Shown piece by piece: positions 1 through 64,000 of a stretch of 64,000 nucleotides of DNA (positions are counted from its first letter, which is position 1; the number at the start of each line of letters is the position of its first letter). This stretch comes from a virus. The translations under genes were made by a program, and so were the position numbers. The notes under the pieces are model-generated. The model was not told where the DNA came from, did no database searches, and was given only the letters and a program-made list of their open reading frames with translations. Location: the IMG/VR virus record IMGVR_UViG_3300045988_159027; one strand, given 5' to 3'.

Positions 1-2
1 AT

Positions 3-791
3 ATGGAGCAGACGAGTGAGAAAACGTGCAGGGTGTCTTTCCTTCCGGTGTTTATGGAAATCGGGCAGGGAGACATCAACCAGTGGAATAATTCACGTGC
101 CGGCACGCTGGCCGAGCTGGCCACTACCCTCTCCTATTGGGATTACATGGACGGCGAGCAGATGCAGGCGGACACCGTTTCGCTTCCTTCTCCCCTTACC
201 CTGAACATGAAGTATGGAGCGCATCATGTGTACTTCCTGGCTCACAGCAGTACCGGAGGAAGTATGGAAGGCATGAAATATACTCCTGAGAAAGTAACTG
301 AGACTTTCTGGCAGGATTTTTCTCTTCAAGTGGACGAGAATATGGCTTCGAGTCAGGAACTGCAAATGAAGCGCGTAGTAAGCCGTGCCATGATTACCGT
401 GAAAGATGCGTTTCCTGCCTCGGTGAAATCGGTACGGATGACGGTAGGCGGTCATCTTCGCACGCTGGATGTGACTACCGGAAACGGTGACGCAGATTCC
501 GCATCCGACTATACGATTACATGGGAGATAGGCGACGAGTATGCGGGCCGTAGCGGGCTTTATTTCTCCGTGTTTACCTTCACTCCTACCGAGTCGGAAG
601 AATTTGACGTGACGCTGAAAATAGAGGCTTTGGGAGCCGACGGGAAAATGCTTTACGGTGCACAGGCTTCCAGCGTTCCGCTTCTGAGGAACCGGTGCAC
701 AAACGCCATCTGCCGTCTGTTCAGTGGAAATACAGGAATCACTTTTTCTGATCCGGACGACTGGAATCCGGCCATTGAGATAGAAATGTGA
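3..791 (+). CDS. fimbrillin-like (Mfa2/FimB-type) beta-rich protein, C-terminal part; 5' end outside window
   Basis: ORF open at window edge. The tail ...SSVPLLRNRCTNAICRLFSG resembles the conserved C-terminus of Bacteroidales Mfa2/FimB-type fimbrial subunits (recalled, not searched). Confidence 0.45.
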   Translation: MEQTSEKTCRVSFLPVFMEIGQGDINQWNNSRAGTLAELATTLSYWDYMDGEQMQADTVSLPSPLTLNMKYGAHHVYFLAHSSTGGSMEGMKYTPEKVTETFWQDFSLQVDENMASSQELQMKRVVSRAMITVKDAFPASVKSVRMTVGGHLRTLDVTTGNGDADSASDYTITWEIGDEYAGRSGLYFSVFTFTPTESEEFDVTLKIEALGADGKMLYGAQASSVPLLRNRCTNAICRLFSGNTGITFSDPDDWNPAIEIEM

Positions 792-808
792 CATCATTCA
801 AAAAGCGA

Positions 809-839
809 AGGGCAGAGAAGCTTTTGCTCCCCTGCCCTT
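809..839. terminator. hairpin between convergent genes (AAGGGCAG ... CTGCCCTT)
   Basis: 8-bp perfect stem between the stop at 791 and the stop of the minus-strand gene at 862. Confidence 0.5.
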
Positions 840-861
840 TCGGTGTATGAATTGTGCGGAA

Positions 862-1362
862 TTATTTCCCCACGATGTCTTTGTAGTATTTGTCAATGAA
901 CTCCTGCGCGGCTACATTCAGCAGGTCGATGACAAACACCAAGGTATCTTTCTTTTCCTTGTTACGGCCTTTGTTCATGCTTTTCTTAATGTCTTCCAGC
1001 TTCTCCAGCATGTCTTCTTCCAGATAGACATTCCGCATGATGCGTCCCTCTTTTTCATCTTTTCTAATTCTTTTTCGTATGCCGTTTATTTTCCGTTCTA
1101 CTGCGGGTGATTCGCTTTTCACGGATTCTTTATCGGGCGCAGCCTCTTGTTCCGGACGGATATTTTCCTCTTCCTGGTTATTTGCTTCAACACATGAGTT
1201 TTCAGCAGTGAAGGTAGCAGGAGATTCTTCCGTCTTTTCTTCTTCCTTTTCCTGAGTCGCAGCACTCTCCTCCCCTGCCTTCTCCGCGTTGGCGCGTGCT
1301 TCCTCAATACCCTGCCGAGCATCGAGCATTGTTTCATTCAGGTTGAATCGTTTTTTAGCCAT
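862..1362 (-). CDS. small acidic ParB-like / centromere-binding protein candidate (RHH-like C-terminus)
   Basis: Starts 12 nt downstream of the parA stop on the same strand. Has a long E/K-rich low-complexity centre. The C-terminal RNVYLEEDMLEKLEDIKK looks like a strand-helix (ribbon-helix-helix) start. Confidence 0.5.
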   Translation of the reverse strand: MAKKRFNLNETMLDARQGIEEARANAEKAGEESAATQEKEEEKTEESPATFTAENSCVEANNQEEENIRPEQEAAPDKESVKSESPAVERKINGIRKRIRKDEKEGRIMRNVYLEEDMLEKLEDIKKSMNKGRNKEKKDTLVFVIDLLNVAAQEFIDKYYKDIVGK

Positions 1363-1373
1363 AATCGTGTGTT

Positions 1374-2156
1374 TTACTGGTTATCTAATCGTGATAGAAT
1401 CTCTTTTGCCAGCTCCATGTAGTCGGCAGCTCCCGTGCAGTTGGGCGCAAAATCGAACACGTTCATGCGCTGCGCAGGCGATTCGGCCAGCTGAATGTTT
1501 GTGCGGATGGTGGTATTGAACACCTTCCCAGGGAAATTCTGATTCATCTGTTCGTATGCCTGACGGTGAAGTGACAGACGTTTGTCGTAGCGTGACATGA
1601 TATAACCCAGGATTTCAAGTTTGGGATTGACCATATTTTTGATTTCTTCGTATTTTGCGGTAATTAGGCCCATCCCATCCAGGGCAAATACTTCGCAGTT
1701 GATAGGAATCAGCAGGTAGTCAGAAGCTACCATCGCATTTACAGAAACTACTCCGAAATTTGGTGGACAGTCAATCAGGATAAAATCATAGTGGTCTTTC
1801 AGCTTATCCAGCATCAAGCGAAGAATAAATTCACGTCCTGTTCGGCTCACCAGTTCCTGCTCGCACTTATAAAGGTTTGGGCGTGAGGGGATGAAGTCGA
1901 AGCTTTCTTCGTTTTCGTTTTCGCATAGCACGCATTCCATGATGTCTGCGTTTCCTGTCATCGCATCGTAAAGGGTTTTACCATCCTTTTCCGTGGCCAG
2001 ACGGAATCCCATCATTTTAGATGCGTTACCCTGTGCGTCGGCATCTATTACCAGCACACGTTTACCAAGAGAATGTAAGGCTTTTGCCAGATTGACGGTG
2101 GTAGTGGTCTTCCCTACTCCACCCTTACAGTTGAATGAAGAAATTGTAATTGCCAT
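1374..2156 (-). CDS. parA: ParA/MinD-family partition ATPase
   Basis: Deviant Walker A SSFNCKGGVGKTTTTVNLA, then VLVIDADAQGNAS and ILIDCPP. Start moved to the ATG at 2156 (MAITISS...). Confidence 0.9.
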   Translation of the reverse strand: MAITISSFNCKGGVGKTTTTVNLAKALHSLGKRVLVIDADAQGNASKMMGFRLATEKDGKTLYDAMTGNADIMECVLCENENEESFDFIPSRPNLYKCEQELVSRTGREFILRLMLDKLKDHYDFILIDCPPNFGVVSVNAMVASDYLLIPINCEVFALDGMGLITAKYEEIKNMVNPKLEILGYIMSRYDKRLSLHRQAYEQMNQNFPGKVFNTTIRTNIQLAESPAQRMNVFDFAPNCTGAADYMELAKEILSRLDNQ

Positions 2157-2261
2157 ATCAAATGTTTTTGTTTTATTACACTGCAAAGATAGTCGTTTTT
2201 TTCATTTTCGTCATAAATACAGAAATATTTTTATGCAAAAATGTAAATATTCAAATGTGTA

Positions 2262-2665
2262 AACGTATAAAAGTATTTTTGAATAAAAATATAAAAGTAT
2301 TTTTGCGTAGATACATAAAATAATAATAGTATAAATAAATAAAAGCATAGAAACATAAAAACATAAAAGTATTTTTATATAAACATACTTTTGTGTGGAA
2401 ATACAAAATAGATGAGAGAAAGATATTTTAGTACAAAATCATGGAAGTATTAACGTATAAAAGAATAATTGAGTAAAAGTATAAAAACATAAAAGCATAA
2501 AAGTATTAAAGAATAAAAATATCTACTTTCAAATATACATATATGCAAAAGAATAATAATGTTTTAATACAAATGAATGAAAATATAAAAGCATGAAATA
2601 ATAAAACAGTAAAAGTATTTTTATATAAAAGCATAAAAGCATGTTTGAATAAAAGTATTTATTAT
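2262..2665. repeat. A/T-rich iteron array upstream of parA (candidate centromere or origin iterons)
   Basis: Core AAAAG[TC]AT occurs directly at 2269, 2293, 2341, 2365, 2475, 2491, 2499, 2587, 2611, 2627, 2635 and 2651, and inverted at 2385. Four copies extend to YATAAAAGTATTTTT. Confidence 0.7.
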
Positions 2666-2716
2666 AAATCAGATAATCAATTAGTTTCAAAGTTTGCTTA
2701 TGTGCGGTAAAAACAT

Positions 2717-2724
2717 TATATTTG
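2717..2724 (+). promoter_or_regulatory. canonical Bacteroides -7 box TATATTTG
   Basis: Exact TAnnTTTG match. No credible ORF downstream. Confidence 0.35.
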
Positions 2725-2824
2725 CAAAAAAATTGAGCATGAAAATGTTCTTTGTTTTATTACATCTGGATGGGGAACAGTGGTTCTTCATCCTTTTTCT
2801 TTTTGATATTCAGAGAGAATAGGA

Positions 2825-2832
2825 TATATTTG
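2825..2832 (+). promoter_or_regulatory. canonical Bacteroides -7 box TATATTTG
   Basis: Exact TAnnTTTG match about 150 nt upstream of the terminator at 2978-3010. Confidence 0.35.
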
Positions 2833-2977
2833 CATCATCATGAGAAAAATAGTAACCATGTTATTGCACACGGTGGTGTGAGTTATTTGTTATTGTGAAT
2901 TAATGTGTTAAGATTACATACTCATTTCTATGTAAATAGATTTGAACATACATGTTTTTTATTAATAGTTTATTGAG

Positions 2978-3010
2978 CGCGCTTCCCTGTGAAGGGAGGT
3001 GCGTTTTTTT
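2978..3010 (+). terminator. rho-independent terminator
   Basis: CGCGCTTCCCT-gtga-AGGGAGGTGCG forms an 11-bp stem (two G-U pairs), followed by T7. Confidence 0.6.
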
Positions 3011-3045
3011 GTCCTTCATTACCATATTAACCTTGTATATCTTTG
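3004..3045 (+). promoter_or_regulatory. phage late-promoter motif, copy 1
   Basis: T7-GTCCTTCATT (3011-3020), N17, then TATCTTTG (3038-3045). ATG at 3064. Confidence 0.6.
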
Positions 3046-3063
3046 TACCAAAACAAACGCAAG

Positions 3064-3327
3064 ATGAAGAAACCGACCAAACGTCTGCTCTGGACGGAGG
3101 CGTACAAGCTGATGAACGCCCGCACTCCAGACGGGAAAAATAAGCCGTTCGACATACGTTTTGTGTGTAAGGACGGAACGATAAGCGAATGTTACAACGT
3201 GCAGCGTGCCGTTTCGTACAACCGCGAAAAGGGATACCGTAAACTGGTAATGCCAAACGGAGATTTCCGTTACGTGTACGACGTACTTATTCTGCAGATT
3301 AACGACACAAAGATATTGGTTAAGTAG
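3064..3327 (+). CDS. hypothetical small basic protein
   Basis: First ATG of the track ORF 3043-3327, 19 nt after the -7 box. Stops 4 nt before the portal ATG. Confidence 0.6.
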   Translation: MKKPTKRLLWTEAYKLMNARTPDGKNKPFDIRFVCKDGTISECYNVQRAVSYNREKGYRKLVMPNGDFRYVYDVLILQINDTKILVK

Positions 3328-3331
3328 TTAT

Positions 3332-5065
3332 ATGGCGACAAACACAAAAAATACAAACCGTAAGAAGTCAAACCCGGGAATAAAGGAGTTCAGAGGAAAA
3401 GTGACTTCACTCGTAGACCGTGGATACCAGTATATCGGCATGGCCCGCGTGTCGGAAATCCCGTCTGTATCTTCCTCGGAAATGATGAAAGGGGGAGGGG
3501 CTATCGGCGGGCTGCCCATTCAGGGCACGTTCAATATCTTCGACAGCAAACAGTCGAATCCGGTGCCGGTCAGCAATGCCGGAACACCCGGTCTGGGTTA
3601 CATTCCCTGGGGACCGGAGAACATGCTTCCGAACACTATCTACAAGCTGGTAGGCAGTCTGCCGTACACGGCAACCGCCATCAAATATATTATTGACCTG
3701 ACCGTAGGGCTCGGGCCGCAGCTTATGTACCGATGGTCGCGCTATGTAAACAGTACGGTAAAGACTGAGCTGATTCCCTTCAAGGATGCCGGACTGCTGA
3801 TTCGCAACCGCATCATGGAGATTCAGGCACAGATTGACCAGCAGAAAGCAGGAAGCGGCGAAGAGCAGGGTGGGGAAGGCACAATCACCTGGTCGCAGGC
3901 CGTCTCCGGAGAGGAGAAGAAAGATACCGCACAGGTTGGGACACCGGAATACGAGCTGAAACAGCTTCGTGAAGACTATCGCACCTGGGAAGAGACAGAC
4001 AAGGAATGGGACAAGTTCTGCGAAAATAACAATCTGGAACTTCACTACCTGAAGTGCATGACAGACGACGCTCACATGGATATTTATTTCCCGACCATCG
4101 GGCTAAGCATCGGACGGAAGGACCAAGAGTGGGACCCGAAAATTGTCAAGTTAGGAAACATTCCGGCGGTGTGCTGCCGCATGGAGGAAATGGACGAACG
4201 GATGCGCATCAACTACGTGTATTATGCGGAGAAGTGGAGAAAGGATGCCACGCCAAAGCTGGAAAGAAAAGATGTGGTGGCCTATCCCACACTGATGCCG
4301 GAAAATATGCTTACGGAGCTTCGCCGTCAGGTGGAAAAGAGTAAGAACCGTCCTCCGAAGAAACGTACCACCTGGTTCTGCTGCCCAAGCTATTACCCTT
4401 CGATGCTGAAACCTTATTACCCGCAGCCGGCCTGGTGGAGTATCTTCCCGTCGATGACTTACGATTACGCCACGACATTGATTACCGACAAGGCCATGGC
4501 CCGACAAAATGCGACCATGTGGGGGAAAATGATTTTCATCAACAACGAATACCTTCGTGCGATGTTCGATGAAATGGGAGCGGATACTACCGAAGCGAAA
4601 CAAGCTGTACGTGACAGTATCTATAAGAAGGTGAATGAGTTCCTTCAACGCCGCGAGAACAACGGGAAAACTATCTGTCTGGACTCGTTTGTAGGTCCTG
4701 ACGGAAAGACGATGCAGCATGCGGTGGAAATTGTGGATGTGCCACAGCTGACAAATTCCAGGGATTTAAAAGAGGAGTTGTCCGAAATCTCAAGCGTGGT
4801 GTTCTTTGCCATAGGGGTTCACCCTTCTTTGATTGGAAGCACACCCGGGAATAGCGGAAGCACCGGAGGTACCTACATGCGCGAATTGCAGTTACTCAAG
4901 CAAAACCAGCTTTCTACCCGGCAGCGCATTTATCTGCGGTTCCTGAAGAATATCTATACATTCAACAAATGGGACAAGCACGGAGAAATAGTCATCCGTC
5001 AGCAGACATTTACCACGCTCGACCGTAGCGCAACCGGCACAGAAGAAACGGAATCTACACTATAA
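3332..5065 (+). CDS. portal protein (probable)
   Basis: 577 aa, no Walker A. The C-terminal region ...FFAIGVHPSLIGSTPGNSGSTGGTYMRELQ... is portal-like (recalled pattern). First large gene behind a late promoter. Confidence 0.55.
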   Translation: MATNTKNTNRKKSNPGIKEFRGKVTSLVDRGYQYIGMARVSEIPSVSSSEMMKGGGAIGGLPIQGTFNIFDSKQSNPVPVSNAGTPGLGYIPWGPENMLPNTIYKLVGSLPYTATAIKYIIDLTVGLGPQLMYRWSRYVNSTVKTELIPFKDAGLLIRNRIMEIQAQIDQQKAGSGEEQGGEGTITWSQAVSGEEKKDTAQVGTPEYELKQLREDYRTWEETDKEWDKFCENNNLELHYLKCMTDDAHMDIYFPTIGLSIGRKDQEWDPKIVKLGNIPAVCCRMEEMDERMRINYVYYAEKWRKDATPKLERKDVVAYPTLMPENMLTELRRQVEKSKNRPPKKRTTWFCCPSYYPSMLKPYYPQPAWWSIFPSMTYDYATTLITDKAMARQNATMWGKMIFINNEYLRAMFDEMGADTTEAKQAVRDSIYKKVNEFLQRRENNGKTICLDSFVGPDGKTMQHAVEIVDVPQLTNSRDLKEELSEISSVVFFAIGVHPSLIGSTPGNSGSTGGTYMRELQLLKQNQLSTRQRIYLRFLKNIYTFNKWDKHGEIVIRQQTFTTLDRSATGTEETESTL

Positions 5066-5103
5066 CATACATTTTTCTTCTTCTTTAGGTTTTATTCACA
5101 GAA

Positions 5104-5143
5104 AAAAATCCCGGCAAAACTTCTGATTTGTCGGGATTTTTGT
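5104..5143 (+). terminator. rho-independent terminator after the portal gene
   Basis: AAAAATCCCGGCAAA / TTTGTCGGGATTTTT forms a 15-bp stem with one G-U pair. Confidence 0.75.
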
Positions 5144-5164
5144 TGATTTTGGCTCAAGTGTTTA

Positions 5165-5259
5165 TTAATAGATTTTTCAGTGGCGTAGTATCGCCACTCC
5201 AGTCGCGCTTAATAGATTTTTTGGTGGCGATACTAAGCCACTGAACTCGCGTAACTACG
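5165..5259. repeat. structured repeat element A (two 44-bp tandem units, each TTAATAGATTTTT plus a hairpin)
   Basis: AGTGGCG-tagtat-CGCCACT lies at 5179-5198 and GGTGGCG-atacta-AGCCACT at 5223-5242. Positions 5181-5216 match 60171-60206 at 32 of 36 nt. Confidence 0.7.
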
Positions 5260-5569
5260 ATTTTTCTTCATCTTTGCTTTTTGAATCTTTATTTTCCGGC
5301 TGTTTTTCATGGCTTGTGTTCCCTTGAATGGCGTTTAAAAGATTGATAATCAATCTGTGCTCAATCCGCTTTATCATCAGGAACTGGGTGCATGTCTTGG
5401 CTATCTGTGCAATGATGAAAGAAAGCATCAATATAATAGAGATGAAAAAATTGTACAACCAGTCCCTTGTTTCAGTCCCGTTAAAATATGAAAAAACAGA
5501 AAAGGCTATTTGAGCACATACGAAAATAGGGAAAATAAAGTTGATTGCTTTTAAGATTTTATCTTTCAT
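5255..5569 (-). CDS. small membrane protein
   Basis: Two or three hydrophobic helices and a K/E/D-rich tail. Last gene of the leftward operon. Confidence 0.6.
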   Translation of the reverse strand: MKDKILKAINFIFPIFVCAQIAFSVFSYFNGTETRDWLYNFFISIILMLSFIIAQIAKTCTQFLMIKRIEHRLIINLLNAIQGNTSHEKQPENKDSKSKDEEKS

Positions 5570-5608
5570 AATCTGTTTGTATTTTTATGTATAAATAAAT
5601 GTATAAAA

Positions 5609-6016
5609 TTACTGTTCTATTTCCACACTCAGATAGGGCATTCCGCCTGGTAGCATTGGCCATATCTCCGCGTCTGGTGTAAGCATCCGCATCTGTTTTG
5701 AAGCGAGTCCAAGCAGGCAAAGCTTTTCTACCTCTGTATGGAATCCTGTCCATAGTTGCCCGTCTTTGGTAGAACACGCCTGAAGGAAAGAGGCTCCATC
5801 GCCTGAGCCGGGAAAGAATCCGTCGGGCAGTTGTGAAAGCATTTCGCGTATCTCGTGCCGGTGCACCTCGATGCGTTCCGGATGGAATCCGACTTTTACT
5901 GTAGGGTTCTGAATGGAGTTCACAAACAGATAGAGGTTTTTCCCTTTACATTCTTCGCTGCGAAACATGCAGTCGGCGAAAATTCGGTCTACATTTTCAG
6001 TATTCAGTTCGGTCAT
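5609..6016 (-). CDS. hypothetical protein
   Basis: 135-aa ORF. Its ATG overlaps the stop of the upstream small ORF (ATGA). Confidence 0.65.
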   Translation of the reverse strand: MTELNTENVDRIFADCMFRSEECKGKNLYLFVNSIQNPTVKVGFHPERIEVHRHEIREMLSQLPDGFFPGSGDGASFLQACSTKDGQLWTGFHTEVEKLCLLGLASKQMRMLTPDAEIWPMLPGGMPYLSVEIEQ

Positions 6017-6177
6017 GGCTCTGTGATTTTAATGTCGTCAAGGTTATTGAAATCAACGATGATCTTTGTAATAACGTACACATATTCTTCTCTGCTTTCA
6101 CCTCCCAGATAGGTGGCTGTATTTATTTCGTCAATATCCGAATGAGGGAAAGCGCTTTTGAAAAGTTCTTTCAGCAT
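6013..6177 (-). CDS. hypothetical small protein (54 aa, not in the ORF track)
   Basis: Hand translation gives MLKELFKSAFPHSDIDEINTATYLGGESREEYVYVITKIIVDFNNLDDIKITEP. It fills the gap between neighbours with overlapping start and stop. Confidence 0.5.
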   Translation of the reverse strand: MLKELFKSAFPHSDIDEINTATYLGGESREEYVYVITKIIVDFNNLDDIKITEP

Positions 6178-6752
6178 ATTGAAGTTTTTTTCAGAGGCTG
6201 TAAGGTGGTGCCCGTAGTTTGTAACAGACGATACATCTTCAACATTTCCACCTGATTTTTTATTTCCTTTTCGCGACTGGAAGGGAAGATACCCCCTCTC
6301 AATGTGGCGGTCATTTTGTACCGGTCGAAAATAATTTCATCTATATTTCCGGTTCCTTCGTTGTGCCACCATTCATCAAATGATTCAGTGATAAGTTTCA
6401 ACCTTTCCCTTGCATCCTCGTTCGATACCTTCATCCCGAGCTGTTTTCTTAGTTCCCGGTTCTCATGGTTGAGTGAGCGTATTTCCTTGATGTATTCATT
6501 GTATTTTTTATTCAGGCTGTCTTCATATCCAAGTTCGTTAAGGATGTCTATTGCATTCTTATGAAACAATTCAAGCAATGCTTCTTTTGTACCCTCTTTC
6601 AGGCTCCCTTCTTTTAGCATGTAAAGCAATAAAGAGATTCTTTCGTTTATTTTCTTCTGTTTCTCTGTCAGCTTTTCGTAAAGCATTCCGTCCGGATCAA
6701 GAACTGGAGTATTATCATCGTTCTTTTTAAAGTTTATTTTTCTTTCTTCCAT
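6171..6752 (-). CDS. hypothetical coiled-coil protein
   Basis: 193-aa ORF in a tightly packed operon. Confidence 0.65.
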   Translation of the reverse strand: MEERKINFKKNDDNTPVLDPDGMLYEKLTEKQKKINERISLLLYMLKEGSLKEGTKEALLELFHKNAIDILNELGYEDSLNKKYNEYIKEIRSLNHENRELRKQLGMKVSNEDARERLKLITESFDEWWHNEGTGNIDEIIFDRYKMTATLRGGIFPSSREKEIKNQVEMLKMYRLLQTTGTTLQPLKKTSIC

Positions 6753-6765
6753 GGTTTATTTGTTT

Positions 6766-7008
6766 TTATTCCGTATTTAAAATTTCATAGGTTTTATTAT
6801 CCCCCTGATAGTCATCTAGCGGACACCAGTCTGGGATTTCTATTGGTGCATCAATAATTTTATTTACGTCATTCCGCTTTACCACCCTATTTGTGGGTGA
6901 ACATAGAATGATATATCCAAAACTAGCGCCTTCCTGGTTGTATTTCCGGTGGAAAACGCATTCTTCGCAATGCGAAACAATTGTGCTGATTTTCTTTTTT
7001 TCTGCCAT
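6766..7008 (-). CDS. Cys-rich small protein, paralogue of 7014-7316
   Basis: CxxC ... C ... IPDWCPLD motif shared with the neighbour. Confidence 0.65.
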   Translation of the reverse strand: MAEKKKISTIVSHCEECVFHRKYNQEGASFGYIILCSPTNRVVKRNDVNKIIDAPIEIPDWCPLDDYQGDNKTYEILNTE

Positions 7009-7013
7009 AGGTT

Positions 7014-7316
7014 CTAGTTATTATATCTCACCATAGGTACTTCACATTGTGAATCACGTAGGTTTTTTTCTTTAAGCCCGTAAATTTCATTCTCTCCGGT
7101 GTAGCAATCAAGCGGACACCAGTCCGGGATAAAGTTACTCATATTTATCTTATCTGTGTGATAAATATAATCATCACTAATGATTATTTGGTCTTTTTCT
7201 TTGCATACAAGCACTGAACCGGTTGAGCCTTGAGAAGAGTCGTACCTTTTTGAGTGCGGACACTTCAGGCAGTCGGTAATAACTGCACTTATTCTGGGTT
7301 TAACTTTATTGTCCAT
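7014..7316 (-). CDS. Cys-rich small protein, paralogue of 6766-7008
   Basis: CLKCPH ... FIPDWCPLD motif. Confidence 0.65.
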   Translation of the reverse strand: MDNKVKPRISAVITDCLKCPHSKRYDSSQGSTGSVLVCKEKDQIIISDDYIYHTDKINMSNFIPDWCPLDCYTGENEIYGLKEKNLRDSQCEVPMVRYNN

Positions 7317-7327
7317 ATTACTTATTT

Positions 7328-7969
7328 TTATTCCGGTAGTGGGTTATCAAATATTTCTTTCAGTTTATTCATTGATTCCTGAATACGTTTTTCAAGGTTT
7401 TCCGTGTAGTGGTCATCATTTATCGGATTGGGGATAAATGTTGTTTCTACTCCGTAACGACCTATGTCAAGAGGGAGAGGGAAAAACGCAACAGTATCTA
7501 CTGTCGTTCCCGGGATTAAATTGACGGTAATGCTTACGCCTTTAATGTCTTTCACCATCGTAAACCAGACGCTGTGATTCTTACACGTTGCGAGGTCCTT
7601 TATCAGTCCTTTCTCTTCCAGTGGTTTCAGGTATTTCGTAATGTATAAATCGGTGTTTACTGATTTTCTGTTTAGTTCATCATTAATGGATTTATTTGCA
7701 GCCATCAGTCTTTGATAAATAAACCTCCGTTCTGGTGATCTAAATGTTTCCTCTACTGACACATCGGACTTAAAAAATGTGATATGGTCTTCATCCGCCT
7801 CTGTTTCGATAATGACTTTCATTGAGTTTTCTCGTGACGGCTCATTAAGTCTGAACATGATGCGCCATCTGCATGGAATAACCCGCAAGTCTGTGATAAT
7901 TCCTTTCTCTTCCAGCGGTTTCAGGTATTCAGACACATATTTTTCTATTGAATAATCGTTTGCGGTCAT
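7328..7969 (-). CDS. two-repeat protein, paralogue of 7980-8642
   Basis: Starts MTANDYSIEKYVSEYLKPLEEKG. An internal repeat reads ITKYLKPLEEKGLIKD. Confidence 0.7.
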   Translation of the reverse strand: MTANDYSIEKYVSEYLKPLEEKGIITDLRVIPCRWRIMFRLNEPSRENSMKVIIETEADEDHITFFKSDVSVEETFRSPERRFIYQRLMAANKSINDELNRKSVNTDLYITKYLKPLEEKGLIKDLATCKNHSVWFTMVKDIKGVSITVNLIPGTTVDTVAFFPLPLDIGRYGVETTFIPNPINDDHYTENLEKRIQESMNKLKEIFDNPLPE

Positions 7970-7979
7970 AGGCTTATTT

Positions 7980-8642
7980 CTATTTGATAAATTGTTCTTT
8001 TATATACTTTATTCCTTGAAGGATATATTGTTCAATTGTCTCTGTGTAATGCGGGTCGTTCTTCGGGTTTAGAAGTCCGGCCCTGTACAATGGCCTGTAT
8101 TTGCAAAATCCAGTAGTGGGATAAAAGAATACGCAGTCTTCATTTTTACCTGGTTTTAAATGCGCGGATATTTCTTTCCCATTTATGTTTTCTACCAGCG
8201 TAAACCAAATATCTCTCTCACAGTCTTCATGAACGTCCTTTATAAGACCTTTTTCTTTTAGCGGTTTTAAGTATTTGGTGATATATTCATTTCCTTCCTC
8301 AAGAACAACTCGATAGCTCTTTTCATCATACTGTTTCACCCATTTCATTTCACCTTCTAACCGTTCTTTAGCATCTGTAATGAAATAGAGTATATTTTTT
8401 AGTTCATCGTATGAAACCTGGTAACTAATCGCAGAAAAGAACAAAGTAAACTTGATTGTGTTTGAGTTGTCTTTTTTGTTTATTTCTGCTTTTATTGGAA
8501 GTCCTTTTATCAGCTCCTTCAATTGGAAACGTATCCTATTCAGATTAGGGTAAATTCGTATTCTGTATATGGTTCCTTTCTCTTCCAGCGGTTTCAGGCA
8601 TTCAGACACATATTTTTCTATTGAGTAATCGTTTGCGGTCAT
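7980..8642 (-). CDS. two-repeat protein, paralogue of 7328-7969
   Basis: Starts MTANDYSIEKYVSECLKPLEEKG. An internal repeat reads ITKYLKPLKEKGLIKD. Confidence 0.7.
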   Translation of the reverse strand: MTANDYSIEKYVSECLKPLEEKGTIYRIRIYPNLNRIRFQLKELIKGLPIKAEINKKDNSNTIKFTLFFSAISYQVSYDELKNILYFITDAKERLEGEMKWVKQYDEKSYRVVLEEGNEYITKYLKPLKEKGLIKDVHEDCERDIWFTLVENINGKEISAHLKPGKNEDCVFFYPTTGFCKYRPLYRAGLLNPKNDPHYTETIEQYILQGIKYIKEQFIK

Positions 8643-8652
8643 GGTAAATATG

Positions 8653-9261
8653 TTATTTCAGTAGTTTTTTAATCTTTGCTACGAGTTTTGACCAGGCTTT
8701 TTGACAGATTTTGGAAATTCCTTTTTGATTTATTTTTTCGTCATAATTGCCTGTATTAATATTTCTGATAGACTCCCTGTACTGAGGATAGTCAAGCATG
8801 TTAAGCAGACGGTTATCGCTGGATATAAATTTCTGTTTGTCCCACATTTCATGCAAGACTTCTTCACTGAATACTCCTTCCCAAAGTAATATATCTTTCA
8901 GTGCATCAATGTTTATTTCCTTGACTCCGTACTGGAAACATTTATACTGGAGGTAATTGGCATACATTACGGCGATGGCCGGACGGTCTATAAGTGTACT
9001 TATTATAAGTGCTGAAGGATAATCTATCTTGTAAGGAAAATTTTCAGCGACAAGATTTATCATGAAAGAAGTGTAATCAGACTGCGAAGAAAGTTCTTTA
9101 TGTGCATTCAGGAAATTACCAACAATTTCATGATTCATTTTGAAAATGGAAAGTAGTTTCCTTTGTGTATCATTTATTTCTATTTTTGATTTCCCATCCA
9201 GTTCCTCACACCATTTCTGAATGGCGTCTGGACCGAGGTCTTTCTGATGTTTAAATTCCAT
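8653..9261 (-). CDS. hypothetical protein
   Basis: 202-aa ORF in the operon. Confidence 0.65.
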   Translation of the reverse strand: MEFKHQKDLGPDAIQKWCEELDGKSKIEINDTQRKLLSIFKMNHEIVGNFLNAHKELSSQSDYTSFMINLVAENFPYKIDYPSALIISTLIDRPAIAVMYANYLQYKCFQYGVKEINIDALKDILLWEGVFSEEVLHEMWDKQKFISSDNRLLNMLDYPQYRESIRNINTGNYDEKINQKGISKICQKAWSKLVAKIKKLLK

Positions 9262-9281
9262 AGCAATGTTGTTTTGGGGAT

Positions 9282-9503
9282 TTATTTCTGTTTTTCGGTT
9301 TCTTGGTAATCACTCCACTCTCTTATCTCTGCATTACAGCAGGGGCACAAAACATATAGCAATGTTTTTTCTATTCTTGTAAATGGGAACTCCCCATCAC
9401 TCCTGGATTGCACGTCCCTTTTATCGAAAGTAAACTCGCACCCGCAGAACTGGCAGGTCGCTATTTTCTTTTTGTATTTCCCTTCTTTGATAATTTCAAT
9501 CAT
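9282..9503 (-). CDS. zinc-ribbon small protein
   Basis: Contains CQFCGC ... CPCC. Confidence 0.6.
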   Translation of the reverse strand: MIEIIKEGKYKKKIATCQFCGCEFTFDKRDVQSRSDGEFPFTRIEKTLLYVLCPCCNAEIREWSDYQETEKQK

Positions 9504-9589
9504 ATTGTTACAGGTTACGACAACACCACATACATGCTGCCAAAAACAGATAATATAATTTGGTTTTACTCATGTTTTTTTAGTTTTGA

Positions 9590-10081
9590 TTAATATCCGT
9601 TTTCACATGCTTTGCAGCAAAATTTCTCACGATTTCCAGCATCGGAATCAGTGATTTCGTATTTACGACCGCACTGCTGGCAGGTATATTCAATCACGTC
9701 CGACTGATAGTATTTGCAGGAATTTTCCGTTTTTACTTCCTTCCCGAAATTGGTACATTTCCCGTTGTCATAACTGTTGCATGTTGCGCAGGTGGGGGAG
9801 AAGTTTTGGGATTTTTTTAGAAGTTCCGGATTGTCATGGATTTTTCCCCAATATTCAATATCAATACTGTTGAAAATATGCCTGCGAATTTTTGCAGCTT
9901 TTTTAGCGTATTGCATAATGTCTTCGATAGGACGGCACATTCTTCGTTGAATATCAAAACCAATTTCTTCGATTCTGTTAAAACAATTCACTTTTATGTA
10001 ACATAGCCCGATTTCCTCTACTTCTGCAAAGACAAATATGTCGCTTAAAAAGAATGGATTAGGTGTCTCATATATTTTCAT
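9590..10081 (-). CDS. Cys-rich protein (several CxxC pairs)
   Basis: Start moved to MKIYETPNPFF. The C-terminal half has CATC, CQQCG and CCKAC. Confidence 0.6.
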   Translation of the reverse strand: MKIYETPNPFFLSDIFVFAEVEEIGLCYIKVNCFNRIEEIGFDIQRRMCRPIEDIMQYAKKAAKIRRHIFNSIDIEYWGKIHDNPELLKKSQNFSPTCATCNSYDNGKCTNFGKEVKTENSCKYYQSDVIEYTCQQCGRKYEITDSDAGNREKFCCKACENGY

Positions 10082-10265
10082 ATATTCTTTCTTTAAATTT
10101 AAAAACAAAAAATGCAATAATAATAATAAGTAGGATAAACCATATCACAGCAAGCGCACTAATCTGTTTTACCTTTCGGAAACGATAAATGTCAGTTCTA
10201 ACTAAATAGTGCAAATATCCGGATAGAATAAGCCATACGGTAAGCAATATAATCCCAATAATCAT
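10068..10265 (-). CDS. small two-helix membrane protein
   Basis: Reads MIIGIILLTVWLILSG ... VIWFILLIIIIAFFVF. Confidence 0.6.
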   Translation of the reverse strand: MIIGIILLTVWLILSGYLHYLVRTDIYRFRKVKQISALAVIWFILLIIIIAFFVFKFKERIYENI

Positions 10266-10705
10266 GGTTTCGCTTTTAAGTATTCTTTGTTTAGGTGATT
10301 ATTGTCTATAAGCCATCTAATCATTGAAATAGCGGTATCAAAAGAACCAATGTTCATTTCCTGGTGTTTCATATCATATCCAAGTTCCTCGTATGAAATA
10401 AACCAGAAGGAACCGTCACTATTCATTGCAAAATCAGCATTTGGGCGGTTACTTTGAGTAATTGACTTTGGCATAATTTCCAGAAGCCGGTCAAGACTCC
10501 ACGCAGGAGTAATGTCTCGGTTCATGCGAACAGAGAACCAGTGTTCAGGATCAATACCTTCACATATAGTATGAAGGTGATATTCTCCATATTCAGGTGT
10601 CTTACTTTTTTCAAGGTACATATCGGCTGTGCCTGGTTTTAATCCCAGCTCTAACAGCTTCCGTGACTGGTTTATGTTTGTTCCTATTTGTGATTTGAAG
10701 TCCAT
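10262..10705 (-). CDS. hypothetical protein
   Basis: 147-aa ORF with overlapping start and stop with its neighbours. Confidence 0.65.
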   Translation of the reverse strand: MDFKSQIGTNINQSRKLLELGLKPGTADMYLEKSKTPEYGEYHLHTICEGIDPEHWFSVRMNRDITPAWSLDRLLEIMPKSITQSNRPNADFAMNSDGSFWFISYEELGYDMKHQEMNIGSFDTAISMIRWLIDNNHLNKEYLKAKP

Positions 10706-10708
10706 ATC

Positions 10709-10933
10709 TTATTCCTCCACTTTTACGAAAATTACATCGGTTTTATCTTCCCTCTCATTTTTACTGCATCCACCGCAAATTTTCTTTAATGCGGGTAGCA
10801 TAATGTCGCAATCAAAATAATATGGATTATAGAATATACATTTACAGCATCCTTTGCCTTCCTCTACTCTCAGCTTTACCAGTCCGCACTGGAATGTTTC
10901 TCCGACTTTAAATTCTTTCTTCGTCATAATCAA
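10709..10933 (-). CDS. Cys-rich small protein, paralogue of 56982-57197
   Basis: Shares KKEF.vGE.FQCGLVKL.V and REDKTDviFVKVEE with the plus-strand copy. Confidence 0.7.
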   Translation of the reverse strand: MIMTKKEFKVGETFQCGLVKLRVEEGKGCCKCIFYNPYYFDCDIMLPALKKICGGCSKNEREDKTDVIFVKVEE

Positions 10934-11184
10934 TCTTCGTCTTTAGGGAACAAACTCTCAATATCTTCACTGGTATAATAGCTTAGCACATCTTCAAAAT
11001 GGGAAATGCAAATACCGGTATTTTGTGCCACACAGTCTACATAAGTTTCAAAATCTACTTTCAATATGTCATCAAACACCTCCTTGCAATTGGAATAGTC
11101 TATCCACACCATAAGACCGTAATTTTCTTGCCATTCATGGGTGTCTACAAGTTCTTGTAGCCTTTTTAATTTCTTGAAATCCAT
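10930..11184 (-). CDS. hypothetical protein
   Basis: 84-aa ORF in the operon. Confidence 0.6.
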   Translation of the reverse strand: MDFKKLKRLQELVDTHEWQENYGLMVWIDYSNCKEVFDDILKVDFETYVDCVAQNTGICISHFEDVLSYYTSEDIESLFPKDED

Positions 11185-11187
11185 ATC

Positions 11188-11388
11188 CTATTTATTTTCA
11201 TTGTTCTTTAATCGAATTTGTTCCTGAAGCTGTTCAGCATTCTTTTTCTGAAAGTTCGGACACTGATATACATCTCCAAACGCAATTAGTACCATGACAG
11301 GGAATAGCATCCCATGCTGGCAACTTCTTCCAAATGCGTCAGCAAATGTGCAGTCTTCGCACCGCCCGTTTACGTCATACGCTGCCAT
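11188..11388 (-). CDS. Cys-rich small protein
   Basis: 66-aa ORF with CEDC ... C ... C. Confidence 0.55.
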   Translation of the reverse strand: MAAYDVNGRCEDCTFADAFGRSCQHGMLFPVMVLIAFGDVYQCPNFQKKNAEQLQEQIRLKNNENK

Positions 11389-11389
11389 A

Positions 11390-11560
11390 TTATTTTTCTT
11401 TTTTATCGTTTTGTATTTCAGATAATTTATTAATCACTAGGTATGTAAGCATAAATTCTATGAAAAGGATGTCGTAATCCAAACCGGAGAAATAGCTCAT
11501 TGCCATAACGAAAGCCACAAGACCTACAAAAATTGCAGTAGCAATAAAATACTCTTTCAT
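11390..11560 (-). CDS. small membrane protein (56 aa, not in the ORF track)
   Basis: Hand translation gives MKEYFIATAIFVGLVAFVMAMSYFSG... It fits exactly between the stop at 11563 and the ATG at 11388. Preferred over the track ORF 11430-11615. Confidence 0.5.
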   Translation of the reverse strand: MKEYFIATAIFVGLVAFVMAMSYFSGLDYDILFIEFMLTYLVINKLSEIQNDKKEK

Positions 11561-11562
11561 CA

Positions 11563-12045
11563 TTAATACCTGAATTTACCGAACTGAATAACTGCCATCG
11601 GCTGACTGAAGTCATAACCCCGGAACCACTCTTTCCAGTCGTCTACCGACAGACCATCGTTGTCCGCAAGTTCTTTCAGTTCCGGATATTTACCGTCGAT
11701 GTCAAAGAAATTGAAAGAGGCACATCCGTCGCGATCCGGCTGGAAGGTAAGTTTCTGAATACCTGTTCCTGATTCCGCAGTCAGACAGCCTATTGTTATT
11801 TGCCTGCTGAAATACGGACGGCCTTCCCACTGACGGACGGAGATAACCGATTCACCTTGCTGCACCTCGTGTATGCGTTTTGCCCAAAGCGGGAAGTTGG
11901 TCCGGATGGTGTGTCGTTTTTCGCCGGAAAGGAATTTCTTACGGAATCCGGTAGGGTTTCCCGGCCGGGGATGTGTGGTCGGGAAAGATTGCGAAAGCAT
12001 GAGCACGTAAGTCTTTTTCATAACTTTTTTAGATTTCATGTTCAT
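11563..12045 (-). CDS. hypothetical protein, first gene of the leftward early operon (possibly ASCH/PUA-like)
   Basis: 160-aa ORF. GEKRHTIRTNFPLWAKRI...ISVRQWEGRPY is weakly reminiscent of ASCH domains. Confidence 0.6.
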   Translation of the reverse strand: MNMKSKKVMKKTYVLMLSQSFPTTHPRPGNPTGFRKKFLSGEKRHTIRTNFPLWAKRIHEVQQGESVISVRQWEGRPYFSRQITIGCLTAESGTGIQKLTFQPDRDGCASFNFFDIDGKYPELKELADNDGLSVDDWKEWFRGYDFSQPMAVIQFGKFRY

Positions 12046-12076
12046 CGTTTTATTACATTTTACCTACCGCAAAAAT

Positions 12077-12110
12077 AACAATTTTAAACCGAAATCGCAT
12101 CAAAATTATT
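12077..12110. promoter_or_regulatory. dispersed 34-bp palindrome, site 1
   Basis: AACAATTTTAA-accgaaatcgca-TCAAAATTATT. Overlaps the leftward -7 boxes. Confidence 0.6.
12101..12108 (-). promoter_or_regulatory. -7 box TAATTTTG of the leftward early promoter
   Basis: Exact TAnnTTTG on the minus strand, about 55 nt upstream of the ATG at 12045. A second box, TATTTTTG, lies at 12077..12070. Confidence 0.5.
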
Positions 12111-12140
12111 TCTAAATTTCATAAAACCTCCGATTTTTCG

Positions 12141-12180
12141 TTTTTGTCCTTCAAACTACCGAATCAGACCGCTAACTTTG
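12141..12180 (+). promoter_or_regulatory. phage late-promoter motif, copy 2
   Basis: T5-GTCCTTCAAA (12146-12155), N17, then TAACTTTG (12173-12180). Confidence 0.55.
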
Positions 12181-12198
12181 AGGAAAAACACAAAGACT

Positions 12199-13224
12199 AT
12201 GTTAGTAACGAAAACCGAAGAAATCAGGGCATACGTGCCCACCAGCGTGTACAGCGGCGACCAGTCACTTCTCACAATCATGGAAGAAACAGAAGAGAAC
12301 ATTCTTGTGCCGATACTTGGGCGTAAACTCTACGAAAAGGTATGCGGAGAATACGATAAGGCTATGGAAGAGTATGGCGGAGTGACGGCGGCCTACGTGG
12401 GAAAAGAAAGCCTTACACCCGAAATCCGTCTGATACGTGCCTGCCAGCTTCCGGTGGTCTACTTGTCGCTGGCCAACAGCACCGGCATTCTCACGGTGAG
12501 TCTGAACGACGGGGGTGGACTGAACCAGGTGTACACCGACGGGTACGACAAGGCCGACGAGAAATCCGTGAGCCGGTTTGAGCGCGATGCGTATTTCAAG
12601 GGCCGTCGCGGAGTGGACCGTCTGCTGGTATTCCTGGAAGAGGATGCGTGCAGTCAGGCCCCCGTGTTTGCCGATTTGTGGCGCGAAAGCCGGTATTTCT
12701 ACCTGCAGGGCGACTTGCTTTTTACTACCGCCATCGAGATGAACCGTTTTCTGGACATTAACGAAAGCCGGGAGAAATTCATCTCAATGTTGCCTGACAT
12801 ACGCTATTGCCAGAGCGCTTACATAGAGCCGGAGATAGGGGAGGAGCTGACCGATGCGCTGGTGAAATGGTGTACGCGCTCGCTAAAGTCCGACCTTTTC
12901 ACGGGCGAAGACAAGGATGCTATAAATGCGGTGTGGCAGAAGGCGGTGGACTGTCTGCGCATGGCGCTGGCACTCTACATCGAGTCTCGCCGTCCGGAAA
13001 AACAGCGCAAGTACAGCGAAAACGAGGCAGCTTATTCCATGACAAAGGCCCGCAAATTTATCTCCAACCATCAGGATTCTTTCGGAGAGTTTATCAAGGA
13101 TTCTCCGCTGTATGTGCCTCCGCTCACTGAAACAACCGGACCGGACAAGCAGCCCATATTCGATTATGACAATCAGGACAACGCCATCTTCGTCATGCGT
13201 CCGCAAGCCTTCACTAGGCACTGA
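12199..13224 (+). CDS. virion-associated hypothetical protein
   Basis: First ATG (MLVTKTEEIRAYV...) of the track ORF 12178-13224, 19 nt after the -7 box. Confidence 0.7.
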   Translation: MLVTKTEEIRAYVPTSVYSGDQSLLTIMEETEENILVPILGRKLYEKVCGEYDKAMEEYGGVTAAYVGKESLTPEIRLIRACQLPVVYLSLANSTGILTVSLNDGGGLNQVYTDGYDKADEKSVSRFERDAYFKGRRGVDRLLVFLEEDACSQAPVFADLWRESRYFYLQGDLLFTTAIEMNRFLDINESREKFISMLPDIRYCQSAYIEPEIGEELTDALVKWCTRSLKSDLFTGEDKDAINAVWQKAVDCLRMALALYIESRRPEKQRKYSENEAAYSMTKARKFISNHQDSFGEFIKDSPLYVPPLTETTGPDKQPIFDYDNQDNAIFVMRPQAFTRH

Positions 13225-13265
13225 TTTTTTGTCCTTCATTCCCAGTTGTCATATACCTAACTTTG
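13225..13265 (+). promoter_or_regulatory. phage late-promoter motif, copy 3
   Basis: T6-GTCCTTCATT (13231-13240), N17, then TAACTTTG (13258-13265). Confidence 0.6.
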
Positions 13266-13284
13266 GAGTATAAAGAAACGACAA

Positions 13285-14286
13285 ATGGATACGACAAACT
13301 ACCAGATACATCTTCCGGCCCTTCCCGACAGCTGGAACCGGCTGTCGACCGAAGAGCTGGAAGAGGTGAACAGACTTTACAAGCGTAAGGAGGCTATGGC
13401 TGCGGAAGGCGACGAGGAACGTGCCGACCGCCTTTTCAAGCTGAAGTGCTTCATGCTTTTTCTCGGACTGAAAATCGTGCGGCGCACCGTGACCGATGAA
13501 AATGGTGAAACGGTGTTTCTCTTCCGGCGCAAAGGGATTCGCCACCTGTTTGAGCGCATTCCCATGCGGGCATGGCAGGTGGACCAGTGGATAGACCAGA
13601 AGCTCGGTTTCCTGGACAATCCTTTTGCACGCACCGTCACTCCCTACGGAATTATCCTCCTTCGTATGGGAACCCTTCGTCTGAAAGCACCGAAAGATGT
13701 GATGTCCGATGTCAGCTTTGCGCAGTACCAGTCCGCACAGAATCTGCTTATCATGTACTGGGATGCACAGAAGGTTCTACAGACGCTTGTAAGGCGAAAA
13801 TCGACCCATGCCGCCATCCGGATGCAGTTGCGCCGCATGAAACAGGCACGATGCCGGTTTCTGGCCACGCTGTTTAATGAATCCGTGCGCGAGACGGGAG
13901 AGATACGCGAAGGACGCTACCTGCGCAAGTGTAAGCGCCGCGTGTGGTCGTTCAACTCCGGGCAGATACAGAAAAACGCCCGCTGGTTTAGCATGGTAGA
14001 AGCCCGCATGTTCCCCGTCATGGTGCAGTATTTTCAGAGCGTGCAGGAAGCCTACGCGCGCATGTATCCGGAGCTGTTCACGCCTAACGGGAAAAAGAAC
14101 GGACGGCAGAACCCTATCAAGATAGAGGTGGAAATGATTAACAACATCATGAAGTATCAGGGATTCAGTGACTACGACGCAGTGTACGACAGCGAGGCGG
14201 TCCGCATCCTGGGAATTATGAATGCCATGGCTAAGGAAGCTAAGGAAATTGAGAAAATGAATCAGAAATACAGAAAAGGGAAATGA
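13285..14286 (+). CDS. hypothetical late protein
   Basis: 333-aa ORF that overlaps the next gene by 4 nt. Confidence 0.7.
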   Translation: MDTTNYQIHLPALPDSWNRLSTEELEEVNRLYKRKEAMAAEGDEERADRLFKLKCFMLFLGLKIVRRTVTDENGETVFLFRRKGIRHLFERIPMRAWQVDQWIDQKLGFLDNPFARTVTPYGIILLRMGTLRLKAPKDVMSDVSFAQYQSAQNLLIMYWDAQKVLQTLVRRKSTHAAIRMQLRRMKQARCRFLATLFNESVRETGEIREGRYLRKCKRRVWSFNSGQIQKNARWFSMVEARMFPVMVQYFQSVQEAYARMYPELFTPNGKKNGRQNPIKIEVEMINNIMKYQGFSDYDAVYDSEAVRILGIMNAMAKEAKEIEKMNQKYRKGK

Positions 14287-16244
14287 TAACCGATTACCAG
14301 AGTAACGCATACCGAATTTCTTACCAGGGCGTGTCCATGATAGAAAATGCACTGGAAAACCCCAACCTGATTCAGGTGGGGGTGGTTCCGGGCTGTACCA
14401 TCATGGTGGCTCCGCAGAAAAGCTACGGCATAGATTATCTGCCCAACGGAGAATACCGAAGCTGGACGCTGACGGGATACAACACCCGTCTGAACCGCAC
14501 GGAGGCACACTACATCTATGCCCGTCTGGAACGTGGTTCTGACGATGCCATGGTGCTGTTTTCCGTGAACGACTATGCTACTGACGGAAGCATCGGCGGA
14601 GAGAATCCCAGCGAAGATTTCTATTACATACGCATCGGAAGCATTACCGCCACCGACAGTCTGGAAGCTGCCACCCTCGACCGTGAAATTACACTGGACT
14701 ACGGTAAGCTTTCTACTCCTGCAGGTAATGACCAGGATGCAGTCGGATGGAAGGAACTGTTCGAACTGACCGCAGAAGGATTGATCCGTCCGCTGAAACG
14801 TTTCACTTCCTTTATTGTGCAGGGCACGCTTTCCATTATCGGGAAACTGGTTATCAACGACAAGCAGATTACGGATGTGGCACGCCAGGTAGATGATGGT
14901 AATTTTGTAGAAAGCGATGAAAATTTGCCCACAACAAAACTGTTGATGGGTAAATATCTTGATGAACTTAGGAAAAGACTTTTAAGTAAAGACCGTGAGG
15001 ACCAGACAAAATTTCTTCTCAAGTTTGGCGAGTTTATTGACAGCATGATTGCCGGAAAGGGTGCTGGTATATTCCCGGACGGTCGCGGACAGTTTGAAAA
15101 GCTGGAGGTTCGTTCATCTTTAATCGTAAAAGAACTGATATATAACCGTTGGTTCGCGCAGGAAGGTAACGTTACTTATTCAGAAGCCGGCACGATCGAA
15201 CGTATTGAACTTCTTGAAGACGGCACGTATGACCTGTATCTTCGTCGTCGCTGGGATAATGATATTACAGCGTTCAAGGAACAGGACGTTAGTTATGGCT
15301 CAGTGAATAATCTGAACTCTACAGGAGAGTATTATGACAGCTGGTTCCGCGTCCTTAGTGTGATGCAGGCAGAAAACAAACTGAATGTCGTGCTCTATCC
15401 AGATGAAGAGGTGCCTGGGGGTAAGAACTATCCTCCAGCTGTAGGTATGGTGATTACACGTCGAGGAAATGCGGTAGATGAAGAACGGCAAGGATTCTGG
15501 TATATCTCATCGTATGAGGGCTGCATCTGTATGCTGGATGGCGTAACAAAGCCCGTGCTGGAAGAATCTAATTACAGCATCATTATCGGAAAACTAAAGC
15601 GATTGGAACTGTTCGATAACCTCCCAATCAACTACCGACAGAGTTATGTGTATTGCCGTGGTATCGCTATCCAGGACTTGATGCGGATAGACTATCAGGG
15701 CGTGGTTGTTGTACAGCTTAACGACCGTGGGTTCTGGTCGCTGGAGGTTGCTCAGAGCGAGAATCCTTATAAGGTTGGAAAAGATACGGTCGATACGGTA
15801 TGGCATTACGGATGCCGGTGGAAATGCCTTGTTACAGGAACGACGGATGAACCTCGCTATGCCAGCACAGGCTGGGCGATGATTGAAGGGAATCCGGCAT
15901 TTACTATTGACATTGAAAGCGAAAACGGTTGGCAGTTTGATGGGAGTCAGCTTCAGGAAGGAGTAGTCTTTACTACCTTAACTGTAACTGGACAGCTCTA
16001 CAACCGTGACGTGACAGAAAGCATACTTGATACGGACGTGTCCTGGACACGCGATACGGGCAATGTGTCTGAAGATAATGCCTGGGCTATCAAGAGAGCG
16101 GATGCTGGTAAGTCTCTTACGCTGACAGTAGACGATTTGGGGATTGAATTTGGCCGCACGAAGACTGTTTGCACGTTCAAGGCTCGCGCCTTATTACGTG
16201 ACGGTCAGACATTCGAAGTTGCAGAGAATGAAATAACATTTTAA
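14283..16244 (+). CDS. tail fibre / baseplate-associated protein (probable)
   Basis: 653 aa, beta-rich, at the head of a run of large late genes that ends in fibre-like genes. Confidence 0.5.
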   Translation: MITDYQSNAYRISYQGVSMIENALENPNLIQVGVVPGCTIMVAPQKSYGIDYLPNGEYRSWTLTGYNTRLNRTEAHYIYARLERGSDDAMVLFSVNDYATDGSIGGENPSEDFYYIRIGSITATDSLEAATLDREITLDYGKLSTPAGNDQDAVGWKELFELTAEGLIRPLKRFTSFIVQGTLSIIGKLVINDKQITDVARQVDDGNFVESDENLPTTKLLMGKYLDELRKRLLSKDREDQTKFLLKFGEFIDSMIAGKGAGIFPDGRGQFEKLEVRSSLIVKELIYNRWFAQEGNVTYSEAGTIERIELLEDGTYDLYLRRRWDNDITAFKEQDVSYGSVNNLNSTGEYYDSWFRVLSVMQAENKLNVVLYPDEEVPGGKNYPPAVGMVITRRGNAVDEERQGFWYISSYEGCICMLDGVTKPVLEESNYSIIIGKLKRLELFDNLPINYRQSYVYCRGIAIQDLMRIDYQGVVVVQLNDRGFWSLEVAQSENPYKVGKDTVDTVWHYGCRWKCLVTGTTDEPRYASTGWAMIEGNPAFTIDIESENGWQFDGSQLQEGVVFTTLTVTGQLYNRDVTESILDTDVSWTRDTGNVSEDNAWAIKRADAGKSLTLTVDDLGIEFGRTKTVCTFKARALLRDGQTFEVAENEITF

Positions 16245-16248
16245 AGAT

Positions 16249-17409
16249 ATGATAACTACAAGAAAAAAAAGACTGGATGTGAATTATACCCCATTGCAAT
16301 GCAGTGGGGATATAGAAACCGTGGGAAGTGTACCTGACCGACAGATATACTCCGCCGACACCAAGGAATATACCCCTGACTACACGCTGACTCCACTTGT
16401 GCTGTTTCCACGTTGCAATGCAACAGATCCGGACCAGTACACCAAGTCTGGAGTGGTAAACGCTTCTCTTACCAATATGAAGTGGTATGAGATACAGGGC
16501 ACGAAGCGCACGCTGATTGATTCAGGTAATGCGAATTACGAGATAACCAACGAGGGTGATACCAAGGGGCAGATAAAAATTAAACGTAACTCTAGCGTTA
16601 CAACACCATTAGCCCTTGAGTTCTATGCTGAATACGTAGACACGCGGACAAATCAGGTATTTCCTTTCAGAATGAGTACGGTAATACCTGTATCAGATGC
16701 TACACTTCCAAGTCCAGTCATGAAACTGGACAGCCCTTCCAGCGTAATATGGAATCCGCTTCGAAATCCGTTGTCACGTACAATCAAGGCATCTGTCTTT
16801 GTAGGAGGAAGCGATATCGCATCGGATAAGCAGAAGTGCAAATTTTTCTGGTACCGAAAACTGGACACCGGATCATTGGAAGCCATTACAGATGGGAACG
16901 GAGATAATGACTGGGAAGTAGATAGTATAGACCACAATACGCTGACCATTAATCAGGATTATATTGGAGAGGAGCAGACCTATGTCTGCAAGCTGGCCTA
17001 TGCAGCAGACGGTAATTTTCCTGGATTACCATCGGACAATGCACCTGTAGTCAGTACCACCATCCGACGACGTATTCCTGATGTGGAAGCAGACTGGAAA
17101 GGAGTTCCTTCGCAGTTTCCAGGAGGTACCACTAAGTTTACTCCGGAAGCGTTTGTGATGGACGGCATGGGCATTATCCCTAATGCGGATGAATGGCTCC
17201 GGTTTGTGTGGAACGTAAAATCTCCATATTCGCAGAGTTACAGCAGACAGGCTATCGGAGTAAAGCCGACAATCACATTTATCCCTGGAATGATGCTGGA
17301 ACTGGAGGTACAGGATAGAGGGCCACAGGCAATACTGATAGATGATACGGATGGCACCGTACTGCAGGATGCTGATGGTAATGTTTTATTTGACAGAATT
17401 AATAACTAA
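16249..17409 (+). CDS. tail-associated hypothetical protein
   Basis: 386-aa beta-rich ORF. Confidence 0.6.
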   Translation: MITTRKKRLDVNYTPLQCSGDIETVGSVPDRQIYSADTKEYTPDYTLTPLVLFPRCNATDPDQYTKSGVVNASLTNMKWYEIQGTKRTLIDSGNANYEITNEGDTKGQIKIKRNSSVTTPLALEFYAEYVDTRTNQVFPFRMSTVIPVSDATLPSPVMKLDSPSSVIWNPLRNPLSRTIKASVFVGGSDIASDKQKCKFFWYRKLDTGSLEAITDGNGDNDWEVDSIDHNTLTINQDYIGEEQTYVCKLAYAADGNFPGLPSDNAPVVSTTIRRRIPDVEADWKGVPSQFPGGTTKFTPEAFVMDGMGIIPNADEWLRFVWNVKSPYSQSYSRQAIGVKPTITFIPGMMLELEVQDRGPQAILIDDTDGTVLQDADGNVLFDRINN

Positions 17410-17420
17410 TACATACGACT

Positions 17421-17741
17421 ATGGCATATTACGTAAAAGTGACAAAACAGGTGTCTGATAAGATGAATCTTACTGCAATACGCAATAAGACTGCGGATGG
17501 AAACGTGCTGCTGTGGCAGGCAGATTTAAATAGAATTGAAGGTGATACCATATTTGAACGCGCAGAGCGGATAGGCGGAAAGGCTATTACAGCTCAGGAA
17601 GCCAAGGCTGAAACAGACGGTACAGAAAATCCTTCCGAAGTATATACACCTGACGAATATAAGGAAGATACGCCTAGCGTCTTGCCGGAGATATCAAATG
17701 ACACCGTATCTACTGAAGCAGAGGAAGGAGGTACATTATGA
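17421..17741 (+). CDS. hypothetical late protein
   Basis: 106-aa ORF that overlaps the next gene by 4 nt. Confidence 0.6.
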   Translation: MAYYVKVTKQVSDKMNLTAIRNKTADGNVLLWQADLNRIEGDTIFERAERIGGKAITAQEAKAETDGTENPSEVYTPDEYKEDTPSVLPEISNDTVSTEAEEGGTL

Positions 17742-18793
17742 GTGAAGCAAGTGTATCACGGCAAGTAGTGTATGTGCGGAAAGGCAGCGTATATATGCCT
17801 TTCCTTCAGTCGAACATGGGAGACTTATATCAGGAGTACCAGGGTACAGCAGATAATCCGACAAATATCACGCCGGATTTCACTACGTTGACTCCGATGT
17901 TGAGTTACATCATCACCTCTTCTTTGGCCGCTGCCGGGATTGTGGTTCCTTCGTCAGTTAAATGGTTTTTCAATGATACGGAACTTACGTTTGGAAGCAA
18001 CAAACTTTCTACGAATACTTTTGGTGGCGAAACTGGCCATTTTGAGAACGTACCGTATTCTTCCGGAACACAAAATTATTTTGCACTGAAGATAAAGAAG
18101 AACCTGGTGAAGGCATCTGCAGGTGCTGCATGTAACATTAAAGCAGAAGCGACTATTGCAGTCGGTAATACCAGCGACAAGATACAGTGCGTGTACAGTA
18201 TACCTGTTACTGTAGGTGTGGGCAACAGTAAGCGCGTTACCATCATGGCCGGTGACAACAAGTTCTTTACACTGACTGATAAGGGAGACTCCTGTATCCT
18301 CAAGGCTGTAGCGTGGATAGGTAGCGATGAACTCAATGCTGGTCAGGCATACAAGTGGTACACGCTAAAGTCAGGTTCCTGGTCTGTGTTGGACGGGCAG
18401 ACAAAACAAAGTTTGACCGTTACCAATGATATGGTAGATACCACCGGACAATTCAAGGTCGAAGTGTACCAGAACGGAAACCTTATCGGGATGGATGTCC
18501 AGACGGTAGTAGATGCTTCTGACCCGTTCGACATTATTACCAACCCCAATCCAGAAAGCGAAACGATTGAGCAGGGAAGCGGTGGTACGGTAGTCTATAC
18601 GCCAATACTCGTCAAACGTGGAAGTACAACCAAGTACAAGGAAATGAAGTTCTACTTTGTATTCACGGACAGTGCAGGTAATATTCTTAATCCAAGTACA
18701 GCTACTACGCCATCTGCAACAGGGACCGTAACTGAAGCTATGTGTGAACAGGCATCTGGTAATGTGGCTGTATCAATAACTACGGAGGAGTAG
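17738..18793 (+). CDS. tail-associated hypothetical protein
   Basis: 351-aa beta-rich ORF. Confidence 0.6.
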   Translation: MSEASVSRQVVYVRKGSVYMPFLQSNMGDLYQEYQGTADNPTNITPDFTTLTPMLSYIITSSLAAAGIVVPSSVKWFFNDTELTFGSNKLSTNTFGGETGHFENVPYSSGTQNYFALKIKKNLVKASAGAACNIKAEATIAVGNTSDKIQCVYSIPVTVGVGNSKRVTIMAGDNKFFTLTDKGDSCILKAVAWIGSDELNAGQAYKWYTLKSGSWSVLDGQTKQSLTVTNDMVDTTGQFKVEVYQNGNLIGMDVQTVVDASDPFDIITNPNPESETIEQGSGGTVVYTPILVKRGSTTKYKEMKFYFVFTDSAGNILNPSTATTPSATGTVTEAMCEQASGNVAVSITTEE

Positions 18794-18795
18794 GT

Positions 18796-19797
18796 ATGAC
18801 ATTAGCAAGCAAAACAACTGAGGTAAAATTTCTTCAAAAAGGCCCTCAAGGGAATAAAGGGGCTAAACTTCGTATGAGAGACTGGAAGGAAGGAGAGGAG
18901 TTCCTTGCTGGTGCAGAAGGAGAAGCATATTACGATGTTGTTAATTATTTTGACAAACTTTATTTGACTATTGTGTCTCATACTGCAAAATCAGGTGTTA
19001 ATGACCCTATTACTTCAGTGTCACAGCAAAAAGGTTTTTGGGAATTAGCACAGGACTGGACATTTATTGCGACTAAACTTTTGCTTGCAGAGAAAATATC
19101 GGCCGAAGAAATTGATGCAGACGGACTTGTTGCGAAGAATGTGAATATAACTGGTAAGATATATGCAGAAGAAGGTGAACTTGGGAAAATGACAATAAAG
19201 GCTGATTCAGCAGATGATGGTTTGTTTTTAAAGGATGATACTTATGGTTCTGAAATGTCTCTAAAATCTAGGATGTTTATGAGCATCCCATATAATGTGT
19301 TTGCTGTTAATCCTGGAAGAGACCAGTCAAATGTATTGCTTTACGTAAAAAAACGTAGAGGTAATTCTTTAGACAGGGCTTTGTATGTAGATGGCGTTGC
19401 TGAAGTTTATGGCAGATTGGGCGTTGGTAGAGGTAAGGATACAGGATTTAATCAGTTCTATCCGGCGCTTGTCGCTGAGGGTATTAGCTGTTATGGTCAA
19501 TTTTGCCTTCCGATTAAAACAGTGACTTCAACTTCTTCTTTAGACTCGACTTCCAGTTATGTGGTTTTGAATTTTTCTTCTTCCGGTGGATATATACGTC
19601 TACCTTCCACCAACCTGACAGATGGACAGACTATTATTATAAGGAATATAGGTTCTAATAATGTCACGGTGTATGGTAATATGAAAAATGAAAGCAATAG
19701 TAGTATTACACAATATACATTCAGAACTGGAGGACGATTACACGTTCATACTTATTATCAGAATGGTAATTACTGGCTTGTAAACAATCTTAATTAA
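18796..19797 (+). CDS. tail fibre protein (probable)
   Basis: Has a short collagen-like KGPQGNKGAK near the N-terminus and a beta-rich C-terminus. Composition switches abruptly to AT-rich here. Confidence 0.5.
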   Translation: MTLASKTTEVKFLQKGPQGNKGAKLRMRDWKEGEEFLAGAEGEAYYDVVNYFDKLYLTIVSHTAKSGVNDPITSVSQQKGFWELAQDWTFIATKLLLAEKISAEEIDADGLVAKNVNITGKIYAEEGELGKMTIKADSADDGLFLKDDTYGSEMSLKSRMFMSIPYNVFAVNPGRDQSNVLLYVKKRRGNSLDRALYVDGVAEVYGRLGVGRGKDTGFNQFYPALVAEGISCYGQFCLPIKTVTSTSSLDSTSSYVVLNFSSSGGYIRLPSTNLTDGQTIIIRNIGSNNVTVYGNMKNESNSSITQYTFRTGGRLHVHTYYQNGNYWLVNNLN

Positions 19798-19807
19798 AAC
19801 GATAATC

Positions 19808-20074
19808 ATGAAACAAGTAGATTTTGGTAAAGTAAAAGTTCAGCTGACTTTTGAAGGTAATCCGGTTGAATTTAACATGCGTAAAGTAATAGGTAATATG
19901 ATTCGTCAGAACACTAATGATATAGGGTTAGATGAGTTTGCCAGAAAGGTATATTTTTCAGATGGCCCGGTTGAAATTCCGGATGAATATATAAAGCCTA
20001 TTTTGGGCATAGTAAAATTGAGTATGACAGTTCCAGCTCAACAAGCATTAAATGAATTATTAACAAATGAATAA
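19808..20074 (+). CDS. hypothetical protein
   Basis: 88-aa ORF in the fibre module. Confidence 0.55.
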   Translation: MKQVDFGKVKVQLTFEGNPVEFNMRKVIGNMIRQNTNDIGLDEFARKVYFSDGPVEIPDEYIKPILGIVKLSMTVPAQQALNELLTNE

Positions 20075-20085
20075 AATTTAAAATT

Positions 20086-20577
20086 ATGATACAGAAAAAA
20101 TCTTTAAAAGAAGCTATACAAAATCCGGAGATAATATCAGTTGTGGGAGGACTACTGCCAACCGCGACTCAAAGTTCTTCAGGAATTATGTCTGCAGCTA
20201 TGGCTAAAAGAATTTTCCAAGTGTATTATCAGCAAAGCAATTCATCTACCAAAATTTACAAACTGACTCCCAGTACCGGATTTGACGTATCTAAATTATA
20301 TATCTTTACAGATGTAGGTTCTTTGTCTGAGTATGTAATTCATAAGAACTTTGTTCATGAAATCATTTCTCCTATATCTGAGGTGTATTTTGTCATTGAT
20401 TTTTATCAAAATTCAGATGGAGATATATTTGTAAGAGTTCAATCAAAATCATTCGGAATAACAGTTTCATTCCACGTCGTTATTCCGGGATTCAATGGAA
20501 TCTCAACATCATTTTCTTTCACTGAAGTAAGTATTGATATTTCAGGATTAAACAGAATAGAACCTAAAAAAGTTTGA
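20086..20577 (+). CDS. tail-module protein with a switchable C-terminus (expressed orientation)
   Basis: 163-aa ORF. Codons 18-23 (SVVGGL) are the left inverted repeat. Confidence 0.7.
   Translation: MIQKKSLKEAIQNPEIISVVGGLLPTATQSSSGIMSAAMAKRIFQVYYQQSNSSTKIYKLTPSTGFDVSKLYIFTDVGSLSEYVIHKNFVHEIISPISEVYFVIDFYQNSDGDIFVRVQSKSFGITVSFHVVIPGFNGISTSFSFTEVSIDISGLNRIEPKKV
20137..20153. repeat. inverted repeat, left arm (TCAGTTGTGGGAGGACT)
   Basis: Perfect reverse complement of 21067-21083. Confidence 0.9.
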
Positions 20578-20657
20578 CATGTTTCTATCCCATTGACAGG
20601 CCCGCGGGAGGAGTAAGTTTACTTACCGCTTGATGGAATGATACTATATTTTTATAC

Positions 20658-21077
20658 TTAAAAGCTCAATGGTACTGCATCATCTGGAACAGTATCAACA
20701 TCTTCAATTTCAGAAGGAACCCCTTTTATTAGGGGGCTAATGTCAATTCTTAGATAAGCATTAGTGGTAACATAGACACTGATATTACTATTGGATTCTA
20801 TTTTATACAATAAGGATACAGCACCAGGCTTTTCACCACATAATTGTGACGCGTATACTCTTGTTATGTTCCATTTTACCGCAAGTAGATTAACTGTGGA
20901 CATTTTCCCATCAACCCCTATAAAATGTAATATACAAGAAAAAACGTGGTTTACATCTGTAGTTTTTATCGTAATTTTTGCCTTTCCATTGTCCTTTTTA
21001 TTGTATGTGTAATCAGATCTTTGCCTGTGCATTAGACCTTCCTTTTCAGGATTTGCTATCCCAATCAGTCCTCCCAC
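20658..21077 (-). CDS. silent alternative C-terminal cassette
   Basis: No ATG upstream of the repeat and an in-frame TGA at 21116..21114. Begins GGLIGIANPEKEGLM..., a diverged homologue of residues 21-163 of the plus-strand gene. Confidence 0.6.
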   Translation of the reverse strand: MGGLIGIANPEKEGLMHRQRSDYTYNKKDNGKAKITIKTTDVNHVFSCILHFIGVDGKMSTVNLLAVKWNITRVYASQLCGEKPGAVSLLYKIESNSNISVYVTTNAYLRIDISPLIKGVPSEIEDVDTVPDDAVPLSF

Positions 21078-21083
21078 AACTGA
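21067..21083. repeat. inverted repeat, right arm (AGTCCTCCCACAACTGA)
   Basis: Perfect reverse complement of 20137-20153. Confidence 0.9.
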
Positions 21084-21091
21084 ACAAAAGG

Positions 21092-21120
21092 AAAGTGAAG
21101 ATAAAAATAATCTTCACTTT
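21092..21120 (-). terminator. hairpin after the recombinase gene
   Basis: AAAGTGAAGA / TCTTCACTTT forms a 10-bp perfect stem 14 nt past the stop. Confidence 0.55.
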
Positions 21121-21133
21121 TCTTATTTTCTAA

Positions 21134-22273
21134 TTAAATAGACAGTTGTCGTATCAGAGTGCTTTCACTTGTCTGTGCATATACCATTGTCATTTTTAAG
21201 CTTCTATGACCTATTACCTTTTGTATTGTAGTAACAGGAACATCTTTGTTTACAAGTCTTGACGCACAAGTATGTCGAGCCACATGAGCTGAAACATTCT
21301 TATCTATACCTGCATGTTTTATAGCAGTTTTTAATCTGGCATTGAACAATTCCTTTTTTATACCGAAAAAATCATCAAGCCTGTAAAGATATTTATTTAT
21401 TATCTGCTCTGCTCTTCCGTCGAATATAGAAGAAATAGGTATCCTAACGCCTGTATTTGTCTTTATGGAAGTATAGGTAAGCCACATTTTCCCATTTTCT
21501 ATGGTGAAATTTTTCGGGGAGAATGAAGCAAAGTCTGATATTCTTGCTCCGGTGTAAGCCATAAAAAGGAATCTGTCAAGTGTAACAATGAATCGTGATG
21601 GAGTGTCGGTACGTGCTATGTAATTTTCAATTTTACGAATATCATCGTCAGTTAGCGACTTCATTTTATATTTCAGACGGTCTGAAAGTTTTTCATGATA
21701 AAAGTCGAAACTACCGGAAGGGACCTTGTTGCCAAACAATTTCCTGGCAATATTATAATAACACCTAAGCACATGTATCTGCATACCTATTGTAGTTTGA
21801 TTCAGACCGGCTTCACGCATATAGCGTATAAATCCCTTTGCATAATCTTCCGTAATATCGGAAACTGAACATTCTTTACAGAATTTCCTGAGATGCTTTA
21901 GCACACGTCGGTGTATTCCTTTTGTTCCTTCGCGAATATCGCGGTGTTCTATCTGATATTCCATCATCGAATAGAAGTCATTAGATGACTCACGCCCATC
22001 CCATATTTCCTTCAGCTTTGAAAGTGTAAACTCTCCGTCGTAATCAAGCTCATACTCTTCAAGCTGATAAAGCGTTTTACGGATAAACAGATTAAGTTTC
22101 CTTGCATGTGGGTTACGGATAATAAGCCCGTTTTCACCATCCCATTCATCGTGAAACACATGTACGTTTGTATCAATTAAGATACTTTTACCGAACTGTT
22201 CGCAGCGCACATATACGCTGAACATACCTGAATCAAATTCTTTGACGCAGATAGAATACTTGATTTTGTTCAT
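21134..22273 (-). CDS. tyrosine site-specific recombinase (candidate invertase and/or integrase)
   Basis: 379 aa. Motifs AYTGARISD, HVARHTCAS and GHRSLKMTMVYAQ supply the R, HxxR, H and Y residues. Has a Bacteroidales integrase-type N-terminal arm-like domain. Confidence 0.9.
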   Translation of the reverse strand: MNKIKYSICVKEFDSGMFSVYVRCEQFGKSILIDTNVHVFHDEWDGENGLIIRNPHARKLNLFIRKTLYQLEEYELDYDGEFTLSKLKEIWDGRESSNDFYSMMEYQIEHRDIREGTKGIHRRVLKHLRKFCKECSVSDITEDYAKGFIRYMREAGLNQTTIGMQIHVLRCYYNIARKLFGNKVPSGSFDFYHEKLSDRLKYKMKSLTDDDIRKIENYIARTDTPSRFIVTLDRFLFMAYTGARISDFASFSPKNFTIENGKMWLTYTSIKTNTGVRIPISSIFDGRAEQIINKYLYRLDDFFGIKKELFNARLKTAIKHAGIDKNVSAHVARHTCASRLVNKDVPVTTIQKVIGHRSLKMTMVYAQTSESTLIRQLSI

Positions 22274-22529
22274 AGAAGGTTTGTTTTATTTGGCTTGAAG
22301 GGCGGAGCAAAGTGTTGCACATCCGTCCTTCTTTTTATTGTTTTAAAGTGTAAATAAGCATTCAATTGTCAAAAAAACATACCCGTTTTATTCGGATATA
22401 AATATTTTTTGTAATTTAGCAGCGTGATAGGGAAAACAGGGATTCCCTTCTTCGATGAGAGTTTTATCAACACAGAAAGGAGACAAGCGATTGCCTCCTT
22501 TTTTGTTTTTGTCTGCCGAGAAACCGTCG

Positions 22530-22572
22530 TTTTTTTTGTCCTTCATTCTCCAATGTGCTCTTCGTAACTTTG
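22530..22572 (+). promoter_or_regulatory. phage late-promoter motif, copy 4
   Basis: T8-GTCCTTCATT (22538-22547), N17, then TAACTTTG (22565-22572). Confidence 0.6.
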
Positions 22573-22615
22573 TATTGCAACTAAAACCAAATGTTTAACT
22601 AAAAACGACGACAAA

Positions 22616-23014
22616 ATGAAAAAGATGATTTTAATGTTTGCAATGCTGATCTCTGCAGTGACCGTTTTCGCACAGGGAGCTGTAACCTCTGAACCTTCTA
22701 CTGCCGGATTTGTAATCGACCTGGGCACGTTTACCGGAATCGTAGCACTTATTTCGGCCATCGTGACACAGATCCTAAAAGTCATTCCTGCCATTTCAGA
22801 AAGCAAGTTCGCAAAAATCGGTGTGAGCGTGGCGGTAGGTATGGTGGTGTGCGTGCTGGCATGGGCGCTTCAGCTTACTCCTCTGCTCGAAGGATACCAA
22901 TGGTGGGGAACGCTTATTTACGGACTGGCTGCCGGCCTTAGCGGATGCGGTTTCTACGATGTGGTAAAAGCTATTGCCGCTCTTTTTAAGGATAATACGG
23001 AAGAGATGGAATAA
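22616..23014 (+). CDS. holin-like membrane protein
   Basis: 132 aa with an N-terminal signal-like helix plus three hydrophobic helices. First gene of the operon that contains the amidase. Confidence 0.45.
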   Translation: MKKMILMFAMLISAVTVFAQGAVTSEPSTAGFVIDLGTFTGIVALISAIVTQILKVIPAISESKFAKIGVSVAVGMVVCVLAWALQLTPLLEGYQWWGTLIYGLAAGLSGCGFYDVVKAIAALFKDNTEEME

Positions 23015-23038
23015 CGGGAAATCGGAAGGAGGCACGGA

Positions 23039-23671
23039 ATGGACGCAGAAATGGTGACGGCCATAAGCGCAGCTGTAGTTTCCGTGGGTACCTTTATTCT
23101 TACTCAGTACAATAAAATGACGCAGAAGTATCGTGACAAGATGAACGATATGAAGTTGGAACGGTACAAGCAGGAAACCGAACGTCTTAGCTTCAAGCGA
23201 AGCGAGAATACGGCAAAGGTATTCGGCGAACTGTGGAAGGTGCTCTACGAGACAAAGGCCGACAGGGTGTACATCGTACAGCCGCACCCGCTGGGTAACG
23301 CAGCCTTCCTTTCCATCTATTTCGAAGTGAAACGCAAGGGGGTGTCGGGCATGAAGGACAATGTGCAGCGGCTCCCCATGAGCGAAATGGCAGTATTCAG
23401 CAGAGGACTGGCCGAAAACCTTTTTCTCTGCTATACGGATATAGACTCTCAAGTGAAGGACAAGATGGCCAAATCCCTGTTTATAACCAATGGCTGTCGC
23501 GCCGTAGCCATAAAGAGGCTGAACAGCGCTTCCGACTGGGTAGGAAACATCTTCTGCGAGTTTACCGACGAAATGGAGGTAAGTGAGGAACAAACCCACA
23601 AGGTGCTGCACGATGCAGCGGTGAACATACAGTTCATTCTTCCGGAATACCGGGAGAATCCCTATAAATAG
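23039..23671 (+). CDS. membrane-anchored hypothetical protein
   Basis: One N-terminal TM helix (VTAISAAVVSVGTFILT) followed by a soluble domain. Confidence 0.6.
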   Translation: MDAEMVTAISAAVVSVGTFILTQYNKMTQKYRDKMNDMKLERYKQETERLSFKRSENTAKVFGELWKVLYETKADRVYIVQPHPLGNAAFLSIYFEVKRKGVSGMKDNVQRLPMSEMAVFSRGLAENLFLCYTDIDSQVKDKMAKSLFITNGCRAVAIKRLNSASDWVGNIFCEFTDEMEVSEEQTHKVLHDAAVNIQFILPEYRENPYK

Positions 23672-23700
23672 AGTTACAAACCAAAAACACAACACAAACA

Positions 23701-24276
23701 ATGGACGAAATCAGTTTTAAGAAGGGAGCTGAAGGCTATGTGGCCGAATATACTTCCGAAGGACGTACAATGGTGCAGATTCAGGGTGTGAAAATCGGAA
23801 GGCTTTCAATCTCCCAGTTTATTGACTCCATGGAACCCGTCGCAATGGATACGGTGAATTTCACAAATTCAGTAATTGAAATCAATGTACCTGCCGGCAT
23901 GAAGGTACGGCTTCTGAGCGATGTGGAGGTGAAAAAAGTCAAGGCATTGGTCATCAAGGATACCGCAGCAGCCGGCGGTGGCGGAGGAGGTGAAAGCTAT
24001 GTGCTCCCGAAAGCCAGCGACTCTGCTTTGGGAGGAATCCAGACCGGATTTTCAGAAAGCGGAAAGAACTATGCTGTAAGAGTAGACGGAGCAGGTAAAG
24101 CGTATGTCACGGTAAACTGGACAGACACCACATATACCAATGCTACAACAGGAAAGCCCGGGATTGTAAAACAGGGTGCCCATGTAACAGATGCTACAGG
24201 TTCGGAAGATGCACATACCGTACTGAACAAGCTGATTGACGAGCTTGAAAAGGCCGGGGTTCTGGCTTCTGCATAA
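23701..24276 (+). CDS. fibre-like decoration protein (head-fibre / tail-fibre repeat type)
   Basis: Has a G6 linker, then YVLPKASDSALGGIQ and the tail ...VLNKLIDELEKAGVLASA. Both are recalled as typical of phage fibre proteins. Confidence 0.35.
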   Translation: MDEISFKKGAEGYVAEYTSEGRTMVQIQGVKIGRLSISQFIDSMEPVAMDTVNFTNSVIEINVPAGMKVRLLSDVEVKKVKALVIKDTAAAGGGGGGESYVLPKASDSALGGIQTGFSESGKNYAVRVDGAGKAYVTVNWTDTTYTNATTGKPGIVKQGAHVTDATGSEDAHTVLNKLIDELEKAGVLASA

Positions 24277-24312
24277 CCACAGTCACAACACACAAACTAA
24301 ACTAGACACGAC

Positions 24313-24885
24313 ATGAGAATCTGGATTGATAACGGTCATGGTGCAGACACCAATGGGAAGCAGTCGCCCGACGGACGGTTGCGTGAATATGCCTATGCAC
24401 GCGACATTGCACGCCGTGTGGTGGATGCGCTGAAGAAGAAAGGGCTCGACGCGCAGCTGCTCGTTCCGGAAGAGGAAGACATTTCGCTTCAGGAACGGTG
24501 CGCACGCGCCAACCGGGTGAAAGACAGCATCCTGGTATCCGTCCATTGTAACGCTGCCGGAAGCGGCACGCAGTGGATGACCGCACGCGGATGGGAGGCA
24601 TGGACCAGCGTAGGTCAGACCAAGGCCGACAAACTGGCCGAATGTCTGTATCAGAGTGCGGAGCAGGTGCTGAAAGGCATGAAGATTCGCAAGGACACCG
24701 CCGACGGCGACAGCGACAAGGAAAGCGGTTTCTACATTCTGAAGCATACCATTTGCCCGGTCGTGCTGACTGAAAACCTTTTCCAGGACAATCGCGAAGA
24801 TGTGGACTTCCTTCTGTCGGATGAAGGCCGCCAGAAGATTGTCACGCTGCATGTGCAGGGAATCTGTAAATACCTGGGCGTATGA
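24313..24885 (+). CDS. N-acetylmuramoyl-L-alanine amidase (Amidase_3-type endolysin)
   Basis: Motifs MRIWIDNGHG, VSVHCNAAG and VLTENLFQDN. Confidence 0.85.
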   Translation: MRIWIDNGHGADTNGKQSPDGRLREYAYARDIARRVVDALKKKGLDAQLLVPEEEDISLQERCARANRVKDSILVSVHCNAAGSGTQWMTARGWEAWTSVGQTKADKLAECLYQSAEQVLKGMKIRKDTADGDSDKESGFYILKHTICPVVLTENLFQDNREDVDFLLSDEGRQKIVTLHVQGICKYLGV

Positions 24886-25436
24886 AACAGCTTCCGTGGA
24901 TACTGGTAGGCTTGCTGTCGGCCGCGCTCCTCTTTTCGCTTTTCTTCCGTGGATGCGCATCGCCGCAGTCTGGGAAGGGTGATACCGTATGGCTTCCCGT
25001 CAGGGTAGATACGATACGCGACACGGCAGTTGCTCCTCCCGTGTCAGAACGTCCCGCAGGAACAGACACCGCACGCCTTCCGGTATATCGTCCGCAGAAA
25101 CCGTCCGGGTCAGCTTCCATCCCGGACAGCATAGCGGATACGGTTACGGTTGTTTCTGATTCGCTTTCTACAGGGAAAGACAGCGTGGACGTGATTATTC
25201 CTCTCACAGAGAAGGAATACCGCACGGACGACTACCGGATAGTCATTTCAGGGTATCGCCCGCAACTGGTGTCGGCAGAGTTTTACCGACGCACACAGAC
25301 GGGGGTGGTAAATGCACCGGCACCGAAAAAGAAGAGGTGGGGGATAGGACTGAGCGCCGGATACGGGATAGGGCTTTCAGGGAAGACAGAACCGTTTCTG
25401 GGCGTTACGCTTAATTACAACCTGCTGCAATGGTAG
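24882..25436 (+). CDS. membrane/lipoprotein-like lysis accessory candidate
   Basis: Has an N-terminal signal helix ending FFRGC. The C-terminal GIGLSAGYGIGLSG...LNYNLLQW is beta-strand-like. Overlaps the amidase stop by 4 nt. Confidence 0.3.
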   Translation: MKQLPWILVGLLSAALLFSLFFRGCASPQSGKGDTVWLPVRVDTIRDTAVAPPVSERPAGTDTARLPVYRPQKPSGSASIPDSIADTVTVVSDSLSTGKDSVDVIIPLTEKEYRTDDYRIVISGYRPQLVSAEFYRRTQTGVVNAPAPKKKRWGIGLSAGYGIGLSGKTEPFLGVTLNYNLLQW

Positions 25437-25503
25437 CGGCAGGTTGTTTATTTAAACACAAGAGAAAAACACAGGGCAGACGTGCCCGATAAACAAAGAA
25501 ACG

Positions 25504-25809
25504 ATGAGTAAGAGTGAGATTTTTAACACCATCCTCCGCATGGTATCGGAGGAAACGGAAATACCGTCTGCACAGATCCTTTCCGGAAGGAAGGACACAG
25601 AAACGGTAGATGCACGCTATCTGCTGGTGCATTTCCTTTTTCAGAGCGGATTGAATCCGTCGTATATCGCTGCACGAATCGGAAAGACGGAGCGTGCCGT
25701 CAACCAGATTCATACCAATTTCGACCAGCGTTTCAGCACACAGAAAATATTCAGAATAAGTTGCGAAAGAATCAGGAAGAGGTTAGGAAATAACTCATTC
25801 CCAGAGTAA
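25504..25809 (+). CDS. DnaA-C-terminal-like helix-turn-helix protein
   Basis: ILSGRKDTETVDARYLLVHFLFQSGLNPSYIAARIGKTERAVNQ matches the Bac_DnaA_C pattern (recalled). Confidence 0.45.
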   Translation: MSKSEIFNTILRMVSEETEIPSAQILSGRKDTETVDARYLLVHFLFQSGLNPSYIAARIGKTERAVNQIHTNFDQRFSTQKIFRISCERIRKRLGNNSFPE

Positions 25810-25873
25810 TGCTTCGTCCGTACCTTTGTCATGTCGGGAAATAGTTCACGACACAACACAAACACAAAACAGT

Positions 25874-26386
25874 ATGACAATCAAAGGTATGGATGGCCAG
25901 AGTTACAACGTAACCGGCCAGGGACAAGGTAATTTCAACACGGTGGGGGCTGCAGCCGGCATCGCATCATTTTTGGGTATCAACGGTGGTAACATCCTGG
26001 GTCGCAATGGCTGGGGATGGAACGCAGAAGGCGTATGCTCAGACAACATGCCCGTAAGCCGTTATGAGTTGAACATGGTGGAACAACTGAACGCAAAGGA
26101 TTCAGAAATCGCTTTGCTGAAGGCTGACAAGTACACTGACCAGAAGATCGTGGAAGCCTATAAGGACTTGCAGGGTCAGATCAAGGAACTTTCAGTGGAA
26201 GTTCGCTCCAACAAGGACGCTCAGACCGCTGTCAACATGCAGCAGGCCGTTTACAACGGTACCAACACCGCTGCTCTGCAGTGTATGCAGAACAGCATCG
26301 CCGCTTTGCAGGCTATCACCAAGACATACATTCCGTCAAGCAATGTATGTCAGTCTGACTGCTGCGGATGTGTATCTGCTCAGTAA
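25874..26386 (+). CDS. hypothetical late protein (Gly-rich N-terminus, coiled coil, C-terminal CQSDCCGC)
   Basis: ATG follows a CA-rich leader. A -7 box TACCTTTG lies at 25821-25828. Confidence 0.65.
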   Translation: MTIKGMDGQSYNVTGQGQGNFNTVGAAAGIASFLGINGGNILGRNGWGWNAEGVCSDNMPVSRYELNMVEQLNAKDSEIALLKADKYTDQKIVEAYKDLQGQIKELSVEVRSNKDAQTAVNMQQAVYNGTNTAALQCMQNSIAALQAITKTYIPSSNVCQSDCCGCVSAQ

Positions 26387-26476
26387 TCAACTGCTGAAAT
26401 CCGGGGGAGGGCATCGGCCTTCCCCTTTCCCTTATGATTTTCATACTCTACACAAACAACTCAAACACGCAGCACA

Positions 26477-26974
26477 ATGACAAACGCACAGATTCTGACC
26501 GCTGTCATCCTGAAATGGGGTGAGCCGGTCATTCCGGTTATGATGGGCAATACGCTCAACGGTATTTCTGCCGGTATGCTTCCGGTGGAGAAGTTATTCA
26601 AGTCAATCGGACTGGCAGGTCCCGGATGGCAGATTTCCAATGAAATCAATTCGCTGGCATCTTTAGGAGGGACAAAAATGATCCGTCCGTTCCTCGAACG
26701 ATTTGTATCCCGCATTCCGGACGACATGATCCCGGAACTGGCTCACGGATATGTTGACTCTGCCATCCAGCAGGGAAAGCTTTCCATAATCGACGGATTT
26801 TTCACCTTCGACCGCAATGACCTGGTGGAACTGAAGAAATACCTGGACTGCAACCTTCCGTATCAGAAACCCGAGGAATATGTGGTGAAGGTTCCGCAGC
26901 AGCCCGCACAGCCGTCGCACCCACAACCGCAGCCTGCACCAAAGAATGAAACACGAGAAAAAGAAGAGAAATAA
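26477..26974 (+). CDS. hypothetical late protein with a P/Q-rich tail
   Basis: 165-aa ORF behind a CA-rich leader. Confidence 0.65.
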   Translation: MTNAQILTAVILKWGEPVIPVMMGNTLNGISAGMLPVEKLFKSIGLAGPGWQISNEINSLASLGGTKMIRPFLERFVSRIPDDMIPELAHGYVDSAIQQGKLSIIDGFFTFDRNDLVELKKYLDCNLPYQKPEEYVVKVPQQPAQPSHPQPQPAPKNETREKEEK

Positions 26975-27035
26975 GTGCCGAATACAGGCGGCCTGGTGTC
27001 CTGTAAAAGATATATAACACAAACACAACACAACT

Positions 27036-27452
27036 ATGATTCAGTCAATTACTTTGTCTGGAGTTCCGACAGCTACCGCTCAGCCACTGACGGTAAACAT
27101 CACTAAGAAACTGCGTCAGGCTTATTGCGTGAACAACGGCGTTCAACCTACTGCTACCGTCGTATTCAGTGTAGCAAGCGTCACAAACAACAACACGCAG
27201 AACATTGCGCTTATCAACGCAGCTGTAACTCTGACCTACACTCCGAAAAACGGATGTGCAGCAAAGACTATTCAGTGGACCGAACAGTTTACAGTAACCT
27301 TCATCGGTGCGGCAAATACAGCCCCTACCAGTGTGGTAGCTACAACTTTAGTTCCGCAGGTATTCTCTTACAATGAGAACGGTTGCGGTTGCTCTGCTTG
27401 CGGCGCACTGATTGCAGTCCCGGTCACGATTACTGCTACCTTTCCCGCTTAA
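27036..27452 (+). CDS. small beta-rich late protein
   Basis: 138-aa T/V/A-rich ORF behind a CA-rich leader. Confidence 0.65.
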   Translation: MIQSITLSGVPTATAQPLTVNITKKLRQAYCVNNGVQPTATVVFSVASVTNNNTQNIALINAAVTLTYTPKNGCAAKTIQWTEQFTVTFIGAANTAPTSVVATTLVPQVFSYNENGCGCSACGALIAVPVTITATFPA

Positions 27453-27601
27453 CGAAGTTCAGGCAGCCGCGTTTAGCGCTTTCAGTCTGGCATCTGCCGA
27501 TGAACCCGTAAAAAAGCGAAGGAAAAGGAAAAATGTTTGAGTGGCTTCCCGTCCGCGAGGGCGGGAAGTTTTTGAAGAAACTAATTTAAAAATATCGAGA
27601 T

Positions 27602-28150
27602 ATGGATAGAGAACAAATGATCTCCCGTTACGAGGAGCTGTATGATAAGATGAAGGACAGCAAGGACGTGAAGAATATGAAAATATTCGGCGAAGCTGCT
27701 ACCTATTATTTCAAGGAAATCGCAAAGATGCATCCGGAAATGGCTATGAGCTGGCTGAGCCACCTCGAAGCAATGTGCTGGGATAATTTTTTGTCGGAAA
27801 CAGAGGCCGTGAATATCGGTAAGACCATGGTCAACGAAGATGGGTTGAAAGGATTCCACTGGGGGCATGACACTTTCGTGTCTGCCGTGAAACAACTCGG
27901 AGGAGTTCCCGAAGAAAAACCTTCGTACAACTCGTATGCACTTTGTGTCACAGCCAACATGATTTACAGCGACATGGCATACAGCATCGCTGAAGACATG
28001 GGATACAAGACACCTGCCGAAGTGCCGAACGAAAAGATGGCCCTTTCATGCTACAAGAAAGCTGTGTCCTACCTGAAAGACAAGGACAAGAACTTTCAGG
28101 TGCGCCGTTACTTCAAGAAGCGCATGTACGGAGAGCAGGCAGCCATGTAA
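27602..28150 (+). CDS. hypothetical protein
   Basis: 182-aa ORF. Confidence 0.65.
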   Translation: MDREQMISRYEELYDKMKDSKDVKNMKIFGEAATYYFKEIAKMHPEMAMSWLSHLEAMCWDNFLSETEAVNIGKTMVNEDGLKGFHWGHDTFVSAVKQLGGVPEEKPSYNSYALCVTANMIYSDMAYSIAEDMGYKTPAEVPNEKMALSCYKKAVSYLKDKDKNFQVRRYFKKRMYGEQAAM

Positions 28151-28307
28151 CAGCCGCATAGAAGAAAAGCTGGACCTCCTTATACGTATGGTAGCTCAAC
28201 TTGACGGGATAAGAGGATTTGGCTCTAATGTGCTGGCAAATGTGGTGGGCGATATAATTATGAGAAAAAGATGATGTAGTTTGTCTTTCCACCCTATATG
28301 AATGAAA

Positions 28308-28351
28308 ATGCAGCCGGGTTTTGTCGTTTCTTCCCCGGCTGCATTGTTTTT
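28308..28351. terminator. bidirectional terminator
   Basis: ATGCAGCCGGG / CCCGGCTGCAT forms an 11-bp perfect stem followed by a T-run. It lies between convergent genes. Confidence 0.75.
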
Positions 28352-28370
28352 TAATTATCAGTAAATTATA

Positions 28371-29156
28371 TCATTGTCTGACAAAATTTACATTTCCAAA
28401 GTTAGTGTATCCTCCGTCAAAATAAATAAGCCATTCCCCAGAAGGGCTTATTTCGTGTCTCATATTGACCATGTTTTCGGGAGGGCAAAGTGCGCTGTGA
28501 GGAGGTATTTCACCATTGTCGTAAAACCAGTAGAAATATATTTCATCTCTTGAAATGTTTGTATAATAATAACCTTGTGCTGAATATGTGTTTCTAACTG
28601 TTCCTGAATCCTTATAACTCCATTCCACACTCCATTCTGCTGTCCCTATTTCGTTGTCAAATGTAAGGGTATGAACAGCTCTGTATTTCTGTCCACCATA
28701 TTGATAATCTATGCCGGCTTTAAACGTATGACCTATCATTTCTTCCTGTAGAAGATTGCTTACTTCTTTGTTTTCCATAACTTTATTTTCACCTTCCTGG
28801 TTGGTAAAATAAAGCTTGTTTCCTGAGAAATTTATGTTATATATAAATGAAGGTGCGTCATCTGGCATTGAGCCGGTTTCATCATCGCATACTATTATTA
28901 CATTCCCATCTTCATCTATTTTCCATTTTGCAACAGACATCATTTCAGGCCTATCATATTTCCTGTAACTGTTTCTTTCCATCCATTCAAAATAGCCGTC
29001 TGTGCGAAATCTGATTGCTTCATCATCATCGGATATAAAATATCCATTCGTTAGTTTCTCAGATAGCGTGTTCTGTGTCGTTTCTTCTGTGCCTTCGTCC
29101 TTTGAGCAACTGAAAAATAGAACGCAAGCAATAAGCATTGTTAAAATTTTTTTCAT
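28371..29156 (-). CDS. surface lipoprotein (moron candidate)
   Basis: MKKILTMLIACVLFFSC-SKDEG has a lipobox followed by K-D-E, like the Bacteroidetes lipoprotein export signal. Confidence 0.75.
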   Translation of the reverse strand: MKKILTMLIACVLFFSCSKDEGTEETTQNTLSEKLTNGYFISDDDEAIRFRTDGYFEWMERNSYRKYDRPEMMSVAKWKIDEDGNVIIVCDDETGSMPDDAPSFIYNINFSGNKLYFTNQEGENKVMENKEVSNLLQEEMIGHTFKAGIDYQYGGQKYRAVHTLTFDNEIGTAEWSVEWSYKDSGTVRNTYSAQGYYYTNISRDEIYFYWFYDNGEIPPHSALCPPENMVNMRHEISPSGEWLIYFDGGYTNFGNVNFVRQ

Positions 29157-29180
29157 ACACTAATTAATTTTTATTTCAAG

Positions 29181-29188
29181 CAAATGTA
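29181..29188 (-). promoter_or_regulatory. -7 box TACATTTG for the lipoprotein gene
   Basis: Exact TAnnTTTG on the minus strand, about 25 nt upstream of the ATG at 29156. Confidence 0.5.
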
Positions 29189-29269
29189 ACTATAAGCATA
29201 AAATAAAAATATGATTATGAGATGAAAATTTTAAAAGTGCTGATTTTCGGAGGAAAAATGAAAAAACAA

Positions 29270-29303
29270 AACAATTTTAAACGTGAGTCGCATTAAAATT
29301 GTT
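29270..29303. promoter_or_regulatory. dispersed 34-bp palindrome, site 2
   Basis: AACAATTTTAA-acgtgagtcgca-TTAAAATTGTT has perfect 11-bp arms. Lies 20 nt past the repressor stop. Confidence 0.6.
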
Positions 29304-29322
29304 AGCGTATGGGCAAAAAAAA

Positions 29323-29601
29323 TTAGCTCTTCTTTCTCAGATTGACTTCCACATCGAGCAAGCCACCGCAATAAGGGCAGACGCTTGCACCTGATTCTTT
29401 ACGCACTTCTTCCGGGCTGGCAAAGAGTTGCCACATGGGAACCTCAAGGGCTTCTGCTATTTTTTCAAGCGTTTCCATTTTAGGAGACATCTTTCCATTT
29501 ACGATGTTGTATAATGCAGGAAGGCTTATTCCTACTTTATCTATTATGGATTTTACTTTTATTCCTTTCAAATCACATATTTCTTTTATTCTGTAATTCA
29601 T
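29323..29601 (-). CDS. XRE-family HTH repressor with a C-terminal CxxC
   Basis: IKEICDLKGIKVKSIIDKVGISLPALYNIVNGKMSPKMETLEKIAEALEV, plus CPYCGG. Divergent from the rightward genes. Confidence 0.8.
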   Translation of the reverse strand: MNYRIKEICDLKGIKVKSIIDKVGISLPALYNIVNGKMSPKMETLEKIAEALEVPMWQLFASPEEVRKESGASVCPYCGGLLDVEVNLRKKS

Positions 29602-29631
29602 ATATAACGTATAGGTTTATTTAATTTGAAG

Positions 29632-29744
29632 CAAAATTAGGCATTGATTTTAATATATAAACTAATACTTCACTTAAATGATGTTAATATATATCACTTA
29701 TTTATTGTTTAAGTTGTAATATATATACTATTACTATATATTTG
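29632..29744. promoter_or_regulatory. divergent switch region
   Basis: Minus-strand -7 box TAATTTTG (29639..29632) and plus-strand -7 box TATATTTG (29737-29744). Three TAATATATA repeats lie between them at 29651, 29685 and 29717. Confidence 0.55.
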
Positions 29745-29771
29745 CATCAAACAGATAAACAAATAGTATAT

Positions 29772-30035
29772 ATGACACAGAAATTCAACAAATCCGAAAT
29801 CATGAAAGCTGCTCACAGAATTCGCAACCATTCATGGAACTGCACCATGAGCCAGGCATTAAAAGAAGCATGGCGCAGAGCAAAGAAAGAAGCCGCACAG
29901 CGTGAGGAATCAGAAAAGCGAATGGCTTCCATGAAAAGCAGCAAGGCCGACCAGCGCAATGCACGCATGTATCAGCACGTGGTTTTCGGTAAGAATGACT
30001 GGGTCATGGATTACGGACGCAAATACAGATATTAA
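29772..30035 (+). CDS. small basic protein (Cro-position gene)
   Basis: First ATG of the track ORF 29742-30035, 28 nt after the -7 box. Confidence 0.6.
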   Translation: MTQKFNKSEIMKAAHRIRNHSWNCTMSQALKEAWRRAKKEAAQREESEKRMASMKSSKADQRNARMYQHVVFGKNDWVMDYGRKYRY

Positions 30036-30062
30036 TAACCTTATAAATATAGAATATGAATT

Positions 30063-30287
30063 ATGAAGAAAAAACCAGCATCGGAACTTCGGATAATGGC
30101 TTCGGAGTTTATTCACCGCAAACTGAGCGGTGCGCCATTCGTATCAGTGAATTATTCGGAAGATGGAGCGACAGCATTTTGCGTGTGGCCGGATGGTGTA
30201 AGAGAGTATTTGTACGTGGACTACGCCGACCTAATGCCACAAAGCCAGCACGAGCGTGCGATGGAGTACATACGCGGAGTAAGGTAA
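30063..30287 (+). CDS. hypothetical protein
   Basis: 74-aa ORF. Preferred over the overlapping frame 30056-30520 for this stretch. Confidence 0.5.
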   Translation: MKKKPASELRIMASEFIHRKLSGAPFVSVNYSEDGATAFCVWPDGVREYLYVDYADLMPQSQHERAMEYIRGVR

Positions 30288-30331
30288 AAGGAAAGAAACT
30301 CTGGTACATTCATGTGATAACCTTTGCAAGC

Positions 30332-30520
30332 ATGGCGGTTTTTATTCCTTGCGTTGTGTTTTCGGGATTTATTCCTGCTGTGGCAAAAGTAATTCTCATA
30401 GTTCCTTTGGGACTATTCACTGCATGGTGCATGCTTGTATCGTTTGTCCGCATTATGCAGGGTGTCACAGGGTGTAAAGATTTGGATAAAATGGAAAATG
30501 AATTTAAAGGCGAGGATTAG
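30332..30520 (+). CDS. small membrane protein
   Basis: Internal ATG of the track ORF 30056-30520: MAVFIPCVVFSGFIPAVAKVILIVPLGLFTAWCMLVSF... A GTG at 30314 is an alternative start. Confidence 0.45.
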   Translation: MAVFIPCVVFSGFIPAVAKVILIVPLGLFTAWCMLVSFVRIMQGVTGCKDLDKMENEFKGED

Positions 30521-30525
30521 TAATT

Positions 30526-31563
30526 ATGGAAGAAGTGTTGAATAGTGAACTGGTGTTTGTTGGAGAAAACGAGCAGGTTCTTACAAACAGCAAAATTGTA
30601 TCAGAAGTGTTTGGAAAACGCAATAGTGACGTATTGCGTGACATAAGAAATTTGGATTGCAGCAAGGAGTTTCATGAGCGAAATTTTGCGCTATGCCTGG
30701 AAACCAAACAGTTAGGAGTTGGTAGTACACAGACAAAGTATTACACCATGACCAAGGACGGATTCACTTTCCTTGTCATGGGATATACGGGAGCCAAGGC
30801 AGCCCGGTTTAAGGAAGCCTACATTTCGGCCTTCAACCGAATGGAGAAAAAGCTCCGTGAGCAGGTCACGAAACCGCAGCAGGACGATATAGACGTGAGC
30901 AAGTACGGAAGGAAAGAACTTGCCCTGCTTCTGATAGAAAGCGACGAGGAACTGGGAGATGCGCTTGAACAGCTTGAACGAAAGAAAGAAGAGGTAGCCG
31001 TGCTAAAGTACCGTCTGGAGCAGATGGAAAAATGCCGTGAAGAAAGCCTTCATGTATCAATTCCCTCAGCTTTTCCGAAGGGAAAAGAGCAAAGCAGCCT
31101 TTTGAAGCGGGTTGAGCGTCTGGAAAAGATTGTGTCCGCATTTGCAGGCGATGTGGAAGGATTGAAGGAGTGGAAGAAGGAGGATGTATCGGACATGTAC
31201 TACAAGCCTGAATTTTACAAAAAGTATCCCGAGTGTATATACATAAGCAGCCCCGTGCTTACGCCTTCGGTCATGTACCGTGCCATGGATATGGAGGACC
31301 TGCGGATACGTCTGTGGAAAGAGCTTAGCATAGAAATATCCCCTTTTTCGCTATTGCAGTTCCTTTATGAGCACAAGTTCCTTCAGGCAAAAGAGCAAGA
31401 GCGAATGAAGCCCACGGAGTTTTCACGTATGCACGGATACGCATACGCCATGGAACCTGACAAGGACGAGGAAAGCGGTATCCTTACTTACCGTCCGCTT
31501 TTCACCGAGGCGGGATTTCTCCGGATAATGGAAACCATAAAGATGGAAGGAGTGCAGCCATGA
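30526..31563 (+). CDS. Rha-family phage regulatory protein
   Basis: The N-terminal ...TNSKIVSEVFGKRNSDVLRDIRNL...YYTMTKDGFTFLVMGYTGAKAARFKEAYISAFNRME matches the Phage_pRha pattern. Confidence 0.8.
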   Translation: MEEVLNSELVFVGENEQVLTNSKIVSEVFGKRNSDVLRDIRNLDCSKEFHERNFALCLETKQLGVGSTQTKYYTMTKDGFTFLVMGYTGAKAARFKEAYISAFNRMEKKLREQVTKPQQDDIDVSKYGRKELALLLIESDEELGDALEQLERKKEEVAVLKYRLEQMEKCREESLHVSIPSAFPKGKEQSSLLKRVERLEKIVSAFAGDVEGLKEWKKEDVSDMYYKPEFYKKYPECIYISSPVLTPSVMYRAMDMEDLRIRLWKELSIEISPFSLLQFLYEHKFLQAKEQERMKPTEFSRMHGYAYAMEPDKDEESGILTYRPLFTEAGFLRIMETIKMEGVQP

Positions 31564-32006
31564 AAAGAGAAGAGAGGTTACGAATAGCCAGGATGGTGGC
31601 CGCATTGCCTGAAGTTCCGCTTCTTCCGTCAGCGGTGCAACCCGTAGCGGAATGCGCAAAGCTGCCATGCAGGGATAATCCGATTCCGTTTCTTACGGCA
31701 AGGGAAATAAGGATTCACCACCGCGATGCGATGCTTGTGCGGCAGATGGCAAGACTTATAAGCCGCGAGCACGGCATACTGGTACGCTCGGCACAGGTTT
31801 TTGATTTTCTTCGCCGTGAAGGGTGGCTGCTTTCGTCGCCGGAATGCTACAACGCCCCTTCCGAGGAAAGCACACGGCGCGGGTTGATGCTTGCCGCACA
31901 TTCGGGAGCAACGGGAGCGGGGCTAAAATACTACACACCTTACATTACACGTGAAGGATACGAGTTCTTTTCACGCATCATCATTCAGAAAGGAGGACAT
32001 TTATGA
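31560..32006 (+). CDS. KilA-C/antirepressor-like DNA-binding protein
   Basis: ...VRSAQVFDFLRREGWLL...YYTPYITREGYEFFSRII resembles KilAC domains (recalled). Confidence 0.4.
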   Translation: MKREERLRIARMVAALPEVPLLPSAVQPVAECAKLPCRDNPIPFLTAREIRIHHRDAMLVRQMARLISREHGILVRSAQVFDFLRREGWLLSSPECYNAPSEESTRRGLMLAAHSGATGAGLKYYTPYITREGYEFFSRIIIQKGGHL

Positions 32007-32317
32007 ACAAGCGCGAAGCAAGAAAAGCAATAGACGGCTATTTTGGAGAAGTAAGACACAGCATTATGTTTACCAGCACCCGGAAAGGCGTGCTGGCCTA
32101 TGTGGAATATGAGGACTTCATGCCCGAACACACCGTGCGACGTGAACTGGAAAGTCTGCTCGGCAGCGGTTATCTGGTCAGTGTGAAACGCGAGTGCTCG
32201 CGCTCACTTTTCAAGGAGATTGTGGACTTTCTTTCGTCCGACACGAGCGGCCAGAAAACCCTTCTTATGATGATGGGAAACTACGTTTCTGCGCACCCCC
32301 TCCACAATAGCCTGTAG
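32003..32317 (+). CDS. hypothetical protein
   Basis: 104-aa ORF that overlaps the previous stop. Confidence 0.6.
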   Translation: MNKREARKAIDGYFGEVRHSIMFTSTRKGVLAYVEYEDFMPEHTVRRELESLLGSGYLVSVKRECSRSLFKEIVDFLSSDTSGQKTLLMMMGNYVSAHPLHNSL

Positions 32318-32334
32318 GGCCACTCAAAACAAAT

Positions 32335-32409
32335 GCAGCAAACCACTTGAGAGGTTTGCTGCATATCGCTCGAGAGGTTTGCCGCAAACCACTTTAGAGG
32401 TTGCTGGCG
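32335..32409. repeat. cluster of GCAAACC / GGTTTGC palindromes
   Basis: GCAGCAAACC-acttgaga-GGTTTGCTGC lies at 32335-32362 and GGTTTGCcGCAAACC at 32376-32390. GAGAGGTTTGC-type repeats occur at 32349, 32372 and 32395, i.e. a 23-bp period. Confidence 0.6.
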
Positions 32410-32476
32410 AATAGTTTTTAAATCTTTGTTTCAACAGTAAAAAGACAGATAAAATTAACCTTTAAAAAAGAAAGAA

Positions 32477-32839
32477 ATGACAAATCTGACGATTGTTCTG
32501 GCAGGAATTTTTATTGTATCCTGCTGCGTGATTTTGGAAAGAGCAAGAATGTACAGCGTCCGTCGTGCGATGAACCTTCCAAAGCAGGCCGACTGCGGAG
32601 AAAAGGAAGCCGAGGAATGTGCGAAAAATATTTCTAATTTTCTTGCAGAGAGAGCCAAAGTGTGCGGAATGTACATTCACAACATGGAAGGCCAGGCCGC
32701 TGTGACTTACGACGAGCTTCACCGCATCATGCTCGGAAAGGATGAAAGCATTCTTGCACTGATAAGGATTTCACAGGCTCTTGGTTGTGAGATATTAGTC
32801 AGGGAAAGTCCTGCTGACAAAGCCGGTGATAAAAATTGA
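32477..32839 (+). CDS. XRE-like HTH protein with a possible N-terminal membrane anchor
   Basis: Hydrophobic LTIVLAGIFIVSCCVIL, then ...AAVTYDELHRIMLGKDESILALIRISQALGCEILV. Start uncertain. Confidence 0.5.
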   Translation: MTNLTIVLAGIFIVSCCVILERARMYSVRRAMNLPKQADCGEKEAEECAKNISNFLAERAKVCGMYIHNMEGQAAVTYDELHRIMLGKDESILALIRISQALGCEILVRESPADKAGDKN

Positions 32840-32909
32840 AAGTCCCGTTTGTTGAACAGGGTAAACCATCCGGAAGAAATTAATGATATTTCCGGATGGT
32901 TTTTTATAT

Positions 32910-33416
32910 TCAGTTTTTGCTTTTCCCTTCAAGAGCTTCTACCACATCTATCTGTACGATGTCATGGTAGTATGCCTGCACCATTTCGCTAAGTCTTGTT
33001 ATCTGGTGTCTGATTTCCATTGTAAGGAACGGACGCTGCTGCCTGTCACCTTGTCCCTTCCATTCCTCATACAATTTGTTCCATTTGGCATCCTCTCCTT
33101 CAAATCTCCATTTTCTTCCACGTCCCACACCCATGTCCACAAAGAAAAGATAATATCGGAAAAAGAAGGAAATTTTTTCCGTATCGCCCTCTGCCATATT
33201 GTAGACCTTCGCATAGAAATTACGGTAGCTGAAAGATTCTCCAGTGCTTCGCTTGGCTGCGGGTGTGTTGCGGTATCCGATGTAGGGACCGGGATACCCT
33301 CTTGGCCATACTTTCTGTGTTCCGTAGTTTCTGTGTATGCTCTGTATTGTGGTCAGCGCCCATTTCTTCAAGTCAAGGAATTTTTGTTTCCTTGCTTCGT
33401 CCAATGATTTCTGCAT
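32910..33416 (-). CDS. hypothetical protein, lone minus-strand gene
   Basis: Start moved to the ATG at 33416 (MQKSLDEARK...). Has its own canonical -7 box. Confidence 0.6.
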   Translation of the reverse strand: MQKSLDEARKQKFLDLKKWALTTIQSIHRNYGTQKVWPRGYPGPYIGYRNTPAAKRSTGESFSYRNFYAKVYNMAEGDTEKISFFFRYYLFFVDMGVGRGRKWRFEGEDAKWNKLYEEWKGQGDRQQRPFLTMEIRHQITRLSEMVQAYYHDIVQIDVVEALEGKSKN

Positions 33417-33431
33417 GGTATTTTGTTTTTG

Positions 33432-33439
33432 CAAATATA
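33432..33439 (-). promoter_or_regulatory. -7 box TATATTTG
   Basis: Exact TAnnTTTG on the minus strand, 15 nt upstream of the ATG at 33416. Confidence 0.45.
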
Positions 33440-33473
33440 GTGATTTTCTGAAAACCAGTGCGTTGAGCCTATA

Positions 33474-33515
33474 TTTTTTTGTCCTTCATTTTGCTTTTTA
33501 CGATAGGTAACTTTG
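33474..33515 (+). promoter_or_regulatory. phage late-promoter motif, copy 5
   Basis: T7-GTCCTTCATT (33481-33490), N17, then TAACTTTG (33508-33515). Confidence 0.6.
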
Positions 33516-33534
33516 GGTAAAAATCAAACTAGGC

Positions 33535-36500
33535 ATGGCATACAACAGGAACCAACAAGCACGAATAGACGTATATATAGGCGGAACTACTCAGGCAAAA
33601 AAGCAGCTTCAGGAAATGAAGAACGAAGCTGCTCAACTGTCGAAGGAGATAGAGTCCATGAAGCAGCAGCAGCTTTTTGAACTTGATCCGAAAGCTTATG
33701 ATGAACTTGGGAAAAAAATACAGGAAAGTGAGAAACGTTTCAAGTCCATGAATAAGGTCATAAGGGATACTGAAAGACAGATATACAACATATCAAAGGA
33801 GTTAAGCGACCTTTCAGGTGAAACGGAACGTAACTTAAAGTCAAGCCGTAATTATTATCAGCAGCAGCTTGCACGAACAGACCCTAAAGACCTTGAAAAA
33901 ATGCAATATAACGCTTCCATGCTGAACAAAATCATGGAAGAGCTTGAGCGTCGTAAGAAGAATATAGAAGGTTTCGCTACAATATTCGGGAATATACGCG
34001 ATGCATCCGACAAGGCACTTTCAACGCTTCGCCAGCGTTTACAGGAAGTGATGGGAACTACCAAGGAAGGAACTGAGGAAATGGCCAGATTCTCAGAACA
34101 GCTTCGCACGGTGGAAATGGAGCAATCGAGGAGGGTGACTCAGCAGGCAAAAACCACTTTGGGACAAGTTCAGACTGGGACGTTTGACGGGACTATCGGG
34201 CAGACGAAAGAGGCTATCAAATTGCTTGAAGAATACAAGCAGAAGCTTAAAATCAGCGACACAAAGGGAATAAAGGAGGTCGAAGATGCTATTGCCACGC
34301 TTAATGGGAAAATAAAGACTACTTCTGATGAAGTTATAAGTCTGGATGAAGCTCTCGACAAGGCCGGTAAAGTTGGAATGGGTACTTTTGACGGGACGTA
34401 CGAAGACCTTCAGCAGTTGAAAAAAACATTGCAGGACTATCAAAGCCAGTTAAAAGTGGGCGACACGAAGCAACTGGATAAAATAAGGAATGCTTTTAAG
34501 GATATTGAATCTGCAGAGCAGGCGGTCTCCAATAAGCTTGTAAATGTAGACGATGTAATGAAACGCTTGCGTACGGCTCCGCTTGAAGAATTGCAACAGG
34601 CTGCCGCACAATTGCAGAAAGAACTAACGGAGTCAACCAGACGTACAGAGGAGTATGTAAAGACATCAGCTAAGCTTCGTCAGGTAAGTGCACAGATAGA
34701 CGATGTGAAAAAAAGCTGGCAGGAGCACGACAACCAGATTGTAGCTACAGCGAAAAGACTTACATCGTATGTGCTGGTTTACGCCGGATTCAATGAAATC
34801 GTCGGGCGTATAAAGCAAATGGCTCAGGCGAATTTTGAACTTAGCGACAGCATGGCTGACATCCAGAAAACAACCGGGCTTTCCAGTGAAGAGATTGCGA
34901 ATCTTACAAAAAACATAGATAAGATAGACACACGAACGGCGCAGGAACAGCTTTATAGTCTTGCGGCTTCGGCTGGACAGGCAGGTCTGAAAACGGAGGA
35001 AGATGTGCTTGGATTTGTGCGTGCGGCAGATCAGCTTACTATTGCATTAAATGAACTTGGTAATGAAGGTGTAAACACCCTTCTAAAAATCAGCAATCTT
35101 ACAGGAGAAGGTAAACTTCTGGGAACAGAAAAAGCTTTATTGGCTATTGGTAGTTCTATCAATGAATTGTCTGCTGCAAGTTCTGCCACAGCCGGACCTA
35201 TTACCGATATTATTAACCGTATTGGCTCTGTGGCAAGCGTATCCAAGATTACTATGGCGGAAATGGCAGCTCTCGGTGCGGTTATGGATGAAAATGCTGA
35301 AAGCGCGGAAGTGGCAGGTACGGCTCTTACCTCATTTATATCTGCATTACAGACTAATACAAGGTCAATCGCTATGGCTGTAGGTATAGATGATAAAGTC
35401 CTTGAAGACATGATAAGCGCAGGTAAAACCATGGATGCTATGCTGGTTGTTCTGGGTAAGTTGAAGGGGATGAGTGAAGAGGATGGATTGAAGGCATTAG
35501 CTCCTATAATGAAAGAATTTGGGAGCGAGGGAGAGCGTATGAACCGAGTTATCACTACGCTTTCACAGAACACTGATGTACTTCGTTCTCGTGTAGAATT
35601 ATCACGCCAGGCGTACGCTGAAGCCACTAGTGTGACCAATGAAGCAAATATTAAACAGGAAAGTGCCATTGGTATAGTAAACCGACTTGGCAACGAAATA
35701 AAGGAAACATTCGTTAATTCAAATGCCGTAGAAAGACTAAAAGAGTTTCTATCCACGCTACTTGATTTTGTAAAATGGTTAAAAAGCGGATCTGACGGAG
35801 CAGAAGTATTTAAAACTTCAGTTACTTCACTTGTTCTTGGGCTTGCATCTTTTACGGTTGCAGCAAAAGCGGCAGGTGCGGCAATATTCACAGCAAGTAC
35901 ATATACAACGTTGTGGAAGGAAGGATTTTCTGCATTGAATACAGCCATGAAAAAAAATGTAATTGGACTTGTGGTTGCCGGAATAACTACGCTTGGTTAT
36001 GCTGTATATGATTTGTTGACAAAAGTTAGCGATATTACAAAAGCCACCAATGATTACAACAAGGAACTTGAGCGTGAAAGGCTTCGTGTAGATGCGCTTT
36101 TTGAAGGGGCAAAGAAAGAGAATCAGGAAAAGGATGTAAAACTGAAACTTATCAACCAGATAAATGACCGATATGGAGATTATATAGGATTCCTCCTTAC
36201 GGAAGCTGACAGTAACGAAAAACTTTCTGCTGCACAGGAACTTGTAAACGCTAAAATACGTGAAAGGCTATCGTTGCTTTTAAAGGAAAAACTTCAGGAA
36301 CAAGCGGCTGAAAAGACCGCATCAGGAGTAAGTACAGCACTTGGTAATATAAAACAAGGACTTCAAGAAACACAGGGTATTTCAGATGTACGGTCAGATG
36401 AAGCGTTGCGCGTAGTGCAGCAGATAGTAAACCGTGATATTAAAAAGCCGGTAGATGAAATTGTAAAGCAGGTTTACGCTACCTTGCGTGAAAAGTTCTC

Positions 36501-39309
36501 CACGGAAGGGAATGCCTACACTTATCAGGATTTTTTCAAAGTAAGTGAAGGGGTTCGCGATTATATCAATGTGCTGAAAGATTACGACAAGGCAGTTGAT
36601 TCGGCTGTAACTGAAACGGAAGAGAAAATAAACGCAGCAAATCAGGATGTAAAGGCGGCAAATACTAAAATGCTGAATGCCATTACATCCGAATGGAACG
36701 AATTGCAGAAGGTAAAAACAGATTCATTGAATGAAAACCAGCTTTTAGAACACAATGAGAAGCTGAAAAAGGCAGCCAATGAATATATCAAAATAGCCAA
36801 ACAGCAGATTTCTCTTCTTTCTGGCGAAGAGAAGCAGCAGTTGCAAAGCTATGTGGATTTCTATGAGAAAGCCATTTCGCAGGTAGAAAAGACTTCCAAG
36901 CAAAAAGAACCGAATATATGGGGATATGGACGCACAATAGACGATGCAAGTGTAGACCAGCTTGTAGCTAAATACAAGCAATTTTTTGCTGAAAGAACAA
37001 GTATGCGAAAAGATGCCGACTATTCTACTGCATACGCCAAAGAGTTTAAGGATAGGGCAGAAGCTATGGACTGGTACATGAAGAAACTGAAAGAAATTGA
37101 AGCACAGCTTAACAAGATGGGGTATAATACCAGTGGAGAGCTGTTGAACGACAAGTCCGGCTCCAGGGGCGAAAAAAGAGAAATGAATGATGAAATGACC
37201 GCTGCGCTTTCTGCACTTGAGGCATATTTCGTATCCCGTGAGACGCTGATAAAGGAACGGCGTGCAAATGAGGAAATTACCGAGCAGGAAATGAACCGTC
37301 AGCTCGAGGCTAACGAATTTGAGCATCTTAACGCACGGATAAAACTTCGCAGGTCATTCCTTGGTGACATGGAATCGCTTAGTAAGGAAGAGATGAAAAC
37401 TTACGGTCTTGATGGTAAAGACTTGGAAAAACTGTCAAAGTACCTTCTGGATAAAGGTCAGGCCATGCAAGACGGAATAAGGCTTAAACTGGTAGAAGAC
37501 GAACTGAAGATGCGTGAAGACCTGCTGAAGCACCAGGAAGCCATACGGAAAATTCTTCTTGACAATGACTATACCGGACAAGTAGACAAGGAATTTATGT
37601 CTGCAATAGACAAACTTGAACTCCTTTTCGGGAAGCAGGAAGAAATGACAGAGGAATCCGGTATTCGGCGTATGAACATTCTCCGTTCCATGTCTCAGGA
37701 AGCATATCTTATTGATGTGGAGGAGTTCAGGAAAAGAATTGAAGCGCAGACTGAATTTTCCGAATGGAGAAAAGACAAGACTACGGAAGACTATCAGGCG
37801 CTTCTTTACATGCTTCAGAAGTATAATGATGATTACGAAGCAGCAGAAAACCGTGCCATCGAGCGCAGGAAAAAGATTGCCGAAAAGAAATGGGAAAAGA
37901 GCGGACAGAAGGAAGACTGGCAGACAAGGACCGATGAATCTCAGGCAAACGTTGACTTGATGCAAACCGCAAGCGGACTTGGTCTTGCTTCAGACAGCAT
38001 GGTGGAGGATGCGAAACTGGAATACTACAAGCTGCGGATAGAAGCATCGAAGGCTTATCTTGAACAGATGGAGCAGGAAATGCAGATGGAAGTTGACAAA
38101 GCTTATCAGGAAAAGCTGCTGGCAGACGCAAAACTGGAGGAAGTTGAGGGCACAGACCTTGAAGCGGATTACAGGGACAGATCGCTTGAAGCAAATGCGG
38201 CATACGAAGCAGCAAAGCGCGCACAGATGCAAATGACGCTCGATGCCCGGCAAAAATTGAATGAAGCCATGAATGACCTAGATAATCAGGAGATGGAAAT
38301 TCAGGAACGTAAACTGAATACATTGAAGGAATATACCGATGCCATTGTAGATTTCAGCGGGCAAATGGGTGAAGCGGCTTTTGGAGAAGTGGAAGACAGA
38401 AAACAGGCTGCCCAACAGCTTATTCAGACAACCATGAATCTTACAAAGCAACTTATTATGCAGAAGATTCAGGAACTTCTAACCAAGAAGGCGCTTAAAA
38501 AACAGGAAGTGGCTATTGAGCAGTCGGGAAACCAGTCAATTGTGCAAAGCGCCGGAAGTACGATCATTTCCGGGCTTGCAGCGAGCGAAAAAGGAATGGG
38601 CGGTAAAATAACGGGCGCTATTGCCGGCGGTTCTGCTAAAATTATAGAAGAGTTGGGCTGGTGGGGTATTCCTCTGATAGCCGTAATTTCTGCTGCGTTA
38701 AATGGACTTATGGGACTTGCTATGGGCGCATTTACAAAGTCAAAACAGGAAGTTGCGGCAGTAACTGGAGCATCATCAAGCAGCAAGGGCCGTGTAGCAG
38801 CCGGAATGCTTACCTACGCAGAGGGTGACTATCCGGTACTGGGAAACGACGGACAGATATACAACGCACGCTACCAGAAGGAACTTAAAACGGGAGTGTA
38901 CAGCGGAGGTGCGCATTTCGGTATTTTCTCTGAAAAGAAGCCTGAAATGATTGTGGACGGCGATACTACACAGAAGCTTATTCTGAACTATCCGCACATC
39001 TACGACAGCATTCTCACCATTGCGCGGCACGGGCAGCTTAAATCGGCCGCCATGCCGACATTTGCCAGCGGGAACTATCCTTCTATGCCGGCGCAGATTA
39101 CACAGGTAGCATCCGGAGCTACGGATATGAATATTCAGAACGAGCAGATGACACAAATGCTCGGGAGTGTGGCCGAAGCGCTTTCCACACTGAACGAGCG
39201 TCTGAGCAAGCCGATTCGCGCCGCCGTAGACCCATACGGGAGCAAGGGTGCGGTAAACCAGTTGAACAAAGCCAGCAATTTCATGACCAAACGCGGACTG
39301 ATAAAATAA
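33535..39309 (+). CDS. tail tape measure protein
   Basis: 1924 aa with long coiled coils. The TP901-type core reads ...ADIQKTTGLSSEEIANLTKNIDKIDTRTAQEQLYSLAASAGQAGL... Has C-terminal hydrophobic segments. Confidence 0.9.
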   Translation: MAYNRNQQARIDVYIGGTTQAKKQLQEMKNEAAQLSKEIESMKQQQLFELDPKAYDELGKKIQESEKRFKSMNKVIRDTERQIYNISKELSDLSGETERNLKSSRNYYQQQLARTDPKDLEKMQYNASMLNKIMEELERRKKNIEGFATIFGNIRDASDKALSTLRQRLQEVMGTTKEGTEEMARFSEQLRTVEMEQSRRVTQQAKTTLGQVQTGTFDGTIGQTKEAIKLLEEYKQKLKISDTKGIKEVEDAIATLNGKIKTTSDEVISLDEALDKAGKVGMGTFDGTYEDLQQLKKTLQDYQSQLKVGDTKQLDKIRNAFKDIESAEQAVSNKLVNVDDVMKRLRTAPLEELQQAAAQLQKELTESTRRTEEYVKTSAKLRQVSAQIDDVKKSWQEHDNQIVATAKRLTSYVLVYAGFNEIVGRIKQMAQANFELSDSMADIQKTTGLSSEEIANLTKNIDKIDTRTAQEQLYSLAASAGQAGLKTEEDVLGFVRAADQLTIALNELGNEGVNTLLKISNLTGEGKLLGTEKALLAIGSSINELSAASSATAGPITDIINRIGSVASVSKITMAEMAALGAVMDENAESAEVAGTALTSFISALQTNTRSIAMAVGIDDKVLEDMISAGKTMDAMLVVLGKLKGMSEEDGLKALAPIMKEFGSEGERMNRVITTLSQNTDVLRSRVELSRQAYAEATSVTNEANIKQESAIGIVNRLGNEIKETFVNSNAVERLKEFLSTLLDFVKWLKSGSDGAEVFKTSVTSLVLGLASFTVAAKAAGAAIFTASTYTTLWKEGFSALNTAMKKNVIGLVVAGITTLGYAVYDLLTKVSDITKATNDYNKELERERLRVDALFEGAKKENQEKDVKLKLINQINDRYGDYIGFLLTEADSNEKLSAAQELVNAKIRERLSLLLKEKLQEQAAEKTASGVSTALGNIKQGLQETQGISDVRSDEALRVVQQIVNRDIKKPVDEIVKQVYATLREKFSTEGNAYTYQDFFKVSEGVRDYINVLKDYDKAVDSAVTETEEKINAANQDVKAANTKMLNAITSEWNELQKVKTDSLNENQLLEHNEKLKKAANEYIKIAKQQISLLSGEEKQQLQSYVDFYEKAISQVEKTSKQKEPNIWGYGRTIDDASVDQLVAKYKQFFAERTSMRKDADYSTAYAKEFKDRAEAMDWYMKKLKEIEAQLNKMGYNTSGELLNDKSGSRGEKREMNDEMTAALSALEAYFVSRETLIKERRANEEITEQEMNRQLEANEFEHLNARIKLRRSFLGDMESLSKEEMKTYGLDGKDLEKLSKYLLDKGQAMQDGIRLKLVEDELKMREDLLKHQEAIRKILLDNDYTGQVDKEFMSAIDKLELLFGKQEEMTEESGIRRMNILRSMSQEAYLIDVEEFRKRIEAQTEFSEWRKDKTTEDYQALLYMLQKYNDDYEAAENRAIERRKKIAEKKWEKSGQKEDWQTRTDESQANVDLMQTASGLGLASDSMVEDAKLEYYKLRIEASKAYLEQMEQEMQMEVDKAYQEKLLADAKLEEVEGTDLEADYRDRSLEANAAYEAAKRAQMQMTLDARQKLNEAMNDLDNQEMEIQERKLNTLKEYTDAIVDFSGQMGEAAFGEVEDRKQAAQQLIQTTMNLTKQLIMQKIQELLTKKALKKQEVAIEQSGNQSIVQSAGSTIISGLAASEKGMGGKITGAIAGGSAKIIEELGWWGIPLIAVISAALNGLMGLAMGAFTKSKQEVAAVTGASSSSKGRVAAGMLTYAEGDYPVLGNDGQIYNARYQKELKTGVYSGGAHFGIFSEKKPEMIVDGDTTQKLILNYPHIYDSILTIARHGQLKSAAMPTFASGNYPSMPAQITQVASGATDMNIQNEQMTQMLGSVAEALSTLNERLSKPIRAAVDPYGSKGAVNQLNKASNFMTKRGLIK

Positions 39310-39316
39310 TGACACG

Positions 39317-41446
39317 ATGAAAGGACTACAGATAAAGATTAACAGCCAGTGGGTAAAGCTGTCGGAAGATTTTTCCATTACACTGGAGCAGTCGAACCCA
39401 CTTTTCAATGACCAGGGAACATTCTCGTTCCCTTTCGAAATTCCGCTGGAACCCAACCGCGAAATTTTCAAGAACATTGCCGATCCTTGGGGAGACATTA
39501 ACCTGAAGGACATTGACCGTATGCCCGCAGAGCTTTGGGTGGACGGCATAATGATATACCGTGGTGTGATAGAAACAGACGATGAAGTGGAGTTTGAAGA
39601 TACACTTCCGGTCACATTCATTTCCGGTAACAGTGATTTCATGGACCGTATAGAAGGAATGAATGCAAGGGATATTCCGCTCGACAGGGAGATAAAACTT
39701 GGATATAGGGTAAAATCAGCTTCCACACAATATTCCAATACGGATGATAATTTATTTATAACCATATACCTTAACGATGGAGTGATGAATTACACCGAGA
39801 GCAACGAATCGGACCCTTATCCTATAAAGCCATATTGCAATGTAAGGGTATGTACACCAAACGATGCAGGAAGCTATAATATATTGGAACCCAGAAGACC
39901 GTACAGCGGTGTATGCTTCTACGTAATGTATCTTCTTGATTGTTTCTTCAAATATCTGAATATCGGCGTACAAAAGAACGATTTGTCCACAATGGAAGAC
40001 ATGTGCCGTCTGGCATTTTTCAGCACGCAGTGTCATACGGAAGAAAAGGGAGATTCATTTTCTGTATCATGGACAGATATTATGATGAATAATTTTATGG
40101 GTTCATCATTTTCTCTTCATTATGACTTAAAGTATAATGTAATTCCAAGTGCTAATTCATACAGAACAATTGCGACATTTCTTACCCAGAACTTTTCTTA
40201 TAGCGCGGTGAATGTTTTTGCTACCAATCAGAATTTCCCGGATGTAGAAATGGAAGATTTGATTGAAGACCTGCAAAATGCTTTTGGTATTCGGTTCTTG
40301 TACGACAGTGCAAAAAATACGATGGATGTCATATATATAAAAGACATTCTGAAATCGGATGAAACATCCATTCTTGATGTGGAAATAGTGGGGATGCAGT
40401 TGAAAAAATCAAAAGAAAAGACCATACGCCTTACATACGGCCAGGAAGATGATACTGCATTCAATTATGATGATTATTCCAATGTGAAGGAGAAGAATAA
40501 TTACATGGAGATTCTTCAGCAGGGACAAGCATCCAATGACACCACATGCTATCAGGATAAACTTACAGGGAACTCCTATCGTATAAAAGTGGACGAGAAT
40601 ACTGGAGGAAATCCTTCTTTGTTTGAGGTTGGCGGATTTCGTGATTATTTAATCGGAGGCACATCGACGGAAGAAGAGGAAGATGAAATATCTATCAACT
40701 TTGCTCCGGTGATGATAAATGATGTAAACGGTCAGACAGTAGTTTCAGAGGCTATGTCTGGTAAAGAAGGTCAGCAGATTCTGGCTGTATTTGCCGATCA
40801 GGAACTTCTGTCGGAAAGGAATGCAAGTTTCAGTCTTATTCCCGGGATATTGGGCGTAGCACCTTCTCACATGATGAGATACAAGCATGAGATAACGCTG
40901 AGCTATCTTTCCGATGAAAATTATGACAAAGAATCAGCAGAAGAATCACCCATGCGTACTTACGATGCCGGATTTTGTCTTGGAATCATGCGCGGTCCTG
41001 GTAGCAAATCTGGCATAGACTATAGTCCTAATTACGACGGTGAAGGAAACGACTCGTGGGTACATACGGTAGCCAACAGTGCTTTTACAGCCGACAGCTG
41101 CGATAACTTTGGACGGTTCTTTGATTACAACGGCACGGAGCAGGGTGGAGTAGACCAGTCCGGACGATTCTCGCTCAAGCTGGTGGCCGGGAAAGACAAG
41201 TATCCCGCTTCTCAGGCATACCAGGACCGTGGGCTGGTGTCAAAATTCCTTTCGGAATATCTTTACTTCCTTTACAACCGGAAGACCGTGATACTGACAG
41301 TAAGAATGACCATATCGCAGATTGCAGGACTGGATATGCTCAAGCGCTACCAGATAGGTAACTATGTGGGATTCATTAACAAGTTATCCTACAGCATTGA
41401 CCGTAGCGGGATTACGGAGGTGACAATCGAACTATATACCATTTAA
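39317..41446 (+). CDS. distal tail / baseplate hub protein (by position)
   Basis: 709-aa ORF immediately after the tape measure. Confidence 0.5.
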   Translation: MKGLQIKINSQWVKLSEDFSITLEQSNPLFNDQGTFSFPFEIPLEPNREIFKNIADPWGDINLKDIDRMPAELWVDGIMIYRGVIETDDEVEFEDTLPVTFISGNSDFMDRIEGMNARDIPLDREIKLGYRVKSASTQYSNTDDNLFITIYLNDGVMNYTESNESDPYPIKPYCNVRVCTPNDAGSYNILEPRRPYSGVCFYVMYLLDCFFKYLNIGVQKNDLSTMEDMCRLAFFSTQCHTEEKGDSFSVSWTDIMMNNFMGSSFSLHYDLKYNVIPSANSYRTIATFLTQNFSYSAVNVFATNQNFPDVEMEDLIEDLQNAFGIRFLYDSAKNTMDVIYIKDILKSDETSILDVEIVGMQLKKSKEKTIRLTYGQEDDTAFNYDDYSNVKEKNNYMEILQQGQASNDTTCYQDKLTGNSYRIKVDENTGGNPSLFEVGGFRDYLIGGTSTEEEEDEISINFAPVMINDVNGQTVVSEAMSGKEGQQILAVFADQELLSERNASFSLIPGILGVAPSHMMRYKHEITLSYLSDENYDKESAEESPMRTYDAGFCLGIMRGPGSKSGIDYSPNYDGEGNDSWVHTVANSAFTADSCDNFGRFFDYNGTEQGGVDQSGRFSLKLVAGKDKYPASQAYQDRGLVSKFLSEYLYFLYNRKTVILTVRMTISQIAGLDMLKRYQIGNYVGFINKLSYSIDRSGITEVTIELYTI

Positions 41447-41460
41447 GGAAAAAATAAAAC

Positions 41461-42582
41461 ATGGCAATACAGGTATTACAGCAGCCGCCACAGATAGCAT
41501 TTGCAGGCGACCCCATAGTGGTTAAGGCAAAAACCACGCTGAGCGGAAAAACGTTTCTCCGCATAAAGATTACGGTCAATGCCACCGCATTTGCCGGATC
41601 TGAAGAGTTTCCTTATTCAGAAAGTTACTCATTCGAGGTAGGATCTGACGGGATAGCCGTTTTCAATATTGGAGAAACCATAAAAACTACGCTGTCACGA
41701 AAGATGACGTTTGATGTGAACGGCACGCAGACCCTTTCACAGATGATATACGCTGCACGATACACCATTACCTACAAGGAGTCATATATTGACGGTATGG
41801 TAGAGATAGAAGAAGGTGAAACCACTTCCGAGCAGTACAATGCCATACCCGGAAGGCTCACGGAGTTTGAACGCCTTACCACATCCAATGTAGATACCAC
41901 AGAGATTTTAGGTGAGGGACGCATCTTGAGCCGTAAACCGGAGGGAGATATTGTCCCATTGGGATGGATACTGTGTATTCCTGCAGTAAGTACCCGATCG
42001 GACACCATTACCTACAGCGTGGTGCAGGGAGAAGAATCGAAAGAATATTCCGAATACACACGTGGTGCGCTGGTCCCGGATTCATTGCAAATAATCACAT
42101 CATCGTTGAAGGAAGGTGAGCTTACAGTGAACACCGGATTTGAAACCGGGAAGAAGCGCTATGCGGTAAAGACAAACCCGCTCATGCGCCACTTCATATT
42201 CCTGAACGGGTTCGGTTTGATGGAAAGTGTAGTCGCTTTTACGCGCGATTCGCTGGAGTATGACATACAGAGTGAGCTTTACACGCTTCCTGCTGACATT
42301 TCCTACCGTGCTACCACGCGCACTGCCAGCTATGCACAGACGCCTTCAGGAACTTTTTCCATGAGCAGCGGATTTGTAAACAGAGAGTGGGCCGAATGGT
42401 GGCTCACGGAATTTGTGGTGACGCGAAAGGCATGGATGTACGATAACGGCACATACATACCCGTCGCCATCATACCAGAAGAGACGAACAAACTTTATGA
42501 CCGCGCTAAACCAGGTCTTATTTCCGTGAATTTCAGTGTGCGGTATGGATTCTCAGGAAGTACTATGAACTCATTCGTCTAA
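41461..42582 (+). CDS. tail/baseplate protein (by position)
   Basis: 373-aa ORF. Its 3' end overlaps the convergent regulator gene by 12 nt. Confidence 0.5.
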   Translation: MAIQVLQQPPQIAFAGDPIVVKAKTTLSGKTFLRIKITVNATAFAGSEEFPYSESYSFEVGSDGIAVFNIGETIKTTLSRKMTFDVNGTQTLSQMIYAARYTITYKESYIDGMVEIEEGETTSEQYNAIPGRLTEFERLTTSNVDTTEILGEGRILSRKPEGDIVPLGWILCIPAVSTRSDTITYSVVQGEESKEYSEYTRGALVPDSLQIITSSLKEGELTVNTGFETGKKRYAVKTNPLMRHFIFLNGFGLMESVVAFTRDSLEYDIQSELYTLPADISYRATTRTASYAQTPSGTFSMSSGFVNREWAEWWLTEFVVTRKAWMYDNGTYIPVAIIPEETNKLYDRAKPGLISVNFSVRYGFSGSTMNSFV

Positions 42583-43860
42583 CGGAAGGAATCCTTCTCC
42601 GTTTTTCTTCTGTAGTTTTTCTTTCAACCGGATAACCTGCTGGCGGAGCATACGGTTCTCTTCCAGCAGGATTTCCGCACTGGTTACACCAAATGAAATA
42701 TCCATGCGATTCTGATCCGAAATAAGATAGTAAGGTGTTACTTCCAACCGGTTGCATATCTCCAGCATGTCTTTTATTCGCATGGTGCTGTTTTCTTTTC
42801 GCCATGCACGAAGTTTCCATTCGCTAATATTCATACGTTCAAGCAGTTCCGAGCGGTTTATACCCGTCACGCTCTCCTTCCCGAAAAAATCATTCACATA
42901 TTCCGGATGGAAAACTACCGTCTTCCAGTTGTCCGACCGGTAATAGTCGTACACATTTACTTCCGGAACAATGCCGTTATCCCGATAGAATATGTGTCTT
43001 GTGCTGATATGGTATTTGTTGCAAAGTTTCACCAGCGAGGTAATCAGCATGTTTCCTTCGATGAACAGTTCGCTGAAATTCTGCATGCCGGCATCCTGAA
43101 TCACTTTTCGTCTGGACACTCCCACGACGATATGAAAGTTCTCCAGCAGTCCCCAGTTAGCCTTCCATTCCCTGACTTTCCTGTCTGCGTAGGTATATTC
43201 GGTGCTTTCTTCTGCCACAAGCTCCGTTTCCTTGATTCTTGCTTTCAGCTTGCGGTTTTCATCCAGAAGTGATATTCGTTCCTGCCGGTATTGCCTTATA
43301 GCCTCTTTGAGTTCCGAAATTTCCTGCCACACGCGCGGCGATATTTCCGTCTCGGTGGCCGCGTACTTTTCAAGCTTCTCATTCTCGTCTTCCATGAACA
43401 CGTCTATGTCGATTCCGAAACGGTTGCATATTCCGATAAGCCAGTTAACCGTACACCCTCCTATCTTCGGATTCTGCCACCTTACGATACTGGTGACTGA
43501 TATTCCGCTCTGACGCGAAAATTCAGCAAGCGAAGGAATTTTGGTAAGTCCCTGCGGACCGTAGAGCCAGCGCAAGTTTTCGGGTATGAATCTCACCTCT
43601 TTAAAATCTTCATCCGGTATGACATATTTGAAGCGATTACCGAGTAAATTTTCAGGAGGAGCCGACATAATGAAGTTTGACAGGCTTATGTGGAATGTGT
43701 TGCACACCATTACGATGTCATGCACGAGTATATTGTCTTGATTATCAACCTTTCTTTTATACATGTATGATTTTCCGTACACCTTCTCCGACACGCCTTT
43801 TTCGCTCAGACCGAAGAGCTTGGGAAGATTATTGAACAGGAAAGAATTGAAATAGTACAT
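42571..43860 (-). CDS. multi-HTH regulator (four XRE-like repeats plus coiled coils)
   Basis: The pattern ...(I/V)..L..(I/V)CN.(F/Y/L).(I/V).... recurs four times (CNTFHISLSNFI, CNRFGIDIDVFM, CNKYHISTRHIF, CNRLEVTPYYLI). Two leucine-zipper-like stretches are present. Confidence 0.65.
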   Translation of the reverse strand: MYYFNSFLFNNLPKLFGLSEKGVSEKVYGKSYMYKRKVDNQDNILVHDIVMVCNTFHISLSNFIMSAPPENLLGNRFKYVIPDEDFKEVRFIPENLRWLYGPQGLTKIPSLAEFSRQSGISVTSIVRWQNPKIGGCTVNWLIGICNRFGIDIDVFMEDENEKLEKYAATETEISPRVWQEISELKEAIRQYRQERISLLDENRKLKARIKETELVAEESTEYTYADRKVREWKANWGLLENFHIVVGVSRRKVIQDAGMQNFSELFIEGNMLITSLVKLCNKYHISTRHIFYRDNGIVPEVNVYDYYRSDNWKTVVFHPEYVNDFFGKESVTGINRSELLERMNISEWKLRAWRKENSTMRIKDMLEICNRLEVTPYYLISDQNRMDISFGVTSAEILLEENRMLRQQVIRLKEKLQKKNGEGFLPLDE

Positions 43861-43871
43861 AAAAAATCAGT

Positions 43872-43926
43872 TTAAAATTGTTATTTCCGTAACAATTATA
43901 ATGCGATTGTCAAATTAAAATTGTTA
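43872..43926. promoter_or_regulatory. dispersed palindrome, site 3 (three half-sites)
   Basis: TTAAAATTGTTA (43872-43883), TAACAATTATAA (43890-43901) and TTAAAATTGTTA (43915-43926). The spacer tgcgattgtcaaa contains TGCGATT, the reverse complement of the AATCGCA shared by sites 1 and 3 (site 2 has AGTCGCA; TCGCA is common to all). Confidence 0.6.
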
Positions 43927-43997
43927 CTTTGTAGGGTAAAAATAACAAAAAACGACCGAAACCGCAAAAGCGAGAAACGACAATATATATCAGAAGT

Positions 43998-44378
43998 ATG
44001 AAAATGAGCATCATTGAAGCATTATCCGAAAAAAAGTTGAGCCCCATGCGGCTGGGATTTAGCCGCTACCTGGTGGAACATTACGGAATGAGCATGAGCA
44101 CGGCGTACCAGAAGATCAGGTTGAACCGCGTGCGCCGGTGGGAGGCGGAAGGCGTGGAAAAATGCCTGAGAGATTTTGATCCTGACTACGAAGGGGAACT
44201 GAAAGACTTCTTTTCCGGTGTGAGAAAGAAGGGAGAATTTATCGAGTTCATGAAAGAACGAGGTATGGGCGAACATGCGCTGCGTGCGCATTTCCGTAAC
44301 TTCGATTTCACGGAAGTAGAGCTTCGCGGGCTGGAATCTATTTATAAGGAGTACAAGAAACAAATGGAGGAAATGTGA
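43998..44378 (+). CDS. small HTH-like protein, first rightward early gene
   Basis: 126-aa ORF. YLVEHYGMSMSTAYQKIRLNR looks like an HTH. Confidence 0.55.
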   Translation: MKMSIIEALSEKKLSPMRLGFSRYLVEHYGMSMSTAYQKIRLNRVRRWEAEGVEKCLRDFDPDYEGELKDFFSGVRKKGEFIEFMKERGMGEHALRAHFRNFDFTEVELRGLESIYKEYKKQMEEM

Positions 44379-45010
44379 TGGGATACATGCTGGAAAGACA
44401 ATGGGAAGCGCACACACGCATTCAGGACGGATTCTCAAGAATTGTTTTTGAAGACGGAGAGGAAATCACGGTAAAGAACGACGGAAAGACGGGAATTGAC
44501 TTCGTAGAGGAATACCTCGACGAGATGAAGAAAAACTATCCCTCACACCTGGTGGCAGCCGACCAGCTTCTGCAGATGCGACTTGGACGTTCTTATAAGA
44601 CCATACGGAACCTTCGCAGCCGCTATCTGTCAGAGCTTGCGCTGGTAAGCCTGAACTGTTGTTTCGGACGCGAGGACGATATTCCCGACCATGAAGGTCC
44701 GGAAGACTTCAATACCGAGAACACGCACTGCCCTATGCGATATAACTGTCCGTTCAACGGATTCAATCCCGCCTTCAAGGATAAAAAGGAGGTGTGCTGC
44801 AATCCGGTGTACGAGTGCGGACTGACTCCCACTCAGGCTGCTGTGGCGAACATGCTGGTAAATACTTCGCTCACCTACGAAGAGATTGCCGACGAAATGG
44901 GATGCAGCTATTCCAATATAGACAACATGCGGAAACGTATTTTTGCGAAGTTGGGTGTGGCTACACGTCCTGAGCTTATGTTAACGCTAAAAGGAAAGCG
45001 GCTGGTATGA
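44378..45010 (+). CDS. LuxR/GerE-type HTH protein with a Cys cluster
   Basis: The C-terminal LTPTQAAVANMLVNTSLTYEEIADEMGCSYSNIDNMRKRIFAKLGV fits the GerE pattern. ATG at 44378 (the track starts at a GTG at 44375). Confidence 0.6.
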   Translation: MGYMLERQWEAHTRIQDGFSRIVFEDGEEITVKNDGKTGIDFVEEYLDEMKKNYPSHLVAADQLLQMRLGRSYKTIRNLRSRYLSELALVSLNCCFGREDDIPDHEGPEDFNTENTHCPMRYNCPFNGFNPAFKDKKEVCCNPVYECGLTPTQAAVANMLVNTSLTYEEIADEMGCSYSNIDNMRKRIFAKLGVATRPELMLTLKGKRLV

Positions 45011-45300
45011 AACGAAGCAGAGCGGTATATGAACAGCGTTTCCATGTGCGTTACACGGAAATAGCGATAGGCTATCCCGAAGGTAGCGTGAGCATAGCTT
45101 GCAGCAACCTGTCGAAGTCGTGCATGCAGAAGCTTATGAACGAGCTGGTGTACGACGGATATTCTTCCACAGGAAGCGTGCAGGAAAATACGATTTACCT
45201 GCATGAGCCAGACCCTATGATGTGCCTGCCAGATAGCCTGAAAGAAATGATACAAGCAAAAATGGAAAGCATGAACTACGAGGTGACATTCCTCTTTTAA
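45007..45300 (+). CDS. hypothetical protein
   Basis: 97-aa ORF with an ATGA overlap with the previous gene. Confidence 0.6.
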   Translation: MKRSRAVYEQRFHVRYTEIAIGYPEGSVSIACSNLSKSCMQKLMNELVYDGYSSTGSVQENTIYLHEPDPMMCLPDSLKEMIQAKMESMNYEVTFLF

Positions 45301-45311
45301 AATTCCCTGAA

Positions 45312-48300
45312 ATGATTTCTGACAAGACAGTTGATAAACTCAATGCGCTCCCGCTTCCCGACGTGATGCGCAACAACGGATACCTTCCCGCATCGCAGAC
45401 TGCACGCAGCGTATTCTACCGCTGCCCGTTTCACGACGAGAAGAACGGAAGTTTCTGTGTGAGCAAGTTCCCGCCAAAGGGAGAACGCTATGCCGCCTTC
45501 AATTGCTTCGTATGCGGCGAGCAGAACCGTAGCAAAGGGGTAGGAGCCATCATGCTGCAGCAGCGTCTTCTGGAACGCGCAGGAGAGAAACACGACTTTC
45601 CGAATGCGGTGAACCGGCTGGCCAAAGACTTCAACCTGATTATTGAAGGAGATTACAAGAACGGATTCCTCCACCGGGCACGCAAGACCGCCCCGCAGCC
45701 GGAAGTGGATTTCCGCATCCGTAAGGGCGAGTTTACACCCGCCGAGCTCCGTGCGCTGGGCTGCCAGGTGCTCCCCGTGTTCCGCGCCGGGAAAAACACA
45801 AGCGAAGGCCCCGAGCAGACAGCCGTGACCGATGCCGACGGAAACAACCTGTTGCGCTGTTCGTTCAATCCCGATTTCTACCGGGGAAACACACCCGCTC
45901 CCTTCGACAGCACCCAGCTCCGCACCATGTTCAACCTCTATCCGCTGGAAAGCTATGTCACACCCGAGAAGGCCGATGCCGACGGCGTTCTGACCAGCTA
46001 CGAAGTGAAGTCCACACCTTCTTACCCGGTATTCCTTTTCCGCTACGAAGACGAGAACGGCTGGTGGGCACGGAAATATGAGCCCTATTTCCGCGAGACG
46101 ACCGATTCGGACGGTCGCCGCCAGCCCAACTACAAGTTTACCTGGTGGTACCAGGGAGGAAGCCGTCCGGAAGGATTCCACAAGGAAATCTACGGCGACG
46201 CTGACGTGATGCGTGCCCTGCAGACCGGACGTGTGGAAACCTCCGACAAGGAAGGACATCCCATTATCAATATAGAGAAAACCCGGGTGGACGAGCAGGG
46301 GCGGCGTACCCGTGCTTTTACCGACGTGTTCCGCCGGATTGTGATCTGTTCCGGCCCGCGCGATGCCATCAATGTGTACTTTCATAGCGACGCTCATGTG
46401 GTGTTTCCCCACTCCGAGAGTGTGGAGATTTCGTCGGAAACGATCCGTCGCCTGCTGGACAACTCCATGGAAGTGTTTGTGCTGTATGATATCGACCGCA
46501 CCGGCATACGCGCCATGAACCGGCTGGCCCTGAAACACGTGGAACTGAAAGTGCTCTATCTGCCCGAAGACCTCTCCACCCAGTACAATCCCCGCAGCGG
46601 GAAAACGTGCAAGGATGCCGAAGAGTTCTTCAACTTCTACCCGGCAGTGATGCGCCGCAATGAAAAACTCATGCACACCAACGTAAACCGCTACTTCGAC
46701 GATCTGCTAAAGACCGCCCGCCGGATGCGGTTTTGGGACGTTCAGTACCAGACCAAAAAGCAGGAAGACGAAAGTAAGGTAGTGGTCCGGAAATACACCC
46801 TGAACTTCGACAATATGGCCCAGTTCCTTTCGGCCAACGGATTCTACAAATACACCGACGAAGCGGACACGACCAAGTTTGTGCATATCAGCAACAACAT
46901 TGTCGATGTGGTGGAAGAGAGCCAGGCACTGAGCGAAGCCAAGGAAATCATGAAAGACTTCCTGATATACAACTCACAGTATTACTCCGAGGAACTGAGC
47001 AACGCCATCAGTACCCAGAAGAAAATCGGACGCGACACCATGTCCGGCATCAAGAAAGTAGACCTGAACTTCATGTCGTGGGGGAAGGATTTCGATTATT
47101 TCTTCTTCCGCAACTGCGCCGTGAAGGTGACGGCCGACAGCATCGAGCCGGTAGACTACGTGGACCTTCCTTTCCATGTCAACCGGAAGGCGATTATTGA
47201 CGCCGATTACCATCCGCTCAAGTCCCCGCTGTTTACCATCGAGGAGAATCCGGAATATGCCGCACGTAAGGAGCTGAACAGGCAGCGCATGGCCGACAAA
47301 TGGATGAACGAGAACGAGCGCCGCCGTGAGGATGCAGAGTTCATCGCCTACCAGCGTCTGTACCGTTTCCTGCTGAGAATGCCGAAAGACATTGACCAGA
47401 TGCCTGTCTGCGTGCAGTGGCTGTATGACACCAGCCGCATACACTGGCGAAAGGAAGCCGAAGGCTATCCGCTTACCGAGCTGGAAAAGCAGCGACAGGA
47501 CATGCACTTCATTTGCAAGGTAGCGCTCATGGGCTACATGCTTTCGCGCTATCGTACAGGCACCATGCAGAAGATGGGAGTCGTGACGGATTACACCGTG
47601 GCCGACGAAGGAAAGAACAGCGGAGGTACCGGAAAAAGTTTCTTCCGTTCTTTCTTCGAACTGGTGCGGAAGGTGTGCTACATCCCCGGTCAGACCTTGA
47701 AGAAGAAAGAGAATATGGCCAAGAACTTCGACAAGTTCCATTATACCGTAGACAGCATGTGTCTGATAGACGACCTTCGCCCCGACATGATGGGAAGCGA
47801 GTTCTACAACATTACGGACAACATTACGGTAAAGACCCTGTATCACGATGAAATGACACTGCCGCGCGAGGCAACCCCGAAGATATTCATTACCATGAAC
47901 AAGATGCCGTTCGACATGACCGAAGGAAGCACCTCGCGCCGTATCTTCCTGGCCATGCAGAGCGATTACTACCACGACGAGGACTACGCCGGCCAGTTCA
48001 AGAAACGCACGCCGCAGACTAAGTTCGGGAAAGACATATTCCTGGAAGCCACCGAAGAAGAACGTGACGAAGCGGTGTACATGATGCTGCAAAGCTGTCA
48101 GTTTTACCTCGGCCTGCAGGAAAGCCTGATACCGCCCATGTCGCAGGACGGACAGATGCGAATCCTTTACTCCGCCATCAAGGACCAGGTATTCATTGAC
48201 TGGGCCAATCATTTCTTTGCGAACCAGTGGCACTGGTGCCGTCCGGTATCTATCAGTGAAATGGCCATCAGCTACCTGGAACACCGGGGCGACGCGGTGA

Positions 48301-48614
48301 CGATGCAGAGCGTGAAATCCGTGAAGAACGAAATGATAGAGAAGATGCAGGCTTACTGCTTCAATATGCAGTACACCATGAACCCTTCCATCGTCTACCG
48401 CTCGGACAAAGGCTCAAAATACCCCCGTCACTACGCATGGGAGCAGGAGTTTATGAACGACACGATCCGCCGTGAGGAACGCACCCGAAAATTTACCCGT
48501 GTGTGCTTTTTCTACAAGCTGGGTGAGGAACCCAAAGATTCCAAGGAGATACTTTCCTGTCCGGAGTCCGACGAAGAATGGCAGGAGAAAAAACGTTTGG
48601 AAATGGATGATTAA
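45312..48614 (+). CDS. DNA primase / SF3-type helicase fusion
   Basis: CHC2 zinc finger (YRCPFHDEKNGSF...FNCFVCG). Toprim-like region (ICSGPRDAINVY...VLYDIDRTG). Walker A NSGGTGKSFF and Walker B MCLIDDL. Confidence 0.85.
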   Translation: MISDKTVDKLNALPLPDVMRNNGYLPASQTARSVFYRCPFHDEKNGSFCVSKFPPKGERYAAFNCFVCGEQNRSKGVGAIMLQQRLLERAGEKHDFPNAVNRLAKDFNLIIEGDYKNGFLHRARKTAPQPEVDFRIRKGEFTPAELRALGCQVLPVFRAGKNTSEGPEQTAVTDADGNNLLRCSFNPDFYRGNTPAPFDSTQLRTMFNLYPLESYVTPEKADADGVLTSYEVKSTPSYPVFLFRYEDENGWWARKYEPYFRETTDSDGRRQPNYKFTWWYQGGSRPEGFHKEIYGDADVMRALQTGRVETSDKEGHPIINIEKTRVDEQGRRTRAFTDVFRRIVICSGPRDAINVYFHSDAHVVFPHSESVEISSETIRRLLDNSMEVFVLYDIDRTGIRAMNRLALKHVELKVLYLPEDLSTQYNPRSGKTCKDAEEFFNFYPAVMRRNEKLMHTNVNRYFDDLLKTARRMRFWDVQYQTKKQEDESKVVVRKYTLNFDNMAQFLSANGFYKYTDEADTTKFVHISNNIVDVVEESQALSEAKEIMKDFLIYNSQYYSEELSNAISTQKKIGRDTMSGIKKVDLNFMSWGKDFDYFFFRNCAVKVTADSIEPVDYVDLPFHVNRKAIIDADYHPLKSPLFTIEENPEYAARKELNRQRMADKWMNENERRREDAEFIAYQRLYRFLLRMPKDIDQMPVCVQWLYDTSRIHWRKEAEGYPLTELEKQRQDMHFICKVALMGYMLSRYRTGTMQKMGVVTDYTVADEGKNSGGTGKSFFRSFFELVRKVCYIPGQTLKKKENMAKNFDKFHYTVDSMCLIDDLRPDMMGSEFYNITDNITVKTLYHDEMTLPREATPKIFITMNKMPFDMTEGSTSRRIFLAMQSDYYHDEDYAGQFKKRTPQTKFGKDIFLEATEEERDEAVYMMLQSCQFYLGLQESLIPPMSQDGQMRILYSAIKDQVFIDWANHFFANQWHWCRPVSISEMAISYLEHRGDAVTMQSVKSVKNEMIEKMQAYCFNMQYTMNPSIVYRSDKGSKYPRHYAWEQEFMNDTIRREERTRKFTRVCFFYKLGEEPKDSKEILSCPESDEEWQEKKRLEMDD

Positions 48615-48635
48615 TAACCTTAAAAAGAAAAGAAT

Positions 48636-48932
48636 ATGGCAAGAATCTTAAAACATGAAATCCCGGCAGCGTCAGAGTTCAAGCTTCCGCTTCACGAGGG
48701 AAGCAATCTGCTGAAACTCGATGTAGTAAATGAGAAAGTATATATCTGGGCATTGGAAGATGAATCAAAGCCAAAGCGGGGAGTAAAGTTCCGTATGGTA
48801 ATGACCGGTGAAGAGATAAACCTTGAGCCTTACATGATGTATATAGGGACTTTTATACTTTTCAACGGTTCGTTTGTAGGGCATTTGTTTGTGGACACTT
48901 CTGTTCCGATGCCGATTTATGAAGGAATTTAA
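48636..48932 (+). CDS. conserved phage hypothetical protein
   Basis: 98-aa ORF. ...VYIWALEDE...MVMTGEEI...YIGTF...FVGHLFV is recalled as a widespread phage family. Confidence 0.6.
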   Translation: MARILKHEIPAASEFKLPLHEGSNLLKLDVVNEKVYIWALEDESKPKRGVKFRMVMTGEEINLEPYMMYIGTFILFNGSFVGHLFVDTSVPMPIYEGI

Positions 48933-48945
48933 AATAGTGGGAGAT

Positions 48946-49284
48946 ATGGGAAACAATCAGAATGAAAAAGTGAGTATCACTTTTGAAGTAGAAAAGGATT
49001 TTATCAAAGCTGTGATGCTTGTTTCAGGAATCAGTATGAAGGACGCTGAAGAAGCTATGAATGAGCTCGACAATGTGGTTATCAATGAAGATACGCTTCA
49101 AGATTTAGAAACCATGGATGGCGACATCCAGCAGATAAAAACGGGTATTTCAATGATTGCCATCGGTATGGCGTACAAGAAAATTACATCCAAAGAAAAG
49201 AAAACTAAAACAAACGGACTTTTTGCGAAGCTTCAGGCTTTGAAAGAGGAGAGTAAGAGGTTAGGAAAGGAGGAGTGGCAATAA
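48946..49284 (+). CDS. hypothetical protein
   Basis: Non-overlapping ATG of the track ORF 48889-49284. An ATG at 48919 is an alternative. Confidence 0.5.
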   Translation: MGNNQNEKVSITFEVEKDFIKAVMLVSGISMKDAEEAMNELDNVVINEDTLQDLETMDGDIQQIKTGISMIAIGMAYKKITSKEKKTKTNGLFAKLQALKEESKRLGKEEWQ

Positions 49285-49350
49285 TGGAAGTTCCTATAAT
49301 CATGGAAGAATCATTGCTGATGGTTAAGGAAGTGAAGAAATTGAAGAAGG

Positions 49351-49863
49351 ATGGAAAAGCAAAATAAACCAATACTTGATGTATGTTGTGGAAGCAAAAT
49401 GTTCTGGTTCGACAAAGAGAATCCGCTTGCTTTATTTACTGACATACGCGATTTTGAAGACACACTTTGTGATGGGCGGAAAATTTCTGTGAAACCTGAT
49501 AAAATTGAGGATTGCACAAACCTTTCATTTGCTGATAATACGTTTAAGTTGGTCGTGTTTGACCCGCCACATTTGGTAAGAGCCGGTGAAAACAGTTGGT
49601 TGGCCAAAAAGTATGGTAAACTTCCAAAAGACTGGAAAAGCTTTATTAATGACTCCATACATGAATGTATGCGAGTGCTGGATGATTACGGTGTACTTAT
49701 CTTCAAGTGGAATCAGGACCAGATAAAAGTAAAGGAAGTAATCAATGCTATTACGGATTACAAACCTTTGTTTGGGCATACTACAAAGAATAACGGTACG
49801 ACTATCTGGATGTGTTTTATGAAAATACCAAAAGAACAAAACCATGAGACGAATACTTTATAA
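49351..49863 (+). CDS. small SAM-dependent methyltransferase (probable DNA N6-A/N4-C type), orphan
   Basis: ILDVCCGS is motif-I-like and VVFDPPH is a DPPY-type motif IV. No adjacent nuclease. Confidence 0.55.
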   Translation: MEKQNKPILDVCCGSKMFWFDKENPLALFTDIRDFEDTLCDGRKISVKPDKIEDCTNLSFADNTFKLVVFDPPHLVRAGENSWLAKKYGKLPKDWKSFINDSIHECMRVLDDYGVLIFKWNQDQIKVKEVINAITDYKPLFGHTTKNNGTTIWMCFMKIPKEQNHETNTL

Positions 49864-50317
49864 CGCAAGCGATACAGAAACATTCCAGCGTATTGTAAAA
49901 ACGGCTAAGAATGGAATTTTTGGAGGCACTTCGGCCACAATGGATTACCTTGATAAGTGCCGATGGTTTTTGGAACGATACGATTGTATAATCATATTTA
50001 CACGTGATGAAGGAGCCCATACCTGCGGATGGTGGAAAAATCCGGATTACGAAAGATGCTATCACCTGTCAATCTCATTTCCTGGGGGATGGAACAGGAA
50101 GAAAGCGGAATATATTCTTGACAGGATATTCGGATATAATAAGCGTATGCTGTGGTGCGAGCCTCCATATTCAGAAGAGGGGAAGCAAGCTGGAGTACTC
50201 CACTACCGGCTATTCTGTGATGTGAACTGGAATCCGATAATGCCTCGTGGAGAAGTATATTCTACAAAATTTACGGAGCTTGGATGGAAAAGCTTTTCGG
50301 AACTGCATGGAAAATAA
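49844..50317 (+). CDS. conserved phage hypothetical protein
   Basis: 157-aa ORF. HTCGWWKNPDYERCYHLSISF is recalled as a recurrent phage motif. Confidence 0.6.
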   Translation: MRRILYNASDTETFQRIVKTAKNGIFGGTSATMDYLDKCRWFLERYDCIIIFTRDEGAHTCGWWKNPDYERCYHLSISFPGGWNRKKAEYILDRIFGYNKRMLWCEPPYSEEGKQAGVLHYRLFCDVNWNPIMPRGEVYSTKFTELGWKSFSELHGK

Positions 50318-50339
50318 ATAACGCTTAAACAAACAAGTT

Positions 50340-50687
50340 ATGATACTACACAGATTCTGCTCACAAGAGGAGTTCGACAGGTATATGCGTGGAGAGTTGC
50401 TGGTGAATGAAAAAGACCATAGTAAGTTTAGCAAATCAACATCCATAGGTTTTTGCTGGTTTTGGGAGGAACCTTGGTATGCCATTGAATATCTGAGTGG
50501 GATAGTGAACAGAGATATATGTATTACTGTAGAAACGGATAGCAAGAATGTTACCGAATCCATGGGGTATTACTGGGGAGAAGATGGGCCTGATTGGTTT
50601 CCCGAATACTGTTGTACTTCATACGACAACAAACGATTTAGACTGGTGGAAGCCACAAACAAATTCAGATATGATGATACGGACTGA
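50340..50687 (+). CDS. hypothetical protein
   Basis: 115-aa ORF. Confidence 0.6.
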   Translation: MILHRFCSQEEFDRYMRGELLVNEKDHSKFSKSTSIGFCWFWEEPWYAIEYLSGIVNRDICITVETDSKNVTESMGYYWGEDGPDWFPEYCCTSYDNKRFRLVEATNKFRYDDTD

Positions 50688-50729
50688 CAGGAAAAGTGAT
50701 AGATAAACCAAAACTAATTTGATAAGCTT

Positions 50730-51044
50730 ATGGATATTGCAGATTTATTGAAAGATAAAAGAGGAGTATTGAAATACATACTTCAGACAATAGAGTCCAG
50801 CACGAAAAATGCAAAAGGTCTTCTTTCGATGAAAGAAAGAGGATTCTCGGATGCAGGTATGCTGGAAAAGGTCATTGAAGTAACAGCCATTCAGTCAAGC
50901 CAGATACAGGCACTCGCCATGATAGCTCTGGTAAGCCTGCAAAGCAGCGATTTTGATAAGCAGGTCGGCGAAATGATGAATAAGATGGGACGCGGCGATG
51001 AAGCATTGCAGATTATGCTGGATAAGAAGTTGAAAGGAGAATGA
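50730..51044 (+). CDS. hypothetical protein
   Basis: 104-aa ORF. Confidence 0.6.
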   Translation: MDIADLLKDKRGVLKYILQTIESSTKNAKGLLSMKERGFSDAGMLEKVIEVTAIQSSQIQALAMIALVSLQSSDFDKQVGEMMNKMGRGDEALQIMLDKKLKGE

Positions 51045-51047
51045 CAA

Positions 51048-51272
51048 ATGCTGTTGAAGAAAAACTTTTCCGTGATTTTTGAAGCCGGTACACCTCCGGT
51101 TAGATTCCGTGAAGAATACCTCTTTCCGGTCCGTACAGAAGAAGAGCAGACGGAACATTCAACGCTTTACCAGGCGGCAAAAGGAGCCATCGCAAAAGAT
51201 TTAGGAATTACGAGGTGCGAAGTTCGGATTCTGAAAATTATGGAAATTCATAATCACTTGATAGTTGAATAA
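51048..51272 (+). CDS. hypothetical protein
   Basis: 74-aa ORF. Confidence 0.55.
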   Translation: MLLKKNFSVIFEAGTPPVRFREEYLFPVRTEEEQTEHSTLYQAAKGAIAKDLGITRCEVRILKIMEIHNHLIVE

Positions 51273-51297
51273 AACCATAAATCAAAGTACATAGCCT

Positions 51298-51595
51298 ATG
51301 TTTGAACTAATAAGAGTCTTTCCCACTCATGCTTCTCCCTATGTTGGAGGATATGTGGATTTTGACAGGCAATATACTGTCGGAGAGTTTATCGAAGAAG
51401 CCCTGGAAAAGTACCCGGCTATTAGCGGTTCCTTCCCGGTAGTATGCAACTTCACACGTTGCATACTACCGGGAAGGAGAGCTGTTGAATAAAGAGTTCC
51501 CGGAAAAGGTTTTAAAAGCCAGGATTGCAGCCGTTTCCTTTTATACAGGATGGAACAAAGCCGATTATGTTATCACTAAATTAGATGGACAATGA
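51298..51595 (+). pseudogene. small gene split by a +1 frame break at a 49-nt palindrome
   Basis: Frame 1 runs 51298-51492. The coding-looking frame 2 is open over 51443-51595 (...YREGELLNKEFPEKVLKARIAAVSFYTGWNKADYVITKLDGQ) and has no start codon. Confidence 0.5.
51430..51478. repeat. 21-bp perfect inverted repeat with a 7-nt spacer
   Basis: TCCTTCCCGGTAGTATGCAAC-ttcacac-GTTGCATACTACCGGGAAGGA. Confidence 0.9.
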
Positions 51596-51610
51596 AATAA
51601 AAATAATATC

Positions 51611-52315
51611 ATGGGAAACAAAAAACCGAAATTCAAAATAGGAGAAAGGGTAAGAGTAAAAACCCTTGCAGAAGCAAAAGAAATAAGCTACGCTGTAGAA
51701 ATCAATAAGCCTTTGAAGAAATATTTAGGTAAAAACTTTGTAGTAACAGGCTTTAGAGAAGTAGGTGGAATGTTCTATTATTACTTGAAAGAAAGAAGTA
51801 GTGTATGCGTACATGAGTGCTTGCTTGATTACCCATACGGAGATTTTTCTCACCCTCAGAATCCCAAATACAGTGTAGGTGATAATGTAGCTATTAAAGA
51901 AGAGAAAGATTTGCGTGAAACATTTTCGCGCGAACAATGGTGGTTAAAAGACCTTCTGCCTATATCATTAAGAATATTACAAATATATAGTTCCTATTGG
52001 TTTTGTAATCAGAATGTTTATGAAGCAGAAGTAGAGCCTGGAGTTTATGTAAAAATCCCAGAAAAGGCAATATTGATGGAAGCAGACTGTGACCCATATC
52101 AATGGTCTAACCCTTACAATGTCTGGGTTGCTTTTCGTAAAAAAGAACCGGAGAAAAGTGAATCTTCAAATAACGGGCTGGTAAAATGGAAAACAATGTA
52201 TAAAGACATGGTGGAGTTTATCAGTACAGCTTCTCCCCAAACCAGATCGTTTATTGCAGGACAACTATATGGATTGACAGAAAGACTAATGAATGAAACG
52301 CTAAAAGAAAAATAA
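51611..52315 (+). CDS. hypothetical protein with two similar N-terminal repeats
   Basis: 234-aa ORF. KFKIGERVRVKTLAE and KYSVGDNVAIKEEKD are similar. Confidence 0.65.
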   Translation: MGNKKPKFKIGERVRVKTLAEAKEISYAVEINKPLKKYLGKNFVVTGFREVGGMFYYYLKERSSVCVHECLLDYPYGDFSHPQNPKYSVGDNVAIKEEKDLRETFSREQWWLKDLLPISLRILQIYSSYWFCNQNVYEAEVEPGVYVKIPEKAILMEADCDPYQWSNPYNVWVAFRKKEPEKSESSNNGLVKWKTMYKDMVEFISTASPQTRSFIAGQLYGLTERLMNETLKEK

Positions 52316-52319
52316 TATC

Positions 52320-52493
52320 ATGAAAGAAGAAATAGTCACATACGATATAGCTTTAGCCGCATTGCAATTAAAAGAGTATGAAGTTATCACCGATAAGGAG
52401 TGAAAAGGCTGGGTATGCTCGGTATGTGGTAGGGCCTATGCTCCGAGTGTATCTGAATGTACTGAATGTAATAAAAATAGAGAATCAACATGA
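52320..52493 (+). pseudogene. zinc-ribbon protein, paralogue of 54801-55067, interrupted by an in-frame TGA at 52401
   Basis: MKEEIVTYDIALAALQLKEYEVITDKE-TGA-KGWVCSVCGRAYAPSVSECTECNKNREST. The final stop overlaps the next ATG (ATGA). Confidence 0.5.
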
Positions 52494-52717
52494 TTAAGCT
52501 ATACAGAGCAGACCAGATGCACCCGTCCTCGTCGGTAGTGGCGCTGTCAAGCCTGCAAAAGACTGTCAGGAAGAGCAGAGAGGTAACAGATAGACTGATT
52601 CAGCAGCTGATTGATACTGGCTACATCCCGGAAGAAAAGAAGCCCAAACTCCTGTCTGTCTTCGACAAAGAAATGACCGAGTACACAAAACTCAAAACAA
52701 AGAAGAAAAAAGCATGA
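52490..52717 (+). CDS. hypothetical protein
   Basis: 75-aa ORF. Confidence 0.6.
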   Translation: MIKLYRADQMHPSSSVVALSSLQKTVRKSREVTDRLIQQLIDTGYIPEEKKPKLLSVFDKEMTEYTKLKTKKKKA

Positions 52718-53142
52718 AAGAAATGGAGAAAGAAGAAAAAGCCAAGGAAAGCATACAATCCTTTTTCCTTTGTAAAACGAAGAAATACGGATGCCGTTTT
52801 GTAGAAAAATGTATGTATTGCGATGGGAATAGTGGAGCATCTGAATGTGATGAAAACTGCAGTGCTGATGAATATTTTGCGGGGTTCTGTTCTGGATGGG
52901 ATGCCTTTGACGCATTGATGGGCGGCCTTCTGACAAACGTAAAAGAACGGCAACCTGACCCGAACGAGGAGGTTATCTGCCATATGGTGTCAAACGGAGC
53001 ATTCGTAAGCGGATACATCTACCAGGAAGACGAGAAATACAAAGTAGCCACTTCTCCCGATTTTCATTTTGAGGACTACGGAGATTATGAATGTGACTAC
53101 TGGTTCCCGAAACCTAAACTAATTGAAGTAAACCATGGATAA
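52714..53142 (+). CDS. hypothetical protein (DUF551-like C-terminus)
   Basis: 142-aa ORF with a Cys-rich N-terminus. The ...DYWFPKPKL ending resembles DUF551 (recalled). Confidence 0.55.
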   Translation: MKEMEKEEKAKESIQSFFLCKTKKYGCRFVEKCMYCDGNSGASECDENCSADEYFAGFCSGWDAFDALMGGLLTNVKERQPDPNEEVICHMVSNGAFVSGYIYQEDEKYKVATSPDFHFEDYGDYECDYWFPKPKLIEVNHG

Positions 53143-53764
53143 GGAAGAATATATACACCAATGCGCCACGCAGCTGTTTAACGACCGTATTAGGGACTTA
53201 GGGAACAAAGAAAATATACACTTCTCCATTGACGATATAATAAAAGCAATGTGGACTTCATGGGATGCGTCATACTTCTATCAATGGAAAAGCGTACAAG
53301 CTTCACTCCCTCCGAAAGGACAATGCGTGAACGTCATGCTGGAAGACGGAAGATACACCAATTCCTTCATCATGTCAGACGGCACATGGACCTACAATGT
53401 AAGGCCAGTTGCATGGAGCGAGATAAAACGGCCGATATTCCACCATAAACCAATGATTGAGCTTAAATACCCAGGTATGAAAACGAAAAACATTATCTAC
53501 ACCGGTCCGATATTCGATTATTATAACGGGGAGTTACATCGTATATTTTGCAATTTCGACATTCAGCAGCTGAAAAGCAGGGTGACCGGGAAAGATGATT
53601 CCTGCAACAGGCAGATGATAATTATCAACCTTGAGACCAAAACGGCATGGATAGAGTATGTCGACGAAGAATGTTCCCAGTACGATAGTTTTTATAACAA
53701 ATTCACCTGCGACATTCAGGAAGTGGAAAGGATAATCGAAGAAAGCCAGGAAAATAAAGAATAA
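53135..53764 (+). CDS. hypothetical protein
   Basis: 209-aa ORF. Confidence 0.6.
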   Translation: MDKEEYIHQCATQLFNDRIRDLGNKENIHFSIDDIIKAMWTSWDASYFYQWKSVQASLPPKGQCVNVMLEDGRYTNSFIMSDGTWTYNVRPVAWSEIKRPIFHHKPMIELKYPGMKTKNIIYTGPIFDYYNGELHRIFCNFDIQQLKSRVTGKDDSCNRQMIIINLETKTAWIEYVDEECSQYDSFYNKFTCDIQEVERIIEESQENKE

Positions 53765-53781
53765 TCTAAAACTAGGGACTC

Positions 53782-54102
53782 ATGAAAACAGAATATCTTG
53801 ATGAATTATACCCACATCAGTTAAAAAAACAATTATCACAGCTTGGAGTTGAATTGACGGAAGACCAGTACAGAATACTTGTTAATCGCGGGAGAACATT
53901 TCTGTATGCTCCAAGGGATAGGAAGAATAGCAAATCAAATATATTATACAGAATGACAATATTATTCTACATAATATGGGCTGTTTTTGTCAGACTTGTT
54001 ATCCAACCTATCAAATGGTTGTTTACTGGAACCGAGTATTTTAGCATGGACAGCCCTATTTATAAATTCACTGTTGGATGGGGACGTAAAATTGGATTCT
54101 AA
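53782..54102 (+). CDS. hypothetical membrane-associated protein
   Basis: 106 aa with the hydrophobic stretch ILFYIIWAVFVRLVI. Confidence 0.55.
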   Translation: MKTEYLDELYPHQLKKQLSQLGVELTEDQYRILVNRGRTFLYAPRDRKNSKSNILYRMTILFYIIWAVFVRLVIQPIKWLFTGTEYFSMDSPIYKFTVGWGRKIGF

Positions 54103-54114
54103 AAACATACGACT

Positions 54115-54318
54115 ATGAAGAAAGCATTACCTGATATAAAAGAGAATATTCCTGCACCAGAAAAACAAGAGAAAACAGTTCATCTTCACATTGAAGGAGA
54201 TTTTACTCTAAGGGATGGTAAGATATTTGTGAGTAAACTACAGACTAGCGAGCTGCCAATTACATTATGGACAGATCTGTTCAAAGTTATAAGCGATGTG
54301 TTAAAAAAAGATTTATAA
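54115..54318 (+). CDS. hypothetical protein
   Basis: 67-aa ORF. Confidence 0.5.
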   Translation: MKKALPDIKENIPAPEKQEKTVHLHIEGDFTLRDGKIFVSKLQTSELPITLWTDLFKVISDVLKKDL

Positions 54319-54321
54319 ACT

Positions 54322-54798
54322 ATGTATATCGACGATAAGAAAGCAGTCGTATTCGTACCGAAAGACGAGTACGAAAAGATGAAAGAGCTGGCCAACGCCA
54401 ACGCAGAAGAAATAGAGAAACGTGCCCTCGAAATGTGGGAAACAAAAGCAATTCCATGGCTTAAAGTCTCCATGGAGATACGAAGTAGCGGTGGACGTGA
54501 CATTCTGGATTCAGAAGAATTTGAGTTCAGGACACATTCATACCTGCTAAACCCTTCAGGGATGTTCACTATCAAAGAAGAAGCCAGACAAAGATTTGAT
54601 AAGATGCTTACTGGCTGGGCACGTCACATGATGGAGCTTCAGTTTGGTGAGCACATTTCAAAAATCAATTATATCAACGAACGATGCCACAAGGCAGATA
54701 TATTGTGGAAGAGAATGCTAACCCCGGCCATTTGTGCAGGGATTGTCGCCTTCATTATGTTTGTCTGCTTAATATGGGTTTTACTTAACATACAATAA
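54322..54798 (+). CDS. hypothetical protein with a C-terminal TM helix
   Basis: 158 aa ending ICAGIVAFIMFVCLIWVLL. Confidence 0.6.
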   Translation: MYIDDKKAVVFVPKDEYEKMKELANANAEEIEKRALEMWETKAIPWLKVSMEIRSSGGRDILDSEEFEFRTHSYLLNPSGMFTIKEEARQRFDKMLTGWARHMMELQFGEHISKINYINERCHKADILWKRMLTPAICAGIVAFIMFVCLIWVLLNIQ

Positions 54799-54800
54799 TT

Positions 54801-55067
54801 ATGACACCGGAAGAATACATAAAATCAAAAAGACGTGAAGATTATCCTGGAGGACAACTTTGTTACATTGTATCGGAAGAAACTGCCTTAAAAGCTGTAG
54901 AAATGGCAAGGGAGGAAAAGGAAAATTCAACAAAATTAAATTCGGGGATATTTGGACAGCAAGGTTGGATATGTCCAAAGTGCGGAAGGGTTTATTCTCC
55001 GTTCACATCAATGTGCAGTTATTGTTCAAATGGTAACAATTTTAATATAACTTGTCTTGGAAAATAA
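54801..55067 (+). CDS. zinc-ribbon protein
   Basis: Contains GWICPKCGRVYSPFTSMCSYCSNG. Confidence 0.6.
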   Translation: MTPEEYIKSKRREDYPGGQLCYIVSEETALKAVEMAREEKENSTKLNSGIFGQQGWICPKCGRVYSPFTSMCSYCSNGNNFNITCLGK

Positions 55068-55392
55068 AATTAGAATCCACGAAAGCCGGAAGTCAAAACT
55101 TAAATGGAAGGATATTCCTAAATTTAAGGACAGTTACCGTTGGCCTGTAGTTCAGATACAGGAGCATGAAGGTATCCTTCACTTTAAGTTTTCCGGTGGC
55201 TCCAAATACTCTCCAAACACTTACTTCACGATTGAAGATTACCGGAGATACACAGCTTTGGGAATAATCAATTCTCTTGACGATATAGGTTTCTATACCC
55301 GGCACAGCTACGATGCAGTATTGAAGTTTTACCACGATAGAGGACTGGATTTAGGATTTGCAAGAAACTTTTTAAAACCATCAAAAGCATAG
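55057..55392 (+). CDS. hypothetical protein (non-ATG start)
   Basis: The ORF has no ATG. A TTG at 55057 is the only candidate start. Confidence 0.4.
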   Translation: MENKIRIHESRKSKLKWKDIPKFKDSYRWPVVQIQEHEGILHFKFSGGSKYSPNTYFTIEDYRRYTALGIINSLDDIGFYTRHSYDAVLKFYHDRGLDLGFARNFLKPSKA

Positions 55393-55396
55393 CACC

Positions 55397-55801
55397 ATGT
55401 CAACAGAACGAAATATGAAAAATGAAAACTTTGTCACTTTTGAAGTAGCAAAGCTTCTTCAGGACAAAGGATATAGAGAAGACTGTCGTGCCAGTTACAT
55501 AACGGATGAAACAGGACGGTCGGTGCTAAGCGTATTAACGTTCCACGTGAGGAAGTTCCGTCATCTGTTAAGATATACAAGATACCAGGGTGAATACCTG
55601 GCTCCCACGCTATACGCCGCGCAAAAATGGGTCCGCACAAAAGGAAAGATCCACATCGTTGTCGACCTCAACAAACACGGCTGGTACTACCGCCTGTACG
55701 ACATGGAGGATCTGTCTCTCATATCGCAGATGGACGGATATACCGACACATTCGAGAAAGCTTTGAATGACGGAATAAAAGAGTCATTAACCTACTTATA
55801 A
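55397..55801 (+). CDS. hypothetical protein
   Basis: 134-aa ORF. Confidence 0.6.
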   Translation: MSTERNMKNENFVTFEVAKLLQDKGYREDCRASYITDETGRSVLSVLTFHVRKFRHLLRYTRYQGEYLAPTLYAAQKWVRTKGKIHIVVDLNKHGWYYRLYDMEDLSLISQMDGYTDTFEKALNDGIKESLTYL

Positions 55802-55811
55802 GAATCAGCTT

Positions 55812-56228
55812 ATGTTTACACAACCTTGTTTTATAAGGAATGCGAGAAAAGAATTGGCATTCAATGTGGCAGCATTAGGCTACACTGCAATGTACATGGT
55901 TTTCCGGAACAATATAGAAGGGAATCACCTCGTTTTAGAAGGAGATACCTGGCATTTTACAGACTCGGACAATCATCCACACTGTATTGACTGCGGTGCA
56001 AACGAGGACCTGTTCCTGGCAATAGCAGCTTTACGTGACGATACGGATAGAGGACAATGGTTCGTGGAAAATGATGAAAATGTTTGGCTGCAATGTGTGG
56101 ATAATAAGTTTGTATTTTATACCTGGATAAATGAATCCGGATCTTATGAGGAGAAAGACATTTCAATCTTATACCACAAAGCCACTGTACAGGAACTAAT
56201 CGAACATTTTAACATAAAGGATAGATAG
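55812..56228 (+). CDS. cassette-like paralogue A (conserved ends, divergent middle)
   Basis: MFTQPCFIRN ... IDCGANEDLFLAIAALRDDTDRGQWF ... HKATVQELIEHFNIKDR. Confidence 0.7.
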   Translation: MFTQPCFIRNARKELAFNVAALGYTAMYMVFRNNIEGNHLVLEGDTWHFTDSDNHPHCIDCGANEDLFLAIAALRDDTDRGQWFVENDENVWLQCVDNKFVFYTWINESGSYEEKDISILYHKATVQELIEHFNIKDR

Positions 56229-56231
56229 ACT

Positions 56232-56669
56232 ATGTTTACACAACCTTGTTTTATCCGGAAGAACACACCGGAACTAAGAAAGAAACTGGAGGAACTCGGA
56301 TATATACCATTGACAATGAATCTACTATTGGAGAAAGCTCCTACGCTGGTAGCGATGGAATCTCCTCGTGGAAATCCAATATTTTACGCTGTGATATATA
56401 TTCACGAATATGTCAAGATGTTTCAAAATGAAATCAAATTTATTGACTGCGGAACCAATGAAAACCTGTTCTTGGCAATAGCAGCGTTACGTGACGACAC
56501 AGATTATGGCCAATGGTTCATTTTTGATGCAGAATCCTTTTTAACCTTAAAGAGAGGGGATTGGATGAAATTTATAGGTTACGATGAATGTGTCATAAAT
56601 AGCCCTATGTGGTCTCACAAAGCCACCGTCCAGGAACTTATTGAACATTTTAATATAAAAGACAAATAG
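56232..56669 (+). CDS. cassette-like paralogue B
   Basis: MFTQPCFIRK ... IDCGTNENLFLAIAALRDDTDYGQWF ... HKATVQELIEHFNIKDK. Confidence 0.7.
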   Translation: MFTQPCFIRKNTPELRKKLEELGYIPLTMNLLLEKAPTLVAMESPRGNPIFYAVIYIHEYVKMFQNEIKFIDCGTNENLFLAIAALRDDTDYGQWFIFDAESFLTLKRGDWMKFIGYDECVINSPMWSHKATVQELIEHFNIKDK

Positions 56670-56714
56670 ATTTGCTTACATTGAAGATTTAACGCCTGAA
56701 ATAGAGGACTTATT

Positions 56715-56978
56715 ATGAAATGGGAAACAAAAGGACAATTAGCTAAAGCCTTAAATAACGGCAACAATAAAAAAGTCTGCGATATTATTCTGAGCAATGA
56801 AATGGATATGCAGGCGTGGGACATGTTTGTTTTCGGCATGGATCTAAATAAAAGTGATGATTACATGAGTTTGTATGATAAACTTTTTTCCGTAAAAGAC
56901 GAGTATATAAAGCAAGCAGGGATAGTAGCAACACTTAGATTTCGATATTTACTTTCAAAATTAGGAATAATAGATTGA
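56715..56978 (+). CDS. hypothetical protein
   Basis: 87-aa ORF. Confidence 0.55.
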   Translation: MKWETKGQLAKALNNGNNKKVCDIILSNEMDMQAWDMFVFGMDLNKSDDYMSLYDKLFSVKDEYIKQAGIVATLRFRYLLSKLGIID

Positions 56979-56981
56979 ATT

Positions 56982-57197
56982 ATGGCAAAGAAAGAATTTG
57001 AAATAGGAGAAGTTTTTCAATGTGGACTTGTAAAGCTTAAAGTAGTAAAACAAGAAAAGATTGGAACTTGTACAGAATGCGCTTTGAATGGGTTGGAATA
57101 TTGTACAGCTGTACAAGAATTTATTGGCAGTTGTTACCATGCTGCCAGAGAAGATAAAACGGATATAGTGTTTGTAAAAGTGGAGGAAGAACCATGA
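56982..57197 (+). CDS. Cys-rich small protein, paralogue of 10709-10933
   Basis: MAKKEFEIGEVFQCGLVKLKV ... REDKTDIVFVKVEEEP. Confidence 0.7.
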   Translation: MAKKEFEIGEVFQCGLVKLKVVKQEKIGTCTECALNGLEYCTAVQEFIGSCYHAAREDKTDIVFVKVEEEP

Positions 57198-57544
57198 TAT
57201 TCATACCAGAAGATTTCAAATCTATTCGCATTAAAAAGACCAACATCGTGGCAAAACGACTGCTGGAAGGAGCCATAAGAGAGATAAAGAAATGTCCAAA
57301 AGAATATAGGGAGATGTTACTCAGTCAGTGCGCACCATGGCGCCCGGATGACTATAATATAGAATACAAGGAAATGTCAGCTGGATTCAAGATATTCAAA
57401 AGATACCTGAATATAAAAGGATTCCATGATGTAAAATACGCCGAGCATATAGAACATCCGGAATGGACCGTATTCTTTTATCTCCGGTTTGAAATAGACA
57501 AATACCTAATAGAATCATGCCAAATGCTAACGTCGAAAAGATAA
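57194..57544 (+). CDS. hypothetical protein
   Basis: 116-aa ORF. Confidence 0.6.
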   Translation: MIFIPEDFKSIRIKKTNIVAKRLLEGAIREIKKCPKEYREMLLSQCAPWRPDDYNIEYKEMSAGFKIFKRYLNIKGFHDVKYAEHIEHPEWTVFFYLRFEIDKYLIESCQMLTSKR

Positions 57545-57999
57545 AGGCCAGTCTGCTGAAAGAAATCAAAGGAGTGTTCTGTGAAGGATATTGTCTTTAC
57601 TACAAAGACGATTACTACTGCGGAGCCTGCCCGTTAAACGACACAAGCAACTGGCTCAACCGGAAGAAACCCATTGCAAGGGAAGAAAAACTACGCACCG
57701 TGAATTTCTGCGACGGCTGCATCCATTTCCGCCCGCTGAAAGAAGGGGAGAAGCAAAAGCCAAACAGTCAGCTTTGCGAGTTTGTCCGTCCTCTCAGGTT
57801 CAGGGTAGGGAATGAATACAATGGGGAAGATACAGGTTTCTTCCTGCCCGGTTGCAAGGTCTACAAAAAGGAAGAACGAGAATGCCGCACGTGCCTTCAT
57901 TACCTTCCATCGGAAGATTCAGACTCGGGTGAATGCAGTCTCTATTCTGACACGGCGTACAGCCATTATTTATGCAATGATTGGAAATCTAAAGACTAA
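57517..57999 (+). CDS. Cys-rich protein (multiple CxxC pairs)
   Basis: 160 aa with CEGYC, CGAC, CDGC, CRTC and C..C. Confidence 0.6.
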   Translation: MPNANVEKIKASLLKEIKGVFCEGYCLYYKDDYYCGACPLNDTSNWLNRKKPIAREEKLRTVNFCDGCIHFRPLKEGEKQKPNSQLCEFVRPLRFRVGNEYNGEDTGFFLPGCKVYKKEERECRTCLHYLPSEDSDSGECSLYSDTAYSHYLCNDWKSKD

Positions 58000-58004
58000 A
58001 GCCT

Positions 58005-58430
58005 ATGGAAGAAGATAAAAAACAAATAATCATTCCTCTGTCAGAATATAGAAGGATGGAAAAGAAGATTTCTGACCTTACCAGAATGAATAAACGTAGG
58101 GAGAAAACTTCCTTAAATGGGAAAGAATGTAGGTGGGAGAAAATATATAATAAACACATCGGTAACAATGAATATGTAAATGTACCTCACATCCTGTTCT
58201 TTCACAATTCATTAACCGACTACATTCATTATTTAGAAACAAGGTTAAATGTAGAAGAGCAAGAGAACAGCGATTTAAAGGTAAATGAAAGAGTGCTTAA
58301 AGACGTTTACCTTCAGATAAAGAAGCAAAAACGTGATTTACACTGGTGGCAGCTCTGCCAAAGGATGAAAATCAACCGTATGTTGGAACTAATAGAAAAA
58401 AGAGTAAAATGGACGCAATACGATTTTTAA
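58005..58430 (+). CDS. hypothetical protein
   Basis: 141-aa ORF. Confidence 0.6.
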   Translation: MEEDKKQIIIPLSEYRRMEKKISDLTRMNKRREKTSLNGKECRWEKIYNKHIGNNEYVNVPHILFFHNSLTDYIHYLETRLNVEEQENSDLKVNERVLKDVYLQIKKQKRDLHWWQLCQRMKINRMLELIEKRVKWTQYDF

Positions 58431-58438
58431 AGGGACGC

Positions 58439-58855
58439 ATGAAAGTATGGTGCAGAAGCCGGGTAAGATGGGAGAGAGAAAATCTTTACCTTCTCCCCAG
58501 TGGAGATTTCACGGATGACCAAGGCCGGCTGCACAGGCGCGAAGGCCATACAGCATACGTCACCCTGGAGGATGCGATTTCAGCCATCCGGATGGTGGAA
58601 GAAAAGTTCCTTTCCGATAAAGAAACAGAACTTCAACGGTTAGAATCGGAGAATTACTTATTGCATAAAGCCAGAGAAATATCTGGGGAGGTAACAGATA
58701 TAGAAAAAAATAAATGTATAACCTACGAAAAGACATTAGAGGAGAAATTAAAAGAGGTAAAAATGGATTACATTTTTGGTAAAATTACTTTAGAGGAAGC
58801 AATTAAAATAATTAACGGAGAGAATAGCCTATGCCAACCACAATCAAACGAATAG
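58439..58855 (+). CDS. hypothetical protein
   Basis: Non-overlapping ATG of the track ORF 58346-58855. An ATG at 58409 is an alternative. Confidence 0.5.
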   Translation: MKVWCRSRVRWERENLYLLPSGDFTDDQGRLHRREGHTAYVTLEDAISAIRMVEEKFLSDKETELQRLESENYLLHKAREISGEVTDIEKNKCITYEKTLEEKLKEVKMDYIFGKITLEEAIKIINGENSLCQPQSNE

Positions 58856-59007
58856 TGAGCGTACTTTACCGGGCACGAACCAATAAATACGAGGTGCAGG
58901 CTGTGGCCGAAAAGAATGGCCGGCCATGTGTTATCACGCTGTATTATAGAAATGAAAAAGAAGCAAGAAAACTAAAGAAAGGAGACGTAATAGATGGAAA
59001 CAATTGA
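58831..59007 (+). CDS. hypothetical small protein (58 aa, not in the ORF track)
   Basis: Hand translation gives MPTTIKRIVSVLYRARTNKYEVQAVAEKNGRPCVITLYYRNEKEARKLKKGDVIDGNN. Confidence 0.4.
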   Translation: MPTTIKRIVSVLYRARTNKYEVQAVAEKNGRPCVITLYYRNEKEARKLKKGDVIDGNN

Positions 59008-59598
59008 AGCGATAAACCTGAACAAACTGAGAGATGAAGCCTACCAGAACGCCGTAGAACACGGATGGCACGACGAGGATTTGAGCGACGAGCATTTCCT
59101 TTGCTGGTCATTAGCGAGCTGATGGAAGCTGTGCAGGCCGAAAGAAAAGGTAAACGGTCCGATGTGGCAAAGTTTAATGAATGGCAAGGAAACAATATCC
59201 CATTTAGCGAAGAAACCCGAGTAAGAAGATTTCAGGAAGATTTTGAAGCGTATATAAAAGACAGTGTGGAAGACGAATTGGCCGATGTCTGCATTCGTAT
59301 ATTTGACCTGGCAGGATTGAGGAAAACAAATTTTTCAGACATACAATTTTCTTTCAATTATCGGAAAGAATACATACAGGAAAGAAGCAAAAAGACTTTT
59401 ACCGAGTGGTGTTATGATGTAGTACAGACTATCTCAAAGTATAGAAACAAATATCCTATTGCATATCTGTTTATAGGAATTTTAGAGGAAATATCCTGCA
59501 TGTCCAAAATCAAAGGATTCGACCTCCTCTGGCACATCGAACAAAAAATGAAGTATAACCTCACCCGTCCACGCATGCACGGGAACAACAAATTTTAA
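58994..59598 (+). pseudogene. MazG-like nucleotide pyrophosphohydrolase with a frame break near 59096-59107
   Basis: Frame 2 gives METIEAINLNKLRDEAYQNAVEHGWHDEDLSDEHFLC... and stops at 59122. Frame 1 continues LLVISELMEAVQAERKG...VEDELADVCIRIFDLAG, which carries the MazG-type acidic motifs. Confidence 0.5.
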
Positions 59599-59600
59599 TT

Positions 59601-59996
59601 ATGAATACCGCAGACTTAATAATCAGCATCGTTTTTGTTTGCATTAACTCCACCGCGCTATTCCTGATTTACCGGTCCATATCGCGATGGATGACCCGAA
59701 ACGAGAAGAAAATAGACAACCTGGAGCACGCCGTTCTCAAAATTGACGACTACATAAAATACAGCTCTCACACCATTGACGCGGTTTACATCGACGCACA
59801 GAACAGGCTAATCGAACAGTTTGTGAAAGATGAAGATTATGAGCGGGCTTCCATCGTCAAGAAAAACCGGCAGTTGGTAGAAGCTGCTGTACTCGAAGAA
59901 ATGAAACGCCGCATGAAAGAAAAGGAAGCAGAACTTTTCAAAGACTCAATAAACAAAGAATATAACCAGAAGAAAGGAGACACGAAAGAAGGATGA
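59601..59996 (+). CDS. membrane-anchored protein with a UVR-like motif
   Basis: N-terminal TM helix LIISIVFVCINSTALFLIY. DEDYERASIVKKNRQL resembles a UVR motif. Confidence 0.6.
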   Translation: MNTADLIISIVFVCINSTALFLIYRSISRWMTRNEKKIDNLEHAVLKIDDYIKYSSHTIDAVYIDAQNRLIEQFVKDEDYERASIVKKNRQLVEAAVLEEMKRRMKEKEAELFKDSINKEYNQKKGDTKEG

Positions 59997-60036
59997 TTTT
60001 TAGTCCTTCATAAACGAAGCTTGTACAATAAGTTTT
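59997..60036 (+). promoter_or_regulatory. phage late-promoter motif, copy 6 (degenerate, orphan)
   Basis: T5-a-GTCCTTCATA (60003-60012), N16, then TAAGTTTT (60029-60036). No ORF follows. Confidence 0.35.
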
Positions 60037-60090
60037 ATCTACTGGTCGAATTAAAACGATAATTAATCACAATCTGATTCATTTTTAAGG

Positions 60091-60130
60091 AGGCGTAGAA
60101 GTGTATGTAATAGCACTTTTACGCCTTTTT
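60091..60130 (+). terminator. rho-independent terminator
   Basis: AGGCGTAGAAGTG-tatgtaatag-CACTTTTACGCCT forms a 13-bp stem (one G-U pair), followed by TTTT. Confidence 0.6.
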
Positions 60131-60170
60131 CTGTCAACAAAAGCCGTATTTCGTCACATAAATTCCAAAC

Positions 60171-60248
60171 TGGCGTAGTATCGCCACTGTGGCCGCGCTT
60201 AATAGACACTTTTGCTGCGTAGTTACGCCATTTGAGTGGCGTAGGCAC
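60171..60248. repeat. structured repeat element B (homologue of element A at 5165-5259)
   Basis: TGGCGTAGTATCGCCACT-N5-CGCGCTTAATAGA has the same spacing as in A. Degenerate extra units lie at 60216-60230 and 60235-60248. Confidence 0.7.
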
Positions 60249-60335
60249 GAGACTTTCGGGAAAATCGTTCCGGCACAAAGAGAAAATCGCTTAGAAAATC
60301 AATTCAGTATCAAATATTACAAGTTTTACACACCC

Positions 60336-60475
60336 TTTGCAAAACATTTTGCAATTTGATAATCAGTTAGTTAAGTATCATTTGTAAGCAATTTTGTAAA
60401 GCTTGCGAAGCGTTGGCGAAATTTTTGCAATGAATAACTATCTGATAATCAATTAAAAGTATTGTACTTTTTGAT
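60336..60475. repeat. TTGYAA hexamer array plus GATAATCARTTA boxes and an AAAAGTA inverted pair
   Basis: TTGCAA occurs at 60337, 60349 and 60425, TTGTAA at 60382 and 60394. GATAATCAGTTAGTTA lies at 60358-60373 and GATAATCAATTAAAAG at 60444-60459. AAAAGTAttgTACTTTT lies at 60455-60471. Confidence 0.55.
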
Positions 60476-60618
60476 ATTTTGCCGATTTTTCACGAAAAAC
60501 GAGTTTACAAAATCTTTAAAATAAAAATTTTTCGTAGGGTAGAGAAGGGTGTACATCAGTCGAATCATTTCTTCCTGTGAGCGTCCGAATGGGGAAGGAA
60601 TCCGAAGGGAAACCTGAA

Positions 60619-60688
60619 AGAACGAAAGGAGGGAAAGGTCGGCCTGCGGAACGCGGGACGACAAAGCTCGCCTTTCCCCTTTCGTTCT
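60619..60688 (+). other. long imperfect hairpin, candidate structured RNA
   Basis: AGAACGAAAGGaGGgAAAGG pairs with CCTTTCCCCTTTCGTTCT (18 bp, two bulges). A nested CCTGCG-gaa-CGCGGG stem has a G-T pair that only works on the plus strand. Confidence 0.3.
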
Positions 60689-60826
60689 ACTTCCTTTATA
60701 TCCAACTTCACCGTGTAACAGAGAGAGCTACGCAATGGACATAAGAGAAAAAGCCGGACAGCCTGAAATCTGTTCTTTACCGAAAAAATACGTTTTCTTC
60801 ACTTCAAAATCAATGAACAATCGGCA

Positions 60827-60928
60827 ATAACTATTTATTTATTATTTATTATACACTATAAATAATTGATAATTAAATAAATAAGTATTGAGAAGTGTTT
60901 TGCAAGAAAATTGCACAGCTTTGCAAAA
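60827..60928. other. near-pure A/T tract followed by three helically phased TTGCA boxes
   Basis: 60827-60888 is almost only A/T, with ATTTATT repeats. TTGCAA, TTGCAC and TTGCAA lie at 60900, 60911 and 60921. Confidence 0.4.
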
Positions 60929-61045
60929 TCGTGAAAAACACGCAAAATAAGACCCCAGTCGCTTAACCTTTTTTTGTTGAATGAAATTCCGATTGGTGTT
61001 GAATCGTCCGTAACTTGCTGTTGATTAATTGATTTACGTATATTT

Positions 61046-61693
61046 ATGAAAAGCCACAGCACAAAAAAGAATGTATCTGCACCTCCGGTAATGTATGTCA
61101 AGCTTAGCATATACCTCCGCAAATACATGGAAAGCAGATATGGTAAAGATGTATTGATTATTCCATTTATGAGCCCTATTTACACGTGTATGGAGCAGTA
61201 TTTGGTGAATAATTACAGTATGGTAAGGATAAGTCCAAGATCATGCTCACAACGTATGTTCAACTATAACGGCACATCGGATTTATTTGAAAGAAGTGGT
61301 ATTTGTGTAATGGACACCGCTGAAAAACAGGAATATATTGCCGTACAGATACCCGAAAGAGTGTTTAAGGGTGGATTGATTGTGAAGACTTCAGATAACT
61401 GGCAGCTAAGCAATACCGGGTTTGTAGAGTTCAACAAACTGGTGAAGCGTGAGTTCTGGATGGAATGTATGAAGTTTGTGGATGAATGTTTTACTTCTGC
61501 GCGAATTCAGGGATTGCGTACTACACGTGAGAATGCAATTTCTGATTTTATGGTAGCCATGAATATTCCTATGCAGTATTATGAGAATATGATCAGATAT
61601 TACAAACGAATGATAAACCGCATCCATTCTGAGATTGAAAAAAAAAGAGAGTGGCTTGAAAGCTTAAATGACACCGCATTAACTTATACATAA
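61046..61693 (+). CDS. hypothetical protein (possible regulator by position)
   Basis: 215-aa ORF, the first gene after the gene-free region and upstream of the head genes. Confidence 0.6.
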   Translation: MKSHSTKKNVSAPPVMYVKLSIYLRKYMESRYGKDVLIIPFMSPIYTCMEQYLVNNYSMVRISPRSCSQRMFNYNGTSDLFERSGICVMDTAEKQEYIAVQIPERVFKGGLIVKTSDNWQLSNTGFVEFNKLVKREFWMECMKFVDECFTSARIQGLRTTRENAISDFMVAMNIPMQYYENMIRYYKRMINRIHSEIEKKREWLESLNDTALTYT

Positions 61694-61798
61694 GAAGAAA
61701 TTAATACATGGATAACCTGAAATAATAGTTAAAAAACAAGGGATTTTGTCCCCCTGTTTGTCCCCCTTTATTTTCAACCACAAAACAACACATAAATC

Positions 61799-62239
61799 AT
61801 GAATTGCAGCGAGAATTATTACGAGTTGATAGGCAGCATTGAAGCTTATCCGGACGACGCGGTTACGTTTTCCCGCCCGTTCAATATTGAGAAGAAAAGT
61901 GACAAACCTGATTTTTCTGTGTCGGGCGACCGTAAGATTTCCATTCAGATGAAACCGAAATCGGGGAGCCTGAAGGAGAGCGCGGAAACCAGCGTGGCCG
62001 GCGACTCTTACGAAGTGACGGTGAGTTGGGAGGTAGAGAGGGTGACGCAAGAAACCTATTTACAGCTTGAAACGCTGAAAAACAGCACTAACCATTTGAT
62101 TGTAAGAACATTTGGCGACGGTGAAATGTTTGTGCGTGCCGTGAGCGACGGTTATGAATTTCAGTATGAGGAAGGCGACGGCGTGATTTCGTGCACACTC
62201 ACCATCCGCAACGTGACCGGCGCACAGCGTGTGGTCTGA
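61799..62239 (+). CDS. hypothetical protein
   Basis: 146-aa ORF. Confidence 0.6.
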   Translation: MNCSENYYELIGSIEAYPDDAVTFSRPFNIEKKSDKPDFSVSGDRKISIQMKPKSGSLKESAETSVAGDSYEVTVSWEVERVTQETYLQLETLKNSTNHLIVRTFGDGEMFVRAVSDGYEFQYEEGDGVISCTLTIRNVTGAQRVV

Positions 62240-62282
62240 CATCTACACCTTATTATATATATTGCTTTTTTCTTTCCGTTGG

Positions 62283-62322
62283 AATGCCGTTCCTGCGTAC
62301 GTGTGTGGGGCGGCATTTTTTC
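62283..62322 (+). terminator. possible terminator
   Basis: AATGCCG ... CGGCATT followed by a T-run. The loop is long (21 nt). Confidence 0.35.
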
Positions 62323-62544
62323 TTTGGGCCTTTCTTTTTGTGCGCGTTTTTCTTTTGTCCTGCAGGTAAATCTTCATTATTGTATTTGTGACATTCTTCA
62401 ATTTCTTTGCGTCCGCCGCAAATTTCTTTTTTTCGCGCGAAGTCCGTGTGTTTTACAACATGCTCATTCTTAGCAGGTTTTTATTTGCGGAGAAAATCCG
62501 GCTTTCCATCCGGATAAATCTGTGATTCACGCGGTTAATCTTTC

Positions 62545-62585
62545 TTTTGTGTCCTTCATTACCGCTTCGCGCGTGCGTAATTTCG
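62545..62585 (+). promoter_or_regulatory. phage late-promoter motif, copy 7
   Basis: TTTTgt-GTCCTTCATT (62551-62560), N17, then TAATTTCG (62578-62585). Confidence 0.5.
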
Positions 62586-62614
62586 TGATGTAATCAATTA
62601 ATTATCAAACGAAA

Positions 62615-64000
62615 ATGGCAACAAGAGCATTTCACGAAATCATGTCTACGCGATTCTGGGACTTTTACCCCGAGTCTCTGCATGCTTACCGGAGAACGAT
62701 TCTTGACAACATTGCCTCACACCGTCCTTACAAGAAGCCGGACGAGCGGACCGACCGACCTTACTTCCTTTCTTCGCGCGACGGGTTTACGGAGAAAACC
62801 TACGTGGGTAATTACGACCGCATAACCTACTGGTACGATTTGGAAGAAGACGACCGCATCATTTCGGTTATCGACGTACAGGGCCCCATTCTTCGTAATG
62901 GCGACCTGTGTTCCTACGGAAGCAAGGAACACAAGGACATCATCATGCGTGCTTCTGACGATGCGCATACCATCGGATTTATTATCGAGATGGACAGCCC
63001 GGGCGGTAGCAGCATGGCGAAGTACGACTATGAGATGGCCCTCAACTACGCCCGATCAAAAGGGAAGAAGATTGTGGGTCACATCGACGGGATGTCCTGC
63101 AGTGCCGGTTATGCGCTGATGGCTCTGTGCGACGAAGTGTATTTCACCAATCCGCACGACACGGTGGGATGTATCGGTACTATGTGCGCGATGCTCACTA
63201 ACAAGGACGGCGATGTGAACACCGTGACTCAGGAACGGTACGCCGAGATTTACGCCGACGGATCTCCTTATAAGAACAAGGAGTACCGCGACGCGGCCGA
63301 GGGGAACTATGACGGCATCAAGGAAGAGCTGAACCGGCTTTGTGTCGATTTCCAGCAGATGGTACGCGAGCGCCGTCCCAGAGTGACGGACGACCAGCTG
63401 ACCGGAAAAACTTTTGATGCGGGCGATGTGGTGGGTACCATGGTCGACGGTCAGGGCGACTTCAAGTTCTGCGTGAACCGCGTGCAGCAGCTGGCCGGAG
63501 TGAGTCAGAGTCAGAAAGGAAATTCGTCCGGAGCCTCATGCGAAGACAGCAAATCGGCAGGAATCAAGGAAGAAAAGCAGCCGGGAACACAGGAACAGGC
63601 TTCTGTGGAGCAGCCGGCATCAGATAAAACAGAATCACAAACTCAAAAACAAGCAACTATGGCAAAAAGCTATCCATTTATTCAGTCGGCTGCAAAGGTA
63701 AACTCCCTGGTAGTCGAAGAAAACGGCGGTTTCTACATGGTGGAAACCATGGCGGACAATGTAGAAGAGTTCGTCATGAAAGCTAAACAGACGGAATCTA
63801 CGCTGGCTGCAAAACTCACGGAAGTAGAACAGCTTAACGCAACCATCGAACAGATGAAGAAAGACCATGCGGAAGCACTGGCCAACCTGAAAGCGGAACA
63901 CGAAAAAGAGGTTTCTTCATTGAAGGACGCTCATAAGAAGGAATCGGAAGAACTGACAGCGAAGCTGAATGAAGCTCAGAAGAGCATCGAACAGAAGGAT
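62615..64000 (+). CDS. S49 (SppA/ClpP-fold) prohead protease fused to a coiled-coil scaffold-like domain; 3' end outside window
   Basis: Not in the ORF track. Hand translation is open for 462 codons to the window end. Motifs GFIIEMDSPGGS and DGMSCSAGYALM are S49 signatures. The tail is Q/E/K-rich coiled coil. Confidence 0.8.
   Translation, partial: MATRAFHEIMSTRFWDFYPESLHAYRRTILDNIASHRPYKKPDERTDRPYFLSSRDGFTEKTYVGNYDRITYWYDLEEDDRIISVIDVQGPILRNGDLCSYGSKEHKDIIMRASDDAHTIGFIIEMDSPGGSSMAKYDYEMALNYARSKGKKIVGHIDGMSCSAGYALMALCDEVYFTNPHDTVGCIGTMCAMLTNKDGDVNTVTQERYAEIYADGSPYKNKEYRDAAEGNYDGIKEELNRLCVDFQQMVRERRPRVTDDQLTGKTFDAGDVVGTMVDGQGDFKFCVNRVQQLAGVSQSQKGNSSGASCEDSKSAGIKEEKQPGTQEQASVEQPASDKTESQTQKQATMAKSYPFIQSAAKVNSLVVEENGGFYMVETMADNVEEFVMKAKQTESTLAAKLTEVEQLNATIEQMKKDHAEALANLKAEHEKEVSSLKDAHKKESEELTAKLNEAQKSIEQKD

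Follow-up and report, generated by a model that had tools for sequence, protein, structure and literature searches.

Near the left end of a 64,000-nt stretch of viral DNA (IMG/VR record IMGVR_UViG_3300045988_159027; here called the window), a gene for a ParA ATPase lies between a gene for a small acidic protein and a block of very AT-rich repeats. The locus raises the question of whether a tailed phage carries a partition cassette of its own and, if so, whether that phage is inherited as a plasmid. The original prediction, a type Ib cassette inside a tailed-phage genome, held on both counts: the cassette is flanked by phage genes in ∼40 IMG/VR contigs, and the layout is that of type Ib, with a small ParA free of an HTH, a small downstream partner that is neither an HTH nor a ParB protein, and short centromere-like repeats upstream of the operon. 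We consider it probable that a functional type Ib-like cassette and the adjacent iteron origin and Rep together maintain this ∼108-kb phage in Bacteroidales as a low-copy extrachromosomal plasmid prophage. Because the segregation module sits beside a plasmid-type origin, the phage probably persists as a plasmid and not by integration; the phage-plasmid lifestyle that we infer is well motivated.

The parA gene and its partner

The operon and the signals around it are the following.

808-839: bidirectional intrinsic-terminator-like hairpin (14-bp stem with 8 GC pairs, T-run)
862-1362, minus strand: partner gene, 11 nt downstream of parA, encoding a putative centromere-binding protein of 166 aa
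1374-2156, minus strand: parA, encoding 260 aa from its true ATG, a deviant-Walker-A ATPase of the Soj/chromosomal-ParA type
2184-2191, minus strand: candidate Bacteroidota -7 box TATCTTTG (TAnnTTTG) for parA, ∼25 nt upstream of the ATG
2672-2686, plus strand: GATAATCAATTAGTT box, just upstream of the rightward promoter
2693-2696 and 2717-2724, plus strand: rightward promoter, with -33 TTTG and -7 TATATTTG, respectively

The identification of the first gene of the operon as a ParA ATPase was confirmed. Its motifs KGGVGKT (residues 11 to 17), DADAQG, and ILIDCPP are all intact, and HMM searches matched the protein to Pfam AAA_31 (1.4e-54) and to PHROG 164, "ParA-like partition protein" (3.8e-67), as well as to Pfam CbiA (7e-24). 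AAA_31 spans residues 5 to 183, and there is no N-terminal extension, HTH, or regulatory domain. The best PDB matches are Myxococcus xanthus ParA (8ray; 1e-46) and Thermus Soj (1wcv; 4e-42), and none of the 17 PDB matches at E ≤ 1e-10 is a chain named ParF. Models of SopA and RepA match the ATPase core only, far under their cutoffs. The gene is under strong purifying selection, with dN/dS values of 0.055 to 0.06 in comparisons with the diverged relatives L080 and L083.

The hairpin at 808-839 closes both the parA-partner operon and a convergent 290-aa gene. At the other end, the established Bacteroides promoter consensus makes 2184-2191 a candidate for the parA promoter box. The box at 2672-2686 is conserved in L080 and L083; it probably serves to regulate the divergent promoter and does not belong to the centromere. 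The cassette had been tied to the phage by the recurrence of both this box and the repeat core at 60.3 to 60.5 kb. The GATAATCA box does recur there, GATAATCARTTAGTT being exact at 2672 and 60358 with an inverted copy (2 mismatches) at 60436, but the repeat core is represented by one AAAAGTAT at 60455, which is the background level.

Classical type Ib centromere-binding proteins have 46 to 113 aa, and the 166-aa partner is larger. As was predicted, it is encoded on the same strand after ParA and is acidic (overall pI, 5.0), although its parts differ, the linker having a pI of 4.1 and the C-terminal domain a basic pI of 9.5. Its regions are as follows.

Residues 1-32: conserved peptide MAKxRFxLxETMxDAxxGIEEA, seen in alignments
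Residues 33-85: acidic disordered linker
Residues 86-104: basic helix
Residues 107-160: strand-like RNVYL segment and then two helices; RHH-like

In AlphaFold2 models the pLDDT is >90 at residues ∼110 to 160 and <50 at residues 33 to 80, and the C-terminal domain is predicted, with pLDDT >90, to be coil-helix-helix. The loop between the helices is unusually long. Pfam RHH_1 gave E values of 0.0039 to 0.12 over the partner family (12.8 to 17.5 bits, below the 20.5 cutoff), and in several members these subthreshold matches fall on the same residues. One member matches a HicB-like antitoxin (9e-4), and alignments made with hhalign to ParG, omega, and CopG share the same register, at low probability. 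For the resemblance to RHH proteins that had been noted at the C terminus, the signals are subthreshold but consistent; the fold of this strand-helix-helix domain is consistent with a ribbon-helix-helix but not proven to be one.

The partner has no family match in Pfam, PHROG, or NCBIfam and no match to ParG even at E ≤ 10; domain searches found neither a ParB nor an HTH domain, and sequence and profile searches of the PDB returned nothing meaningful. Neither AlphaFold model had a Foldseek match in the PDB at E ≤ 0.001; the first gave two matches at E ∼6 to 7, and the second gave none at all. The family is very small, with 20 representatives among 1.84 billion proteins, and its gene comes after parA in all 7 contexts examined (7/7). 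The N-terminal peptide, with K3 and R5, is conserved across the family and is compatible with the ParA-binding motifs of ParB and ParG (PMC12462528).

The octamer array and the replication origin

The region upstream of parA has a G+C content of 18%. Exactly 13 copies of AAAAGYAT lie in 2269-2658, 12 on the plus strand and 1 inverted at 2385, just as originally counted. The array is divided into three blocks.

2259-2392, plus strand: block A, with the ATAAAAGY units of register 0 at 2259-2372 and the only inverted copy at 2385-2392
2433-2522, plus strand: block B, ∼12 consecutive 8-bp units
2577-2658, plus strand: block C, in phase with block B (144 bp = 18 × 8)

The array as a whole (2259-2658) sits 70 to 470 bp upstream of the candidate parA promoter. 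Its 12 direct copies fall in only two registers modulo 8, and its autocorrelation peaks at lags of 8, 16, 24, and 32. We took the significance of the motif from Markov simulations, since homopolymers dominate k-mer counts from mononucleotide shuffles and make them uninformative. In the whole window, AAAAGYAT occurs 25 times versus 8.5 ± 2.9 expected. In 2160-2700, Markov models of orders 1 to 3 gave means of 0.44 to 3.4 copies, and no more than 1 in 5,000 simulations reached 13. This G-containing motif is thus overrepresented 4- to 30-fold, with a strand bias of 12:1.

The array is retained in 38 close relatives, with 5 to 15 copies in each, and is also kept in L080 and L083. It counts against a functional cassette that, among the close relatives, the array evolves faster than its flanks do (0.089 versus 0.032 to 0.035 differences per site) and that within it the repeat cores are only modestly better conserved than the spacers (0.066 versus 0.097; circular-shift P ∼ 0.04). 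All members of the ParA/partner clade that were examined have a repeat-laden region of 300 to 1,800 bp, 14 to 25% G+C, directly upstream of parA. The motif itself differs along with the divergence of the partner: ATAAAAGYAT here, TGTAAATATAT in L084, ATGAAAATATAA in L086 and L105, and GAAAGTATTAAAAT in L089.

The array had been called an iteron array, and that name did not survive. An iteron-type theta origin has direct repeats of 17 to 22 bp in helical phasing, beside rep and an AT-rich unwinding region, whereas the array consists of 8-bp units away from rep, with the par operon and the 290-aa gene in between; what it forms is a tandem array of degenerate octamers rather than replication iterons. 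The Rep iterons proper have a different, 21-bp sequence and lie beside rep, just outside the window. As seen in the relative L001, the origin lies 1 to 2 kb past the partner gene, just left of the window. It has ∼6 direct and ∼6 inverted 21-bp iterons at 21-bp spacing, which flank an AT-rich spacer, and is followed immediately by an HTH gene and then by a gene for a 487-aa DnaA_N Rep.

Two other accounts of the array deserve weighing. The idea that it is the replication origin was rejected because the separate 21-bp iteron origin was found. A related account, that the AT-rich DNA is a replication element (where the DNA unwinds, or where a second origin, possibly a lytic one, has its iterons) and is next to parA incidentally, draws on its low G+C content and direct repeats, which are like those of many origins, and on its distance of <3 kb from rep. 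We think this very unlikely: the canonical origin, which immediately precedes the HTH and rep genes and has a different 21-bp repeat, has an AT-rich spacer of its own, the 8-bp units are not helically phased 17- to 22-mers, and the array stays at parA even where rep moves (6 kb off in L084, directly downstream of the partner gene in L105). It could also be said that the repeats are low-complexity AT-rich promoter DNA with no specific function, since homopolymer-rich AT DNA yields high k-mer counts even when shuffled. To this we give almost no credence in view of the enrichment, strand bias, and 8-bp register described above and of the analogous arrays that accompany every relative of the gene pair.

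The phage genome and its mode of maintenance

The window encodes a tape measure protein, tail proteins, and an endolysin; it contains no RNA genes detectable with Rfam at gathering thresholds or with ARAGORN. Tailed-phage structural and lysis genes share a replicon with plasmid replication and partition genes, which is the gene content of a phage-plasmid: on contigs of 105 to 112 kb, the phage structural and lysis genes, Rep, the iterons, and par are all present. The parts inspected, all but ∼30 kb of the ∼108 kb, yielded no identified gene for a terminase, portal, or capsid protein. The genome also has genes for DNA metabolism (SSB, primase, methylase) and for regulators (Rha, an antirepressor, and Cro/cI-type HTH proteins).

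The backbone of parA, partner, and rep is not confined to phages. It is also found in a conjugative-plasmid-like element, represented by L086 and by contig NZ_CBVI010000112.1 (64.6 kb) of Bacteroides timonensis AP1, and in MAGs of the Bacteroidaceae and Prevotellaceae; each of these has an AT-rich repeat array of its own. For the GTDB scan behind this result, a subgroup alignment of the partner family was used. Between their Rep and that of the phage, identity is 33% (E = 1e-88).

The cassette itself is on ∼60 metagenomic contigs, many of them 104 to 117 kb and the longest 122.8 kb, with end points that vary; ORUO01000074 and ERZ791773 NODE-27 are examples from gut metagenomes. The window's partner is absent from the 185,579 species-representative genomes of the GTDB scan, neither INPHARED phages (blastn of 800-3400) nor PLSDB (megablast of 1-20000) contained a match, and our literature search found no description of this phage lineage. 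The element occurs in no record of an isolate, plasmid, or phage, so that its maintenance as an episome has not been seen to date. Some metagenomic contigs show high k-mer coverage, which could equally reflect lytic replication.

One gene could be read as pointing to integration.

21134-22273: tyrosine recombinase with Arm-DNA-bind_5, SAM_5, and Phage_integrase domains, as in Bacteroides integrases

It abuts a hypervariable tail-fiber module, and 6 of 12 related contigs break off near it. In relatives, the DNA past this break (window position ∼21078) is again phage tail-protein DNA, not host DNA, and fits a variable or invertible fiber module. An invertible fiber segment had been proposed as part of the phage's architecture. 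Contig breaks and hypervariability speak for it, but they are all that does, because a seed-12 search around the recombinase gave no convincing inverted repeats bracketing the segment (19.8 to 21.1 kb), and no inversion sites are mapped.

An integrating prophage that uses this recombinase, with par as the relic of a plasmid ancestor or as a stabilizer of the excised form only, would account for the integrase-like domains and for the contigs that end nearby. The recombinase, with its arm-binding domain, and the ∼30 kb of genome outside our inspection for integrases do count against a plasmid prophage. Nevertheless, we hold integration to be a long shot, given the tail-protein DNA beyond the break, the absence of any contig above ∼123 kb among the ∼60, the lack of a single copy in 185,579 genomes, and the strong purifying selection on parA. 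We find somewhat more plausible, but still unlikely, that the phage is strictly virulent or pseudolysogenic and that ParA and its partner, instead of securing stable inheritance of a plasmid prophage, act while the infection is productive; they might, for example, position the phage DNA as it replicates or interfere with segregation of the host chromosome. That no lysogen or episome has been observed, that the element is missing from isolate genomes and PLSDB, that some contigs have high coverage, and that DNA-metabolism genes are many would all suit such a phage. A complete rep-iteron-par backbone common to plasmid-like elements argues against it, as do the Rha, antirepressor, and Cro/cI-type regulators; moreover, a centromere array under a small centromere-binding protein is a device for low-copy inheritance, and we know of no role for one in lytic growth.

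If the phage is a plasmid prophage partitioned by a type Ib-like cassette, the parts suggest how partition might work. Partner dimers would bind the three 8-bp-phased ATAAAAGY blocks (2259-2658) through their RHH-like C-terminal domains and coat the repeats cooperatively, forming the partition complex. Because the array lies ∼70 bp upstream of the parA promoter, this binding probably also autoregulates the parA operon. The N-terminal Lys/Arg peptide, on its long acidic disordered linker, would contact nucleoid-bound ParA-ATP dimers and stimulate ATP hydrolysis, and the resulting ParA gradient would then move and separate sister copies of the phage-plasmid by a diffusion-ratchet mechanism.

A wider proposal, to which we give an even chance, is that a ∼108-kb tailed-phage lineage recurrent in human-gut metagenomes persists as circular low-copy plasmid prophages of Bacteroidales whose rep-iteron-par backbone has been exchanged with Bacteroides conjugative plasmids. 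The partner would be the founder of a family of centromere-binding proteins not described before and confined to mobile elements of Bacteroidales. Its members would read an 8-bp-phased A-tract centromere and bear, on a long acidic tether, a ParB-like peptide that activates ParA.

Enterobacteria, Firmicutes, and Actinobacteria all have well-documented phage-plasmids. For Bacteroidota, the only proposal that our literature search found is crAssphage of the gut, described as linear (PMC10983915). If the proposal is true, the present phage would be a second and mechanistically explicit case, with a recognizable origin, initiator, centromere, ParA, and adaptor. It recurs in many human-gut metagenomes. 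It would help to account for the long-term persistence of phages that do not integrate and would document that Bacteroides plasmids and phages exchange modules, and the mini-replicon and partition cassette would provide parts for stable low-copy Bacteroides vectors. The partner family with its 8-bp-phased array is also a new testable example of small (probably RHH) adaptors that build partition complexes with Soj-like ParAs.

Comparison with known partition systems

The closest formal analogue appears to be the type Ib system ParFG-parH of TP228 from E. coli. There, the centromere parH, upstream of parFG, consists of 12 boxes that recur every 8 bp, 11 of them direct and 1 inverted; an RHH protein binds it, and it doubles as the operator (PMC3130281). 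In both systems a small Walker ParA precedes a small partner whose N-terminal tail is flexible (predicted so in our case) and whose C-terminal domain is of RHH type (RHH-like in our case), and both have the centromere (putative in our case) upstream of the operon with an 8-bp period, here as 12 direct copies and 1 inverted. In contrast to TP228, our ParA is Soj/chromosomal-like and not ParF-like, the partner has 166 aa instead of 76 and a 50-residue acidic linker, the array is ∼400 bp instead of ∼100 to 160 bp, the box is ATAAAAGY instead of ACTC, and the host is one of the Bacteroidales with a tailed phage as the replicon. The description of the cassette as ParF/ParG-like thus applies to its layout but not to its sequence families, the ParA being outside the ParF clade and the partner without a ParG match.

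The delta-omega system of pSM19035, a type Ib system of Firmicutes, is similar in that the RHH protein omega coats tandem 7-bp heptads upstream of promoters; its ParA is delta. Helix 2 of omega aligns with the last helix of the partner (37% identity over 19 residues; hhalign E = 7e-4). Delta is only distantly related to our ParA (2oze; E = 4e-15), the repeats are 7 bp and not 8 bp, and omega, unlike the partner, is a global regulator of a plasmid and not a phage protein.

The P1 ParAB-parS system is of type Ia: its ParA is large and has an HTH, its partner is a ParB, and parS lies downstream. P1 with ParAB-parS, N15 with SopAB, and mycobacteriophages of cluster A with parABS are temperate tailed phages in which plasmid replication and ParA partition replace integration (PMC7969092, PMC7157519). 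The parallel with P1 that had been drawn is one of lifestyle only. Type Ia systems (P1, F SopABC) differ from a cassette with a 260-aa ParA without an HTH, no ParB domain, and upstream repeats, and the P1, N15, and cluster A systems, type Ia or chromosomal-type, use a ParB HTH/CTPase; no large HTH-ParA, ParB, or downstream parS is found here.

The B. timonensis AP1 element and L086 have homologues of parA (63% identity), of the partner (33%; its architecture is likewise tripartite), and of the Rep3_C/DnaA_N Rep, as well as AT-rich repeats upstream of parA. Unlike the phage, they lack phage genes and instead carry IS elements, an AraC regulator, and genes for conjugation (DUF4134, a TraA-like ParA), and their repeat motif is ATGAAAATATAA, spread over ∼1.8 kb.

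The parA operon and its partner protein

The cassette consists of parA, a gene for a 166-amino-acid partner, and an array of AT-rich repeats upstream of parA.

Features of the cassette and the recombinase (window coordinates)
808-839, bidirectional: strong terminator-like hairpin at the end of the parA-partner operon
1362-862, minus strand: partner gene, a 166-aa ORF starting 11 nt downstream of parA
2156-1374, minus strand: parA, 260 aa
2191-2184, minus strand: candidate -7 box of the parA promoter, TATCTTTG, ~25 nt upstream of the ATG, read from the sequence
2259-2372: octamer block A, followed by the inverted copy
2433-2522: octamer block B
2577-2658: octamer block C, in phase with block B (144 bp = 18 × 8)
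2672-2686: GATAATCAATTAGTT box on the far side of the array from parA, followed by a well-spaced rightward promoter (-33 TTTG, -7 TATATTTG)
21134-22273: tyrosine recombinase with an arm-binding domain, the sole recombinase in the window, at the edge of the tail-fibre module

The ParA motifs are intact (deviant Walker A KGGVGKT at residues 11 to 17, A' DADAQG, and Walker B ILIDCPP). The protein matched Pfam AAA_31 (1.4e-54) and CbiA (7e-24) and PHROG 164, "ParA-like partition protein" (3.8e-67). Among solved structures it best matches the Myxococcus xanthus chromosomal ParA (8ray, 1e-46), and its nearest cellular counterparts are Bacteroidales chromosomal ParAs (∼42 to 43% identity). parA is under strong purifying selection (dN/dS, 0.055 to 0.06); selection on the partner gene is weaker (0.22 to 0.45), as expected from its variable linker. 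The Bacteroidota -7 promoter consensus is TAnnTTTG, by which TATCTTTG is probably the -7 box of the parA promoter; the array would then start ∼70 bp upstream of this likely promoter.

In an alignment of 18 to 25 family members, the N-terminal peptide of the partner (MAKxRFxLxETMxDAxxGIEEA) is invariant; a variable acidic linker (residues 33 to 85, pI 4.1) connects it to a conserved, basic C-terminal domain (pI 9.5). ParB and ParG adaptors have a general N-terminal ParA-binding motif (PMC12462528), which the conserved Lys/Arg peptide of the partner would fit. An AlphaFold2 model made with a 25-sequence alignment has pLDDT values of <50 in the linker and >90 for about residues 110 to 160. There, an extended RNVYL segment precedes a helix (116-131), a loop, and a second helix (144-159); the domain looks like a ribbon-helix-helix (RHH) protomer modelled as a monomer. 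Pfam RHH_1 aligned below threshold to the strand and first helix of several members (E values of 0.0039, 0.033, and 0.12). The HicB-like antitoxin family carries an RHH DNA-binding domain, and one partner family member matched the model for that family (9e-4). Alignments by hhalign to ParG, omega, and CopG were register consistent and of low probability and may serve as a lead only. There was no significant match to the partner in Foldseek or PDB sequence searches.

The original prediction gave the partner an RHH-like C terminus. The RHH_1 alignments and the modelled topology agree with it, but the former are below threshold and no structural match was significant; the fold is thus likely but unproven. 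The partner family is very small, with 20 representatives at E ≤ 1e-3 among 1.84 billion proteins, and its gene followed a parA in 7/7 contexts examined.

The octamer array and the replication origin

The region upstream of parA (2160-2700) is 18% G+C. As predicted, it holds exactly 13 copies of AAAAGYAT, 12 direct and one inverted at 2385. There were 25 copies in the whole window versus 8.5 ± 2.9 in dinucleotide shuffles. Markov models of orders 1 to 3 trained on the region gave means of 0.44, 1.16, and 3.4 copies, and 13 copies were reached in ≤1/5,000 simulations. Thus, the count upstream of parA is far above chance. The direct copies fall in just two registers modulo 8, autocorrelation of the array peaks at lags of 8, 16, 24, and 32, and Tandem Repeats Finder reported periods of 8, 16, and 24. 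When the motif was relaxed, three blocks of contiguous degenerate ATAAAAGY octamers appeared, which make up a ∼400-bp tandem array of 35 to 40 octamer positions of graded quality. The feature is thus continuous and does not consist of a few scattered sites.

Among 32 distinct close variants, the array changes more rapidly than the DNA on either side (0.089 versus 0.032 to 0.035 differences per site), and its copy number drifts from 5 to 15. Octamer cores are modestly better conserved than spacers (0.066 versus 0.097 differences; circular-shift P ∼ 0.04), and the variation is concentrated at the G-Y positions of each octamer. Redundancy and plasticity of repeats have likewise been described for parH of TP228 (PMC3130281).

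In every relative examined, 300 to 1,800 bp of 14 to 25% G+C DNA lies directly upstream of parA. The dominant repeat in this DNA, assigned in distant loci by inspection and k-mer counts, changes as the partner diverges; such a shift would be the pattern expected of cognate centromere/adaptor pairs.

Dominant repeats upstream of parA, with partner identity to the window
Window and phage relatives L083 and L080: 66-100%, ATAAAAGY(AT)
Phage relative L084: 44%, TGTAAATATAT-like
Plasmid-like contig L086 and related locus L105: about 33-36%, ATGAAAATATAA
Related locus L089: about 27%, GAAAGTATTAAAAT

The original prediction called the octamers of the window iterons, which proved to be wrong. Contig L001 (IMGVR_UViG_3300045988_153635) matches window positions 1-2898 at 97% identity and extends left of position 1. 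At L001 8315-8850, about 0.2 to 0.7 kb left of window position 1, is an iteron origin. Past the partner gene and a 290-aa convergent gene come ∼6 direct repeats of 21 bp (CGGAATCTTTGCACCTTTA..) at an exact 21-bp spacing, a 190-bp AT-rich spacer, ∼6 inverted copies of the same repeat (inverted arms of 72 nt, 78% complementary), and two 23-nt repeats (TATTTTCCGTTTTTGGAAAATAT). A Cro/cI-type HTH gene (HTH_3) follows, and then a gene for a 487-aa protein with a C-terminal DnaA_N domain (4.4e-8) and, in relatives, weak Rep3_C or RepM signals as well. These elements make up an iteron origin of textbook form, complete with initiator. The octamers differ from the 21-bp repeats in sequence and unit length and are not adjacent to rep, which rules the array out as the replication iteron set; a centromere/operator role is therefore its natural assignment.

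The box GATAATCA[AG]TTAGTT recurs at 2672-2686, 60358-60372, and 60436-60450 (minus strand). At 2672 and 60358 it stands 6 to 8 nt upstream of TTTG, a possible -33 element, and it is conserved in L080 and L083; its placement suggests a regulator site common to rightward promoters. The recurrence used in the original prediction to tie the cassette to 60.3-60.5 kb is real for this box, but the "iteron core" there is a single copy at background level.

Two other regions bear mention. Between the array and the next gene (2717-3010, plus strand), Bacteroidota-type -7 boxes TATATTTGCA at 2717 and 2825 each precede a terminator-like hairpin (2768-2793 and 2975-3006). Two short transcripts of ∼70 and ∼170 nt, small RNAs or micro-ORFs, could arise from this region, which is conserved in L080 and L083. 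A ∼1-kb gene-free stretch at 60000-61045, with a terminator-like hairpin (60080-60130) and a GC-rich inverted repeat (∼60615-60690, GAAAGGAGGGAAAGG...CCTTTCCCCTTTC), may be a structured RNA or regulatory region. Rfam searches of both regions gave no match.

Phage context, plasmid relatives, and lifestyle

The cassette belongs to the phage, as claimed. The window encodes a 1,924-aa tape measure protein, tail proteins (PHROG 3267), an endolysin (PHROG 435, 1e-45), Rha and antirepressor proteins, and a primase-type zinc-ribbon protein. In about 40 IMG/VR viral contigs, ParA (at least 92% identity) and the partner (at least 93%) are flanked on both sides by the same neighbours; this shared gene order is much stronger evidence than the sequence boxes that the cassette is part of the phage. 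The partner is on 21 further contigs, several titled "human gut metagenome." Cassette-bearing contigs cluster at 104 to 117 kb (maximum, 122.8 kb), and the distance of the cassette from contig ends varies, as expected of a complete circular or circularly permuted genome of ∼108 kb.

In phage relatives L080, L083, and L084, genes for 87-aa and 577-aa proteins (window 3064-5065, plus strand; 70% identity in L084) are always syntenic with the cassette. Neither protein had a match in Pfam, PHROGs, NCBIfam, or PDB; the larger may be a divergent portal or other structural protein. The left flank of the phage, outside the window (contig L108, 1-10800), encodes an SSB, a DUF1599 nucleotide-modification protein, DUF4494, a C5 cytosine methylase, a radical-SAM protein, an FMN reductase, an ion-transport protein (ion channel), and a full-length glutathionylspermidine-synthase homologue (1e-136). 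This block of accessory and DNA metabolism genes is unusual phage cargo.

A ParA 63% identical to that of the window is on the 32-kb contig L086, and the same element is on a 64.6-kb contig (L104, NZ_CBVI010000112.1) of cultured Bacteroides timonensis AP1. Downstream of its parA come genes for a 160-aa partner homologue (33% identity, with the tripartite plan conserved) and a Rep3_C/DnaA_N Rep. The neighbours are conjugation genes (DUF4134, TraA-like ParA), an AraC regulator, and IS elements; phage genes are absent. Upstream of parA, between the TraA-like ParA conjugation operon and the par-rep backbone, is a gene-free region of ∼1.8 kb (L086 1882-3720) in which short G/C-rich or poly-C/T islands break up AT-rich ATGAAAATRTAA-type repeats. 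Contiguous parA-partner-rep also occurs in Bacteroidaceae contigs of 122.6 and 78 kb from rumen MAGs and in a MAG of Prevotellaceae; the MAG and phage Reps are 33% identical (E = 1e-88). Thus, the plasmid maintenance backbone that the phage carries is native to Bacteroidales.

Several findings point to a plasmid prophage: a complete ori-rep-par backbone, its homology to plasmid backbones, the Cro/cI-type, Rha, and antirepressor regulators, the lack of any copy among 185,579 species-representative genomes, and the lack of any cassette contig longer than about 123 kb. The recombinase at 21134-22273 could instead be a prophage-end integrase, but fibre variation fits better. Of 12 related contigs (L092 to L103), 6 end 60 to 150 nt beyond the recombinase stop (window about 21078); in the others, the DNA past ∼21078 has no homology to the window, and that of L100, the only such relative annotated, encodes a PHROG 3267 tail protein again. 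These contig ends and non-homologous DNA mark 19800-22300 as a hypervariable or invertible tail-fibre module. The invertible segment originally predicted is supported to that extent, but no bracketing inverted repeats were found with a 12-nt seed. No recombinase was found in a further 10 kb left of the window. The element is absent from PLSDB and INPHARED; thus, episomal carriage has never been seen directly, and the lifestyle is one that we infer. That the module is a genuine ParA/adaptor/centromere partition system is highly probable. Its service in plasmid-prophage maintenance is somewhat favored, and the two taken as a single statement are reasonably probable.

Comparison with known partition systems

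The central interpretation of the original prediction, a partition cassette, holds, and in layout the cassette is a type Ib system. Its closest formal analogue is ParF-ParG-parH of TP228. Upstream of parFG and beside an operator of eight more boxes, parH has 12 ACTC boxes, 11 direct and one inverted, with 4-bp AT spacers, an 8-bp period, and one RHH dimer per box (PMC3130281). The resemblance to the 12 direct and one inverted octamer-phased boxes of the window is striking. However, the proteins fall outside the ParF and ParG sequence families: ParA is Soj-like, and the partner is unrelated in sequence. Unlike the type Ia systems of P1 and F, the cassette has no HTH-ParA, ParB domain, or downstream parS, so the parallel with P1 survives as an analogy of lifestyle but not of partition type. 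Phages with a par cassette in place of integration are already known (PMC7969092; PMC7157519). This phage is new in its host clade, in combining a type Ib-like layout with a Soj-like ParA, and in its undescribed partner family.

Follow-up and report, generated by a model that had tools for sequence, protein, structure and literature searches.

A repeated T-tract–GTCCTTC promoter element probably serves the late virion and lysis genes in a lineage of temperate Bacteroidaceae phages

The window, i.e. the whole analysed stretch of 64,000 nucleotides, contains six good copies, plus a decayed seventh, of an element of the form T-tract–GTCCTTCAnn–N17–TAnnTTTG, all located on the plus strand and intergenic. 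Copy 1 (3004-3045) consists of seven T, the 10-mer GTCCTTCATT (3011-3020), a 17-nt spacer and the box TATCTTTG (3038-3045). It precedes a gene for an 87-aa protein (3064-3327) and the portal gene (3332-5065, assigned by similarity), and it alone is directly preceded by a terminator hairpin (-23.8 kcal/mol, z = -7.8). Copy 2 (12141-12180; T5, GTCCTTCAAA, N17, TAACTTTG) lies before the ATG at 12199 of a gene for a 341-aa protein without assigned function; its orthologue in the relative L104 has a different spacer. Copy 3 (13225-13265; T6, GTCCTTCATT, N17, TAACTTTG) heads an operon (ATG at 13285, 13285-20577) which includes a gene for a tail protein (16249-17409). The lysis block, with the holin gene (22616-23014, phrog_1299) and an amidase gene (24313-24885, Amidase_3), follows copy 4 (22530-22572; T8, GTCCTTCATT, N17, TAACTTTG), while copy 5 (33474-33515; T7, GTCCTTCATT, N17, TAACTTTG) is followed by the tape-measure gene (33535-39309) and distal tail genes to 42582. 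Copy 6 (62545-62585; TTTTGT, GTCCTTCATT, N17, TAATTTCG) precedes the S49 head-maturation protease/scaffold gene, which starts at 62615 and extends past the window end; the orthologous promoter is retained in L127, L225, L226, L322 and L325. A previous sequence-only reading had placed the element before virion and lysis modules, and the identification of tape measure, holin, S49 protease, tail protein and portal downstream agrees with this.

The exact 10-mer was found five times, on the plus strand only (3011, 13231, 22538, 33481, 62551), with variants at 12146 (GTCCTTCAAA) and 60003 (GTCCTTCATA). The box TAACTTTG is the majority form (4 of 6 good copies), but not invariant, as TATCTTTG at 3038 and TAATTTCG at 62578 also occur. 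The T-run in front comprises 5-8 T and reads TTTTGT at 62551. The gap between 10-mer and box was exactly 17 nt in 6/6 good copies, as had been claimed, so the element covers about -46 to -30. The distance from the box end to the ATG was measured as 18, 18, 19, 43, 19 and 29 nt, compared with the earlier range of 19-44 nt; leaders are short, A-rich and without Shine-Dalgarno sequence. Allowing up to one mismatch, the composite GTCCTTCA-N19-TANNTTTG was matched 6 times versus 0.03 expected by chance, and none was found on the minus strand of the window. The earlier reading implied that the 10-mer should be rare in coding DNA, and all seven plus-strand GTCCTTCA 8-mers were intergenic, with intergenic DNA making up 11% of the window. 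The six minus-strand 8-mers were all intragenic and without T-tract or box (Fisher p = 2e-4). Because a terminator hairpin was detected at only 1 of 7 copies, the T-tract is more than a terminator tail.

Promoters of the Bacteroidota primary sigma factor (sigma-ABfr) combine a -33 TTTG with a -7 TAnnTTTG (Bayley et al., 2000, summarised in PMC7366714). The motif promoters share with them the -7 box, with the variants TAAC, TATC, TAAT, TATT and TAAA before TTTG, and the short A-rich leaders. The octamer had been interpreted as this -7 box, and its variation follows that of host boxes. In contrast to sigma-ABfr promoters, no TTTG was found 17-22 nt from the box in the motif promoters, and an invariant T-tract and GTCCTTC stand at one fixed distance, in line with the earlier view that the 10-mer occupies the place of the -33 TTTG. 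Canonical promoters in the window do have the TTTG, with an 18-20-nt spacer, and plain TAnnTTTG boxes without the 10-mer, of the kind previously listed, are present at 12108, 29188, 29639, 29737 and 33439.

The decayed copy (59997-60037; TTTTTA, GTCCTTCATA, N17, AAGTTTTA) has no proper box, offering either AAGTTTTA at 17 nt or TAAGTTTT at 16 nt. It had been described as an orphan without ORF, which the relatives explain: in most of them the same site carries the box TAGATTTA and heads an HU-HIG gene, which is deleted here. Judged from this comparison, the decayed copy is the remnant promoter of a lost HU-like (HU-HIG) gene.

In a scan of relatives, proposed along with the sequence-only reading, the composite was found in more than 112 viral contig stretches representing about 38 independent spacer classes. 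Clustering of the sites left 44 classes, about 38 of them with T-tract and downstream ATG. Most of these relatives stem from a single large metagenome data set and belong to one phage lineage, so "family-wide" means that lineage only. T was found in 73-86% of the clustered sites at four of the six positions just before the core and in 64% at -2. Sites selected on the core GTCCTTC continued with A (93%), T (80%) and T (75%), spacer positions were near random across classes, the box read T93 A100 A82 C77 T100 T100 T95 G89, and the 17-nt spacing was kept in 73 of 78 sites. Orthologous genes retained the element over unrelated spacers: 4 for the tape measure, at least five for the 333-aa gene of copy 3, 2 for the portal operon and several for the holin. 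Even relatives with 25-51% protein identity retained T-tract, GTCCTT(C), N20 and TAnnTT(T/C)G before the genes for the protease, a 340-356-aa protein and HU. A divergent back-to-back pair of elements in L097 indicates that the element is directional with its gene. A near-identical relative (97% of its 90 kb reconstructed) carries 8-9 copies, all on the plus strand and all before late-type genes. Genomes of the lineage measure roughly 90-110 kb and also carry plasmid-type genes. As the relatives keep the signal while the surrounding DNA changes, the element very probably represents a dedicated late-gene switch.

In 596 Gb of cellular genomes, 14 exact composite matches were found versus about 17 expected by chance, the latter being a uniform-composition estimate. 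Six of them lacked a T-tract, and the others lay in phage-like contigs or belonged to one paralogous cassette. This cassette (about 100 bp, spacer conserved) occurs in deer-gut Bacteroidaceae genomes assembled from metagenomes (MAGs). There it precedes chromosomal-looking genes, namely a 66-aa ORF with, behind it, a long ORF whose sequence reads as TonB-receptor-like, and also a lipoprotein-like ORF. Being paralogous copies of one cassette, the MAG sites count as one independent instance. Apart from these and the phage-like contigs, the composite is rare in cellular DNA, at about chance level in 185,579 species genomes.

At T4 middle promoters, a MotA box at -30 is combined with a retained sigma-70 -10 element, and MotA/AsiA act by "sigma appropriation". 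The promoters described here resemble them in retaining a host -10-type element, with an asymmetric phage-specific box at fixed distance in place of the -35, and in that many copies head one temporal gene class. They differ in their late structural/lysis class, their host phylum and sigma architecture, and homologues of MotA or AsiA were not found. Among temperate phages, late promoters that depend on an activator are known for P2 Ogr, 186 B and P4 Delta as well as for Mu C and Mor. As in the systems of the P2 Ogr/Mu C type, one upstream site, here the putative activator site, is common to several late operons and accompanied by a poor -35, in a temperate phage whose late genes must be off by default. 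Ogr sites at about -55 and C/Mor sites at -30 to -55 show dyad symmetry, whereas the window element is T-rich and asymmetric (5-8 T, then GTCCTTC(A)(T)(T), no dyad), and no activator of the small zinc-finger or Mor/C-like type was recognised. Phage B40-8 has five repeated promoter cassettes of about 90 nt each, with GTTAAA repeats, a TTG-containing -33 region and early-type genes downstream, and phage Versailles has palindromic ATGTGTT-N5-AACACAT sites. Both share the principle of a phage-specific repeated upstream sequence plus host -7 box, but differ in sequence and architecture; GTCCTTC sites of the late-element kind were found in neither.

A probable tyrosine integrase gene (21134-22273, minus strand) was assigned by size and position, after one member of the scanned set had matched Phage_integrase and SAM-like domains. 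Its presence implies a temperate phage, whose lysogens require a silent lysis promoter. A candidate CI-like repressor gene (42571-43860, minus strand, Cro/C1 HTH) is divergent from the early operon (43998-59996). In our interpretation, this lineage of temperate Bacteroidaceae phages probably uses the copies as late promoters for its virion and lysis genes, with a conserved factor bound to them. The host primary-sigma -7 box would be kept and the -33 TTTG replaced by a docking site, where a conserved sequence-specific protein would bind the T-tract–GTCCTTC element and recruit or retarget the holoenzyme of host RNA polymerase. It could do so in the manner of a class-II-type activator, or by appropriating sigma region 4 in the way known from T4 middle promoters. 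Transcription is predicted to start at the element, late in infection, and to need a dedicated factor. We infer a trans-acting reader as the most economical explanation, and it is probably phage-encoded. From the earlier proposal of a phage activator, the promoter-like, conserved and phage-specific unit was retained, but not the three proteins named as candidates.

Several other explanations were considered. The copies might be strong factor-independent promoters, with an UP-like T-tract and a -7 box sufficient for the host holoenzyme. GTCCTTC would then be optimised for contact with the alpha subunit or with region 4 of the host sigma factor, and timing would be set otherwise. The -7 box is canonical, the T-run upstream resembles an UP element, and the Bacteroides fragilis phage promoter P_BfP1E6, described with UP elements and a -7 box, is reported to give strong constitutive expression in phage-free Bacteroides (bioRxiv 10.1101/2025.03.18.644028). 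Furthermore, the -33 element is weakly conserved and not always detectable in Bacteroidota generally (PMC7366714), so a -7 box with an A/T-rich tract might suffice alone. We nevertheless regard this explanation as unlikely: the invariant G/C-containing bases (GTCC) are unexpected for an UP element, the near-chance frequency in cellular genomes indicates that host promoters do not use the composite, and the repeated B40-8 promoters differ in sequence and possess the TTG-containing -33 region. Given the integrase gene, a constitutive promoter at copy 4, which heads the holin gene, is implausible, since it would kill lysogens. Quite unlikely is also a host-encoded reader, with the phage mimicking a host regulon promoter and taking its late timing from a host signal. 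The invariant core in phages with strongly diverged regulators of their own and the deer-gut MAG sites would fit, but the latter are a single instance against the chance level elsewhere, and the published start-site map of B. thetaiotaomicron lists no motifs other than the primary-sigma one and the near-palindromic PM2 (PMC7366714). It is very unlikely that the element serves a prophage repressor as its operator, or acts mainly as a linker for recombination between mosaic modules. The element overlaps the -33 region, where a bound repressor would block the polymerase, but the site is asymmetric, and the CI-like protein is only 22-25% identical among motif-sharing relatives, whereas heteroimmune repressors should differ in their operators. 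At some copies, breakpoints of similarity between relatives outnumber the roughly 4 expected per 121 nt (100 at 60003, 24 at 3011 and 10 at 13231), but they are absent at 33481 and 62551, and use as a linker would be a by-product of conserved promoters.

Concerning phage proteins, promoters of the sigma-70 family typically show such a strict 17-nt spacing and an asymmetric element upstream, and a phage-encoded alternative sigma factor could read GTCCTTC as -35 and TAnnTTTG as -10. This is very unlikely, as the downstream box matches the host primary-sigma consensus with host-like variation, and no Sigma70_r2 match was obtained in the window, 20 kb of flanks or the remainder of the 97%-complete relative genome; highly divergent sigma factors such as T4 gp55 would escape Pfam. 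The window and 97% of the relative's genome yielded neither a sigma region 2 nor AraC nor any other obvious family of activators. The top candidate of the sequence-only reading was the LuxR/GerE-type protein (44375-45010, plus strand), which might bind the 10-mer like sigma region 4 and recruit RNA polymerase. It is encoded by the second gene of the early operon, beside the repressor switch. Its N-terminal domain is novel, its Cys cluster is invariant and its C-terminal part is a LuxR/GerE HTH; no other protein of the window has a sigma-4/GerE-type HTH or a Cys cluster. A distant homologue at the same position in Versailles is annotated as sigma factor. The protein is the best conserved one shared with distant relatives (51%) and is found together with the motif in every long contig sampled, a co-occurrence confounded by common descent. 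While the HTH is genuine, its recognition helix, aligned to GerE and ComA, falls into at least four sequence classes (YSNIDNMRKR in the window, PGTVKKQREQ in L127, RRTAEWTGRQ in L226, KRTTEKLGSE in L225) among phages with unchanged T-tract and GTCCTTC at the same promoters. LuxR-type proteins normally bind as dimers to dyad sites and the element has no dyad; moreover, no sigma region 2 fold was found in the protein. Judged from these sequences, the LuxR/GerE-type protein probably does not read the 10-mer, and we assign this role to it with low probability. The 101-aa protein (25504-25809, plus strand), also proposed as factor, yielded only sub-threshold DnaA_C/HTH matches and, lying inside the lysis operon of copy 4 (22538), cannot be the primary switch. 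The third candidate, a conserved 215-aa protein encoded just upstream of the head operon (61046-61693, plus strand), gave no match in Pfam or PHROG and had no DNA-binding protein among its fold matches; it is possibly small-terminase-like.

In this gut Bacteroides phage, one short signal stands before each virion and lysis block. Through a conserved factor acting at this signal, the structural and lysis blocks would be kept off in the lysogen and during early infection, and blocks scattered over a mosaic genome would fire together late.

The 10-mer GTCCTTCATT was found five times without deviation in the window, always on the + strand (3011, 13231, 22538, 33481 and 62551), and differed in one position at 12146 (ending in CAAA) and 60003 (ending in CATA). 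Using the composite GTCCTTCA-N19-TANNTTTG with at most one mismatch, 6 matches were obtained versus 0.03 expected from shuffled sequences and none on the - strand, which confirmed, with small corrections, the repeated motif that the sequence-only reading had placed ahead of the virion and lysis genes. A looser scan of the window gave nothing further convincing. All 7 of the + strand 8-mers GTCCTTCA lay in intergenic DNA, which makes up 11% of the window, and the 6 on the - strand lay inside genes and had neither T-tract nor box. Genes located downstream of motif copies were a small gene plus portal, two uncharacterised proteins heading the tail-gene block, the holin and lysis block including the amidase (copy 4 at 22538), the tape measure and the S49 head-maturation protease. 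The gap from 10-mer to box was 17 nt in all 6 good copies. The −7 box TAnnTTTG was exact in 5 of these 6, the sixth being TAATTTCG; the box is not invariant, as two of the six (TATCTTTG and TAATTTCG, once each) deviate from the form TAACTTTG found four times. The close spacing to the first ATG was retained, with the distance corrected to 18–43 nt from the box.

Taking the box as about −12 to −5 puts the 10-mer at about −39 to −30 and the T-run at about −46 to −40, and with an ATG 14–45 nt downstream of the box the geometry would be compatible with a transcription start a few nt past it. As criterion for the −33 element of the Bacteroidota primary sigma factor a TTTG about 19 nt (18–21) upstream of the −7 box was used. 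Three ordinary promoters of the window carry TTTG 18–20 nt upstream of their box. None was present at a spacer of 17–22 nt in any motif promoter of the window, where the canonical position reads TTCA; T-tract and following G do make up a TTTG, but 26 nt from the box. The spacing was rigid (17 nt at 73 of 78 sites), the element was asymmetric, and variation of the box resembled that of host −7 boxes. Judged from these features, the architecture is that of a promoter whose downstream element would be read by the host holoenzyme and whose upstream element would be read by something specific. Comparable architectures are the class-II activator site and the MotA box of T4 middle promoters. As in the T4 middle and the P2/Mu late type, a host −10-type element is kept in the motif promoters; the motif also matches these systems in that the −35 element is replaced by a phage-specific box at a fixed distance, present in many copies and tied to one temporal class. 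No matches to the MotA, AsiA, Ogr, Mor or C families were obtained among the phage proteins. An Rfam scan of the window gave no match of any kind.

The exact GTCCTTCATT-N17-TAACTTTG was present in more than 112 IMG/VR stretches. All fetched loci were rescanned for GTCCTTC followed at the proper spacing by a box differing in no more than one base, which gave 209 distinct sites. Grouped by spacer and leader, these form 44 classes, and a T-tract together with an ATG 14–45 nt downstream is present in about 38 of them. Conservation of the core at 100% is by construction, because the sites were selected on GTCCTTC. Over the 44 classes the box read T93 A100 n n T100 T100 T95 G89, T made up 73–86% at four of the six positions before the core and 64% at −2, while the spacer positions were near random. 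Independent evidence for conservation comes, at the level of sequence comparison, from three sides. The element is kept in front of tape-measure orthologues with unrelated spacers (ttgctttttacgatagg, tccacatttcggatgcc, ctcgtttttctcatgca, tggagtctggctacctg), in front of a 333-aa gene with five different spacers and of the portal operon with two. Relatives found independently of the motif, via homologues of the LuxR-type protein (about 50% identity; L127, L225, L226) or of the 215-aa protein (52%; L322, L325), carry T-tract–GTCCTT(C)–N20–TAnnTT(T/C)G ahead of the genes for the protease, for a protein of 340–356 aa and for HU-HIG proteins, and the proteins common to these phages and the window are only 25–51% identical. 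Finally, one locus (L097) holds a divergent back-to-back pair, each motif facing its own gene. The last three bases of the 10-mer (positions 8–10) are not constant among distant relatives, so that T-run plus GTCCTTC is the true core. A near-identical 90-kb relative, IMGVR_UViG_3300045988_160270, was rebuilt to 97% from overlapping loci and its motif copies number eight or nine, every one on the + strand, including an extra copy before a 400-aa protein downstream of the capsid region and a variant with 18-nt spacing (TAATTTAG) 83 nt upstream of a 160-aa HU-HIG gene. A nucleotide search of catalogued phages and plasmids revealed no close relative, and searches with the portal and the LuxR-type protein gave distant matches only.

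Among cellular genomes the exact composite was matched 14 times in 185,579 species (one genome each, 596 Gb), versus about 17 expected by chance under a uniform-composition estimate. Six of the 14 had neither T-tract nor gene context, and three (L114, L118, L126) were short phage-like contigs binned into MAGs, with relatives of the tape-measure, holin-like or lysis proteins. The other five (L113, L119, L121, L123, L125) all stem from deer-gut Bacteroidaceae MAGs and represent a single paralogous cassette, about 100 bp long, which begins ...GGAGGCGTTTATCTGC.ACCTTGACGTTTCGTGG and ends TTTTTCT-GTCCTTCATT-N17-TAACTTTG. The genes after it look chromosomal, being either a 66-aa ORF with a long TonB-receptor-like ORF behind it or a lipoprotein-like ORF of 578 aa; capture of a phage promoter, a host regulon and chance are all conceivable explanations. 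The Bacteroides phages Versailles and B40-8 have no motif sites, each possessing repeated upstream sequences of its own. In Versailles (L224) these are inverted repeats ATGTGTT-N5-AACACAT at 4630, 10765, 20390 and 33470, upstream of the cro-like gene, an early gene, the terminase region and the head block. B40-8 (L228) has five promoter cassettes of about 90 nt before early-type genes (66, 16765, 18975, 20961, 32541), in which GTTAAA repeats are combined with a −33 region containing TTG, a −7 box and a conserved leader; we suspect that they are the family of P_BfP1E6, the engineered "phage promoter" used in Bacteroides. A literature search on the motif string returned miR-205 primers only. The published start-site map of B. 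thetaiotaomicron lists two motifs, that of the primary sigma and the near-palindromic "PM2", neither of which resembles the element (PMC7366714). Given the near-chance cellular frequency and the absence from Versailles, B40-8 and the start-site map, the motif is specific to this phage lineage and not a general Bacteroides promoter feature.

Other explanations for the repeated element were weighed. A T-tract serving as the intrinsic-terminator tail of the upstream operon was rejected for six of the seven copies for want of a G+C-rich hairpin: only the 3011 copy has a hairpin before the T-run (z = −7.8), the remaining six scoring z = −1.7 to +0.8, although hairpin and T-run do occur together in several relatives. 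A role as module junction would agree with the concentration of similarity breakpoints at 60003 and 3011; it was rejected because enrichment was seen at some copies only and not at every promoter copy. An operator of the CI-like protein is argued against by the divergence of that protein, which is 22–25% identical across relatives.

The copy at 60003 had been described as a degenerate orphan lacking an ORF. In most relatives this position holds a box TAGATTTA, a hairpin leader and then a 150-aa HU-HIG gene; the window and a set of relatives share a deletion variant in which the box is decayed and the gene lost. By this comparison the copy is a remnant rather than a functional orphan. HU-HIG genes come in two paralogue types, each under a variant motif copy (examples are L240:6905-7458, L326:17064-17629, L127:17380-17918 and L325:960-1498), and the C-terminal tails of all these proteins are acidic/glycine-rich, closing with ...GGGGF(T/N/S). 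A function in late DNA packaging would be conceivable for them, as would one as autoregulated readers. Since the near-identical 90-kb relative has the second paralogue elsewhere, HU stays a candidate reader despite the deletion at 60003.

Three proteins of the window had been proposed as the factor acting at the motif. The LuxR/GerE-type protein (44375–45010) is one of a family of proteins about 205 aa long, in which a novel N-terminal domain is joined to a NarL/GerE-type HTH at the C-terminus and five cysteines are invariant. Its AF2 model had a pLDDT of 87, and the match to known folds was limited to the C-terminal 65 residues (NarL/GerE class). Matches to Sigma70_r4 and r4_2 were confined to this protein, whose gene is the second of the early operon, as is that of a distant homologue in Versailles annotated as sigma factor; a function as sigma factor was rejected, as the predicted structure contains no sigma region 2. 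Alignment to GerE and ComA placed the recognition helix, whose sequence is YSNIDNMRKR in the window, PGTVKKQREQ in L127, RRTAEWTGRQ in L226 and KRTTEKLGSE in L225, while the flanking helices are conserved and the late-promoter core is the same in all four phages. A DNA-reading helix that diversifies over an invariant site makes this protein an unlikely reader by sequence covariation, and with four helix classes facing one core it was dropped as the leading candidate. No inverted repeat, and thus no lux-box-like dyad symmetry, could be read from TTTTTTGTCCTTCATT. The proposal for 25504–25809 did not stand either, with only sub-threshold HTH matches and a gene that would itself be transcribed from copy 4. 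The 215-aa protein (61046–61693) is 37–52% identical in distant relatives and has an invariant C-terminal helix pair. It matched no family and no PDB fold (shallow alignment, model pLDDT 72.5), and its naming as the factor was not borne out. The sole viral match was an uncharacterised protein of Polaribacter phage Leef_1, the portal of which also resembles that of the window, and a search of metagenome contigs for distant relatives of the gene recovered near-identical phages only. A small terminase would likewise be in keeping with where the gene lies, flanked by 1 kb of repeat-rich non-coding DNA on one side and by the head genes on the other. Sigma70_r2, AraC and other activator families were absent from the window, the flanks and the rest of the 97%-rebuilt relative. 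The 215-aa, HU-HIG and 126-aa proteins are left as candidate readers.

The non-coding region (60040-61045) is an ORF-free stretch between the early operon and gene 61046, and holds a perfect palindrome TTGCAAAACATTTTGCAA and five TTGCAAAA words. A purine/pyrimidine hairpin at about 60620-60690 differs in sequence between relatives, and the following CTTCCTTTATATCCAAC...GAGCTACGCAA is conserved. A pac/cos or regulatory role is conceivable for this stretch, as is a structured RNA. The repeated word upstream of the 215-aa gene varies, from TTGCAAAA in the window to TTAACAAAA in L127 and TTGCGGAA/TGCGCAAA in L225/L226, so that a variable regulator might act there, the LuxR-type protein being one candidate and the equally variable CI-like and Cro-like proteins others.

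Several further genome features were recorded. Within 1374-2940, plasmid-type features adjoin phage genes. A ParA-family ATPase gene (1374-2186, - strand) lies beside an iteron-like array of ATAAAAGTATTTTTG words (2270-2400), and a Rep3-type initiator and DnaA_N-domain proteins are encoded in the upstream flank of a relative (L279/L374). Together with the integrase gene (21134-22273) these features suggest a phage capable of integration as well as of replication in plasmid form. Comparison of the window with the loci L001-L453 shows strong mosaicism in the lineage, conserved blocks at about 10.8-15.0, 22.3-28.4 and 38.7-55 kb alternating with replaced segments. A 129-bp island with hairpins (32294-32422; GCAGCAAACC...GGTTTGCTGC) is kept in relatives otherwise dissimilar there, in which the tape-measure promoter follows it after about 40 nt; in the window the two are separated by an insertion of about 1 kb (32423-33440) that carries two ORFs and, in reverse orientation, a plain promoter (33439). 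Two tandem paralogous gene pairs (7328-7969/7980-8642 and 55812-56228/56232-56669) have near-identical N-termini (MTANDYSIEKYVSE... and MFTQPCFIR...). IS605-family TnpA/TnpB (Cas12f-like) insertions were seen in the early regions of several relatives (L131:6207-7892, L132, L225:16786-18114 and the L374 region). Within its last 50 nt (end of L326) the public contig IMGVR_UViG_3300045988_160270 runs into an Illumina adapter sequence (AGATCGGAAGAGCACACGTCTGAACTCCAGTCAC), reflecting an assembly artefact or a physical genome end.

The sequence evidence shows a real motif, conserved and specific to this lineage, for which the late-promoter class of these phages is the best interpretation. As a general idea, late promoters served by a factor acting in trans survived as the most economical reading, and the factors named for this role did not. 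Such dependence is inferred from the temperate character of the phage: with an integrase gene, a divergent CI-like/Cro-like switch and Rha and Ant genes, a constitutively strong holin promoter is not to be expected. We regard as rather improbable the more far-reaching possibility of a sigma-appropriation-like or class-II activation new to Bacteroidota, in which a conserved phage protein of unrecognised fold reads T-tract-GTCCTTC and retargets region 4 of the unusual primary sigma factor of this phylum. That protein might be the 215-aa protein or an HU-HIG paralogue under variant motif copies, and the outcome, if true, would be a compact, orthogonal, all-or-none late switch that could serve as a genetic tool once moved into Bacteroides.

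Systems of this kind are well known from other phages; the sequence itself and the way it fits the −33/−7 architecture of Bacteroidota are new, and so would be the factor that reads it. Very little is known of the timing of gene expression in Bacteroides phages, and the literature searched yielded neither a late-promoter class nor a late activator for them. The motif offers a sharply defined handle of about 45 bp, which can serve as bait for a factor redirecting the atypical RNA polymerase of Bacteroidota and, if factor-dependent, as an orthogonal inducible promoter for Bacteroides engineering. In this phage lineage, which is common in the human gut, it flags the late transcription units, helping to annotate genomes that consist mostly of uncharacterised proteins, and may show how scattered, mosaic structural modules can remain co-regulated.

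Follow-up and report, generated by a model that had tools for sequence, protein, structure and literature searches.

An invertible segment swaps the C-terminus of the last tail-operon protein in a phage genome and probably constitutes a minimal two-cassette shufflon

The tail operon encoded within a 64-kb stretch of viral DNA (the window) ends in a gene for a 163-aa protein (20086-20577), which is directly preceded by two phrog_3267 'tail protein' genes and further tail-module ORFs. One copy of a 17-nt sequence, TCAGTTGTGGGAGGACT, lies within this last gene and an inverted copy lies downstream within a minus-strand ORF (Table 1). An earlier note on this DNA had described the two copies as a perfect inverted repeat, and they are indeed the only matches in 64 kb, even when up to two mismatches are allowed, with none expected from shuffled sequences. 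The left copy forms codons 18-23 (S V V G G L) of the tail gene and the right copy is read in the identical codon phase within the minus-strand ORF, which agrees with the reading frames previously proposed and is borne out by the ORF translations.

Table 1. Positions of the recombination sites, cassettes and neighbouring features in the window
Feature	Position	Strand	Remarks
Promoter-like element	13228..13265	+	TTTGTCCTTCA-N19-TAACTTTG
Constant leader of the variable tail protein	20086..20136	+	Start codon and codons 1-17 (MIQKKSLKEAIQNPEII); outside the invertible segment
Left recombination site	20137-20153	+	17-nt repeat TCAGTTGTGGGAGGACT; encodes S-V-V-G-G-L
Family core GTGGGAGGACT	20143-20153 and 21067-21077	+ and -	
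Cassette A, expressed in the window orientation	20154..20577	+	Residues 24-163 and stop codon of the 163-aa isoform
Spacer between the convergent cassette 3' ends	20578..20657	.	Holds the palindrome GTAAGTTTACTTAC (20613-20626)
Cassette B, silent in the window orientation	20658..21066	-	Residues 24-158 of the alternative isoform after inversion
Right recombination site	21067-21083	-	Inverted copy of the 17-mer TCAGTTGTGGGAGGACT
Terminal flank	21084..21133	-	In-frame TGA 21116-21114; terminator-like hairpin 21120-21092 right after the recombinase stop codon
Tyrosine recombinase, putative invertase	21134-22273	-	379 aa; 50 nt from the repeat

The earliest possible start of the cassette B ORF is a GTG at 21077, within the repeat itself. 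Ten sense codons (RLFLSSLSFC) separate the right copy from the in-frame TGA upstream; this cassette had been described as silent on account of that stop and a missing ATG, and we found that GTG and TTG codons are absent from this stretch too. Together, the TGA and the hairpin of the terminal flank would keep the silent cassette untranslated and shielded from transcriptional read-through, and flanks similar to that of the window (TCTTCACTTT) were found in three related loci (L008, L045 and L053). A second, smaller hairpin, GTAAGT-tt-ACTTAC, had been noted between the two cassettes and does exist in the spacer, with a 6-bp stem and a 2-nt loop, but our terminator scan did not score it and it is not confirmed as a terminator. 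The AT-richness of the segment was also confirmed, with a GC content of 0.33-0.37 at 19-22 kb compared with 0.44-0.52 upstream. The promoter-like element is present in four exact copies (starting at 12143, 13228, 22535 and 33478), each heading a plus-strand gene block and none expected by chance, and it corresponds to the Bacteroidetes -33 TTTG / -7 TAnnTTTG promoter form. This element is absent directly upstream of 20086, and its second copy probably drives the tail operon that ends in the variable gene.

When related genomes were compared for both orientations, a public 43.5-kb contig (L063) proved to be collinear with the window (98-99% identity) apart from 20137-21083, which is exactly reversed. 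The direct alignments cover 12086-20153 (99.3% identity) and 21067-28356 (98.1% identity), while the reversed interval, 21083-20137, aligns over 947 nt with no gaps at 99.8% identity, and these limits place the inversion breakpoints inside the 17-nt repeats. The flipped contig encodes the predicted fusion of the leader to cassette B (158 aa; P0001, 99% identical over 100% of the query), which is the inversion product that the earlier note had anticipated, and the two isoforms have residues 1-23 in common. Across public contigs, cassette B is fused to a leader on 14 and silent on 17, and the exact 163-aa isoform A is encoded on 11. Longer public contigs, of about 109-111 kb, are also available. 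In addition, a 1057-nt metagenome contig assembled with MEGAHIT (k127; L073) is 100% identical to window positions 21193-20137. One end of this contig coincides with the outer edge of the left repeat; from the other end, the first 127-mer extends as far as the inner edge of the right repeat. Given how assembly graphs behave, a contig broken at the repeat edge is what would be expected if a single sample contained both orientations. A naturally flipped genome documents the inversion of the segment, both states are present in public assemblies, and the interpretation given in the earlier note is supported.

We also surveyed loci that share the core of the repeat. In 60 IMG/VR contigs, short leaders are linked through the core GTGGGAGGACT to cassettes of at least 78 types, and many of these contigs carry multi-segment shufflons. 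In all, the survey counted 131 sites and distinguished 54 types of flank alongside the 78 of cassette. Fourteen cassettes occur on at least two different flanks, always with the junction at the core, and the state of a cassette can differ between genomes, as with LSCVRYSYV and LGLEFVKREDI, which are active in certain genomes but silent elsewhere. Among IMG/VR contigs the window leader itself is followed by no fewer than 20 different cassettes, and such joined forms also appear in many protein clusters. Likewise, one cassette start can be found behind two leader families (L002 versus L033; L004, where it is active, versus L019, where it is silent), and a leaderless segment lies between recombinases of two clades in L011. 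An A-variant of the core, GTGGGAGAACT, is present as an exact match in the relatives L010, L022, L040, L045 and L070, and the systems that use the core have at least four leader families and invertases of three clades (31-50% identical). Of 59 IMG/VR contigs, 25 stop within 100 nt beyond the leader site. The entire 1-kb module of the window was also recovered at 99.5% identity in L068; this contig was considered as a chimera carrying both junctions, which is ruled out as the same module sits in a different backbone. A full-text literature search with the site sequence returned unrelated primer matches only.

These data bear on whether the repeat is a recombination site at all. It could instead be a mere coding motif (SVVGGL) of two paralogues, with the flip a one-off event of rare homologous or illegitimate recombination, and it is true that similar motifs occur in other fibre-like proteins (e.g. 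SALGGI in ORF 23701-24276) and that a single long flipped contig of exactly this phage, L063, was retrieved. However, all synonymous positions of the 17-mer are invariant across otherwise unrelated leaders and cassettes in IMG/VR contigs, the fused and silent states of cassette B are about equally frequent, and contigs break exactly at the sites, with many cassettes found on several flanks and joined at the core. Furthermore, a recombinase is always adjacent, the silent copy is start-less with a stop ahead of it, and 17 nt is far below the length needed for efficient RecA-type recombination. A shared coding motif with a chance flip is largely refuted by these observations, and we regard it as extremely improbable.

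The gene next to the right repeat had been called a complete tyrosine recombinase, and its product matches Pfam Phage_integrase (1.5e-22, positions 2-169 of 172), Phage_int_SAM_5 and Arm-DNA-bind_5, the last at 28.2 bits against a cut-off of 22.6. The catalytic R..K..HxxR..H..Y residues are kept, the catalytic tyrosine being the Y of ...KMTMVYAQ, and the GARISD, SIKT, HVARHT and GH..MVY motifs are conserved in an alignment of all clades. Searches against Pfam, PHROGs and NCBIfam found tyrosine-recombinase families only and no resolvase-type serine recombinase domain. Fifteen related loci, spanning three recombinase clades, are long enough to show what follows the terminal site, and in each of them a homologue of this enzyme adjoins that site; the distance between the gene and the site is mostly 46-60 nt, although it reaches ~330 nt in three loci with partial matches. 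Among GTDB genomes, the recombinase query found nothing beyond an irrelevant Patescibacteria match.

The same gene could encode the integrase of the phage, acting on an att site either alone, in which case another enzyme would invert the segment, or in addition to a role as invertase. Its domain make-up (Arm-DNA-bind_5, SAM_5 and a catalytic domain) is integrase-like, its PHROG matches are all labelled 'integrase', and it is the sole tyrosine recombinase within the window. A gene annotated as integrase also occupies a similar region of phage BS-TP2, between the tail module and the holin gene, which it immediately precedes; it lies ~2.3 kb and three small genes past the last tail gene of a phage with no core sites, and its product is 31% identical to the window enzyme and 74% identical to the shufflon-adjacent recombinases of the sister L010 clade. 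Against this, in L070, L071 and L072 the clade closest to the window enzyme (50% identical) adjoins the shufflon, and a separate, 23%-identical recombinase is the one found at the phage-host junction, with the same division between recombinase and integrase seen for the other clade in L069. In L071 this separate integrase borders on host genes, and in L070 on phage genes. Phage genes flank the recombinase gene on both sides in the window, L063, L066 and L067, with tail genes to the left and lysis genes to the right, and among the contigs seen the gene was not found at a prophage end next to host DNA. One apparent host junction beside the recombinase, in L065, turned out to be a different phage module with a DNA-binding-type ORF. 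The window also encodes a ParA-like partition protein, and integration may therefore not be needed, while the position of the recombinase beside the terminal site is maintained across all three clades. We consider a role in integration improbable. As its closest clade coexists in relatives with a separate host-junction integrase, the window recombinase is probably a dedicated invertase, and its assignment as the inverting enzyme rests on this and on the conserved adjacency in 15 of 15 loci.

We propose, with a probability of about 0.88, that 20137-21083 is a site-specifically invertible segment forming a phage shufflon, which would be driven by the adjacent recombinase and would switch receptor recognition. 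The shufflon is minimal here, with one segment and two variants, because only two sites are present in 64 kb. The start codon and first 17 codons of the last gene of the tail operon lie outside the segment, codons 18-23 are supplied by the site itself, and the segment carries two convergent C-terminal cassettes that have neither promoters nor start codons of their own. In the window orientation the leader is read into cassette A to give the 163-aa protein, with cassette B silent behind the in-frame stop and the recombinase terminator. The adjacent recombinase would then pair the two inverted sites and exchange strands inside their shared sequence, which is the 11-nt core across the family and extends to 17 nt of identity here; the flip of 947 bp, as found in L063, joins the leader to cassette B to give the 158-aa protein.

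The AF2 models of the two isoforms are beta-sandwiches (pLDDT ~75, pTM 0.66), and neither isoform matches a Pfam, PHROG or NCBIfam family. Isoform B gave 18 matches in BFVD at E <= 1e-3, mostly uncharacterised or unnamed, and all five of those with a functional name are tail fibres or tailspikes. Matches in the PDB were to tailspike C-terminal domains and to galectin- or CBM-like sandwiches, and were weak (E ~1e-3 to 1e-2). One source names a homologue that shares the leader as 'putative tail fiber protein', and a fibre-type N/S-G-L-M-S motif is found ~10 residues past the site in many cassettes. The models, which are of medium confidence, thus predict that both C-terminal domains resemble the distal domains of tail fibres and tailspikes. 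The two C-termini had also been described as diverged homologues, and this did not hold at the sequence level: BLASTP detects similarity within the first ~40 residues only, and the hhalign profile-profile probability is at most 23% after trimming the shared 35 residues, compared with 99.9% untrimmed, where the shared leader drives the score. Cassettes A and B are nevertheless alike in length, in predicted beta-sandwich architecture and in their overlapping weak fold matches.

A real inversion could also act on a protein that is not the receptor-binding tip, such as a fibre assembly chaperone, a decoration protein or an anti-defence protein. The variable protein is small (158-163 aa), has no family match and has only weak fold matches, and the invertible segment of phage Mu also bears the assembly chaperone genes U and U'. 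Weighing against such a role are the position of the gene as the last of the tail operon, right after the two phrog_3267 genes, the tail fibre or tailspike identity of every functionally named BFVD match, the naming of the leader-sharing homologue and the N/S-G-L-M-S motif in many cassettes. Likewise, the counterpart in BV01-like phages is annotated as a carbohydrate-binding tail fibre (PMC13596623). We therefore consider a function other than receptor binding rather unlikely, and the most likely role is the switching of receptor specificity, through which a phage population could hedge against variable Bacteroidales host surfaces.

The cassette starts shared between leader families, the recurrence of the module in the L068 backbone and the leaderless segment of L011 hint at a broader possibility, which we put forward only tentatively and regard as less likely than not: the in-frame core (V-G-G-L) may act as a common 'socket' of many otherwise unrelated gut Bacteroidales phages, with cassettes traded in trans. 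Receptor-binding cassettes would in that case not only be rearranged inside one genome but also be exchanged between co-resident phages by site-specific recombination in trans, and host-range modules would form a communal, integron-like pool. Nucleotide searches for close relatives returned little. Queries 17700-23700 and 28001-53000 had no megablast match in a collection of 50,697 phage records (BV01 not included), and the same was true of 1-25000 against plasmids and of the L010 shufflon region against the phage collection. Only phage BS-TP2 is distantly similar (67% over part of the tail genes), and it was rejected as a shufflon carrier, as it has no core sites and its homologous gp85 has LEEL where VGGL would be expected; its terminal 141-nt repeat was also rejected as an att site, being the circular overlap.

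Phase variation alters the capsules and surface proteins of Bacteroidales, and the way in which their phages keep pace is of practical concern in both gut phage ecology and phage therapy. The locus described here would provide a clean two-state example of a phage counter-measure. It is also a simple system for locking orientations and comparing host range, because both states are public, the site is defined to 11-17 nt and there is a candidate invertase. Furthermore, contigs break routinely at the site, which therefore matters for virome assembly and host prediction.

Several known systems invite comparison. The Gin/G system of phage Mu, Cin/C of P1 and Min of p15B use serine recombinases that need a Fis-bound enhancer. 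As in the window, an invertible segment ends a tail-fibre gene and yields alternative C-termini and host ranges; the window differs in having a tyrosine recombinase and a segment with no chaperone gene. The shufflon of R64/IncI plasmids has the tyrosine recombinase Rci, 19-bp sfx sites with a GTGCCAA core, pilV as its target and four segments. It shares with the window a tyrosine recombinase, asymmetric sites with one conserved arm, convergent partial ORFs, a constant N-terminus and the switching of surface specificity, but it acts on an adhesin of conjugative pili, sfx and the window site have unrelated sequences, and the window recombinase matched no specific NCBIfam model above cut-off. The parallel with Mu G, P1 C and R64 drawn in the earlier note is apt as an analogy. 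The Tsr invertases and the SusC/SusD/lipoprotein shufflons of Bacteroides chromosomes belong to the same host order, and there too tyrosine recombinases invert coding segments or promoters. Their targets are host surface proteins rather than phage proteins, and no NCBIfam model of the Tsr0667 family or of other invertases was matched above cut-off by the window recombinase.

Two systems are closer still. The Rin shufflon of Bifidobacterium prophages (Sci Rep 2018) has a tyrosine-family invertase, five cassettes and the site rix, TTCCCTAACCC, and its invertase is XerD-like with no arm-type DNA-binding domain (PMC6109161). In both Rin and the window a phage-encoded tyrosine recombinase is accompanied by an asymmetric crossover site of only 11 bp that precedes every cassette, and the C-terminus of a known or putative receptor-binding protein is exchanged; the two differ in the site (rix TTCCCTAACCC versus GTGGGAGGACT), in host phylum and in the match of the window enzyme to Arm-DNA-bind_5. 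BV01-like (Salyersviridae) phages of Phocaeicola vulgatus carry a tail-fibre shufflon with the motif TGGGAGAACT, the activity of which was verified from reads, and in which three cassettes give six variants in 1.7 kb (Research Square preprint, 16 Sep 2026, PMC13596623). The directional core motif is the same, TGGGAG(A/G)ACT, as TGGGAGAACT there and GTGGGAGGACT here, and in both cases the site lies in the frame of a tail gene, the cassettes supply alternative C-termini with their stop codons, a recombinase flanks the array, the host group is gut Bacteroidales (putatively so for the window) and rearrangement is seen in natural populations. Unlike the BV01-like array, the window has one segment with two cassettes, repeat identity that reaches 17 nt and a recombinase convergent with the tail gene. 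The window recombinase is only ~31% identical to the clade that adjoins the multi-segment arrays (L010 and L057). With the 60 contigs, the range of cassette types and the three invertase clades recorded in our survey, the core site reaches well beyond BV01-like phages. The switch is not categorically new, as the family has already been described in the BV01-like preprint (PMC13596623) and Rin is a precedent for a phage tyrosine invertase (PMC6109161); the window adds a minimal two-cassette member with a divergent invertase.

When the hypothetical fusion of the constant leader to cassette B, which is silent in the window, was run against a collection of 5.8 billion proteins, the top match was a natural 158-aa protein (P0001) with 99% identity over 100% of the query, and the leader-cassette B product predicted in the earlier note therefore exists. 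P0001 is encoded on a 43.5-kb Logan contig from SRR23754936 (locus L063), whose gene order agrees with that of the window, and in BLASTN against the window this contig carries the segment flipped, which supplies the second orientation sought among related genomes. The overlap between the aligned blocks is exactly the 17-nt repeats, and the two sequences differ by a clean inversion with each breakpoint inside a repeat. With this natural flipped genome, an invertible segment that swaps the C-terminus of the last tail-module protein is real and was correctly interpreted.

Isoform A, the leader-cassette A form present in the window, was found as the exact 163-aa protein on 11 contigs from several samples, while cassette B (≥90% identity) was fused to the leader (158 aa) on 14 contigs and present as a silent ORF of 139 or 124 aa on 17. 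In addition, a 1057-nt MEGAHIT k127 contig (L073) from the human gut metagenome ERR1190573, which is 100% identical to window 21193-20137, has one end on the outer boundary of the left repeat, and its first 127-mer finishes on the inner boundary of the right one. These end positions match de Bruijn graph branching at the repeats and so indicate, indirectly from the behaviour of the assembly graph, that this sample contained both orientations.

Both copies of the 17-mer TCAGTTGTGGGAGGACT, the second as a perfect reverse complement, were found in the window, and these were the only two matches in the 64 kb with up to two mismatches allowed, against none expected from dinucleotide-preserving shuffles. 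Their shared codon phase is as had been described, as is the lead-in of the silent cassette, where 10 sense codons without a start codon lie 5' of the right copy and are preceded by an in-frame TGA. The region is also AT-rich, with a GC content of 0.33-0.37 compared with 0.44-0.52 upstream, and the variable gene closes the tail operon as the last gene of its plus-strand block. Of the hairpin said to separate the cassettes, the palindrome exists, but its loop is 2 nt and the terminator scan gives it no score, while the description of the two C-termini as diverged homologues did not hold, with sequence homology absent past the first ~35 residues of the two isoforms.

Positions of features in the window (unless another locus is named)
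Feature	Position	Strand	Remark
Left repeat	20137-20153	+	codons 18-23 (S-V-V-G-G-L) of variable gene
Right repeat	21067-21083	-	identical codon phase
Variable gene	20086-20577	+	163 aa
Silent ORF	20658-21077	-	139 aa; earliest possible start is a GTG within the repeat
In-frame TGA	21116-21114	-	
Palindrome	20613-20626		
Terminator-like hairpin	21120-21092	-	between recombinase stop codon and right repeat
Recombinase ORF	21134-22273	-	379 aa; end 50 nt from repeat
Tail block	13285-20577	+	
L063 1-8068	12086-20153		99.3%, BLASTN
L063 8052-8998	21083-20137	reverse	99.8%, 947 nt, gap-free, BLASTN
L063 8982-16269	21067-28356		98.1%, BLASTN
Promoter-like element, exact	12143-12180, 13228-13265, 22535-22572, 33478-33515		n=4; 0 expected by chance
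Promoter-like element, weaker	near 3005, 62545		
Sigma-like ORF	44375-45010		Sigma70_r4/GerE match
ParA-like gene	1374-2186	-	phrog_164, 1.6e-67
Repeat arrays	2257-2684		GC 0.27
Lysis-side ORF	23701-24276	+	191 aa; TCTGCTTTGGGAGGAAT at 24022

The block that ends in the variable gene includes two phrog_3267 'tail protein' genes, and neither isoform matched a curated family in Pfam, PHROGs or NCBIfam. Structure prediction for both fusion proteins, as had been proposed, gave a beta-sandwich in each case; these AlphaFold2 models, built from shallow alignments, are of medium confidence (pLDDT 75.6 and 74.5, pTM 0.66) and consist of a helical N-terminal stretch (~35 residues, poorly defined) and, after it, a sandwich of 9-10 strands. 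Comparison of isoform B with BFVD returned 18 matches at E ≤ 1e-3, mostly uncharacterised or unnamed, and all five with a functional name were tail fibres or tailspikes. Fold matches in the PDB were weak but overlapped between the isoforms, and included WceF and tailspike C-terminal domains, T4 gp9, Fri1 gp49 and galectin- or CBM-like sandwiches. A motif resembling N/S-G-L-M-S, ~10 residues past the site, is common to many cassettes. The variable C-terminus is quite probably (roughly 70-85%) a receptor-binding domain in a distal position, with the short constant N-terminus attaching it to the virion.

Sixty IMG/VR contigs contain the exact 17-mer, and in 57 of these it lies in frame behind a short leader of one of few types (MIQKKSLK[DE]AIQNPEII, METIDFNEVIRDPETI, MIQKKKFSDAIAANI and ...DASGNPILISKEDLA); two others (L011 and L053) have it behind a recombinase terminator flank, and the last (L041) resembles a chance match. 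Coding sequence 3' of the 17-mer differs widely among contigs, and the portion shared by every copy, silent ones included, is an 11-nt core, GTGGGAGGACT, with G or A at position 8. Since it is the nucleotides that are conserved, between sequences unrelated on both sides, mere conservation of a protein motif is ruled out. Many loci contain 3-8 cores, mostly in alternating orientation and with back-to-back sites ~40 nt apart, and are multi-segment shufflons (eight sites in L057, six each in L022 and L059, five each in L037 and L038). The 131 sites resolve into 78 cassette types and 54 flank types, with 14 cassettes each found on at least two different left flanks and the junction at the core every time. 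For example, the VGGL-LSCVRYSYV cassette is fused to a leader in L003, L018, L037 and L056 but in L038, L044 and L057 stands on silent flanks of three different kinds, the LGLEFVKREDI cassette is silent in L038 and active in L023, L044 and L057, and at least 20 cassettes are joined to the MIQKKSLK leader alone. Assemblies of these phages (L001-L060) break systematically at the shufflon, with the contig ending ≤100 nt past the leader site in 25 of 59 IMG/VR contigs (mode 44 nt) and within 1 kb in 40 of 59, often at another site.

In some arrays, sites next to each other point the same way (L040 at 10250+, 10732+ and 11203+; L070 at 10900- and 11405-; also L022 and L059), and there recombination would give deletion rather than inversion unless the enzyme forbids it. 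L011, an IMG/VR contig of 5588 nt, is a leaderless two-cassette segment with a recombinase of the 50% type on its left and of the 32% type on its right (identity to that of the window), and may either have arisen when two shufflons recombined with each other or be an assembly chimera. An ORF in the lysis-side block of the window encodes ...SDSALGGIQTGF... from DNA (TCTGCTTTGGGAGGAAT) that differs from the site by four mismatches and is also present in L034; this is probably a related fibre-type coding motif rather than a recombination site.

The tyrosine recombinase reported beside the segment is present and matches Pfam Phage_integrase (1.5e-22), Phage_int_SAM_5 and Arm-DNA-bind_5; such a gene lies ~46-330 nt beyond the last site in every locus that reaches that far. 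Clades were assigned by identity to the window's enzyme in 15 loci with clear matches, with L008, L045 and L053 at 99-100%, L011 and L019 at ~50%, and L010, L038, L044, L050, L051 and L057 at ~31-32%, and the catalytic R, K, HxxR, H and Y are retained in all three clades. An HMM built from these clades found no second tyrosine recombinase in the 64-kb window. The enzyme could instead be the phage integrase, as its domain make-up is integrase-like and the annotated integrase of Bacteroides phage BS-TP2, 74% identical to the L010 clade, occupies a similar genome region, between the tail module and the holin, which it directly precedes. BS-TP2, an isolated temperate phage, is alone among isolates in showing detectable similarity (67% identity) to the window's tail genes; its homologue of the small last tail gene is gp85, and the comparison with this phage covered L061 8725-9195 (gp85) and L062 1708-3000. 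However, BS-TP2 has no core sites and LEEL replaces VGGL in this homologue. Furthermore, three loci that share leader and tail-module synteny with the window (L070, L071 and L072) each have two recombinases: an inner one of 383 aa that adjoins the terminal site (50% identity to the window's, 96% to that of L019), and an outer one of 389 aa (23% to the window's). The outer gene is followed by host genes (FeoB, ferredoxin-type) in the 204-kb contig L071 and by phage genes in L070, which identifies it as the integrase and the inner enzyme as separate and shufflon-associated. A Phocaeicola coprophilus genome (L069) has the same inner/outer split for the other recombinase clade, phage genes flank the recombinase on both sides in the window, L063, L066 and L067, and among the window's genes is one for a ParA-like partition protein. 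The window's recombinase is thus most likely a dedicated invertase. Directly upstream of its gene, a phage otherwise 99.4% identical (L065) has a different insert (L065 5186-5710 against window 22274-22620), in which a 99-aa unannotated ORF replaces the window sequence; this is a further mosaic boundary adjoining the module.

A promoter-like element, TTTGTCCTTCA-N19-TAACTTTG, precedes the tail block and recurs before the lysis and tape-measure blocks (late, plus-strand). It has the Bacteroidetes -33/-7 promoter form plus an extended upstream box, and a sigma-like protein encoded by the phage itself may recognise it. The ParA-like gene adjoins a very AT-rich stretch in which repeats of 8 nt and 24 nt (ATAAAAGA units) form arrays; the whole resembles a partition or iteron region of plasmid type, suggesting a plasmid-like prophage. 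The public contigs that carry this phage are up to ~109-111 kb long.

The sites are inverted and in phase, the leader lies outside the segment and the start-less silent cassette sits behind a stop and a terminator; the flipped state occurs in a natural genome, both protein forms in many assemblies, and recombination at the core family-wide. In the mechanism we propose, the adjacent tyrosine recombinase would pair both sites, with strand exchange inside the shared 11-17 nt. The sites appear asymmetric: the core, which faces the cassette, is conserved and the outer arm varies, apart from TCAGTT, which is kept in the window and 50% clades. By analogy with R64 sfx sites this asymmetry would favour inversion. 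Switching would take place during the carried state, as prophage or plasmid-like element, giving mixed progeny whose two tips may bind different host surface structures.

The variable gene and invertible segment also occur, at 99.5% identity to window 20072-21093, on a 1295-nt ENA scaffold (L068) with a different upstream gene and a different hairpin after the right site, and this 1-kb module appears to pass from one phage backbone to another. Likewise, one cassette start (45 nt compared, identical) is found behind leaders of the MIQKKSLK... and METIDFNEV... families in L002 and L033, and a cassette active behind one leader type in L004 is silent in L019, a phage with another leader type. This points to cassettes shared between lineages at the common site, where phages may exchange them.

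The analogy drawn earlier with Mu G, P1 C and R64 is right in its logic, although the enzyme class differs for Mu and P1: Mu Gin, P1 Cin and p15B Min correspond in function but are serine recombinases, while R64 Rci/sfx is the tyrosine-recombinase analogue and targets a plasmid pilus gene. Tail-fibre genes are among the targets in a systematic survey of programmed inversion, and the idea of a phage-encoded tyrosine invertase that shuffles receptor-binding C-termini originates with Rin of Bifidobacterium prophages, which uses an 11-bp rix site (PMC6109161). In the system closest to the window, a carbohydrate-binding tail-fibre gene of BV01-like phages of Phocaeicola vulgatus ends distally in an active shufflon of several cassettes, which is flanked by a recombinase, has a directional 10-bp motif, TGGGAGAACT, and is present in reads in every configuration (Research Square preprint, 16 September 2026, PMC13596623). 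This motif is the A-variant of our core, found verbatim in L010, L022, L040, L045 and L070, and the window locus therefore belongs to the same shufflon family. It differs in having one segment with two variants, a repeat extended to 17 nt, an invertase that is convergent to the tail gene and shares only ~31% identity with the clade found next to multi-segment arrays, and a backbone without nucleotide-level relation to any phage-collection record. The window locus is an additional, minimal form of a kind known generally and described very recently for this site, to which we add that the site family is far wider than BV01-like phages, that relatives allow the invertase to be separated from the integrase, and that cassettes, and even the entire 1-kb module, occur in different phage backbones.
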